Notes: generated by a model not told the origin, from the letters alone. A stretch of 43,286 bases of DNA from Gammaproteobacteria bacterium (GCA_013151575.1 JAADHZ010000073.1:1-43286); one strand, 5' to 3'. Shown: positions 1-43,286, numbered from the stretch's first letter. Numbers and translations are program-made.

Positions 1-446
1 AACGACACCTCACTACCATGTTCCGGGTGTTGCCTGGACAGCGATTTAGCATAATCCAGCAGGATGTTCAGCGCCCCCAAATCCGGGCTCAAAAAACGCA
101 CTGCCAGACCATCGCCCTGCCTGCGTACCACCTGGGCGGAAAAATTCAACACATTGTCCACGCCGACGGACTGCGCCGAACATTCGATATCGATAATGTC
201 CCCCCTGCCCGGCTTCTCCGGGCACGCACCGCCGACATTCTTCGTCACATCGTATTCCAGCGCCAGCGACATGCCACCGACGCAAAAATCCCGCACCGCG
301 CAACGCCAGCCCGTCGTCCCCCGAAAACTCAGCCGAGCCTCAAGACCGAGGGCATAACGCTCGTGGGCTCGGCGCTCTCTTCCACTCGGCTCGTGGCTCT
401 GAGGCGGGGCATCCACAGATCTATTTTTTTTCTTGTTTAAATCCAT
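1..446 (-). CDS. PilZ-domain protein, N-terminal part (runs off window start)
   Basis: Not in ORF track. Manual translation from ATG 446 (GGAG just upstream): MDLNKKKN...ERRAHERYALGLEARL...VRDFCVGGMSL...AQVVRRQGDGLAVRF. Has PilZ RxxxR and D-x-(S/C)-x-x-G motifs; frame open to the window edge. Confidence 0.8.
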   Translation of the reverse strand, partial: MDLNKKKNRSVDAPPQSHEPSGRERRAHERYALGLEARLSFRGTTGWRCAVRDFCVGGMSLALEYDVTKNVGGACPEKPGRGDIIDIECSAQSVGVDNVLNFSAQVVRRQGDGLAVRFLSPDLGALNILLDYAKSLSRQHPEHGSEVS

Positions 447-859
447 TTTCTCCGTAAACACAATCGGTTATCGATATCGCCAGTGGTCTCGTACATTCCC
501 TCTTCTATTATCGGCAATACAGGGGAAATTCTTGACCGAACCTACTGTCCGAAAAATGCCAACGTCGGCAATTTGGCGATTTCCACCTGAAACGACTGCT
601 CCACCAGTTAACGCCGGTGACTTCAGGGTACGGTTAAAAACCAGATTGATCTGGCCGTGCGGCCGATTGTTCTCTCGCCCAGAATCGGGGGAAAACCGAA
701 GTGAAGGGTGCACGAGTCCACCTCAGAGCCATTCACTCCTCAAGAAAAGAGGACGTGACGCAACTCTGCCACCCACAGACGTAGGATTTAAAATCCGACG
801 CCCGTTAATTAATTTATGCTAATATAATAATATTCTAAATAAGAAAGGGAGACACCATC

Positions 860-1063
860 ATGCGCATCGACAATGTTGTCCTGGCCTTCGCTGGCATCGT
901 CATCCTTGCCAGTCTGGCGCTGTCCTATCTGCATTCCACCAATTGGCTGTGGCTGTCGGCCTTCGTGGGCGCCAACCTGTTGCAGGCCGCCTTCACCGGA
1001 TTTTGCCCACTGGCAAAATTCCTGAAAGCGATCGGCGTCAAACCGGGGCAAGCCTTTAACTGA
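860..1063 (+). CDS. DUF2892 / YgaP-like small membrane protein
   Basis: Two hydrophobic helices, [15 protein letters not shown] motif, GGGAG RBS. Confidence 0.85.
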
Positions 1064-1068
1064 GACGG

Positions 1069-1104
1069 CCCCCTGAACACTGACATAGGCCGGTGTTCAG
1101 GGGG
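1069..1104 (+). terminator. Stem-loop after DUF2892 gene
   Basis: CCCCCTGAACAC ... GTGTTCAGGGGG 12-bp perfect stem just after the stop; weak U-tract. Confidence 0.55.
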
Positions 1105-1129
1105 TACTTCTGGATTCCGGCGCACCCAA

Positions 1130-1330
1130 AGGGACGGAACACAATAACTCATACAATTAACATCCCTGCTTCAGCCCGTCCTCGCCTAAAGCACCTACTT
1201 TTGGCGCCCGTTCTTCAATCGTAAAAGCTCGAAATAAGAACGACTATTCCTGCACTTTTACTCAATCAGAACGAACAAATACGGACTAAATCAGAGCGCC
1301 ACTTATCATAAGTTATTGTGTTTCGCTCCT
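1130..1330. mobile_element. MITE-like element A (~200 bp)
   Basis: Terminal inverted repeats AGGGACGGAACACAATAACTCAT / revcomp AGGAGCGAAACACAATAACTTAT (19/23); internal imperfect hairpins; no credible ORF. Confidence 0.6.
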
Positions 1331-1373
1331 AAAGTAGGTTATTGAGTTTGGCCGACTAAGGCTTGGATGTAGA

Positions 1374-1580
1374 CTAGGCCTTCGTGACGATGCTGCATGT
1401 CTCGCTTGCCGCATCGAATACAATAACCGCCTCGCCACGATCCAGCAAAGCGATCACCTGTTGGACTTTGCTCTCCAACGAAATTTCAAAGGCACCATAG
1501 TCCGTGCCTTCGCGCAGAATAAATTCTTCAACTACGGCGCCAAGAGCTTCTGACGATAGCTGCGTATGTGGTATTTCCAT
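1374..1580 (-). CDS. yheU: YheU (UPF0270) family protein
   Basis: MEIPHTQLS..AL..VVEEFILREGTDYG...GEAVIVFD..SETC signature; ATG 1580 preferred over TTG 1589. Confidence 0.85.
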   Translation of the reverse strand: MEIPHTQLSSEALGAVVEEFILREGTDYGAFEISLESKVQQVIALLDRGEAVIVFDAASETCSIVTKA

Positions 1581-1668
1581 GTCAGCCAAGGGTTAAAAAT
1601 TGAATCGTATCAAAAAAACGAACGTCGACAAACGGCTATGAACGGACTTTTACTCGTGCTTGTACGTA

Positions 1669-1836
1669 AGGAGTACATTGATTGGGCGACATAGGCGAGT
1701 GACTATTGAGCCGAGACAAGGCGGGCATTGTGAAAAAACCGCAGGCATATGCTGATACATTGAGGATTTTTTCACACCGCCCAATGAAGGCGCGGGCCAA
1801 TAGGTGCCGGTTATGTCGTCTAACCAATGTACTCCT
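1669..1836. mobile_element. MITE-like palindromic element B (168 bp) with TA duplication
   Basis: 25-bp TIRs AGGAGTACATTGATTGGGCGACATA / AGGAGTACATTGGTTAGACGACATA (22/25); TA at 1667-1668 and 1837-1838; whole element is an imperfect palindrome. Confidence 0.8.
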
Positions 1837-1936
1837 TAGTAAGTATGGGGCATCGTTGTGCACCCCATCAGTGGCAACAACTTCATCACCGGTTAAGGAA
1901 CGGAACATTCCCATCAATATAATATGGTTATATGTA

Positions 1937-4900
1937 CTAGTACTCCACCCGCACCTGCCCCTTACCTGCGAGTTCATCAAGACGGCGAATGAGTTCGTCG
2001 GTGGGCCGCACACGCCAATCCTTGCCTAACTGAATTTGAGCATGGGCATCGGGGCATTGATAGTTGAGTTGCACGGGGCAATGGCCTTCGCGGAATGGCG
2101 TTAATACCTGGGCCAGTTCGTTGATGAAGCCGTTGGCGGCGTTGCGTTGATCTACCGATAACACCAGTCGCTTGGCGAAGGCTTCGCGGGCGTGGTCGAT
2201 ATCGTAAATCCGGTTGGCGCTCATTTTCATGTCGCCGGAGTATTCGTCAATGCTAACTTCACCTTCCACCACCAGCAGCCGGTCCTTGGCGAGTAAATCA
2301 CGGTAGTGATTGTAGGCTTCGGAAAACACTGCCAGTTCCAGTCGGCCGGTGCGGTCGTCGAGGGTGATAAAAGCGATGCGCTCACCGCGCTTGGTGTTCA
2401 TGGTGCGCATGGCCACCACCAACCCGGCCACGGTGATGGTCTGGTTTTTTTTGGGGCTGAGGTTGACTATGCGGGTGGAAACGAATTGGCTAATTTCGTG
2501 TTCGTAGCGGTCGATGGGGTGGCCGGTGAGGTACAGGCCAAGGGTGTCTTTTTCACCGCCTAGGCGAGTTTCATCATCCCAATCGCGGGCCTCAACGAAT
2601 TGTCCGGCGGGTTCTTCAGACGGTTCACCATCCATCGGCTGGGCGACACCAAACATGTCATTCTGACCACTGGCTTCGTTTTTATGGTGCTGCTCGGCGC
2701 GCTGCACGGCGGATTCCAGCGTGGCCATCAAGGTGGCGCGGTCGGCATGCGCCATCCCTGGCGTACGTCCTTCAGGCGCACCGTGTGCGTCCTGTTTCTC
2801 TTCCGGAGAAACGGTGGGGCCTAACGCGTCCATAGCCCCGGCACGGATCAGCGCGTCAAGGGTGCGCTTGTTGGCCTTTTTCAGGTCGATGCGCTGGCAA
2901 AAATCGAACAGGTCACGGAATGGGCCGTCGGCTTCACGGCTGTTGATGATACCTTCAATGGCCCCCTCGCCCACGCCCTTAATAGCGCCGAGGCCGTAGA
3001 ACACGGTGCTGTCATTTTTTACGGTAAATTTGTAGACGCAGGCGTTAACGTCGGGGGACACCACATCCAGCTTCATGTGGCGACACTCTTCAATCAAGGT
3101 CACCACTTTGTCGGTATTGTCCATGTCGGCGGACATCACCGCTGCCATAAACGCCGCCGGGTAGTGAGCTTTTAGCCACGCGGTCTGATAGGAGACCAGC
3201 GCATAGGCGGCAGAGTGGGATTTGTTGAAACCGTAACCGGCGAACTTTTCCATCAGATCAAAAATATACGTCGCGGTCTTTTCTGCCACGCCTCGTTCCA
3301 GCGCGCCTTTGGTAAACAACTCGCGCTGCTTGGCCATTTCCTCCGGTTTCTTCTTGCCCATGGCGCGGCGCAGCATATCGGCGCCACCGAGGGTGTAACC
3401 TGCCAGCACCTGGGCGATTTGCATCACTTGTTCCTGATACAGAATGACGCCGTAAGTAGGTTCCAATATGGATTTGATGTCAGGGTGCGGGTACTGCGCC
3501 GCCTTCTTTTTGTGCTTGACGTTGATGAAGTCATCCACCATGCCCGAACCCAATGGGCCGGGGCGAAACAACGCCACCAGCGCAACGATTTCTTCGAAGG
3601 CATCCGGTTGCAGGCGTTTGATGAGGTCCTTCATGCCGCGGGATTCCAGCTGGAACACGGCAGTGGTCCGGCAGGCCTTGAGCAAGGTGTAGGTAGGCGC
3701 ATCATCCAGCGGGATGGTTTCGATATCCGGGCGCGCTTCGCGGCCTAACTGGCCTTCAATATTGTCCAACGCCCAGTCGATGATGGTCAGCGTACGCAGG
3801 CCAAGAAAGTCGAATTTCACCAGGCCCACAGCCTCGACGTCATCTTTGTCGAACTGGCTCACCACATTTTCGCCGCCTTCTTCGCAGTACAGCGGGCAAA
3901 AATCGGTAAGTCGAGTGGGGGCGATGACCACACCACCGGCATGTTTTCCGGCGTTGCGCTTGAGACCTTCCAGCGACTTGGCCATTTTGATCAGGTCGGC
4001 GACGTTTTCATCCTGGGCGATGAGTTCGGCCAGCGGCTCTTCCTGGGCGATGGCCTGGTCGAGGGTGATGCCCACCTCGAAGGGGATCATTTTCGAAATG
4101 CGATCCACGAAACCGTAGGGGTGACCCATAACGCGACCCACATCGCGCACCACGGCCTTGGCGGCCATGGAACCGTAGGTGATGATTTGCGAGACTTTTT
4201 CGCGGCCGTAATGCCGAGCCACGTAGTCGATCACCCGATCGCGGCCTTCCATGCAAAAGTCCACGTCAAAATCGGGCATGGACACCCGTTCGGGATTCAG
4301 GAATCGCTCGAACAACAGATCATATTTCAGCGGGTCGAGATCGGTGATGGTGAGCGCATAGGCCACCAGCGAGCCCGCGCCGGAACCACGTCCGGGGCCC
4401 ACTGGCACACCGTTGTTTTTCGCCCACCGGATGAAATCTGCGACGATCAGGAAGTAACCGGGAAAACCCATCTCGATAATAACGTCCAGCTCAGTTTCCA
4501 GACGTTCGTCGTAGGGTTTACGCCGGTCGGCGAAATCTGGGGCGCTACGGTCGAGCAGTTTGTCGAGCCGTGCCTCTAAGCCCTTGCGAGATTCCTGCCG
4601 AAAATATTCGGCTTCCGTCAATCCGTCGGGAATCGGAAAATCAGGCAGGAAATTCTTGCCCAGGGTCAGTTCAACATTACAGCGCTTGGCAATTTCCACC
4701 GTATTTTCCAGCGCCTCGGGAATATCGCTGAACAGCTCGGCCATTTCCTCGGGCGAGCGCAGGTATTGCTGCTCGGTGTAATTTTTGGGGCGACGCGGGT
4801 CGTCAAGGGTGCGGCCGTCGTGGATGCAGACTCGGGTCTCGTGGGCATCGAAATCCCCGGCGCTGAGAAAACGCACATCGTTGGTGGCCACCACCGGCAG

Positions 4901-5476
4901 GTCCGTGGCCTGTGCCAAGGCCACGGCGGCGTGCAGGTAGTCTTCCTCGTCCGGGCGGCCAGTGCGTTGCAGCTCCAGGTAATACCGGTCGGGAAACAGA
5001 TGTTTCCAGCGCGACAAGCACAGATAAACCCGTTCCTGGTCACCGGCCAACAGGGCCCGACCCACGTCGCCTTCACGGGCGCCGGAGAGCGCAATCAACC
5101 CCCCGCTGGCGCCCTCCAGCCACTGCGGCTGCAAAATAGGAATGCCTCGTTGCTGGCCTTCGGTGTAACCGCGTGACACCAGCTGGGTGAGGTTGCGATA
5201 CCCCTCGTTGGTCTGGCACAGCAAGGTGAAACGTGACGGGTTGGCAGGGTCGTCTTCGTTAGCCAGCCACACATCGACGCCAATGAGGGGTTTGATGCCG
5301 CTGGCAATGGTAGCCCGGTAAAACTTCACCATCGCAAACAGGTTGCTCTGATCAGTCACGGCGCAGGCGGGCATGCCCTTGGCCACCAGCTCACCGGTCA
5401 GGGGCTTAATGCGAACCAGACCGTCCACCAACGAATATTCCGTGTGCAGACGCAGGTGAATGAAGCTAGAATTCAT
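1937..5476 (-). CDS. dnaE: DNA polymerase III alpha subunit
   Basis: [15 protein letters not shown] (PHP), [28 protein letters not shown]-terminal OB fold; start at MNSSF. Confidence 0.98.
2747..2814. repeat. In-frame multi-hairpin insertion inside dnaE
   Basis: Consecutive stems TGCGCCA-tccc-TGGCGTA, GCGCAC-cgt-GTGCGT and CTGTTTCTC-ttccg-GAGAAACGG; encodes the extra peptide [23 protein letters not shown]. Confidence 0.6.
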
Positions 5477-5554
5477 CGGGCAATTCTCCGGTGTCGGAGT
5501 CCAAGTTTCAAGACTTGACATACGTCAGCAACTCTCCGAAAGAGATTTGAATCC

Positions 5555-5920
5555 ATGAAAAAAATGTACCTGTGGCTTTTTCTGACAACGCTTCATCTGC
5601 CATTCAGCTTCGCGCACACAGCCCCGACAATATCCACGGGAATTGAGCAACCTGCTCCCCCGTCGATGGCGACGGCCATTGAAATGGCCAGACAGCTGCT
5701 GGCCGAACAAAACCATCTTGCGGCTAAAAGTTTACGAAAAATTTCAGCGAATGCAGTGCAGTGGCCCAATAGCAGCCTCGGCTGCCCCCGGCCCGGTATG
5801 ATGTATACGCAGGTGCTGACGCCAGGCTACCGGGTCACCCTGATGGATTCATTCACAGGCAAAGAGTATGTGGTACATGTCGGCCCCGGGCGGGCGTTGG
5901 TATGTGACGAACGAGAATAA
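5555..5920 (+). CDS. Secreted hypothetical protein (WPxxSLGCP...YTQVLTPGYRV type)
   Basis: N-terminal signal peptide; VQWPNSSLGCPRPGMMYTQVLTPGYRV resembles a widespread uncharacterised small exported domain; divergent from dnaE. Confidence 0.7.
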   Translation: MKKMYLWLFLTTLHLPFSFAHTAPTISTGIEQPAPPSMATAIEMARQLLAEQNHLAAKSLRKISANAVQWPNSSLGCPRPGMMYTQVLTPGYRVTLMDSFTGKEYVVHVGPGRALVCDERE

Positions 5921-5959
5921 TCCGTTGTGCTTGCGCACCGGGGGCAGATGTAAAACAGT

Positions 5960-6030
5960 GAACAACACCGCAAATCAGATGCCAAATGGAGCGCCTCAAA
6001 ATGAGGGACGACTGTATTTGCTTGTTATAC
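5960..6030 (-). mobile_element. attC-like site (integron cassette recombination site), slightly degenerate
   Basis: Minus strand, 2 nt after the lipoprotein stop: GTATAAC aag CAAATACAG ... CTGATTTG cggt GTTGTTC. The L''/L' boxes pair with one bulged base. Confidence 0.65.
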
Positions 6031-6032
6031 TT

Positions 6033-6440
6033 TTACTCTATGTATTTGATAAATATCTCACCTGTATCTACCGTTTTCAAATGTCTACCAAATGAGCTGT
6101 GATCAAAATGAGATTCATACTCCATTATCACGCCATCCCTTTTGATTTCCTTTAATTTGTAGATTTTCCGAGAATGACGATAAGGAATACCAGTTAACTT
6201 GTCTCCTATTTTCAATTCGACACTTGTCTCACTAGTAATTTGACCGTCTGTTTTTAGTATAATTATCTGATCATTTATTTTTTTTAATACCTCAATATGT
6301 TCACCAAAATGGTTCTTAAACCATTCTTTTTCTTCATTGATTGTTTTTTTAATTGGGGAAGATTCCAATCTATTACATCCCCAAAAAAAAAACAAAATAG
6401 AAAAAAATGCGATTGCAAAAACACTTTTATTATTCATCAT
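6033..6440 (-). CDS. AT-rich hypothetical lipoprotein (putative gene cassette)
   Basis: MMNNKSVFAIAFFSILFFFWGC lipobox-like N-terminus; markedly lower GC than flanks; followed by an attC-like site. Confidence 0.7.
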   Translation of the reverse strand: MMNNKSVFAIAFFSILFFFWGCNRLESSPIKKTINEEKEWFKNHFGEHIEVLKKINDQIIILKTDGQITSETSVELKIGDKLTGIPYRHSRKIYKLKEIKRDGVIMEYESHFDHSSFGRHLKTVDTGEIFIKYIE

Positions 6441-6471
6441 TTTTTGAGTGTAGCCGTGTATTTGTCGCTTT

Positions 6472-7110
6472 TTAAGGCAGGTCCGCCATGCGATAGGTGG
6501 GGGCAATTTTTTCGGGGTCATCAATAGTGATGCCAAGGTCATTGATCAGCCCGTCCCGCAGGCCGTATACCCAGCCGTGCACGGCTAGCGGCTGCCCACG
6601 CAGCCAGGCATTTTGCACGATGGTGGTGTAGCACACGTTCGCGACCTGTTCGACGACGTTTAACTCACAGACCCGCTCCCGGCGGTGAGCTACGTCGTCG
6701 ATGCCGTCCACATCGAGCTGGTGTTTATAGTACACATCCTTGATATGCCGCAACCAATTGTCGATTAACCCATGCTGGCGATTTTCCATCGCCGCCTGCA
6801 CGCCGCCGCAGCCATAATGGCCACAGACGATGATGTGTTTGACCTTTAATATTTCCACCGCGTAGTGGATCACCGACAGACAATTCATGTCCGTGTGTAC
6901 CACCACATTGCCCACGTTGCGGTGTACGAACACCTCGCCGGGATCGAGGCCGATAATCTCGTTGGCTGGCACCCGGCTGTCCGCGCAGCCGATCCACAGA
7001 TAGTCGGGATTTTGCTGTGTGGACAGGCGTTGAAAATAATGTGGGTCGTCGGCTGTCTGACCGCTGGCCCAGCGCATGTTGTTTTCGAGCAGGTGTTGAA
7101 GTGGATGCAT
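6472..7110 (-). CDS. can: Beta-class carbonic anhydrase
   Basis: WIGCADSRVP, GEVFVHRNVGN and HIIVCGHYGCGG zinc motifs. Confidence 0.95.
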   Translation of the reverse strand: MHPLQHLLENNMRWASGQTADDPHYFQRLSTQQNPDYLWIGCADSRVPANEIIGLDPGEVFVHRNVGNVVVHTDMNCLSVIHYAVEILKVKHIIVCGHYGCGGVQAAMENRQHGLIDNWLRHIKDVYYKHQLDVDGIDDVAHRRERVCELNVVEQVANVCYTTIVQNAWLRGQPLAVHGWVYGLRDGLINDLGITIDDPEKIAPTYRMADLP

Positions 7111-7167
7111 GGTGTATTCGTCGCTTGCCTTTGGAAAGTAAGAAAAAATCGCCGCGCAGTCTGCGCC

Positions 7168-7779
7168 CTACCCCGTGGCATTTTCCAGCAATCGACGCAC
7201 CGGTGCAAAGCTGCGTCGATGGATGGGGGTAACCCCCAGCTCGACCAGCGCCGCGATGTGGGCCTTGGTGGGATAGCCTTTGTGTCTGGCCAGACCGTAA
7301 CCAGGGTAGTTTTTATCCAGCACCACCATCTCCCGGTCCCGCGCCACTTTAGCGATGATGGAGGCCGCGCTGATGGCAGGCACGCTGCCGTCGCCCTTGA
7401 TGATGGCCTCCGCGCTGCACGGCAGCTGCGGGCAGCGATTACCGTCCACCAGCACATGATTCGGCGCAATGCTCAGCCCAGCCACGGCTCGCTGCATGGC
7501 CAGCAGGGTGGCTTGCAGGATGTTCAGCTCGTCGATTTCTTCCACTTCGGCGCGTCCCAGCGACCAGGACAGGGCCGACTGTTTGATGATCGAAGCCAGG
7601 GATTCACGCCGTGCCTCTGACAGTTTTTTGCTGTCCGCCAAGCCGATGATGGGCCGACTGGGGTCCAGTATCACCGCGGCGGTGACCACTGGCCCGGCCA
7701 GCGGACCCCGTCCGACTTCGTCCACGCCGGCAACCAATGCCTGCGAGGCTGAAGGGCTGGGTTTGACTGGTTTATTCAT
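7168..7779 (-). CDS. rnhB: Ribonuclease HII
   Basis: [44 protein letters not shown]; start overlaps the lpxB stop. Confidence 0.97.
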
Positions 7780-8929
7780 GGGTATTTTTTTCCAGCAGGG
7801 CCAGTACGGCGTCCGCCGCCTGCTCGCTGGCGCCCAGGCGCAGTTGGCGATGAATCTCGTCGAAACGGCGGTGCACCTGCTCGGCGACCTCAGGGTTTTG
7901 CAGAAATTCCAGCACAGCAGCGCCCAGTTTTTCCGGGCTCGCATCGTGCTGAATGAGTTCCGGCACCAACGTTTCTCCTGCCAGCAGATTGGGCAGAGAG
8001 TAGTTGCTCACCCGCACCAGGCGTTTGACTAGCCAATAGCTCAGCGTGGCCAGACGGTAAGCTACCACCATCGGACGCTTGAGCAGCATGGCTTCCAGTG
8101 CGGCGGTGCCGGAGGCCAGTAACACTGCGTTGGCGGCGGCCATCACCTCTCGTGATTGCCCATCCACCAGCCGCAACTCAGGCGCATTGTCGATACGAGC
8201 CAGGGCCGCCTCGAACTGCTGGCGTCGCGCCGCATTGGCCAACGGCACCACCACCACCAACCCGGGCCGCCGCTCCCGCAACCAGCGCACGGTGTCGATG
8301 AACGTGTCGGCCAGATACTTCAGCTCGTTGGAACGGCTGCCGGGTAGTAGCGCCAGTATCTCGGCCTCCGCCGGCAACGACAAAGCCTGCCGGGCAGCGA
8401 TACGGTCCACCGTCAGAGGAATGCTGTCCGCCAGCGGGTGGCCCACGAAACGCACGGGGACATGGTGGCGCTGGTAGATGTCATTTTCGAACGGAAACAG
8501 GGTCAGCATCAGGTCGGTGGAACGGGCGATTTTTTTCACCCGGCCCTGTCGCCAGGCCCACACGGAGGGGCTCACGTAGTGCACCGTTTTGATGCCGACA
8601 TCCCGCAGCTGACGTTCCAGACCGAGAGTGAAATCCGGCGCGTCGATGCCAATGAAAACATCGGGAGGGTTATCTTTGAAGTGCTCCACCAACTGGCGAC
8701 GAATACCCAGCAATTCGCGATAACGCCCCAATACCTCGACAATGCCCATCACCGACAATCGGTCCATGGCAAACAAGGAACGAGCACCGGCTGCGATCAT
8801 TTCAGGGCCAGCGATGCCTTCGATCTGAGCCGTGGGATAGCGCTGGCGAATGGCATTGATGAGCCCAGCTCCCAGCAAATCGCCAGACGCCTCGCCCGCC
8901 ACGATGCCGATGCGCAGTGGCCCACCCAT
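7772..8929 (-). CDS. lpxB: Lipid-A-disaccharide synthase
   Basis: [46 protein letters not shown]. Confidence 0.97.
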
Positions 8930-8933
8930 GCGA

Positions 8934-9704
8934 CTAACGGATAATCCCTCTGCCGGACGCGCCGATGAACGCCAGCATCTGTGCCACTTCGGCGCTGTCC
9001 TGCGCCATGGCATTGAGTTTTTCCGAAGCTTGCTCCAGGGTAAGGCCTGAGCGATAGATCGTCTTGTAGGCCTTGCGTAGGGTGCTGAGGGTTTCGCGGT
9101 TGAATCCGCGCCGTTTGAGGCCTTCGCTGTTGAGCCCGTGGGGTTTAGCCATGTGGCCGGAGACCATGAGAAACGGTGGCACATCTTTGGAGATCACGCT
9201 GTTCATGGCCGTGAAGCTGTGCTCGCCAATTTTGCAAAACTGGTGCACTAGGGTAAAACCGCCGAGGATCACGCGGTCTTCCAGGGTGACGTGGCCAGCC
9301 AGGGTGGCGCTGTTGGCGAGGATGGTGTCATTGCCGATCCGGCAATCATGGGCGATGTGCACGTAAGCCATGATCCAGTTGTCATTGCCAATCCGTGTCA
9401 GCCCCTCGTCCTGCGTGGTGCCGCGACTGATGGTGCAGTACTCGCGGATCACATTGCGATCGCCGATTTCCAAGTGAGTCGGCTCATCGGCGTATTTTTT
9501 ATCCTGTGGGTCACCGCCCACGGAGGCAAAGGAATAAATTTTGTTGTCGCGGCCGATGCGCGCCGGGCCGTCAATGACCACGTGGGAGGCAATCACCGTA
9601 TCTGCCCCAATATCCACATTGGCCCCGATAACGGAAAACGGCCCCACGCTCACGCCATCGGCGAGTTTGGCGGAAGGATCAACAATGGCCTGAGGGTGAA
9701 TCAA
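8934..9704 (-). CDS. lpxA: UDP-N-acetylglucosamine acyltransferase
   Basis: Hexapeptide repeats, GGDPQDKKY, HIAHDC, LNSEGLKRRGF. Confidence 0.97.
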   Translation of the reverse strand: MIHPQAIVDPSAKLADGVSVGPFSVIGANVDIGADTVIASHVVIDGPARIGRDNKIYSFASVGGDPQDKKYADEPTHLEIGDRNVIREYCTISRGTTQDEGLTRIGNDNWIMAYVHIAHDCRIGNDTILANSATLAGHVTLEDRVILGGFTLVHQFCKIGEHSFTAMNSVISKDVPPFLMVSGHMAKPHGLNSEGLKRRGFNRETLSTLRKAYKTIYRSGLTLEQASEKLNAMAQDSAEVAQMLAFIGASGRGIIR

Positions 9705-9779
9705 TACGTGGATACCTCGACAAAATGGGCGTTCATGCTGACGCCAACGCGTAATACCGGAGAACCGTTGCGACCTGCG

Positions 9780-10253
9780 CTAGATGTTGACGCCACGCTC
9801 CGCACACATTAATTCGGCAGAACAGACGACTTTGTCATCCACCTTGGCGACGCCGTTAAACTTCCAAACACCGCGTTTCGATTTAATCACATCGACTTCA
9901 AGCACCAGTTGGTCACCGGGCACAACGGGCTGTTTAAAGCGCGCTTTGTCTATCCCCACGAGGTAGTACAACGAGTCATTGTCCGGCACTTTTCCGCTAG
10001 TGCGGAATGCCAGGATGCCCGTGGCCTGCGCCAGGGCTTCGAGAATCAACACCCCGGGCATCACCGGGCGATGCGGAAAATGCCCTTGAAAATAAGGCTC
10101 GTTGTAGGTGACGTTTTTGATCCCCACCAAACGCTCGCCCACATTGCATTCAAGCACGCGATCAATCAGCAAAAATGGGTAGCGGTGCGGCAGGTGTTCG
10201 AGAACTTCAAAGATATCAAGTGTATCTAACTGTGTATCCAAAATTGATCTCAT
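9780..10253 (-). CDS. fabZ: 3-hydroxyacyl-ACP dehydratase
   Basis: [32 protein letters not shown]. Confidence 0.97.
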
Positions 10254-10419
10254 TTATTTTGTGTGGTTTTGAAAATCGGCCCGAACCCATGTATCGACCA
10301 CATACATCTCAAAAAGTGCGGACAACCGGCCGGGCATTTCCCGCCCCCTTGGAATCTTCAGCGAGGGTAATCCCTTAGGATCGTTATTTTTGTGCATCCA
10401 GCGGTGTTGAACCGCCTTC

Positions 10420-11445
10420 CTAGTCTTCTTTCGTTTCCTGCAAACGGCTTTCCAGCCGACCCAGTCGCCGGGCCATATCGTCCAGCTGCTTCATTCGCAC
10501 ATAATTTTTGCGCCACTGGGCATTTTTTTCCAGCGGTGTCCCAGAGGAGAAAACACCCGATTCGGTAATGGATTTGGCCACATGGGACATGCCCGTAATG
10601 GTGACATTATCCGCGATCTCGAGATGGCCCACAATGCCCACAGCGCCGCCGATGGCACAGTGGGCTCCGATACGCGCACTACCGGCGATGGCGGAACACG
10701 CGGCGACGGCGGTGTGAGCCCCGATGCGCACGTTGTGGCCAATCTGGACGAGGTTGTCGAGTTTAACGCCGTCACCAATAATGGTGTCTTCCAGGGCCCC
10801 ACGATCCACGGTGGTGTTGGCCCCGATGTCAACATCATCACCAATCACCACTTGCCCTACTTGCGGCACCTTCAGCCAGCGTCCCTGGTCCTTGGCGAGA
10901 CCGAAGCCGTCCGCACCGATCACCACGCCGGGATGCAGAATCACCCGGGCGCCGATCCTGCATCCGTGACTAATGGTGACATTGGCCAGCAGCCGGGTGT
11001 CGGCGCCGATCACCGCATTGACGCCGATGACGCAACCCGGACCAATATCACACCCCGCAGCCAACACCGCACCGGCCTCCACGACACATTGCGGCCCTAC
11101 CCGGGCCTCTGAATGTACTTGGCTCTGCTCGTGGATGACCGCGGAAGGATGTACGCCGGGTTCAGATACCGGCGCAGGATACAGCCAAGCGGCAACCTGT
11201 GCATAAGCCGCATGAGGATTGCTCACCACCAAGCCGTTGGTGCGCAGATACGGCAAATCTTTTTCTGCGAGTATGACCGCAGAAGCGTTAACACCGGCGA
11301 GCTTGCGGCATAAGCGGGGGTTGGCAAGGAAAGTGATATCCCCTGCTCCGGCATCAACCAAGCTGGCGACTTTTGACACCACGTAGTCGCCATCACCCAC
11401 AACACGGGCATCAAGCCTTTTTGCCAGTGCCCGCAGAGTGAACAT
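10420..11445 (-). CDS. lpxD: UDP-3-O-acylglucosamine N-acyltransferase
   Basis: [38 protein letters not shown]. Confidence 0.97.
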
Positions 11446-11459
11446 AGCGTGCCCGGTTT

Positions 11460-12011
11460 TTATTTTTTGGCGCCCTGGTTAAATTCCTGCTTAAGACGCC
11501 CCAGCACTTGATCGGAGATATCAACACGGTCGCTGGAGTACACCACTCCGTCACTCAGCACAAGATCGTAATTCTGTTTTTTGGCAATATCGCTGATCAC
11601 TTCGAACACCCGGCGGCGTAATTTATCGAAGGCCTCGTTACGGCGAATATTCAGATCTTCGCGAAATTCATCCTGGCCGCGTTTCAATTCCCGCTTGCGG
11701 GAAATAATATCGCGCTCCAGTTTACGACGCTCCGACTCGCTCATAATGGCACCATCACGGGTGAGTTTGTCTTCCAGATCACGCATGTCCTTTTGGCTGG
11801 CCACTAGCTTTTTATCGCGCGGTGAAAATTCTTTCTCCAAACGGTCACGTGCAGCCTCCGCCTGTGGGGCTTCTTCCAACACCCGTGGCGCGTTGACGAA
11901 ACCGATTTTAAACTCCGCCGCATCCACAGCCAGCGTGTAAACGCTCAGCAGTAAACCCAGGCTAACGGCCCGCCAGCAACCTTTTGATTTTTTGTGAACA
12001 GTGTCACTCAC
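11460..12011 (-). CDS. skp: OmpH/Skp periplasmic chaperone
   Basis: Signal peptide, KIGFVN, coiled coil, YDLVL...DIS; lies between bamA and lpxD. Confidence 0.93.
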
Positions 12012-12174
12012 TGCACTTACCTCTAATTGTTTAGTTTTTAGGTCAACATGTTGATTCAGCTACGCACCTAACCATGGCAAAAACCCGGCTGGGCAACACC
12101 ACATCTCTCACCATTTTGGGCGAGGCGAGTCGCTAATGATGCCACGAATCCGAGCATGACCCAAACATGTAAAA

Positions 12175-14517
12175 TCAGAAAGGTGCCCCAATGGAAAATT
12201 GGAAAAATTCTGTCGTGTCTTCCGGTTTCGAGCGCAATGGCCAGGCCCAGTTGAATGTCAGGGCACCCACCCCTGTAATCCATACCGCCGAAAGACCATA
12301 GGCCGACCGTAAACCGTTAAGATCCACTTTTTCCGACGCGCCAAATACATTACCGACATCAATGAAGGTGCTAAGCCGGAAGGTCCGCGTTTCCTCCTCC
12401 GCAAAGGGTGATGGAAAGAACAATTCCATGCGGCCAATGACCTTGGAAGCGCCGCCGATAGCGCGCCTGGTATTCAGATCATCACGGGGACCCAGGGTAT
12501 TGCCACGAAAACCACGCACTGAGCGACTGCCGCCAGCGTAGTAGTGTTCATAAAAGGGTAATGCGCTGGTGCCACCATAACTGTCGCCGTACCCCAATTC
12601 TCCGGCCAGCGAAAACGTGACGGTATCGGTAATGGCTTTATACCAGCGTTGGCGAACACCCAATTTGTAATATTCCAAATCTCCACCAGGGGTGGCCACC
12701 CGTGCGGACAGTAGCGTGTAAGCACCTCGGTCCGGAAATATGGCGCGATTCCGCGTGTCATGAGACCAGCTCATTGAGGTGATGAAAGCGTTAAAATTGT
12801 TGCCATTTTTTTCGACCCATGTCTGATAGGTTGGAGGTGCCGTATCACTCCGGATTCTGAGGCGAGTATTTTCGAAACCCAGACTCAAGGAAGCACGACT
12901 GTATTCCGTGAGGGGAAAACCATAGGTCACGGTCGCGTTATTGCGGTTGGTGGAATAGGCCGCTAGGTTGGCCCGCGCCGCATTGGTTGACCGAGAACTC
13001 AGACTGAACCCCCGGCTAATACCGTCAGGTGTGTAATAAGGATTGGTGTAACTAAAGCGATAAATTGTGTTCACTCTGCTGTTGTTGATTTGAGTGCTGA
13101 CCCGTTTACCCGTGCCCAAAAAGTTATTCAGGGTCACGCTCATATTGAGCAACAAACCTTGAGTATCTCCATACCCCAGCCCCGCAGTGAAGTTTCCGGT
13201 AGAGCCTTCCTCCACGCCAAAGTTCAGGTCCACCTGGTCGGTGGTACCGGCGACAGCCAGAGTTTCCACATTGACTGAACCAAAATAGCCTAGTTTTTGC
13301 AGCCGTATTTTGGAGCGTTCCACCAATGGCGTAGACAGCCACCCTCCTTCCATTTGCCGTATTTCACGACGCACAATGCCATCTCGGGTTTTTGTATTAC
13401 CGGTGATGTTGATACGTCTCACATACACGCGGCTACCAGGTTCCACATAAAAAGTCAGCGCAATGCTACGTTTTTCTTCGTTGACATCCGGCACCGCATT
13501 AACATTGGCAAAGGCATAACCATCAACGGCCAGCCTTCCACTGATTTTATTGGTGGTGTTGGCTATCGCCCGCCGGGAAAAAACATCACCCGCTTTTACT
13601 TGCAGCAACGCCTCCAATTCCGGTTTCGGCACAATCAGGTTGCCAGCCAGCTTGACACCACTGACGGTGTATTTTTTACCCTCGGTCACGTTGATGCCGA
13701 TGTAAACATCACGTTTGTCCGGTGTGATGGAAACCTGGGCGGAATCAATGTTGAATCGAATGTAACCGCGATCAAGATAATACGATTTCAGCGTTTCCAA
13801 ATCCCCCTGCAATTCTTGTTTGGAGTATTTTCCACTGCCAGAAATTCCAGACCACATAGTTGGAGGGCTCAGTTCAAATTTGTCCAGCAGCCTTTCCTCA
13901 TCAAAGGCCTTCGCACCGACAATATTGATTTGCTTGATTTGCGCAGCATCACCCTCGTTGATGTCGATGACAATATCCACGCGATTGCGCTCTAGGTCGG
14001 TGAGCTTAGTGCTGACGGTTGCTCCGTATTTACCGAGGCTGAAATACTGCCGCTGAAGTTCCTGTTCCATTTGATCCAATAACGAGCGGTTAAAAATTCG
14101 GCCTTCCGTCAACCCCACTTCTTTCAGAGCCGAATTCAAATCGTCTGTTTGCAGATCCTTGTTACCAAACACTTTTATCTTGGCAATGGACGGGCGTTCT
14201 TCCACATTCACCACCAGAATATTGTCTTTGCGACTCAGTTGAATATCTTCAAAAAAACCGGTTTTGTACAAGGACCGAATAACATTTCCAGCTTTCGTGT
14301 CATCAAATTTTTCTCCCACTTTAACGGGCAAGTAATTAAATGTGGTGCCCAATGAGATACGCTGCAAGCCAAGCACTTCGATATCTTCAACCACAAACGC
14401 GTCCACAGCCCATGTTGGCGCACTGGCAAAAAACCAGAAGCAGCCCATCAAAACGGCAGCACTCACCCGGCGCAAATGCGCAAGACGATCCACAAAAAAT
14501 AAATCAATAACGCTCAA
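12175..14517 (-). CDS. bamA: Outer membrane protein assembly factor BamA
   Basis: POTRA repeats (GLQRI..GT; YLDRGYIRF), YAGGSRSVRGF, C-terminal FQFSIGAPF. Confidence 0.97.
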   Translation of the reverse strand: MSVIDLFFVDRLAHLRRVSAAVLMGCFWFFASAPTWAVDAFVVEDIEVLGLQRISLGTTFNYLPVKVGEKFDDTKAGNVIRSLYKTGFFEDIQLSRKDNILVVNVEERPSIAKIKVFGNKDLQTDDLNSALKEVGLTEGRIFNRSLLDQMEQELQRQYFSLGKYGATVSTKLTDLERNRVDIVIDINEGDAAQIKQINIVGAKAFDEERLLDKFELSPPTMWSGISGSGKYSKQELQGDLETLKSYYLDRGYIRFNIDSAQVSITPDKRDVYIGINVTEGKKYTVSGVKLAGNLIVPKPELEALLQVKAGDVFSRRAIANTTNKISGRLAVDGYAFANVNAVPDVNEEKRSIALTFYVEPGSRVYVRRINITGNTKTRDGIVRREIRQMEGGWLSTPLVERSKIRLQKLGYFGSVNVETLAVAGTTDQVDLNFGVEEGSTGNFTAGLGYGDTQGLLLNMSVTLNNFLGTGKRVSTQINNSRVNTIYRFSYTNPYYTPDGISRGFSLSSRSTNAARANLAAYSTNRNNATVTYGFPLTEYSRASLSLGFENTRLRIRSDTAPPTYQTWVEKNGNNFNAFITSMSWSHDTRNRAIFPDRGAYTLLSARVATPGGDLEYYKLGVRQRWYKAITDTVTFSLAGELGYGDSYGGTSALPFYEHYYAGGSRSVRGFRGNTLGPRDDLNTRRAIGGASKVIGRMELFFPSPFAEEETRTFRLSTFIDVGNVFGASEKVDLNGLRSAYGLSAVWITGVGALTFNWAWPLRSKPEDTTEFFQFSIGAPF

Positions 14518-14530
14518 AACTTTCCCCTAC

Positions 14531-14590
14531 TGATGAGTATATTGATCAGGCGACACAAGCAACCGACTATTGACCCGAGACAAGGCGGGC
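14531..14590 (+). repeat. Partial copy of MITE B overlapping the rseP 3' end
   Basis: 49/60 ungapped identity to 1667-1726, counted by hand. Confidence 0.8.
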
Positions 14591-15937
14591 GACATCGTTA
14601 TATAACGCGAGTGTCATCAACAGAACCAAAAAAGCAACGCCTACATGTTGCATTCGGGCCTGAACTGCATCGGACAAAGGTTTACCCTTGATCATTTCAA
14701 TGAGGTAATACATCAAGTGCCCACCATCGAGCAGTGGCACCGGCAATAAATTGAGCACCCCTAAGCTGATACTGACCACCGCCAGAAAATACAGGAAAGC
14801 ACCAATCCCGATGCTGGCGGTATAGCCTGCATACGTGGCGATGGTGATGGGGCCACTAAGGTTTTTCAGCGCCACCTCGCCGGTAAACATTTTCCCGATC
14901 ATGCGCAGGGTCAGCACCGACAGTTGCCAGGTTTTGGCCGTGGCGACACCCATCGCCTCAAAGACAGGATACTGCACTTCGGCGGCCAGTTCCGGCGGCG
15001 GTGGCCCTGCCGGTTTCACACCAGCGCCGATAAGACCAACGCTTTTGCCGTCTTGCTCCGTCACGGCCGGGGTCACCCCAATGTTGAGCACCGCGCCGTC
15101 GCGCTCCACTTCAAGCTGAAGACTGTTGCCGGGATTTTTTCGAACCACGTCCACCAGCGCCATCCAGTCCGCCAGCGGTTCACCATTGGCACTCAGCACC
15201 TGGTCACCCGAACGCAAGCCTGCCTGCTCGGCCGCGCCGCCAGCTTTCAATTCGCCTAATACCGCTGGCAGCAACGGACGCGCGGGAGCCAAGCCCAGAT
15301 GTGAAAACAGGTTTTTTTGCTTTTTCTCCGCAGGAATATCGGCCACCGACAGCGTCAGCGTTTGTGCTTGGCCGTCTTTTCCGCGCACCACCACGGACAC
15401 GCTGTCCGCATCCAGCGTTTCATCCAGCAGGGTTATTCGGGCCGTGCTCCAGGTGGGCGTCAAGTGGCCGTTGATGCTGGTAATTTGGTCGCCGGTCTGA
15501 AATCCCGCAACAGCGGCGGGTGACTCCGGTAGCACCTCGCCGATGATGGGTTTCATGCCGGGCACGCCAATCACATACATTAGCCAAAAAGCCAGGATGG
15601 CAAAAATAAAATTGAACATCGGCCCGGCCGCGACGATGGCGAAACGACGCCACACGGTTTGGCGATTGAAAGCGCGATGCTGCTCTTCCGGTGCGACCTC
15701 GCCCTCGCGCTCGTCCAGCATTTTGACGTAACCACCCAGCGGTATCATCGCCAGCACATATTCGGTTTGATCGGGTCCGCTGCGGCGCATCAACAGCGGT
15801 TTGCCAAAACCGACGGAATACCGCAGCACTTTCACGCCAAGTTTACGTGCCGTCCAAAAATGGCCGAACTCGTGAAATGCGATCAATAGGCCCAACGTGA
15901 CGACCAGCGCCAGTACCGAGATAATAAAACTGCTCAT
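14567..15937 (-). CDS. rseP: RIP metalloprotease RseP
   Basis: [14 protein letters not shown], two PDZ domains, [11 protein letters not shown]. Confidence 0.97.
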
Positions 15938-17175
15938 GCATGCATTCCTTTCACAAAATCTTGCGCTGTTTCACGCGCAGCCCGATCCGCATCCAACACA
16001 ATGTCCAGAGACTCGGCGGGCACTGCGGTAAGCTTATTCAAGGTGGTTTCAACCACCACGGGGATATCGGTAAAGGTCGTCCGCCCGGCGAGGAATTCCT
16101 CCACCGCGATTTCATTGGCGGCATTCAAAATCGCCGGGGCCGTCCCCCCCTCAGCAGCGGCTTCATAGGCCAGACGCAGGCAGGGGAAACGCACCAAATC
16201 CGGCACTTCAAAATCCAGTCGCGCCACGTCAAACAGGTCGAGACGTTTGACGCCGGAGGTCATGCGTTGGGGCCAAGCCATGGCGTGTGCTATGGGGGTG
16301 CGCATGTCGGGATGACCCAACTGGGCGAGCACCGAGCCATCAACATAAGACACCATGGAATGAATCACACTTTGTGGGTGAATCACCACCTGGATACGAT
16401 CCGGCGTGGTACCGAACAGCCAGCAGGCCTCGATCAGTTCCAGCCCTTTGTTCATCATGGTGGCGGAATCCACGGAAATTTTCCGGCCCATGCTCCAATT
16501 GGGATGGGCGCAGGCCTGCTCGGGAGTGACTTTTTCCAGTTGGGCAGCATCAGCAGTACGAAATGGGCCACCCGATGCAGTGAGCAAAATTTTCTCGACA
16601 CCGACGGCATCCAGCCCGCGATCAAAATCCACCGGCATGCTCTGAAAAATGGCGTTGTGTTCACTATCGATGGGCAATAACTCGGCGTGATTATCGCGCA
16701 CCTCATCAATAAACAGCTGCCCGGACATGACCAGGGCTTCCTTGTTGGCCAACAGAATCCGCTTGCCCGCGCGAGCCGCAGCCAGGCTGGGACGCAACCC
16801 CGCCGCCCCCACAATAGCTGCCATCACCTGATCGGTTTGTTCCAGCGAGGCCACCGTCTCCAGGCCCTCAATACCCGTAAGCACCGTGGTAGCCAGACCT
16901 TCCGAGGTGATGTGCGCCTGTGCTTGTTCGGCGGCATCCGAATCTGCCAGCACCACAAATTCAGGTTTAAACCGGCGGCATTGCGCCAGCAGGCGGTCCA
17001 CCTGTCGGTTGGCGGTAAGGGCCACCACCCGATACCGGTCCGGGTGCCGACCGATAACGTCCAGGGTGCTCACACCGATGGAGCCGGTAGCCCCAAGCAC
17101 GGTGACGCCAACAGGCGCTCCCCCCGAAAAATTACCGGATGATGGATACGGAGGCGCGGTCAACTGAAATTCCAT
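15934..17175 (-). CDS. dxr: 1-deoxy-D-xylulose-5-phosphate reductoisomerase
   Basis: [47 protein letters not shown]; exact start uncertain. Confidence 0.97.
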
Positions 17176-17999
17176 TGTTGAAAATCAAACAACCATAGGC
17201 CCACGACGAACACCGGCGCCGCTGCGGTGATGCTGTCGATGCGATCCAGCACGCCGCCATGCCCTGGCAACAACACACCACTGTCTTTTACGCCTGCGTG
17301 GCGCTTGAACATACTTTCGGTCAAGTCACCCAAAATGGAAAAAATAACGGTCACCAGCGACAAGACCACCAACGCCAACATCGGGTTCCCCGAGATTCCG
17401 AAAAAGTACGAACCGAGCACCGCAAAAACCAAGCTGGCCGCCAATGCGCTGCACACTCCTTCCCAGGTTTTTCCCGGGCTAACCTCGGCCGCTAGTTTTC
17501 GCTTTCCCCAGCGACGGCCACCAAAATAGGCGCCAATGTCAGCGCACCAAATCAATAACAACAGGTACAGCACCAAGGCTGGCCCCTGGCTGGGAGTTTG
17601 ATGCAGCCCCACCACTGCCAGCCAGGCGGGAACCAGCACCAGCAAACCGATCACCGTTTGCATCCAGCGTGAAGACCAGCGCCGCACCGAATGGGGAAAG
17701 CTCCACACCCACACTAACGCCAACAACCACCAGAAAAGACTCAGCACCGGTAAAACCAACCAGCCATTGGCGGCCCAGTCCACCCATCCCCAAACAGCAA
17801 GTAACGAGCCACCGACCACCGCCGCGTACAAACCGCGCAAGGGCAGGGATTCAAGTTTCATGAAACCGCCCCACTCCCAGCCGCCCTGAACAATGAGTAC
17901 ACCGAGGACCAGAGCAAGATACGGCGTGGGAGACGCCAGCACCGCCCAGATAATCAGCGGCGCGAGAATAGAGGCGGTGATTATGCGCTGTTTAAGCAT
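17160..17999 (-). CDS. cdsA: Phosphatidate cytidylyltransferase
   Basis: MLKQRIITA start, [26 protein letters not shown]. Confidence 0.96.
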
Positions 18000-18777
18000 C
18001 GTGTTGGCAACTGTCGGGTTGGCACGCTTGCACAACCTGTTTTCCGGTGCGGCCAAATCGCCGCTGACGACCGGCAAAAGAGACAAAGGCTTCGTCCAGT
18101 GCTGTTTCGTCGAAATCCGGCCACAGGGTGTCGGTAAAATAGAGTTCGGTATACGCCAGCTGCCATAACATGAAGTTACTGACGCGCTGCTCCCCACCCG
18201 TGCGAATAAACAAGTCCGGTTCCGGCAGACCATGAGTGGAAAGACCCTGCGCTATAAGCTCCGGGGAAATATCATCCACGGACAATTCGCCCGCCGCCAC
18301 CCGCGCCGCCAGTTTTTTGGCCGCATGGGCAACATCCCAACGCCCGCCGTAGTTGGCTGCCACCACCACGGTCAGTCCAGTGTTATCGTGGGTCAACGCC
18401 TCTGCTTTTTTGATGCGGTCTTGCAGGGGTTTGCTGAATTTTCCAATGTCGCCGATAACGCGTAGGCGCACATTGTTTTTGTGCATGCGTTTTATCTCCC
18501 GCCCCAGCGCGGTCATAAACAGTTCCATAAGCAAACCCACTTCTTTCTTCGGGCGTCGCCAATTTTCGCTGCTAAACGCAAACAATGTCAGGACTTCCAC
18601 CTTTTTTTTCGCACAGACTTCCACGACGCCTTGTACGGCCTCCACGCCAGCACGATGGCCCATGATGCGCATTTTGTTGCGGCTTTCCGCCCAGCGGCCA
18701 TTGCCATCCATAATAATGGCCACATGACGGGGCAGCGTTTGCGCAGTGTGGGACACGGCTGCTTGATCACCCGACAT
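17992..18777 (-). CDS. uppS: Undecaprenyl diphosphate synthase
   Basis: HVAIIMDGNGRWA, FAFSSENWRRP, NYGGR, IRTGGE.RVSNFMLWQ. Confidence 0.97.
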   Translation of the reverse strand: MSGDQAAVSHTAQTLPRHVAIIMDGNGRWAESRNKMRIMGHRAGVEAVQGVVEVCAKKKVEVLTLFAFSSENWRRPKKEVGLLMELFMTALGREIKRMHKNNVRLRVIGDIGKFSKPLQDRIKKAEALTHDNTGLTVVVAANYGGRWDVAHAAKKLAARVAAGELSVDDISPELIAQGLSTHGLPEPDLFIRTGGEQRVSNFMLWQLAYTELYFTDTLWPDFDETALDEAFVSFAGRQRRFGRTGKQVVQACQPDSCQHDA

Positions 18778-18968
18778 GCGTCATCTAACCCTTGCGCTGA
18801 CGGCAGCGGCATTTTCTGATGGGCAACATGCCAACAACCGAGAAAGAATCATGGAGAACCGGGGCAGTTCCAGGCCTGACAAATTGAGTTTTTGTTTCAT
18901 CACCGACAAAAATACCTATCCGAAAATAAGCTGTGGTTTTATTCCTTTAACGCCAGAAATGGTGGTAC

Positions 18969-19526
18969 TTACAACTCCATCAAATCTTTTTCTTTTTCCT
19001 TTAACACCAGGTCCACTTCGGCGATGTACTTGTCCGTGAGTTTTTGCACACTGTCTTCGGACTGACGTTCTTCATCTTCGGTAATGTCTTTTTCTTTCAG
19101 CAGCGCCTTCACATCGCTGTTGGCGTCACGACGGATATTGCGGATGGCCACCTTGGCATGTTCACCCTCGCTACGCACCAGCTTGATCATGTCCTTGCGA
19201 CGCTCTTCCGTCAGCGGCGGCAACGGCACGCGAATTACGGTGCCGGAGGTGGCGGGATTGAGTCCTAAGTTTGAGGTGAGAATGGCTTTTTCCACAACCT
19301 GCACCATGGGTTTTTCCCAGGGCGTGACCGTTAACATGCGGGCATCGGTCACCGAAACCGTCGCTACTTGTGACAGCGGCGTGGGGCTGCCGTAGTAATC
19401 CACGGTAATATGGTCAAGCAAACTGGTATGGGCACGACCTGTGCGTAGCTTGGTTAATTCACTTTTGAGTGAGTCAATACTTTTGCCCATGCGACTCTGG
19501 GCGTCTTTTTGGATTTCATCGATCAT
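18969..19526 (-). CDS. frr: Ribosome recycling factor
   Basis: [29 protein letters not shown]; start MIDEI at 19526. Confidence 0.97.
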
Positions 19527-19555
19527 GGGGCGTTTTCTCTCTCTGCATCCCAGCA

Positions 19556-20281
19556 CTATTGAACCAGCGTGCCTTCGTCCTCACCCATCATGATGCGCAT
19601 CAACGCACCGGGTTTGTTCATATTAAAAACACGCACTGGCATGGACTGGTCTCGGCACAGGGCAATAGCCGTTGCATCCATGACGCCCAGTTTTTTTGCC
19701 AGCACTTCGTCATAACTCAATGTGGAATAGCGCACCGCATTTTTATCTTTCATCGGGTCGGCAGAATAAACACCGTCCACCTTGGTGGCCTTGAGCACCA
19801 GTTGCGCTCCGATTTCGAGACCACGCAGGCTAGCGGCCGAGTCTGTGGTAAAAAATGGATTACCGGTACCCGCGGCAAAAATCACCACTCTGCCCTTTTC
19901 AAGGTGCCGAACCGCTCGGCGCTGGATGTAAGGCTCACTCACCTCTTTGACCGCCAGGGCAGACAATACCCGCACTTCCATGCCATGCCGCTCCAGGGCG
20001 TCCTGCATGGAAAGGGCATTAATCAGCGTGGCCAACATGCCCATGTAATCGCCGGTGGTGCGTTCCATGCCGCTGGCAGCGAGGCTCACGCCACGGAAAA
20101 TATTGCCGCCCCCGATCACCAGTGCGACTTCAATGCCTGCATCCACCAGTTGCTTGATTTCCACCGAGGTGCGATCGATCACTGCGGGGTCAATGCCAAA
20201 CTCGGCATCCCCCATTAATGCCTCTCCGCTGAGCTTCAGCAGGATACGCTTGTACACAACCTTGCCGGTGGAATCTGTCAT
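19556..20281 (-). CDS. pyrH: UMP kinase
   Basis: [31 protein letters not shown]. Confidence 0.98.
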
Positions 20282-20284
20282 TGG

Positions 20285-21160
20285 CTAACCTTTGGCCTGG
20301 GCCATCACTTCTTCAGCAAAATTTTCGACTTTTTTCTCGATACCCTCACCCACTTCCAGGCGATCAAAACTCACCACGGTGGCACCGGCGTCCTTCAGCA
20401 ACTGTTCCACGGTCTGGTCGGGATTTTTGACGAAAGGCTGACCCAGCAGGGTGACTTCCTTGAGGAATTTTTTGATGCGACCAGCTACCATTTTTTCGAC
20501 AATCTCAGGGGGCTTGCCACTCTCGGCGGCCTGCGCAGCGAAAATCTCTTTTTCTTTCTCGATCAGCTCAGCGGACACATCGGATTCGGCGACACAGGCG
20601 GGCTTGCTGGCCGCGATGTGCATGGCGATATCTTTTGCCAGGGCCTCATTACCACCCTGCAACTCCACCAACACACCGATGCGACCGCCGTGCAGGTAAG
20701 CCGCCAGCACACCATCAGTGCTGCGGGCCACAAAACGGCGCACGTTTATATTTTCGCCGACCTTCGCGATCAAGGCTTTGGTGGCGTCAGCCACGGTAGC
20801 ACCGCTGTCCAGCGATATCGCCAACAGAACATCCAAATCCGCAGGCTGGTTGTCCAGCGCTGCCTGAGTCACCGCATTGGCAAAACCCAGGAAATCCTCA
20901 CCCTTGGTGACAAAATCAGTTTCGCAGTTCACTTCCACCATGGCGGCAGTTTTTCCGTCGTTGCTGCCTTTGAAAATGATCAAACCCTCGGCGGCGATGC
21001 GGCCCGCCTTTTTATCGGCCTTGGCCAGGCCGGTTTTGCGCATGTGTTCGATGGCGGTTTCGATGTCGCCATCCATTTCCACCAGTGCCTTCTTGCACTC
21101 CATCATGCCGGCGCCGGTGCGCTCGCGCAGTTCCTTTACCAGGGCTGCTGTAATTGCCAT
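20285..21160 (-). CDS. tsf: Elongation factor Ts
   Basis: [28 protein letters not shown]. Confidence 0.98.
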
Positions 21161-21322
21161 TGTGCTTGTCCTCGAAATTCGTTGATCTGTTTGAGCCGTT
21201 GCAACGCCTGGCGCTGCAACGAACTCACCGGCCTAAAAATATCTGGCCGGTGAGCGTCTCTTTCACTTGTGGTATGCCGAATACTCACGGGCCTCAAACG
21301 GCCCGGCGAACAGGGTTTGCCT

Positions 21323-22150
21323 TTATTTGCTTTCCGCAGCAGCCGCAGGTGTTTCGGCGGCCACAACTTTTTCGACAACCGCAGGCGCTTCAACAGCCGC
21401 AGGTTTTTCCACAGCGGGCTCTTCGATGACCTCAACAAAACTGTCCCCGCTACCAGCGGTCTGTAGCACTGCGGAACGGCTTTCCACAATGGCGTCCGCC
21501 ACGCCTCGCACGTATAGCTGAATGGCGCGCATGGCGTCATCGTTACCGGGCACGATGTAGTCAATGCCATCTGGATTGGTATTGGTGTCTACGATACCCA
21601 CCACCGGAATGCCCAGCTTACGGGCTTCGGAGACAGCGATTTTTTCGTGCCCTACGTCAATGACGAACACGGCGTCGGGCAGACCGTTCATATCCTTGAT
21701 GCCGCCGAGGCTGCGATTCAGCTTTTCCTGCTCACGGGTCAGCATCAGGGCTTCTTTCTTACCGACTTTGGCAAAACTGCCGTCCAGGGCCATGGCTTCC
21801 AGTTCTTTGAGCCGTTGGATGGAGCGCTTGACGGTATTGAAGTTGGTGAGCATGCCACCCAGCCAGCGGTGATTCACATACGGCATACCCGCACGTTCGG
21901 CATGTTCCTTGACGTTGTCCCCTGCGGCACGCTTGGTGCCTACAAACAGGACTTTGCCCTTGCCGGACGCCAACTTGCCCAGAAAATTCGTGGCATCGTT
22001 GTACATCGGAAGGGTCTTTTCGAGATTGATAATATGGATTTTGTTACGCTCGCCGAAGATGTACTCTGCCATCTTGGGGTTCCAGTAACGGGCCTGGTGG
22101 CCGAAATGCACACCAGCCTCCAACATTTGACGCATGGTCACTTTGGACAT
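21323..22150 (-). CDS. rpsB: 30S ribosomal protein S2
   Basis: [25 protein letters not shown]; Ala/Glu-rich tail. Confidence 0.98.
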
Positions 22151-22262
22151 AATTCAACTCCTGAATCGGGTTTGGCCTCCACGCGCCCCATATTTCAACC
22201 CGGTTACAGCTAATGCTGCTGTCCAGGCACCCTGAAATACGTGTCGGCGCGTGTGCGGATTT
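22151..22262 (-). promoter_or_regulatory. rpsB leader (t44/tff-type S2 autoregulatory RNA)
   Basis: Minus strand CACACGCGCCGACACG...GGGTGCC...GGGTTG...GGGGCGCGTGGAGGC.AAACCC, matching the layout of the gammaproteobacterial S2 leader. Confidence 0.75.
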
Positions 22263-22321
22263 ACGGGTTGGGGGACGTTTAAAAGCGTAATCGTCACCAC
22301 CTTCCCGGTGATTGCCTAAAT

Positions 22322-22339
22322 GGCGCGGGCTTTATACCA
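22322..22339 (-). promoter_or_regulatory. rpsB extended -10 promoter with GC-rich discriminator
   Basis: Minus strand TGGTATAAAGCCCGCGCC, like the conserved rpsB promoter TGnTATAAA-GCGCGC. Confidence 0.75.
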
Positions 22340-22414
22340 TATGCGACCTTTTTCAACAAATGAAAACACCGAATTTCCGCCTACGGGCCATCGAGTCCAG
22401 GAACCCCATACATC

Positions 22415-23182
22415 ATGAGTATCATCATCAAAACCGCCGAAGATATCGAAAAAATGCGCGTCGTCGGGCAATTGGCCGCCGAGCAACTGCGCATGATCGC
22501 CTCCCACATAAAACCAGGAGTCACCACCAATGAACTCAACGACATCTGTCATGAGTACACCATCAACACGCAGGACGCGACCCCCGCGCCGCTGAACTAC
22601 CACGGCTTCCCCAAATCCATTTGCACCTCGGTGAATCATCAGGTCTGCCACGGCATCCCCAGCGACAAAAAGCTGAAAAACGGCGATATCGTCAATATTG
22701 ACGTGACCCTCATCAAAGACGGCTACCACGGCGACACCAGCAAAATGTTCTTCGTCGGCGAACCTTCCATCCTGGCTCAGCGCCTGTGCCGCATCAGCCG
22801 TGAATGTCTGCGGATAGGCATTGAAATGGTCAAACCCGGCATCTATCTTGGCGACATTGGCCACGCCATTCAGCAGCACGCCGAGACCAATAACTGCTCC
22901 GTGGTACGGGAATACTGCGGCCACGGCATCGGCAAAGGTTTCCACGAGGAGCCGCAGGTGCTGCACTACGGCAGCCGGGGCACCGGAGCTATCCTTGAAC
23001 CCGGCATGATCTTCACCATCGAACCCATGCTCAATGCTGGCAAGCGCCAGGTAAAGCTGCTACCCGATGAGTGGACCGTGATCACCAAAGACCGCAGCCT
23101 CTCCGCCCAGTGGGAACACACCATTTTAGTCACCGACGACGGCCACGAGGTGCTGACCCGCTTGCCCGGGGACGATATCTGA
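22415..23182 (+). CDS. map: Type I methionine aminopeptidase
   Basis: FPKSICTSVN..VCHGIP, DGYHGDTS, YCGHGIG..FHEEP, FTIEPM, SAQWEHT. Confidence 0.98.
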   Translation: MSIIIKTAEDIEKMRVVGQLAAEQLRMIASHIKPGVTTNELNDICHEYTINTQDATPAPLNYHGFPKSICTSVNHQVCHGIPSDKKLKNGDIVNIDVTLIKDGYHGDTSKMFFVGEPSILAQRLCRISRECLRIGIEMVKPGIYLGDIGHAIQQHAETNNCSVVREYCGHGIGKGFHEEPQVLHYGSRGTGAILEPGMIFTIEPMLNAGKRQVKLLPDEWTVITKDRSLSAQWEHTILVTDDGHEVLTRLPGDDI

Positions 23183-23294
23183 AACCTGCCTCCCTATTTT
23201 TACGCCCGCATCGCACAGCGACGGGCGTGGAACAGAAATTCCCCGAGTAGCCGATACTCATCAGCGAACCCCTGCCTGGACCTCTACCATCAAA

Positions 23295-25949
23295 ATGAAT
23301 ACCTGCCCCACCTCCGACTGGCTTGAATTTGACCGTTCCCTGGCGCAAACCCAACAGCCATTGGCGCTATTTCGCGCGCAACTCAAATCGGCCAAGGAAT
23401 CGCTGAAGAAACGATTTGACGCCAACGCGCCGGTACACGAACTGGTAACCGAACGCGCGACCGAAGTTGACCAACTCCTGATCCGCGCCTGGCAGCGCCA
23501 GTTCGACCGTGATGACACCCGCATCGCACTGGTGGCCGTAGGGGGTTACGGACGCGGAGAGCTGCACCCCGCCTCCGACGTGGACCTGCTGATCCTCGCC
23601 GCGACGCAGGAAGACATCACCCGCCACGCCGAACACATCGAACAATTCCTGCTATTTCTGTGGGACATGGGACTGGAAGTGGGGCACAGCACCCGCAGCT
23701 TGAATGACTGCGTAGAACAGGCGAAAGCCGATATCACCGTAGTCACCAACCTGATGGAGGCACGACTGCTGGTCGGCCCGTCCGCCCTGTTCCACGAAAT
23801 GAAATCAGCCGTGGGCCCAAACAACATCTGGCCGGGTCTGGATTTTTTCCGCGCCAAACGAGAAGAACAGGTCGCCCGTCACCACCGTTTCCACGACACC
23901 GCCTACAACCTTGAACCCAACATCAAGGAAAACCCAGGCGGGCTGCGCGATCTGCAAATCATCGGCTGGGTGGTCAAGCGCCACTTTGGTGCCGAAACCC
24001 TGCGCGAGCTGGTGGACCACCATTTCCTCACCGAGCACGAATATTGCGCGCTGATGGAGGCGCAGGATTTTTTGTGGCGCATTCGCTTCGGCCTGCACAG
24101 CATCACCGGACGGCGAGAAGACCGCCTGCTGTTCGACCACCAGCGCACCCTGGCCACCCAGTTTGGTTACGAAGATTCCGACAACAAGCTGGCGGTAGAA
24201 CAGTTCATGAAAGACTACTACCGCACCGTGCTGGAGCTGTCCCGGCTCAACGAAATGCTGCTCAACTTGTTTGAGGAAAAAATTCTTTTCGCCGGGGAAA
24301 CCGAACCCCCAGTGACGATTAACACACGCTTCCAGTCACGCCGCGGCGTGCTGGAAGCGCGCCACAACAAGATATTCCTGCGCGAGCCCTGGGCGCTGCT
24401 GGAGGTCTTTTTGCTGATGGCCCGCGATCCGCAGCTGCGTGCCGTGCGCGCCGACACCATTCGACTGATACGCGACCACCGCTACCTTATTGACGCGGAA
24501 TTCCGCCGCACCCCGCGCTGCCACGAACTGTTCGTCGAACTATTTCGGCAGGGCACAGGGCTGACCCACGAACTGCGCCGCATGAACCGTTACGGGGTAT
24601 TGGCTGCTTACGTCCCCCTGTTTGGCGACATCGTCGGGCAAATGCAGCACGACCTGTTTCATGTGTACACCGTGGACGAGCACACCATGTTTGTGGTGCG
24701 TAACCTGCGCCGCTTCACAGTGCCGGAATTCGCCCACGAATTCCCGTTATGCAGCCGCACCATCCATCGCATTGAACAACAGGAAGTGCTCACCCTGGCA
24801 GGGTTTTTTCATGATATCGGCAAAGGTCGCGGAGGCAACCATTCCCAGTTAGGCGCAGTGGACGCCGTCAATTTTTGCCGCGAACACGAAATCAATGAAC
24901 ACAACACCCACATCATCAAATGGCTGGTGGAAAATCACCTGCTCATGTCCACCACCGCGCAGCGAAAGGACATCAGCGACCCCGATGTGATCGCCGAATT
25001 CTCCCAGCGCGTGGGCAACCAAAAACGCCTGAATCATCTCTACCTGCTCACCGTAGCGGACATCCGCGCCACCAGCCCCAGCCTGTGGAATTCCTGGAAA
25101 GACGCCCTGCTCGCCGAGCTATTTCACGCCACCAGTCGCGCCCTGCGACGTGGCCTCGAAAAACCGGCAGACCATCGAGGGCTGGTGGAAGAAATACAGG
25201 ACACCAGCCTGGCCGAGCTGAAAAAACTCGGCATGGATCCCGCCACAGTGCAGACCCACTGGCGGCGACTGAAACCCGACTATTTCCTGCGCCATTCGGC
25301 GAATGAAGTGGTCGCACAGACGCGTAACATACTCAGCATCAAGGACAACTCAAACCCGCTGGTCACGGTGCGCAGCGATACGCCACGCGGTGGCAGCGAA
25401 ATATTCGTGTACATGCGCGACGATCATCAACTGTTCGCCACCATCACGTCGGCGCTGGAACGAATGGGGCTCAACATCACCGATGCCCGGATAATCACGT
25501 CCGCAGACCACTTTGCACTCGATACTTTTCTGGTATTGGAAAAAACCGGCGAGGCTATTGCCGATCCCGCGCGGCGGGAGGAAGTCAAACTCGGCCTGAC
25601 CAATGCCCTCAAAACACCGGGAGATGCGCCCTCCCCCAACGTGCGACTGACACGCCAGCAAAAATATTTTCCCATTGAAACCCGGGTATTGTTTCGCGAA
25701 GATGCCAACAACCATCGCACCGAAATGGAAGTTATCAGCAGTGACCGACCGGGGCTGTTGGCGCGTATCGCCAAGGGCCTGGTGGAATGCGACATTCGGT
25801 TGCAAAACGCCAAAATCGCCACCTTCGGCGAACGCGCGGAAGACATCTTTTTTCTCACAAACAACGACGATCAACCCATTTCCACCGCCCAGCAACACGA
25901 CCTGCGCGAGACTCTTATCGGTCTGCTGGACGATAAACCTCAGCAATAA
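23295..25949 (+). CDS. glnD: [Protein-PII] uridylyltransferase / uridylyl-removing enzyme
   Basis: AVGGYGRGELHPASDVD, IKENPGGLRD, HVYTVDEH, HDIGKGRGG, two ACT domains. Confidence 0.98.
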   Translation: MNTCPTSDWLEFDRSLAQTQQPLALFRAQLKSAKESLKKRFDANAPVHELVTERATEVDQLLIRAWQRQFDRDDTRIALVAVGGYGRGELHPASDVDLLILAATQEDITRHAEHIEQFLLFLWDMGLEVGHSTRSLNDCVEQAKADITVVTNLMEARLLVGPSALFHEMKSAVGPNNIWPGLDFFRAKREEQVARHHRFHDTAYNLEPNIKENPGGLRDLQIIGWVVKRHFGAETLRELVDHHFLTEHEYCALMEAQDFLWRIRFGLHSITGRREDRLLFDHQRTLATQFGYEDSDNKLAVEQFMKDYYRTVLELSRLNEMLLNLFEEKILFAGETEPPVTINTRFQSRRGVLEARHNKIFLREPWALLEVFLLMARDPQLRAVRADTIRLIRDHRYLIDAEFRRTPRCHELFVELFRQGTGLTHELRRMNRYGVLAAYVPLFGDIVGQMQHDLFHVYTVDEHTMFVVRNLRRFTVPEFAHEFPLCSRTIHRIEQQEVLTLAGFFHDIGKGRGGNHSQLGAVDAVNFCREHEINEHNTHIIKWLVENHLLMSTTAQRKDISDPDVIAEFSQRVGNQKRLNHLYLLTVADIRATSPSLWNSWKDALLAELFHATSRALRRGLEKPADHRGLVEEIQDTSLAELKKLGMDPATVQTHWRRLKPDYFLRHSANEVVAQTRNILSIKDNSNPLVTVRSDTPRGGSEIFVYMRDDHQLFATITSALERMGLNITDARIITSADHFALDTFLVLEKTGEAIADPARREEVKLGLTNALKTPGDAPSPNVRLTRQQKYFPIETRVLFREDANNHRTEMEVISSDRPGLLARIAKGLVECDIRLQNAKIATFGERAEDIFFLTNNDDQPISTAQQHDLRETLIGLLDDKPQQ

Positions 25950-26012
25950 CCAGATTTTTAGAGCGACGTTTAAGCTGTGCGGGGAGCCTGTCGGGTTTAG
26001 GATGTATCTACT

Positions 26013-26051
26013 GCGGAAAGATGTCCGTATTTATCGCTTTTGCTATGTTTC
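26013..26051 (-). mobile_element. Degenerate attC left arm
   Basis: Minus strand GAAACATAGC AAAA GCGATAAATACGGACATCTTTCCGC overlapping the stop codon; same layout as the left arm of the intact attC at 42938 (ATATAAC AAGG TTGATCAACACGGATTATTTTCAGC). Confidence 0.5.
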
Positions 26052-27014
26052 AATTGTTAATTCTGGCCATAATTCAAGCCACTTCTTACTTGATACCCTA
26101 TCTTGAAATGCATTTTTTGATGTACATTTTGGGTTTCGAGTGGCCGCCAACCTAATAACGTCACAAGCGGAAAAGGGTGACCCAATACTAACTACACCTT
26201 CCTTCGTAAGCGTAACGCCGATTGCTGTCTGTATTTCTGGCCAATATGACATTGCTTCGATGCAGCCATTGTATGAATCATGGCCATGTTTCAATGACAT
26301 TCGAGCTTGGTTTTTTACAGACCAATGACAGTTTGGCATAGACTTAACCAATTCATTTTCTATTTCAACGTCCCGATCAGGTGAAGTATTTGAAGTGTCA
26401 AAATATATTAGATCAATATCATTGAGTGGCGTTACCTCTTTATATCCTTGCAATTTATCCCAAATCAAATTTCTTACAAACCCTGCTGACAGATACCACT
26501 CATCATTCATAACCGCCTCAGAGATTTTCAAACATTCGAGCCTGAATTTATCATCTGATATCCATCGGCTGATTATCTCAAACGACTTGAATTTAGCCCC
26601 AACCAAGGAAACAGAACCCTCGATAAACTCCAGCGCATTGCCATCGGGGTCACGACAAAACACTGCCCGTCGCCCCGAACGACTGCGAGTGAATTCCACA
26701 CCAGCGGCCTCCAGTGAGGCCGTCAGCACATCCAGCTCGTCAACACTGAACGCCACGTGCCGGTCCCGGCCGCCGTGCGATGAGTGGTTTGATACGGGAT
26801 CGGGGCTAGGCAACTCCAGCAGATGAATCTGCTGCCGCCCCACCTGTAGCCAGGCACCGGGAAAACCCAGTGCCGGGCGCTGCGGATCCAGCTCCAGACC
26901 CAGCACGTTCCGGTAAAAAAGCAAGCTGCGAGCAGTATCTGCCACCAGCAGGCTGGCGTGAACGATTTCGTTGATAGTGGCCATCATGACTTTCCCGTTA
27001 TTGTCGTGGAACAC
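26043..27014 (-). CDS. Fusion ORF: VOC/glyoxalase domain + DUF925-like (NTP_transf_6) nucleotidyltransferase
   Basis: N-half HASLLV..FY..VLGL...GRDRHVAF...RDPDGNALE (GC-rich); C-half WYLSAGFVRNLIWD..DIDLIYFD..WSVKNQARM..WPE (AT-rich). Real start may be at MMATI (~26987). Confidence 0.8.
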   Translation of the reverse strand: MFHDNNGKVMMATINEIVHASLLVADTARSLLFYRNVLGLELDPQRPALGFPGAWLQVGRQQIHLLELPSPDPVSNHSSHGGRDRHVAFSVDELDVLTASLEAAGVEFTRSRSGRRAVFCRDPDGNALEFIEGSVSLVGAKFKSFEIISRWISDDKFRLECLKISEAVMNDEWYLSAGFVRNLIWDKLQGYKEVTPLNDIDLIYFDTSNTSPDRDVEIENELVKSMPNCHWSVKNQARMSLKHGHDSYNGCIEAMSYWPEIQTAIGVTLTKEGVVSIGSPFSACDVIRLAATRNPKCTSKNAFQDRVSSKKWLELWPELTIET

Positions 27015-27552
27015 ACGTTAACAGATCGTGAAAAAATCAGCTGCGGCGCATTGCGAGCATCCACACCACCGCTGCGGAATTCCAGCAATTCGAGTGATAC
27101 AACACACCTCTCCACGTTGAATGAAAAACAAAATAGCGAATGGTACCGAAATACTCATCCATCATTGTCTTCCTATCTTGCCAAATCCGCTGGCAACCAC
27201 GTGGAAAAATTCAATACAAAGAGAAAGGACAACCATAAAAACATATTGCGTCGTCTAAAAACAAAATCATTATATTTGAAAATATGTAGAAATTTCCTAA
27301 AGCCTGAGTTTTTCAGGCCGCATAACGCAACCATGAATTGAGAAACCAGCATGTGAATATTTTTGTTGCACAATTCAAATTGTGCGGTATCGCTCCCCTT
27401 GCTGACACCAAAACCAGGACAGCAAACGCATTAACAAGGGAGCTCGACTCCCATCCAACATTTATTTCCAAATCGGTTTATCGAAATATGGCCGTGCGTT
27501 TACGAAATAGAGAGATTTAATGATGCGCGTATCCAACCCTCCCCCGAATAGC

Positions 27553-29571
27553 ATGAAACTGACCATCCAAAACAAATTGTTGATGGGCTTTGGTTTGGTG
27601 CTGGCACTCGTTGCGCTGGTGTCCATTAACAATATTTTGATGATGAACACCATCACCGAAGATGAACATCGGCTCACCGATTTACGTTTGCCAACGGTGA
27701 TGGCTGGCTTGCAAATAACCGATGGCATTCATCTCTCTCTGGCCGGACTGCGCGGCTATATAATTTTGGGAGGCAACCCGACAGCAGCGGAAAAATTCAA
27801 GGCTGAGCGCCAGCGAGGCTGGGATGAAATAGACTCTTCTATGGTGAAAATGGACGCATTTTCCAAACATTGGACGGACCCACAAAATGTGGAATTACTC
27901 GATGAAATGGAAGGACTGTTAAAGGAGTTCCGGGCGACTCAGCAGGAAGTGGAAGACATCTCCCACACTAATGCGAACATCCCTGCATTCAGTATGCTAC
28001 TCACCGAGGCAGCACCCCGGGCGGCAAAAATTCTCAGCGCTATTAGCATCCTCATCAATGAAGAAGAAACACTTGCCGCCACTCCTGAGCGCAAAAAAAT
28101 GCTGAAATTGCTAGCGGACAGCCGTGGTTCTTTTGCGATTGGCCTCGCCAACATCCGGGCCTACCTGCTTTCCGGTGAGGCACAGTTTTCTGACAATTTT
28201 CGTACCAAATGGAAAATCAACGAGGCCCGTTTCAAACAGATTTCAATCATGAGCAACCTGTTCAACAACAAGCAGACAACGGCATGGGATACCTACAAAA
28301 CCTTGCGTGCCGAATTCACCCCCTTACCATCAAAAATGTTCGCGCTGCGTAACGGCAAGGACTGGAATTTGGCTAACTACTGGTTAGGAACTAAGGCCGC
28401 GCCCAAGGCCGCTGCTATTATGGATATCCTAGACAAAATGCGTGCTTCGCAGGACAAGTTGGCAACAGCGGATCGCGCTAAGCTGGAAAGTGAGACCACC
28501 CAGATGAAGACCACGATGATCATCGGAACTCTGGTCGCTTTGGGCCTCGGGATCATTATCGCAATATTCATCAGCCGCATGATTACTGTGCCATTAAAAG
28601 AGGCAGTGGCCCGTGCCAAAGCCGTCGCAAAAGGCGACCTCACGGGTCCCGAACTGAAAGTCAAAGGCAATGATGAGCTGGCGGAATTGGCCGCCGCCAC
28701 CAATGACATGAACAACAATTTGCGCGAGATGGTCCACCAGATTTCCGGTTCCACCGCACAATTGGGCGCGGCCTCTGAGAAGCTTTCAACCATCACCGAG
28801 CAAACTAGCCAAAACATTTACGAGCAGCAATCACAAACCGAGCAGGTGGCCACGGCCATGAATGAAATGAGCGCCACAGCACAAGAGGTGAGTAAAAACA
28901 TCAGCGGCAGCGCCAATGCCGCTGATGAGGCCAGCACGGAAACAGCGGCAGGACGAAAACTGGTGGAAGATGCTGTTACGGCCATCCAAACACTGGCTGG
29001 ACAAATCGAAAACGCGACAGAAGTTATTCATCAGCTTGAGCAGGACAGCGAGAACATCAACGCTGTGCTAGATGTGATCAAGGGCGTGGCCGAGCAAACC
29101 AATCTACTGGCACTAAATGCCGCCATTGAAGCTGCTCGTGCTGGCGAACAAGGCCGCGGATTTGCAGTGGTGGCCGATGAAGTGCGCACCCTGGCGGGGC
29201 GTACTCAGCAATCCACAGAGGAAATCAACCAGGTCATCGAAAAACTTCAAAGCGGTTCACGCAAAGCCGTGGAAGTGATGAACAGGAGCAGTGAAGAGGC
29301 CCGGTTAGTGGTCGGGCAAGCAACTAGGGCGGGCGATTCGCTGGCTGCTATTTCCACCAGTGTAGAACGCATCAACGACATGAGCACCCAGATTGCCAGC
29401 GCAGCAGAGCAGCAAAACGCCACAGCGGAGGAAATCAATCGCAATATCACCAGCATTTCCAAAATGTCGATGGAAACCAGCGCCGGGGCGCAACAAACAG
29501 CTGCTGCCAGTGGCGACCTTGCCAAACTGGGTACGGAACTACAAAACTTGGTGGGGCGATTCTCAATTTGA
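27553..29571 (+). CDS. Methyl-accepting chemotaxis protein
   Basis: Two TM helices, large periplasmic domain, [37 protein letters not shown]. Confidence 0.96.
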
Positions 29572-29716
29572 AAAACCACCACGTATTCATTAAGTACCAA
29601 TGCCTCAATAAACGCCCTCGTCCCAGGGTGCAATATATTTATAGGCATTCGCTCACGCAAAGCATTCGCCGTAAGCGGCGGGGGAATTAAACCATAAAAA
29701 ATATAAGGAAACCGAC

Positions 29717-32188
29717 ATGGAAGCTATTCTTGTCCCCGCCATTGGTTTGATGAACCGGTTTCGTTACCCAACCAAATTCGGCATCATTTTCCTGATCGTG
29801 CTGATACCAGTGGTGGCCTTGAGCGCTAGTCTGATTTCCGCTACCAGCGAAGACGTGGCCTTCCTTGAAAAGGAACGCATTGGCCTGGCTTACATCAAAA
29901 CAATGCGTCAACCCATCGAACATATTCAGCAGCATCGCGGCATGATGGCGGCCTACCTCAATGGCACTGCGGAATTCCGCGAACGCATTATGCAAAAGCG
30001 TGCCAACGTCGATAAAAACCTGGCCGAGCTTAAAACTCTCGACGAAAAACTGGGGGCACAATTCGGCAGCGGCGATGCCGTGGACAAATTAATGCGTCAG
30101 TGGAATGCCATCAAAGCCAATGTCATGAGCATGACCACAGCCGAAGCCATCAAAGTACACAGCACCATGATCGCCGACATGCTTGCCCTGACGAGCACCA
30201 TTGCCAATGCCTCCGAGATCACTCTGGACCCGAAGCTCGACAGCTATTATATGGCTGAAGCCATTGTCTCCGCTTTGCCCAACATGCTGGAAAATATGGG
30301 GCAGGCACGCGCCGTGGGTTCTAGTGTGGCTGCCAAGGGCCGTTTTACCAATCCAAAAATCTACACAAAACTGGCAGTGCTTTCCAACAACATTGATCTT
30401 TATTTCAAGAATGCCAGCTCTGGATTACAGGCGGCTTATGAAGAAAATGCCGTAGCAGCCAAGGACCTGAAGGGGCCGACCAACAGCAACAATAACGCCA
30501 TCCGCGAGATGCAAGCCCTGTTGAATGACAAACTGCTGAACGCCGAAACCATCACCGTCAGTGGTGACCAGGTTTTCAATACCGCCACCATCGCCATTGG
30601 TGGATCCTATAAACTCTACGATGCGCTGGTACCGGTGCTGGACCAGCTGTTCGTACAGCGTATCGAAGCCGGACGTGTCGACATGATCATGGCTACCAGT
30701 GTCGTCGTTGTGGTACTCGCACTGGTAGCGTATTTGTTTACCGGCTTCTATTTTTCGGTACGCCAAAACATTGCGCAGATTAGCAACGCCGCCAGCAAAC
30801 TCGCCGACGGCGATCTGACTGTGCAGGTAACACTCAACAGTCGCGATGAAATGAGCCAGATCGGCGATGCCATCAACACGATCGCCAAGGGTGTCGGCCA
30901 AACCGTTTCGACCGTGGTCGGCACCAATACACGGTTTGTGGACGTCGCAGGCCGCCTGGCCGAGTCCAGCCGCAATACCGGAAATGCGGTGAACAGCCAA
31001 GTGCGAGACATCGAGGAAACCGCCATCGCCATCGCGCAAATGGCCAGTGCGGTACAGGACGTGGCCGCCAACACCGCCCAGGCCGCCACTGCGGCACAAC
31101 AGGCCAACGACGCAGGCACCAATGGCCAACAGGTGGTGAGCGATGCCGTCACCTCCATCAACAAACTGGCCGACGATCTGGACCATGTCGCGGGCGTCAT
31201 CCATCAGCTGGAAGAAAATAGCCAAAGCATCAGCGGTATTCTGGAAGTCATCCGCAGCATCGCCGAGCAGACCAATCTGCTGGCCCTGAACGCAGCCATC
31301 GAGGCCGCCCGTGCCGGAGAACAGGGACGCGGTTTCGCCGTGGTGGCCGACGAAGTGCGCAACCTGGCAGGTCGAACCCAGGAATCCACCCTGGAAATTC
31401 AGACCATGATTGAGCAGTTACAAGCAGGCACCCGGGAAGCAGTACACGTCATGGAAGCCAGTAGCACTCAGGCCAGCAAGAGTGTCGAACACGCCAATGA
31501 CGCAGGCAATGTATTGCGGGAACTGACGGGGCTAGTGGCCTCCATCAGTGATATGAATATCCGTATCGCCGCCTCAGCAGAAGAGCAAAGCGCCATGGCG
31601 ACAGAAATTGATCACAACATCAGCAACATGTCCAACGCTGCGGAACAGTCCGCCATTATTGCTCAAACCTCTGTAGAAGATAGCGCCCAAGCCATGGCCC
31701 TGGCCTCGGAATCACAATCCATGCTGAAGCGTTTTCAAATTGATAGGGCAGCACTAAAAAAATTCAAAGCTGAACACAATCATGTACTGTTTCAGTGGGA
31801 TAATTCCTATAGCGTCAACATTCAGGAAATTGATCGTCAGCATCTGGTGCTCATTGATCTGATTAACGACCTATACCATGAGGTAAAAAACAACAGCGAC
31901 ATGCACCTACTAGGACGAATATTACAGGGTCTGATCGACTACACGGTTTCTCACTTTGGCTACGAAGAGGGGCTGATGGAACGGCATGATTACGAGCACC
32001 TAGTCACTCACCGAGCCAAACACAAAAAACTGGTGGGCGAAGTACTCGATTTCCAGCGTCGCGTGAATGCGAACGATGACAGTGTGGTGGATGAATTGCT
32101 TGTATTTCTTAACGACTGGCTCGCCAAACACATCAAGGGCACGGATACCAAGTACGCCGCAGTGCTGAATGCCAAAGGGATTCATTAG
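29717..32188 (+). CDS. Methyl-accepting chemotaxis protein with C-terminal bacteriohemerythrin
   Basis: TM-sensor-TM-HAMP-MA, then W..SYSV....ID.QH, HF..EE, H...H, WL..HI...D hemerythrin motifs. Confidence 0.93.
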
Positions 32189-32379
32189 TTTCCGGAAGCG
32201 GCTTAAGGGGTCAAGGCCGAAGGGCACCAAGTTAAGCAAAATACTTGCTATATTTCAATCAATTATAGCAAAATCCGACACCGGTAAGTTCGAAATATTT
32301 TCCTCGCGTTCTTGTTCATATGCCTGTTTTTCATGGGCAAACTGATGGTGAAGCAGTTAAACATGTAATGGTAACCATT

Positions 32380-32795
32380 CAGGGCAATCGGGCTTAAATC
32401 ACATACCGATCACGTTAAGTGTCAGGTGAGCCAGGCCTGCGACCCAGCGGGAGAAACATTCACTAAATTGCTCAGTCTCTATCGCTGCAAAAACATCGCC
32501 AAAGGTATCGTGAGAGGGGATGCCGTGGGTTAATTCAAGTTGTTCGGTAAACCAGTTTTTTTAGCTTTACCAAACTCCTCAATGGCCGCCCCACAAATCA
32601 CCGCGCTTAGCACAATGAAGAAGATATCGGGCAACTCATGCTTCTTTTGCCGGTTAACTCGTGGATCGACTATGCTGGGATACTGGTGCAGTATTCAGGC
32701 TGTCGGTGGCTTTGTCATTTGATACCATTCAAATAGTTAACCTCGACACCTCATCTGAACCCTGTTATCAAGACCTTTTAAACCCGACTGCCCTG
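32380..32795 (-). mobile_element. Internally deleted ISAs1-family element
   Basis: TIRs CAGGGCAATCGGGCTTAAA / CAGGGCAGTCGGGTTTAAA (17/19) enclose a transposase remnant. Confidence 0.85.
32399..32718 (-). pseudogene. ISAs1 transposase N-terminal fragment
   Basis: DPRVNRQKKHELPDIFFIVLSAVICGA..IEEFG / GIPSHDTFGDVF; early TGA, frameshift in an A7 run, DDE core missing. Confidence 0.85.
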
Positions 32796-32934
32796 AGTTA
32801 TCAGTGAACTAGTGTTACTTTTTCCCCTCTGAGGCTTTACACTCCAGCACCCGGTACACTTGAAGTCTGGGGAAAAACCCTCAGCGGGAAGAAGAAGCCC
32901 GCCTGCCGCAGCCATCGTTAAAACATCGTTCCCC

Positions 32935-34056
32935 ATGCCCCCTGAATCCGCCTCCCATTCTCTCGTCGCTACGGACACACAGCAAACCACCACCATCATG
33001 GTGGGCGTCTCCGGTGGTGTGGATTCCTCAGTGACAGCCTCTCTGCTGAAACAGCAGGGATTCGCCGTGCAGGGGCTGTTCATGAAAAACTGGGAGGAGG
33101 ATGATAAAGACGGCTACTGTAGCGCCGCCGTCGATCTGGAAGATGCCGCCGGCGTGTGCCGGTCGCTGGGCATCACGCTGCACACCCGCAATTTTTCTAG
33201 CGAATACTGGGAAAACGTGTTCAGCCATTTTCTCGACGAATACCGCGCTGGCCGCACTCCTAACCCTGATGTGCTGTGCAACCGGGAAATCAAATTTAAA
33301 ACCTTTCTGGAACATGCTCTCGTTCTCGGTGCCGATCAGATTGCCACCGGGCACTACGCCCGCGTGGAGTATCGGGATGGTTACTACCGGTTATGCAAAG
33401 CCGTGGACACCAACAAAGATCAAACCTATTTTCTGCACGCCCTGAATCAGGCACAGCTGGAAAAAACCCGCTTTCCACTGGGCGAACTCACCAAGCCGCA
33501 AGTGCGCGAGCTGGCCCGCGCGGCCGGCTTCGCCAACCATGCCAAAAAAGACAGTACCGGCATCTGCTTTATTGGTGAACGCAAATTCAAGGAATTTCTC
33601 AGCCAGTATCTGCCGACGCAGCCCGGCGACATGCAAACGCCGGACGGCACAGTGGTGAGCCAACACGATGGGCTCATGTATTACACCTTGGGCCAACGCC
33701 AGGGCCTAGGCATCGGCGGCTCTAAAACCGGCAGCGGCGACCCCTGGTTTGTGGTGGGCAAGGAGCTGGAACACAACATCCTGGTGGTGGCGCAGGGCCA
33801 CGATCATCCGCTGTTGTTTCGTGACGAATTGCAGGCGGAGCAACTGAACTGGATCGCCCGCCCCCCAGCAGAGGTACCATACCGGTGCCGTGCCAAGACG
33901 CGCTATCGCCAGCCGGACCAGGCCTGTACCATTACGCAAATGGAAGGTGATCGCTGCCATGTGGTATTTGACACGCCCCAGCGGGCCATCACGCCGGGGC
34001 AGTCCGTGGTTTTTTATCAGGGCGACGAATGCCTGGGTGGCGGGGTTATACTCTGA
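32935..34056 (+). CDS. mnmA: tRNA 2-thiouridylase
   Basis: [55 protein letters not shown]. Confidence 0.98.
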
Positions 34057-34115
34057 CCGCCGCCACCCGCAAAACAGCACCTTCACCAACATCACCTTCA
34101 GACCCGACAAACACC

Positions 34116-34757
34116 ATGCCCTTCACCCGTACCGACAGAATGATCGCCCTCGCCGGCCTGTTTCAAGCCGTTAAACTGGTCCAGCAGGTGGCCAGCAGTG
34201 GCAATATCGACCAGCAGGATTTTGAGACCTGCACCCACAGCATCTTTCTCACCGACGTGGACCGCGCGGAGGACGCCTATGGCGACCGCGCCCAATTGCG
34301 CACTGGTTTTCGCACTCTGGTAGAGCAGTTTGGCGGCCGCTCTGAATCCGGTGCCGATGACCGTCCCAAGGACCTGCACATCACCAAATATGCGGCTGGT
34401 GTGCTGGTACTAGAGCGTCGTTTGAGAAAAAAACCGGACATGCTCAAGGCCGTCGCCGATGGCATTGAACGCGTCCAGGGCCAGCTCGCTCATTTCCCCG
34501 AAGGCCACGAGAACATTGTCGCCGGTCTGGCGCATGTGTATTCAGAAACCATCAGCACGCTGAAACCGCGCATCATGGTGCAGGGCGAACATGTGTACAT
34601 ATCCAACCCCAACCACGCCAATCGCATTCGCGCCCTGTTGCTGTCAGCAATACGCGCTGCGGTATTGTGGCGTCAATGTGGGGGGACTCGCTGGCAGTTA
34701 TTGTTTCAACGCAAGGCATTGCTGGAAGATGTACGGAGCATATTGTCAGACAATTAA
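34116..34757 (+). CDS. hflD: High frequency lysogenization protein HflD
   Basis: IALAGLFQA, LKPRIMVQG, IRALLLSAIRAAVLWRQCGG; follows mnmA. Confidence 0.93.
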   Translation: MPFTRTDRMIALAGLFQAVKLVQQVASSGNIDQQDFETCTHSIFLTDVDRAEDAYGDRAQLRTGFRTLVEQFGGRSESGADDRPKDLHITKYAAGVLVLERRLRKKPDMLKAVADGIERVQGQLAHFPEGHENIVAGLAHVYSETISTLKPRIMVQGEHVYISNPNHANRIRALLLSAIRAAVLWRQCGGTRWQLLFQRKALLEDVRSILSDN

Positions 34758-34790
34758 ACCAGTGAGGTCATCTCCGCTGGCGGCCGGTTT

Positions 34791-34813
34791 GTTTTCGCTG
34801 TGTTTAGCGGAAA
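34791..34813. terminator. Possible bidirectional terminator between convergent hflD and cysS
   Basis: TTTTCGCTG-tgtt-TAGCGGAAAA imperfect stem. Confidence 0.35.
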
Positions 34814-34860
34814 ATGACAACGGCACAATCGCGTGCCTTGCGCCTTGGCATGAGAGATGA

Positions 34861-36327
34861 TTATTCCCGACGCCAGTCTGTCGTGCCGTCAGGCCGGTCT
34901 TCCAGCACGATTCCCTGCTCTGCTAGCTCATCGCGGATGCGGTCGGACTCGGTCCAGTTTTTGTTGGCGCGGGCTTTTAGACGCTCGGCGATTAATACTT
35001 CTATTGTATCCTCTGATATCCCTGTGCTTTCAGCTGCTTGAACAGAACTAAAACCAGAGAGACTGGCGTCGCCCGCCTGAAATCCCCCAGCACCTCGAAT
35101 AACAGGCCTTCCCTTTAAAAAGGCGTCAGGTTCCCGCTCCAATAGCCCGAGATAACCCGCCAGGCATTTCAGCTTTGCACCCAACTGTGCTGCCAACGGC
35201 GTATCACAGCAACGCTGGCAATTGGCTTCTCGCGCCAGCTCGAACAACACCGCAATGGCCTCCGGGGTATTAAAGTCATCATCCATGGCGGCGATGAAAC
35301 GTTGCACATATGCATTGTCTTCAACGATCTCGGAGACATCCAGCCCCCGCAACGCCGTGTACAACGTCGTCAACGCCGCCTTGGCCTCATCCAGGTGTTT
35401 GTCGGAATAATTCAGCGGGCTGCGGTAATGGCTGTTTAATATAAAAAAGCGAAGCACTTCCGGGTCATATTTTTTCAGCACTTCACGAATCGTAAAAAAA
35501 TTGCCTAGCGACTTGGACATTTTTTCTTCGTCTACGCGCACAAAACCGTTGTGCATCCACACGTTGACGAACTTCTCGCCGGTGGCCGCCTCGCTCTGCG
35601 CGATCTCGTTTTCGTGATGGGGAAATTGTAAATCCAGCCCGCCACCGTGGATGTCGAAGTGGTTGCCCAGGCAGCCCACGGACATGGCCGAGCATTCGAT
35701 GTGCCAGCCGGGACGGCCATCGCCCCAGGGTGAGGGCCAGGATGTGCCCTCTTCGAGCTTGGCCATTTTCCACAGCACGAAGTCCAGTGGATCGTCTTTG
35801 GCTGCCACCACCTCGACTCTGCTGCCTGCACGCAGGTCGTCGGTGTTTTTGCCGGAGAGTTTGCCGTAACCGTCGAAGCTGGAGACGTCGTAATACACAT
35901 CTCCATTTGTCCCTTGGTAAGCGTGCTCCTTGTCCACCAAGATCTGAATCATGGCGATAATCTCATCCATGTGCGTGGTGGCACGTGGTTCTTCGTCCGG
36001 TCGTCGCACGCCCAAAACTTCAGCGTCCCGATTCATTTCTGTGATGAAACGGTTGGTCAACGCCTCAATAGACTCACCGTTTTCATTGGCGCGGGCAATA
36101 ATTTTGTCGTCTACATCGGTGATATTGCGAATGTAGGTAACCTGTCTGTCGCCAAATACCTTGCGCAAATACCGGTTCACCACGTCAAACACCACCAGCA
36201 CCCGCGCATGGCCGATGTGGCAATAGTCGTACACCGTCATGCCGCACACGTACAGGCGCACATTTTCAGGGTCGATGGGCGTGAAGAGTTCTTTTCGTTT
36301 AGTCAGATTGTTGTGAATGTGCAGCAT
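34861..36327 (-). CDS. cysS: Cysteine--tRNA ligase
   Basis: [42 protein letters not shown]; start MLHIHN. Confidence 0.98.
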
Positions 36328-36546
36328 GGTTTTCAGTCTCTGATGCCCCGGGCGGGGGCGTGCGATATCGGTGCGCGTGCTTAATGCGGCAAAGGGCGGG
36401 AATAGTAGCGAAATCAGGGGGTGACTACAAAAAACCCATGAAAACCGCTCGCCATCCGATGCTTTCTCCCGTCCCTCAAACCCTTTATCATTGGCCGCCA
36501 TCAACGCAAGCCACAACGACCTTACCCGAAACAAGGAACTTATTGC

Positions 36547-37167
36547 ATGACCACCATGAAACGACTCGCCCTGATCTGCGCCTTTTTTGTCCTGCCCCTG
36601 GCCACGTTCAGCGCCAGCGCCGACGACAACGCCCCGCGCGTACGCCTGAGCACCAACCTCGGTGACATCGTGCTGGAGCTGAACGCCGCCAAGGCCCCCA
36701 AATCAGTGGACAATTTCCTGATCTACGTTAATGAAGGCTATTATGACGGCACTATTTTTCACCGGGTCATCGATGGTTTCATGGCTCAGGCGGGCGGCTT
36801 CACCGAAGATTTTCAGAAAAAAAACACCCACGCCCCGATCCAGAACGAAGCCGATAACGGCCTGAAAAACCTCACCGGCACCGTCGCCATGGCGCGTACA
36901 AATTCCCCCCACTCCGCCACCGCCCAGTTTTTTATCAACGTGGCGAACAACGGCCGTCTCGACCACCGCTCACCCACCTCTCGCGGCTGGGGTTATGCCG
37001 TATTCGGCAAAGTGGTTGAAGGCATGGATGTGGTGGAAAAAATCCGTCACACACCCACCGGCAGCGGCGGCCCATTTCGCACGGATGTCCCGCGCAGCCC
37101 GATTGTGATCCAACGGGCCACGGTGGTTGGCGCAGCGGTTGCACCCGGCATGAACGACATAAAATAA
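36547..37167 (+). CDS. ppiA: Periplasmic cyclophilin-type PPIase
   Basis: Signal peptide, [33 protein letters not shown]. Confidence 0.9.
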
Positions 37168-37236
37168 CCGACGGCACCTGCCACCGTCAGACCATAACGC
37201 TCCATCAATTTACAATTTATACTCAAGGAAAACGCC

Positions 37237-37737
37237 ATGATCCGCATGCAAACCACACTGGGAACCCTCGACATCGAACTGGATTTCGACAACGCTCCTA
37301 ACAGCGCCGCCAATTTTGAACAGTACGTGAAAGAAGGCCACTACGACGGCACCATCTTTCACCGCATCATCAAGGGCTTTATGGTGCAGGGTGGCGGCAT
37401 GCTGCCGGACATGAGCCAAAAACCCACCCGTGATTCCATCAAAAACGAAGCCGACAACGGCCTGAAAAACCTCGCCGGCACCTTGTCCATGGCCCGTACC
37501 AACGACCCGCACTCCGCGACCTCACAGTTTTTCATCAGCGTGGTGGACAACGCTTTCCTGGACTTCACCTCTCCCACACCGCAGGGCTGGGGCTACTGCG
37601 TGTTCGGCAAGGTGGTCAATGGCCTGGACGTACTGGACAAAATGAAAGAGGCCGCTACCGGTTCGCGTTCTGGCCATACGGACGTGCCGCTGGAAGACAT
37701 CCTGATCGAAAAAGCCGAGGTGGTCGACGCCGACTAA
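37237..37737 (+). CDS. ppiB: Cytoplasmic cyclophilin-type PPIase
   Basis: No signal peptide; FHRIIKGFMVQGGG, QGWGYCVFGKV; upstream of lpxH. Confidence 0.92.
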   Translation: MIRMQTTLGTLDIELDFDNAPNSAANFEQYVKEGHYDGTIFHRIIKGFMVQGGGMLPDMSQKPTRDSIKNEADNGLKNLAGTLSMARTNDPHSATSQFFISVVDNAFLDFTSPTPQGWGYCVFGKVVNGLDVLDKMKEAATGSRSGHTDVPLEDILIEKAEVVDAD

Positions 37738-37777
37738 TAACCTGTTGCCACAGGTTTTATCTACACAACCGTCGACC

Positions 37778-38494
37778 GTGACTACCTTTTTTGTCGCCGA
37801 CCTCCACCTCTCGGGGGAGCGGCTGCAGACCATCGAACTGTTCCAGCAATTTCTGCTGGAACAGTCTCCCCATGCCGAGGTTCTGTACATCCTCGGCGAC
37901 CTGTTCGAGGCCTGGCTGGGTGATGATGCCGTGCTGCCTGACATGGTTCCGGTCGTCAATGCACTGAAAACCTTTACCGACAGTGGCGTACCGGTGTTCG
38001 TGATGCACGGCAACCGCGATTTTCTGTTAAGCGAGCAATTCGAAAAACTCACAGGCTGCACGCTGCTAGCGGAACCCGCAATCATCGACCTGTATGGCAC
38101 CCCCACCCTGCTGCTGCACGGCGACACCCTGTGTACCGACGATGTGGCATATCAAAAACTGCGCGCCGTGGTGCGCAGCCCGGAATGGAAAGCCGGGGTG
38201 CTGAAAAAACCCATCGAAGAACGTATTGAAATGGCAAGTCAGGCCCGTGCGCAAAGCCAGGCACACACACGGGAAAAATCAGAAAAAATCATGGATGTGA
38301 ACGCGCAAGCGGTGGAAGCCGCTTTTCGCGAACACCGGGTGGAGCGGTTAATACACGGCCATACTCATCGTCCCACAGTGCATGAGTTGACTATCGACGG
38401 CCACCCTGTCACCCGCATCGTGTTGGGTGATTGGAGTGACCAGACCAGCGTGTTGAGAGTCGATGAAAAGGGGCTGGATTCCGAAGGGCTGTGA
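37778..38494 (+). CDS. lpxH: UDP-2,3-diacylglucosamine hydrolase
   Basis: FVADLHL, YILGDLFEAWLGDD, HGNRDF, HGDTLCTDD, IHGHTHRP, LGDW; start GTG 37778 or TTG 37745. Confidence 0.96.
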   Translation: MTTFFVADLHLSGERLQTIELFQQFLLEQSPHAEVLYILGDLFEAWLGDDAVLPDMVPVVNALKTFTDSGVPVFVMHGNRDFLLSEQFEKLTGCTLLAEPAIIDLYGTPTLLLHGDTLCTDDVAYQKLRAVVRSPEWKAGVLKKPIEERIEMASQARAQSQAHTREKSEKIMDVNAQAVEAAFREHRVERLIHGHTHRPTVHELTIDGHPVTRIVLGDWSDQTSVLRVDEKGLDSEGL

Positions 38495-38596
38495 ATCAGT
38501 AGCACTGACACATAAAAAACACGAAAAAAACATCACCCCTCATCCGGGCACAACATGACCAATGCCTCAAACGTTTCCAGCGAAACATATTTTTGA

Positions 38597-39457
38597 TTAC
38601 TTCTCGGGCAGCTCATCCCCCACCGAGTAACGCTGAAAATCCTTAGGCAACTCGATGATACCGCCTGCCACTACGACCCCCACATGATAGTCTTTTAGAA
38701 AACGCTGGTACCCGTTGCGACCCCACTCGCGAATGGGCAATCCCTTCTCCATGTAATCGGTGGCGTGAAACACATTCATGGACAGGTCGCAGGCATTTTG
38801 CATGTCGATGGGCGTAGCATTCACCGTAGTGGCATGCTCCCCCGCCAGCACCTGCCGGAAATCACGCATTGCTGCCAGTACGTCTTCCATGAAACCTTCG
38901 CCGATGGTCACCGAATCGTAACAATGTTCGCCGTTGGCGTAGAAACGATAATGAGTGGCCTGACGGCCGTCAATCTTCGGAATAGCGTTGGAGGGCTGGG
39001 ACTCAGCTGTGAAGGTCAGCTCGAAAGGCGGCTTAGCGGTCACGGGCTTAGGCTGAACAACGAAAATGGTTTCGTCTTCACCATTGACGTTGTAGATGGT
39101 GCGCTCATCCCGGTTAAACAGAACATAATCCGCAGGCGAACGTGTATCCGACATTTGCATGTATTTAGCGTTGACAAAAATACGCGTAATAAACCCCGGA
39201 GCACCGGCTTCTTTTTCCGAGTAGACCAGCAGAGTACCTGCGGTCTCTTTTTCCGCGTCGGTCAATTCTTGTTCCGCGCCGGCGATGGCCCGCGCAGTGG
39301 CATCCTCTTTCGCCTGCGCCTTCACTTCTTCCGCTTGTGTTTTCACTCCTTCCGCACTGGGTTGGGTGGCGCAACCTGACAGACCGGCAACCAGCACCGT
39401 CGCTATTACTGCCACTGTCGTCAACGAGCCCATCACATTCCGGTTTTGTTTGGTCAT
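38597..39457 (-). CDS. Hypothetical lipoprotein
   Basis: Start overlaps the DUF455 stop (ATGA); lipobox LSGC after a hydrophobic stretch. Confidence 0.75.
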   Translation of the reverse strand: MTKQNRNVMGSLTTVAVIATVLVAGLSGCATQPSAEGVKTQAEEVKAQAKEDATARAIAGAEQELTDAEKETAGTLLVYSEKEAGAPGFITRIFVNAKYMQMSDTRSPADYVLFNRDERTIYNVNGEDETIFVVQPKPVTAKPPFELTFTAESQPSNAIPKIDGRQATHYRFYANGEHCYDSVTIGEGFMEDVLAAMRDFRQVLAGEHATTVNATPIDMQNACDLSMNVFHATDYMEKGLPIREWGRNGYQRFLKDYHVGVVVAGGIIELPKDFQRYSVGDELPEK

Positions 39458-40260
39458 TCGTTTAATCCTTCCAAATAATTTAATTCGTTTTCGCTGAATC
39501 CCGCCGCCAACCTCGCATCGCGATGCAGCGGGCCTTTTGAGCGGCGGCCTGAAGACCCCATGTATTGATCGAAAAGCCGTCGGAAAGTTTCCTCTTGCGG
39601 CAGTGCGCGTTGGTCGCACAAATAATGGAACCAACGGCTACCAATTTCCACGTGCCCTACCTCGTCGCGCAAGATAATGTCCAGCACCACATTGGCGGCA
39701 TGGTCGCCGATGCCGGACAAGCGCGCCATTATACCCGGTGTTACATCCAGCCCGCGCGCCTCCAATACGCGCGGCACCAAAGCCATGCGCTCCAACGGGT
39801 CGTGGGCGGTTTTTCGCGCCATTTCCCAGAGGCCGTTGTGGGCATCGAAATCGCCATAATCGTAGCCGAGGCTGTTGAGGTGATCCCGCATTAACTGAAA
39901 ATGGTAGGCCTCTTCATCGGCCACTTTCACCCAATCGGTATAAAATTCGTCGGGCATGTCGCGAAAACGGTAGACCGCGTCCCAGGCCAGGTTGATGGCG
40001 TTGAATTCGATGTGGGCGATGGCATGAATCAGTGCCGCATGGCCTTCGGGGCTACCCAGGCCACGGGTGTGTAATTCGCGCGGCGCCACCAGCATCGGCC
40101 GTTCCGGTCTCCCCGGTTCGCCTATAACCTGCGGCTCACCGTCACGCAGTAACGGAATATCGCCGTCACGCCACTGTTGGGCCATGATACGAGTCTCACA
40201 GGCCTTCTGGCCAGCGTCCGACAGGGTGAGGCAGTGGGCGGCGACGGCAAAGAGATTCAC
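39454..40260 (-). CDS. Ferritin-like domain protein (DUF455)
   Basis: HAIAHIEFNAINLAWDA.YRF, DEEAYHF, VPRVLEARGLD, DEVGHV.IG.RWF; GTG 40260 is the probable start. Confidence 0.9.
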   Translation of the reverse strand: MNLFAVAAHCLTLSDAGQKACETRIMAQQWRDGDIPLLRDGEPQVIGEPGRPERPMLVAPRELHTRGLGSPEGHAALIHAIAHIEFNAINLAWDAVYRFRDMPDEFYTDWVKVADEEAYHFQLMRDHLNSLGYDYGDFDAHNGLWEMARKTAHDPLERMALVPRVLEARGLDVTPGIMARLSGIGDHAANVVLDIILRDEVGHVEIGSRWFHYLCDQRALPQEETFRRLFDQYMGSSGRRSKGPLHRDARLAAGFSENELNYLEGLNE

Positions 40261-40336
40261 GGTTGGGGTACTTTTAAGAATAAGGCCGGAGGAATATCGG
40301 CTGGGCCTCGCATTATCCGGCCCCACCACACCCGGG

Positions 40337-40480
40337 TCAAACCGGCGTTATCGGAAGTGCGCCAGCGGTACCGGCAGGCGTTTTGTCCCCTTGCAGATCG
40401 GCATCGGTAAGATTTGCACTACGCAGGTCAACACCTCGCAAAATCGCATAAGTCATGTTGGTGTTGTGCAGATTGCCCCA
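40337..40480 (-). pseudogene. Pentapeptide-repeat gene fragment
   Basis: Manual translation GNLHN-TNMTY-AILRG-VDLRS-ANLTD-ADLQG; in-frame stop just upstream and no start codon ahead of the repeats. Confidence 0.6.
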
Positions 40481-40796
40481 TCCGCAAGTTTTGTTTCACC
40501 TTATTCGAATATGCAGTAAGTTTGAGCATATGGTATGAAATAGTGGAAATAACGCACCAAATCGTGCATTTCAGTCAACCGGTTTTTCTCTGAATGTTGA
40601 GTTGATAGGGTTGGATGAAAAAATAATAGGTCGGATATGCCTTGATAGTCCATTAATATCAGGATATCAGGGCAAATTGCCCGGTTCTTCATTCAATACG
40701 GTGGGTAGCAAGGCAAATGGACCTGATACTAATAAGTTAGATTTTCTTAGGTTCCATAGAAGTATCCGAAGGTAGTTGAAATATGTATAAGATATT

Positions 40797-41641
40797 ATGA
40801 TTGTCACTCCCATCAATCCGTTAGCACGCTATATTTCACACTATATGGTGACAAAGATTGCACAAGATCACAAGATCAAGCAACCTATTTGTCGGCAACA
40901 TCTACACCAACGCTTGTGATATTTAGGCGAGGAAATGTATCATTTTGCCATAGGAATTTGCGGATGGAGCAGTCTCCGTCCGCTTATATTGAAGGCCCCT
41001 TTCTTTATCCTCGTTATTCATATGCCAATATGAACACGGAAGTCATCTCCGTTCATTTTAGGCCCGCTATGCTGGAGCAGATTATCTCTGTTCCTGTGTC
41101 AGAGCTTTCCAATTATTGTATACCGTTATCAGATTTTTCATGCTCACAGTTAGCCTTGCTAACAGAAGATGTTATGAATGCACCCTGCGTTAATGCGGCA
41201 ATTAAGTTAATAGAACTACGAATCATGAGATTACTGACTTCACAGAATATACAGCGACGTAGGAAGGCAAAGCCACTTTGGATCAATAGTAAATTAATCA
41301 ACCAGACTGCTAAAGAATTAGCTGCTACTTCGGGCTTAAGTATCCGCCAACTAGAAAGGCGGTTCATGGCAAGTTATGGTGTAACGATTAGGGATTGGCG
41401 ACGCTTAGATAGAGCTACTAAAGCTATAACTTTGTTAGCTATGCCTTCAACCAATCTCGATATCACAACAGTTGCTTATAATGCTAATTATTTCGATCAT
41501 TCCCACATGTGTCGAGATTTCCGGAAACTCTGTGGTGTTTCCCCTCAGGAATTTAGCCGCCGCCTGAATTATGATCCAGCGTACTGGCCAATTCGTGAGT
41601 TTAGAAAATTATTGTCCCTAAATGTCGCATCCGTACAATAG
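40797..41641 (+). pseudogene. AraC-family regulator, frameshifted near the 5' end
   Basis: C-terminal HTH (GLSIRQLERRF...YFDHSHMCRDFRKLCGVSP); the N-terminus MIVTPINPLARYISHY is out of frame because of CACAAGAT x2 at 40861-40876. Confidence 0.8.
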
Positions 41642-41699
41642 AAAACAGACCCTATAATAGGATAATTTTGGCTTTCCACATGATCCTTAAAGAGGGCTT

Positions 41700-42932
41700 A
41701 TGAAAATTACGGTTATTACTTATGGTACCGAAGGTGATAATAGACCATTAGTCGCATTGTGTCGTGGTCTACAAAATTCTGGACACGACATATTATTTTT
41801 GGGTGAACGTTCAATTGAGGGGTTAGCCACTCGTTCGGCTATTCCTTTTCAGGCTCTTGAAGGCGATATGAAAGCAACCGTTCAGCCAGGAGGCCCATTA
41901 CATCGGCTTATGAACGAAAAAACACACCCTGGAGTAATGGCTAAGGCCTGTGCGAATTTCGCTACTGAAAACACTAAATCATGGATGAAATCTTTGCTAT
42001 CGGCAGCTCAAGATAGCGATGGGATAATTTTTTCGGGGTTTGCGGGATACACCGCCCTATCAGTTGCTGAATATCTAAATAAGCCTGTCATTGGTGCTGG
42101 GCTATTCCCTGTATCACCGACTAAAGAATTTCCATCTTCGCTTATCCCGTCGGTTTCTCTTCCTGGCTGGCTCAATTATTATTCCCATAAAGTGATGATG
42201 AGTGTTTTGTGGCACCTTTTTCGCCGCTCCATAAATGAAGCAAGAAAAGAAATTTGCAACCAACCTGCACGCTGGACAGCATGGTCTGACTATCCCATCG
42301 TCTATGGAATTTCTCCCAGTTTGCTTCCCCAGCCACAAGATTGGCCCGACAAGTGGAAAATGTGTGGCGCGTGGTATCAAGCTGATAGCTTATGGTCCCC
42401 CAGTCAGGAGTTGGTAGCTTTTATAAATGCAGGAGAACCGCCCATTTATGTCGGGTTTGGGAGCATGTCTGGTTTTGATTCTAAAAGACTATTAAATATT
42501 TTTTCACCTGTCCTGGCTGGACGGCGAGTGATCTATGCCCCGGGCTGGAGTGAATATGATGCATCATTGTTGCCAGTAGAAAGCCTCATCGTAGACAATA
42601 TTCCTCACGACTGGTTGTTTCCTCGCGTTTCGTTAGTTATACATCACGGTGGAGCGGGAACTAGTCATGCTGCAGCCATCGCTGGGACACCATCTGTCGT
42701 GATTCCTTTTGCAGGGGATCAGTTTTTTTGGGCTCATCGCTTAACTCAACTTGGTGTAGCTCCGAAGTCGAGTTCGTTGATGAAAGTTAATGCGACTATA
42801 TTCAAAAAAATGTTAGAGGCTGCGAGTAGTCAAGTAATGATAGAAAACTCGCGTGCATTGGCACAGCGCATGAAATCCGAGGACGGAGTTGGGGATGCTG
42901 TGCAACATGTCGAGAGATTTATCCGACAGTAA
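41700..42932 (+). CDS. GT-B / GT1 UDP-glycosyltransferase (sterol glucosyltransferase-like)
   Basis: ITYGTEGD.RP, PIYVGFGSM, PHDWLFPR...HHGGAGT, PFAGDQFFWA. Confidence 0.9.
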   Translation: MKITVITYGTEGDNRPLVALCRGLQNSGHDILFLGERSIEGLATRSAIPFQALEGDMKATVQPGGPLHRLMNEKTHPGVMAKACANFATENTKSWMKSLLSAAQDSDGIIFSGFAGYTALSVAEYLNKPVIGAGLFPVSPTKEFPSSLIPSVSLPGWLNYYSHKVMMSVLWHLFRRSINEARKEICNQPARWTAWSDYPIVYGISPSLLPQPQDWPDKWKMCGAWYQADSLWSPSQELVAFINAGEPPIYVGFGSMSGFDSKRLLNIFSPVLAGRRVIYAPGWSEYDASLLPVESLIVDNIPHDWLFPRVSLVIHHGGAGTSHAAAIAGTPSVVIPFAGDQFFWAHRLTQLGVAPKSSSLMKVNATIFKKMLEAASSQVMIENSRALAQRMKSEDGVGDAVQHVERFIRQ

Positions 42933-42937
42933 AAAAA

Positions 42938-43048
42938 ATATAACAAGGTTGATCAACACGGATTATTTTCAGCTTTGTTTGGCTGTGCTAAAAAAGCCTA
43001 GCACAGCCAAACAAAGCTGAAAATATCCGGTTATCAACGACGTTAGAG
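42938..43048 (+). mobile_element. attC site (111 bp)
   Basis: R'' ATATAAC; L boxes GTTGATcAACaCGGA / TCCGGTTATCAAC with two bulged bases; perfect 27-bp stem 42964-42990 / 42999-43025; R' GTTAGAG. Confidence 0.9.
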
Positions 43049-43286
43049 CGCCAAGCGAAGCTTGGTGTACCTTGCAGGGTGCAAGTCCCTGTCCGGTAAG
43101 GTCTAGCCAACCGCCGGTATCGAGTGTTGCGTCTGAGGCGGAGTGGATGAAAACTCTGCGAACAATCCAGACGAAGCGTACACAGAGAATCTTATAGGCC
43201 GTAGGGGTAACCGTATACCCTGAGAGTTGGTACAGCTTCCAAATGCAAGTTGAGGTTGGCGAGGGTTTTAACGTTCCCGAAGCCAA
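43046..43286 (+). mobile_element. Probable group II intron, 5' end / domain I (truncated by window)
   Basis: Starts GAGCG (near GUGCG); hairpin GCGCCAAGC-gaa-GCTTGGTGT; ACCTTGCAGGGTGCAAGTCCCTGTCCGGTAAGGT (GNRA-capped Ic1-like stem); GAGTGTTGCGTC...GAAGCGTACACAG. RT ORF not in window. Confidence 0.7.

Follow-up and report, generated by a model that had tools for sequence, protein, structure and literature searches.

In this work, three AT-rich inserts were analysed in a 43,286-nt stretch of Gammaproteobacterial DNA, hereafter the window, and we consider it likely that insert 3 is a degenerate chromosomal integron and that inserts 1 and 2 are SALINs, i.e., single attC sites without an integrase, of which insert 2 has since been immobilised. 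By homology and junction position, inserts 2 and 3 could be shown to be integron gene cassettes, and insert 1 is probably a lone integron cassette as judged from the placement of its attC. The GC content of the window is 0.538 overall and 0.53–0.60 in the insert flanks, and the three inserts named in a preliminary description of this DNA were borne out as GC dips, with coordinates accurate within a few bases (Table 1). The attC sites were scored with R2, a genus-specific attC model with rough E-values; the insert 3 attC is among its training sites, and the insert 2 attC was left out of them. The source genome is a MAG (85.6% complete, 173 contigs), whose assembly could simply miss a long array or an intact intI. 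The relatives available for empty-site comparison are only 70–78% identical, and their spacers are variable.

Table 1. Features of the three inserts and their surroundings; positions are counted from the first base of the window.
Feature	Coordinates	Strand	Description
Weak attC of insert 1	5960..6030	-	R'' GTATAAC, L''/L' pairing with one bulged base, R' GTTGTTC
Insert 1, probable SALIN	5966..6454	-	489 bp, GC 0.319; left (5') edge uncertain
Insert 1 ORF	6036..6440	-	135 aa; signal-peptide or lipoprotein-like N-terminus; no Pfam match
Carbonic anhydrase gene (can)	6472-7110	-	stop 31 nt before the insert 1 ORF start
Decayed attC of insert 2	25932..26048	-	R2 20.7 bits, E 0.011
Insert 2, solitary cassette	25938..26616	-	679 bp, GC 0.401; NTP_transf_6 (PF06042) gene
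MITE right terminal inverted repeat piece	25983..26019	-	37 nt; replaces the attC centre
Fusion ORF	26043..27014	-	Glyoxalase/VOC residues 17-130 in frame with NTP_transf_6 residues 171-321
intI remnant	40529..40605	-	about the first 25 codons, remainder deleted; from DNA identity, alignment and reading frame
attI region	40606..40736	+	crossover G(40736)/TT(40737)
Insert 3, first cassette at attI	40737..43042	+	2306 bp, GC 0.430
AraC-family regulator gene	40889-41641	+	in insert 3
GT1-type glycosyltransferase gene	41700-42932	+	in insert 3
attC of insert 3	42938..43045	+	hairpin intact (42938-43048)
Group II intron, 5' part	43046..43286	+	Rfam RF02005, 80 bits; sense to the cassette genes

The preliminary description had proposed three scattered cassettes in a window with no integrase. 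Inserts 1 and 2 do stand alone, away from any attI, but insert 3 begins at an attI beside a truncated intI (together 40529–40736), and intI pseudogenes occur elsewhere in the genome. The approximately 210 bases at 40529–40739 match two loci of the source genome (C29:597–823 and C134:14913–15168) with 75–76% identity, both directly upstream of intI pseudogenes, and the sequences of the three platforms part exactly after TAATAAG/TTA. Furthermore, 40665–40740 matches sites directly upstream of co-oriented attC arrays (G002:C95, G002:C99, G002:C2, G004:C100) and a site 156 nt from intI (G005:C379), so that homologues of this 75-nt attI stretch directly precede attC arrays or adjoin intI in G002, G004 and G005. 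The first cassette thus starts where homology gives way to divergence exactly at G/TT, and the left core (G/TTAGAT at 40736/40737) agrees in 6/7 bases with the complement of its own R'' box. By this homology, the left edge of insert 3 is a genuine attI. At the DNA level, the intI remnant is 75–76% identical to the C29 and C134 intI pseudogenes at their 5' ends, and it went undetected at the protein level by tblastn with intact IntI because it is too short; no intact intI (TIGR02249, >265 bits) lies beside the attI in the window.

The preliminary description had called the attC at 42938 intact, and the data agree. It folds at −40 kcal/mol (z −11 to −14, equalled in 0/200 shuffles), shares 90% identity with a G009:C4 attC, and carries the R''-L''...L'-R' boxes in a bulged hairpin; its R2 score of 108.4 bits is high by construction, this being a training site. 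The R' box is broken after GTTA, where a group II intron is inserted. The intron's 5' end was set by comparison of 10 copies, the contig ends inside it, and the rest of it is not assembled in the source genome. No copy of the insert 3 genes was found by DNA search in 30 relatives. Two genes, one of them for a regulator, are an unusual content for one cassette. Because its position is a true attI next to a truncated intI, insert 3 is, on present homology, the first cassette of an ordinary decayed chromosomal integron and not a secondary-site insertion. The cassette would have entered by ordinary attC × attI recombination, and the degenerate integron at 40529–43286 would comprise the truncated intI, the attI, one 2.3-kb cassette and the attC of that cassette. 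The deflating case foreseen earlier, the first unit of an ordinary array, nearly applies to insert 3.

For insert 2, the decisive comparison is with a locus of the same genus (G009:C40), with 83% DNA identity over 691 nt. There, a 181-aa gene with its own ATG is flanked by an attC on either side within a 4-attC array, and the homology with insert 2 stops at G/TT crossover points on both sides. Comparison of the two copies makes insert 2 a proven cassette. Its left core (G/TTCTGT at 26617/26616) is homologous to G/TTATGT in the G009 array, and the first bases match the complement of the own R'' box in 5/7 positions here and 7/7 in the G009 copy. GTT-like upstream cores, which the preliminary description had given to all three inserts, are present in inserts 2 and 3, but in insert 1 the match is at chance level.

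The attC of insert 2 is the best R2 match of the window outside the training site. It had been described as a decayed half-site; it is decayed, but both arms are present at 25932–26048, homologous in alignment to the G009 attC, and they flank the MITE end that has replaced the centre. Because 37 bases of that MITE end occupy the centre, the site has lost its fold (z +0.7 and +1.4), and the R'' core has changed from AAC to AGC. To judge from this structure, it is a relic and not a working site. The MITE is about 195 bp long, with many copies across the genus genomes, and the piece in the window is 89% identical to copies on C10 and C45. We suggest that the MITE landed in a CTAG of the attC loop and that most of it, together with one attC arm, was later deleted, although this order is inferred. 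Loss of the core and hairpin would then have immobilised the cassette. On the opposite strand, glnD takes its last three codons and its stop (25938–25949) from the 3' arm, as seen by comparison with the glnD tails of relatives. Both convergent host genes, glnD and the VOC gene, are without their own stop codons, and host DNA has been lost from between the two junctions. One attC × attG event cannot explain the stop-codon loss in both genes.

The earlier suggestion that such cassettes create fusions holds for one cassette gene, that of insert 2, which is in frame with the VOC gene. The Pfam E-values of the VOC and NTP_transf_6 domains in the fusion ORF are 2e-16 and 8e-50, respectively. By point changes, the start codon of the cassette gene has become TTC instead of ATG, and the TAA just before it has become AAA, so the NTP_transf_6 domain can no longer be produced except joined to the C-terminus of the host VOC protein. 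For insert 2, no significant rate acceleration was found with four outgroups (unique changes 14 v 8, 12 v 5, 9 v 11 and 9 v 9). It is possible, though in our view doubtful, that the fusion has been selected as a functional two-domain protein rather than arising from decay as a by-product. The frame is open for 323 codons with both Pfam domains at full length, with the separate start codon gone only the fused form can be produced, and the coding sequence is intact, with dN/dS 0.13 against the G009 copy over 180 codons. Moreover, the cassette domain is altered at 3/99 columns invariant in five homologues, compared with 2/98 for the G009 copy. On the other hand, dN/dS is an average over all time since the two copies diverged and gives no date for the fusion, an accident of recent origin would be indistinguishable from a selected fusion, and both domains occur together in only 1/120 best-listed homologues, which is the window's own protein.

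Insert 1 was described earlier as having a near-intact attC. Its placement and strand are right, but the site is weak: with R2 at 14.0 bits and E 0.51 for the window, it is not significant alone. It folds at −9.1 and −9.7 kcal/mol (z −2.0 and −2.2; 5 and 13 of 200 shuffles equal), and it is the third R2 site of the window after those of the other two inserts, one 41-nt hairpin aside. What makes it credible is its position on the correct strand, 3 nt past the stop codon of the ORF; by our own estimate, a match at that exact spot and strand has a chance of about 1e-4 (from E 0.51 over 86.6 kb). The insert could instead be no cassette at all but an ordinary orphan gene, gained by horizontal transfer and followed by a hairpin through chance, which we regard as unlikely. 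The score and modest hairpin are compatible with that explanation, as is the upstream core (GCTACAC, 6448–6454), which has GCT instead of GTT and matches in 5/7 bases, as expected about once per two tries by chance in a 60-base region (own estimate). In addition, the dnaE-can spot holds unrelated insertions in relatives too, and no relatives of the protein were found in 31 family genomes, genome contigs, metagenome contigs or the ESM Atlas (best score 0.76), hence in none of the arrays searched. Against the orphan explanation stand the R2 match exactly at the ORF stop, the family R'' motif (TATAACAAG, 9/9 in common with the insert 3 attC) with the bulged L box, and the size, single promoterless ORF and AT-richness, which fit the other solitary cassettes of the source genome. 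A lone cassette is thus the probable identity of insert 1, and without a second copy of the protein its mobility is unproven.

Under R2 with filters off, inserts 1 and 2 each show the SALIN arrangement, an attC on its own without another att site or intI in its neighbourhood, which insert 3 does not; at least 17 kb separate each from the next attC, and attI homology is confined to 40529–40739. We infer that both were most likely placed by IntI through attC × attG recombination (5'-G/WT-3') while the lineage had a working integrase. As described earlier, each follows a co-oriented host gene, carbonic anhydrase for insert 1 and VOC for insert 2. No promoter-like or terminator-like site was found on the minus strand between host gene and cassette ORF, and since the inserts lie directly behind these genes, their promoterless genes would be transcribed by read-through. 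It is improbable that inserts 1 and 2 are instead leftovers of a larger array or CALIN broken by rearrangements. Decayed integron pieces (C29, C134, C33), MITEs and IS fragments abound in the source genome, and in G009, 5/10 loci first seen as single attCs proved to hold further, weaker attCs. However, inserts 1 and 2 sit between conserved housekeeping genes (dnaE/can and glnD/VOC) with coding ends abutting the cassette edges, their left junctions have no attI-like sequence, and no second attC lies within that 17-kb distance.

The proposed genome-wide scan did recover at least five more solitary attCs, on C87, C144, C6, C150 and C142 (29.6–49.8 bits). The search for intI gave three more pseudogene pieces besides the remnant in the window and none intact in the MAG assembly, the best fragment reaching 98 bits with stops (TIGR02249 cut-off 265 bits). 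Among the genus genomes, intI above the family cut-off was present in 11/14 and attCs of the R2 family in 13/14. In all five solitary sites whose ORF is co-oriented to the attC (inserts 1 and 2, C6, C87, C150), a co-oriented host gene ends no more than about 40 nt before the cassette ORF, so the suspected orientation and 3'-of-gene bias fits 5/5, but n is five, without a control. These solitary sites on different contigs, their position behind genes, the one decayed attC and the one fused gene would fit a new, integrase-independent system, in which cassettes are actively planted behind chromosomal genes and become fixed as the attC decays. We find such a system very improbable. Insert 3 lies at attI beside an intI remnant, intI pseudogenes persist in the source genome with intact intI in most of the genus, and selection by itself would be expected to produce the pattern of orientation and distance. 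Decay is the fate of any unused site, and neutral decay after IntI loss explains the same data as fixation by decay as an adaptive route. Furthermore, SALINs have been reported, and experiments have shown that cassettes insert at genomic attG sites (5'-GWT-3') and are expressed from resident promoters (bioRxiv 10.1101/2022.09.11.507474); SALIN formation by attC × attG is already published, and inserts 1 and 2 most likely belong to that known kind and not to a new system.

More speculatively, and with little expectation that it is right, lone cassettes may be kept in this lineage mainly when they land a few bases from the stop of a co-oriented housekeeping gene, where they can then be absorbed. 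Insert 2 would accordingly provide NTP_transf_6 as a working C-terminal domain of the host VOC enzyme, its dead attC giving the stop of glnD. If true, integrons would feed protein domain architecture as well as operons.

Xanthomonas-type decayed integrons are a parallel to insert 3. Degenerate chromosomal integrons and CALINs are reportedly classes of IntegronFinder (PMC9024848), and insert 3 resembles these in having attI, cassette, attC and an inactivated intI, but it shows one attC before the contig end, and its intI is down to about 25 codons. The intron at its attC, like group IIC-attC introns, lies directly after the attC hairpin and is preceded by a short conserved exon motif, GTTA here and TTGT/T in IIC-attC. 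Published IIC-attC introns occupy the bottom strand of the attC and run antisense to the cassettes (PMC3001079), whereas here the plus strand carries the intron together with the cassette genes and the top strand of the attC. In this top-strand, sense position it resembles the same-orientation cases described in another source, a single one in Enterobacter cloacae and the IIB1 intron UHB.I2 (PMC7923331). Inserts 1 and 2 are like SALINs in that each combines a single ORF with a single attC, lacks a neighbouring attI or intI, and has G/TT junctions (the insert 1 core being GCT and at chance level) and an adjacent resident gene whose promoter could drive it. Unlike the published SALINs, insert 2 has an attC decayed with a MITE fragment, a gene translationally fused to a host gene, and two neighbours that have lost their own stops in a way that a single insertion leaves unexplained.

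The window comprises one entire contig (C162, 43,286 bp) and is part of the core chromosome of a metagenome-assembled genome (2.48 Mb, 173 contigs, completeness 85.6%) with a GC of 0.546. It carries dnaE, a beta-carbonic anhydrase gene (can), rnhB, lpxB/A/D, fabZ, ompH, bamA, rseP, dxr, cdsA, uppS, frr, pyrH, tsf, rpsB, map, glnD, mnmA, hflD and cysS, together with the genes of two chemoreceptors and two cyclophilins. Three sharp GC dips between flanks of 0.53-0.60 were confirmed. The observation in the preliminary description was largely right, and its insert coordinates agree with the settled boundaries to within a few bases. Its interpretation was that three scattered cassettes had been seeded behind host genes and fixed by attC decay. 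This holds in part for inserts 1 and 2, but not for insert 3, which sits at an attI.

Rfam contains no attC family, and at the gathering threshold the window gave only a group II intron (43082-43286) and a t44 RNA. Two attC models were built from sites of the genus. The first (R1) was trained on four clear attCs of the array that carries the insert 2 gene in G009, a relative of the same genus, and on the window site at 42938, and detected attCs in 13 of 14 genus genomes. The second (R2) was trained on 41 best-strand sites, from which the attCs of inserts 1 and 2 were left out, and was run over the window with filters off. Besides the matches listed in the table, all remaining R2 matches in the window were below 11 bits. 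One listed match is a hairpin inside an ORF, with attC-like outer boxes (GAACAAC ... GTTGTAG) and a fold z of -3.25; its length falls short of that of an attC, and the resemblance is probably due to chance.

Features of the window and related copies in the source genome (window positions unless a contig is named; a slash marks a boundary; R2 E-values are rough)
Feature	Position	Strand	Remarks
ORF in dnaE-can spacer	5555-5920	+	121 aa, secreted-looking, host-like GC
Candidate attC, insert 1	5960-6030	-	R2 14.0 bits, E 0.51
Insert 1	5966-6454	-	GC 0.319
ORF of insert 1	6036-6440	-	135 aa, signal or lipoprotein-like start
attC, insert 2	25932-26048	-	R2 20.7 bits, E 0.011
Insert 2	25938-26616	-	GC 0.401
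Insert 2 cassette ends	G/TTCTGT (26617/26616) to ...GCTGAGG/TT (25938/25937)	-	from homology to G009 cassette
MITE fragment	25983-26019		37 nt
MITE copies	C10:23780-23970; C45:28290-28480; C141:6100-6284
AT-rich non-coding stretch	27015-27520		about 500 nt, GC about 0.42, upstream of VOC gene
ORF around hairpin	38597-39634		345 aa, no Pfam family
Hairpin inside ORF	39055-39095	+	41 nt, R2 14.6 bits, E 0.37
Pentapeptide-repeat fragment	40340-40530	-	in place of deleted intI part
IntI N-terminus-like reading	40529-40605	-	R..HY..I....TY
Insert 3	40737-43042	+	GC 0.430
attC, insert 3	42938-43048	+	R2 108.4 bits, E 1.3e-24; site itself in training set
Group II intron	43046-43286	+	start of intron

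Insert 3 belongs to a decayed integron, of which it is the first cassette. In a DNA search with the query 39400-43060, the stretch 40529-40739 was found to be 75-76% identical to C29:597-823 and C134:14913-15168, two places of the same genome which are each situated immediately upstream of a piece of an intI pseudogene recognized by a TIGR02249 search. When the three are aligned, they are common up to ...TAATAAG/TT and diverge immediately after. Furthermore, the stretch 40665-40740 has shorter matches in two relatives (G002:C95, G002:C99, G002:C2 and G004:C100), where an attC array in the same orientation has the match directly upstream of it, and in a third (G005:C379) the match is 156 nt from intI. 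The position of these matches, together with the shared divergence point, therefore identifies this DNA as attI, with the crossover at 40736/40737. Upstream of it, the minus strand reads like the N-terminus of IntI and then breaks off. No significant match was obtained there by tblastn of the window with an intact IntI from the relative G010, because the remnant is too short at the protein level. Thus, the earlier statement that the region has no integrase has to be corrected: the homology to DNA beside intI pseudogenes places both an intI remnant and an attI in the window. Within the pentapeptide-repeat fragment, 68 nt (40394-40461) recur at 94% identity at C133:33162-33229, near a contig end. 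The cassette contains two genes, one for a regulator of the AraC family and one for a GT1-type glycosyltransferase, and the R2 scan of the window gave no attC relic between them. A two-gene cassette of which one gene is a regulator is unusual. The attC of insert 3 folds at -40 kcal/mol (z -11 to -14), and the first seven bases of the attC are complementary to the cassette start at six of seven positions.

This attC is interrupted at its end by a group II intron. By comparing ten intron copies, the intron start, G[A/T]GCGCC, was placed at 43046, and therefore the R' box is broken three bases past the IntI cut site. In seven of the ten copies, the exon ends with the four bases GTTA, and the family inserts after this motif inside R'. 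The R2-scored attC ends at the intron start in four of the ten aligned copies, and three further cases were found by coordinate comparison. The window intron and its copies at loci L097, L100, L102 and others directly follow top-strand hairpins of attCs and are oriented in sense. The family differs from the canonical group IIC-attC introns, which are described as antisense insertions at the bottom strand (PMC3001079). Same-orientation introns just past an attC are mentioned elsewhere (PMC7923331). An exact-pattern scan of a metagenome contig collection for the attC-intron junction gave no matches. The remainder of the intron is not assembled in the source genome, where the copy from the relative G011 matches nothing else. 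Contig C115 was considered as the continuation of the window and rejected, because it shows no overlap, its intron belongs to a different Rfam D1-D4 family, and the G011 copy does not match it. C115:1-4600 carries the 3' part of that other intron (domain V/VI at 1809-1884, without an intact reverse transcriptase frame). The next 2.6 kb are AT-rich and encode an AT3-SGNH acyltransferase; they also contain a transposase-like fragment and a run of N that is masked.

The cassette nature of insert 2 is proven; it is now stranded and fused to a host gene. The window stretch 25936-26626 is 83% identical to G009:C40:54633-55317, where the homologue stands free, encodes an NTP_transf_6 protein of 181 aa and has an ATG of its own with an in-frame TAA before it. 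It is flanked there by the attC of the cassette before it (ending ...GGCG/TTATGT) and by its own attC. In the window, on the other hand, the insert 2 attC is dead: its R'' core is AGC instead of AAC, in place of its central stem there are 37 nt with 89% identity to a MITE's right end (the MITE being about 195 bp long), and shuffled sequences fold as well as either strand (z +0.7 and +1.4). The MITE end meets the attC exactly at the loop CTAG, and its inner 11 bases are common to an attC arm of the variant on contig C6. Both features suggest that the MITE landed at CTAG and that a deletion between short repeats followed, in this presumed order. The MITE has terminal inverted repeats beginning CTAGGAGTCTGTCGG and occurs in several copies in the source genome and in many in genus genomes, e.g., at no fewer than nine places in the relative G008; near a tRNA on C51 there is a solo end. 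The 37-nt repeat was also considered as an IS end; this was rejected, since the copies are MITEs (about 195 bp, bounded by terminal inverted repeats) and the C10 copy has no adjoining transposase.

The TAA-ATG of the G009 form has become AAA-TTC in the window. At the junction, the upstream Glyoxalase/VOC gene no longer has its original tail and stop, and its frame is that of the cassette gene. The result is a single 323-codon ORF with both Pfam domains, a combination which, in the top 120 of 511 homologues, occurs only in the window's own protein. Judged from substitutions, the cassette domain looks healthy: dN/dS against the G009 copy is 0.13, no significant rate acceleration was found with four outgroups, and three of the 99 columns invariant in five homologues are altered. 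On the other side, the convergent glnD takes its stop and the three codons before it from the 3' arm of the attC, read on the opposite strand, so that GlnD ends ...LLDDKPQQ* in the window, compared to ...LLEK/LLDK/LLDN* in relatives. The in-frame fusion and the attC-derived glnD stop are the most interesting details of the locus. A 7-nt TTTATCG at both junctions was considered as a target-site duplication or transposition footprint and rejected, because in both host genes it belongs to the native coding sequence, and joining the flanks there leaves each of the two without a stop. If the host flanks are joined directly, both genes likewise lack a stop codon, and therefore host DNA with both stops must have been lost. 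Such a loss goes beyond a single attC x attG event (attG being a genomic 5'-GWT-3' insertion site).

Insert 1 probably represents a lone cassette. Its only ORF begins 31 nt past the stop of the co-oriented can; the protein has no Pfam family and no relatives in 31 family genomes, two large contig collections and the ESM Atlas. The candidate attC of 71 nt starts three bases after the ORF stop; its R'' box is GTATAAC, its R' box is GTTGTTC, and one base is bulged in its L box. Its fold (z about -2) and score are by themselves not significant, and the site is credible because of its exact position and strand. The upstream core proposed earlier (GCTACAC, 6448-6454) agrees with the expected complement at five of seven bases, which is chance level. 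The relatives have diverged too far, and the spacer varies too much, for an empty site to be defined; in relatives the dnaE-can spacer holds other insertions, e.g., an inverted-repeat element in G008. For the 121-aa ORF in the window's spacer, no Pfam family and no DNA match among 30 relatives were found.

An R2 scan of the source genome added five solitary attCs, on C87, C144, C6, C150 and C142 (R2 29.6-49.8 bits), with no second R2 attC within 2-3 kb, and the search for intI gave no copy above the family cut-off in this genome, only fragments with stops. In the genus, 11 of the 14 genomes have intI above the cut-off, and G009 has three intact copies and several broken ones. A further attC on C33 (24.6 bits) has as neighbours a piece of intI, remains of IS elements and a toxin-antitoxin cassette; in C33:9159-11938 the intI fragment spans the IntI-specific insertion region, transposase fragments are present, and the RHH/RelE-like cassette is at the contig end. 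Two more decayed platforms, C29:1-3600 and C134:14545-16042, each consist of an intI pseudogene interrupted by stops, then this attI and AT-rich DNA. With E up to 5, R2 scored no attC on either platform. A short-period repeat stands at the start of C29. The solitary attCs each lie at a short AT-rich patch. At five sites (inserts 1 and 2, C6 behind trpC, C87 and C150) an ORF is co-oriented with the attC, and at all five a co-oriented host gene ends at most about 40 nt before it; from so small a number of sites, this placement is no more than suggestive. Promoter and terminator scans gave counts equal to shuffles, and no predicted promoter or terminator was found by them between host gene and cassette. 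A survey of 10 loci in G009 for such placement behind genes contributes no count, because several attCs are present at five of them and the lower and more uneven GC of that genome blurs the line between host and cassette DNA.

The locus is a natural example of the fate of integron cassettes once the integrase is lost. At one place the platform itself has decayed, with intI truncated and the attC struck by an intron, and two lone cassettes, one of them probable, are stranded in core operons; in one, a MITE has destroyed the recombination site and the gene has been fused to a host gene, which provides a concrete candidate for cassette-to-host gene fusion. Single attCs without integrase (SALINs), attG sites (5'-GWT-3') and the expression of genome-inserted cassettes from resident promoters have been described (bioRxiv 10.1101/2022.09.11.507474). 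The insertion bias reported in that source is GWT and essential-gene avoidance, and no other; therefore, a natural pattern of insertion behind the stop codon would reflect selection. The kind of system is thus already known and the locus reveals no new one, while the published attG/SALIN route is supported here by field data from a genus with attCs in 13 of 14 genomes.
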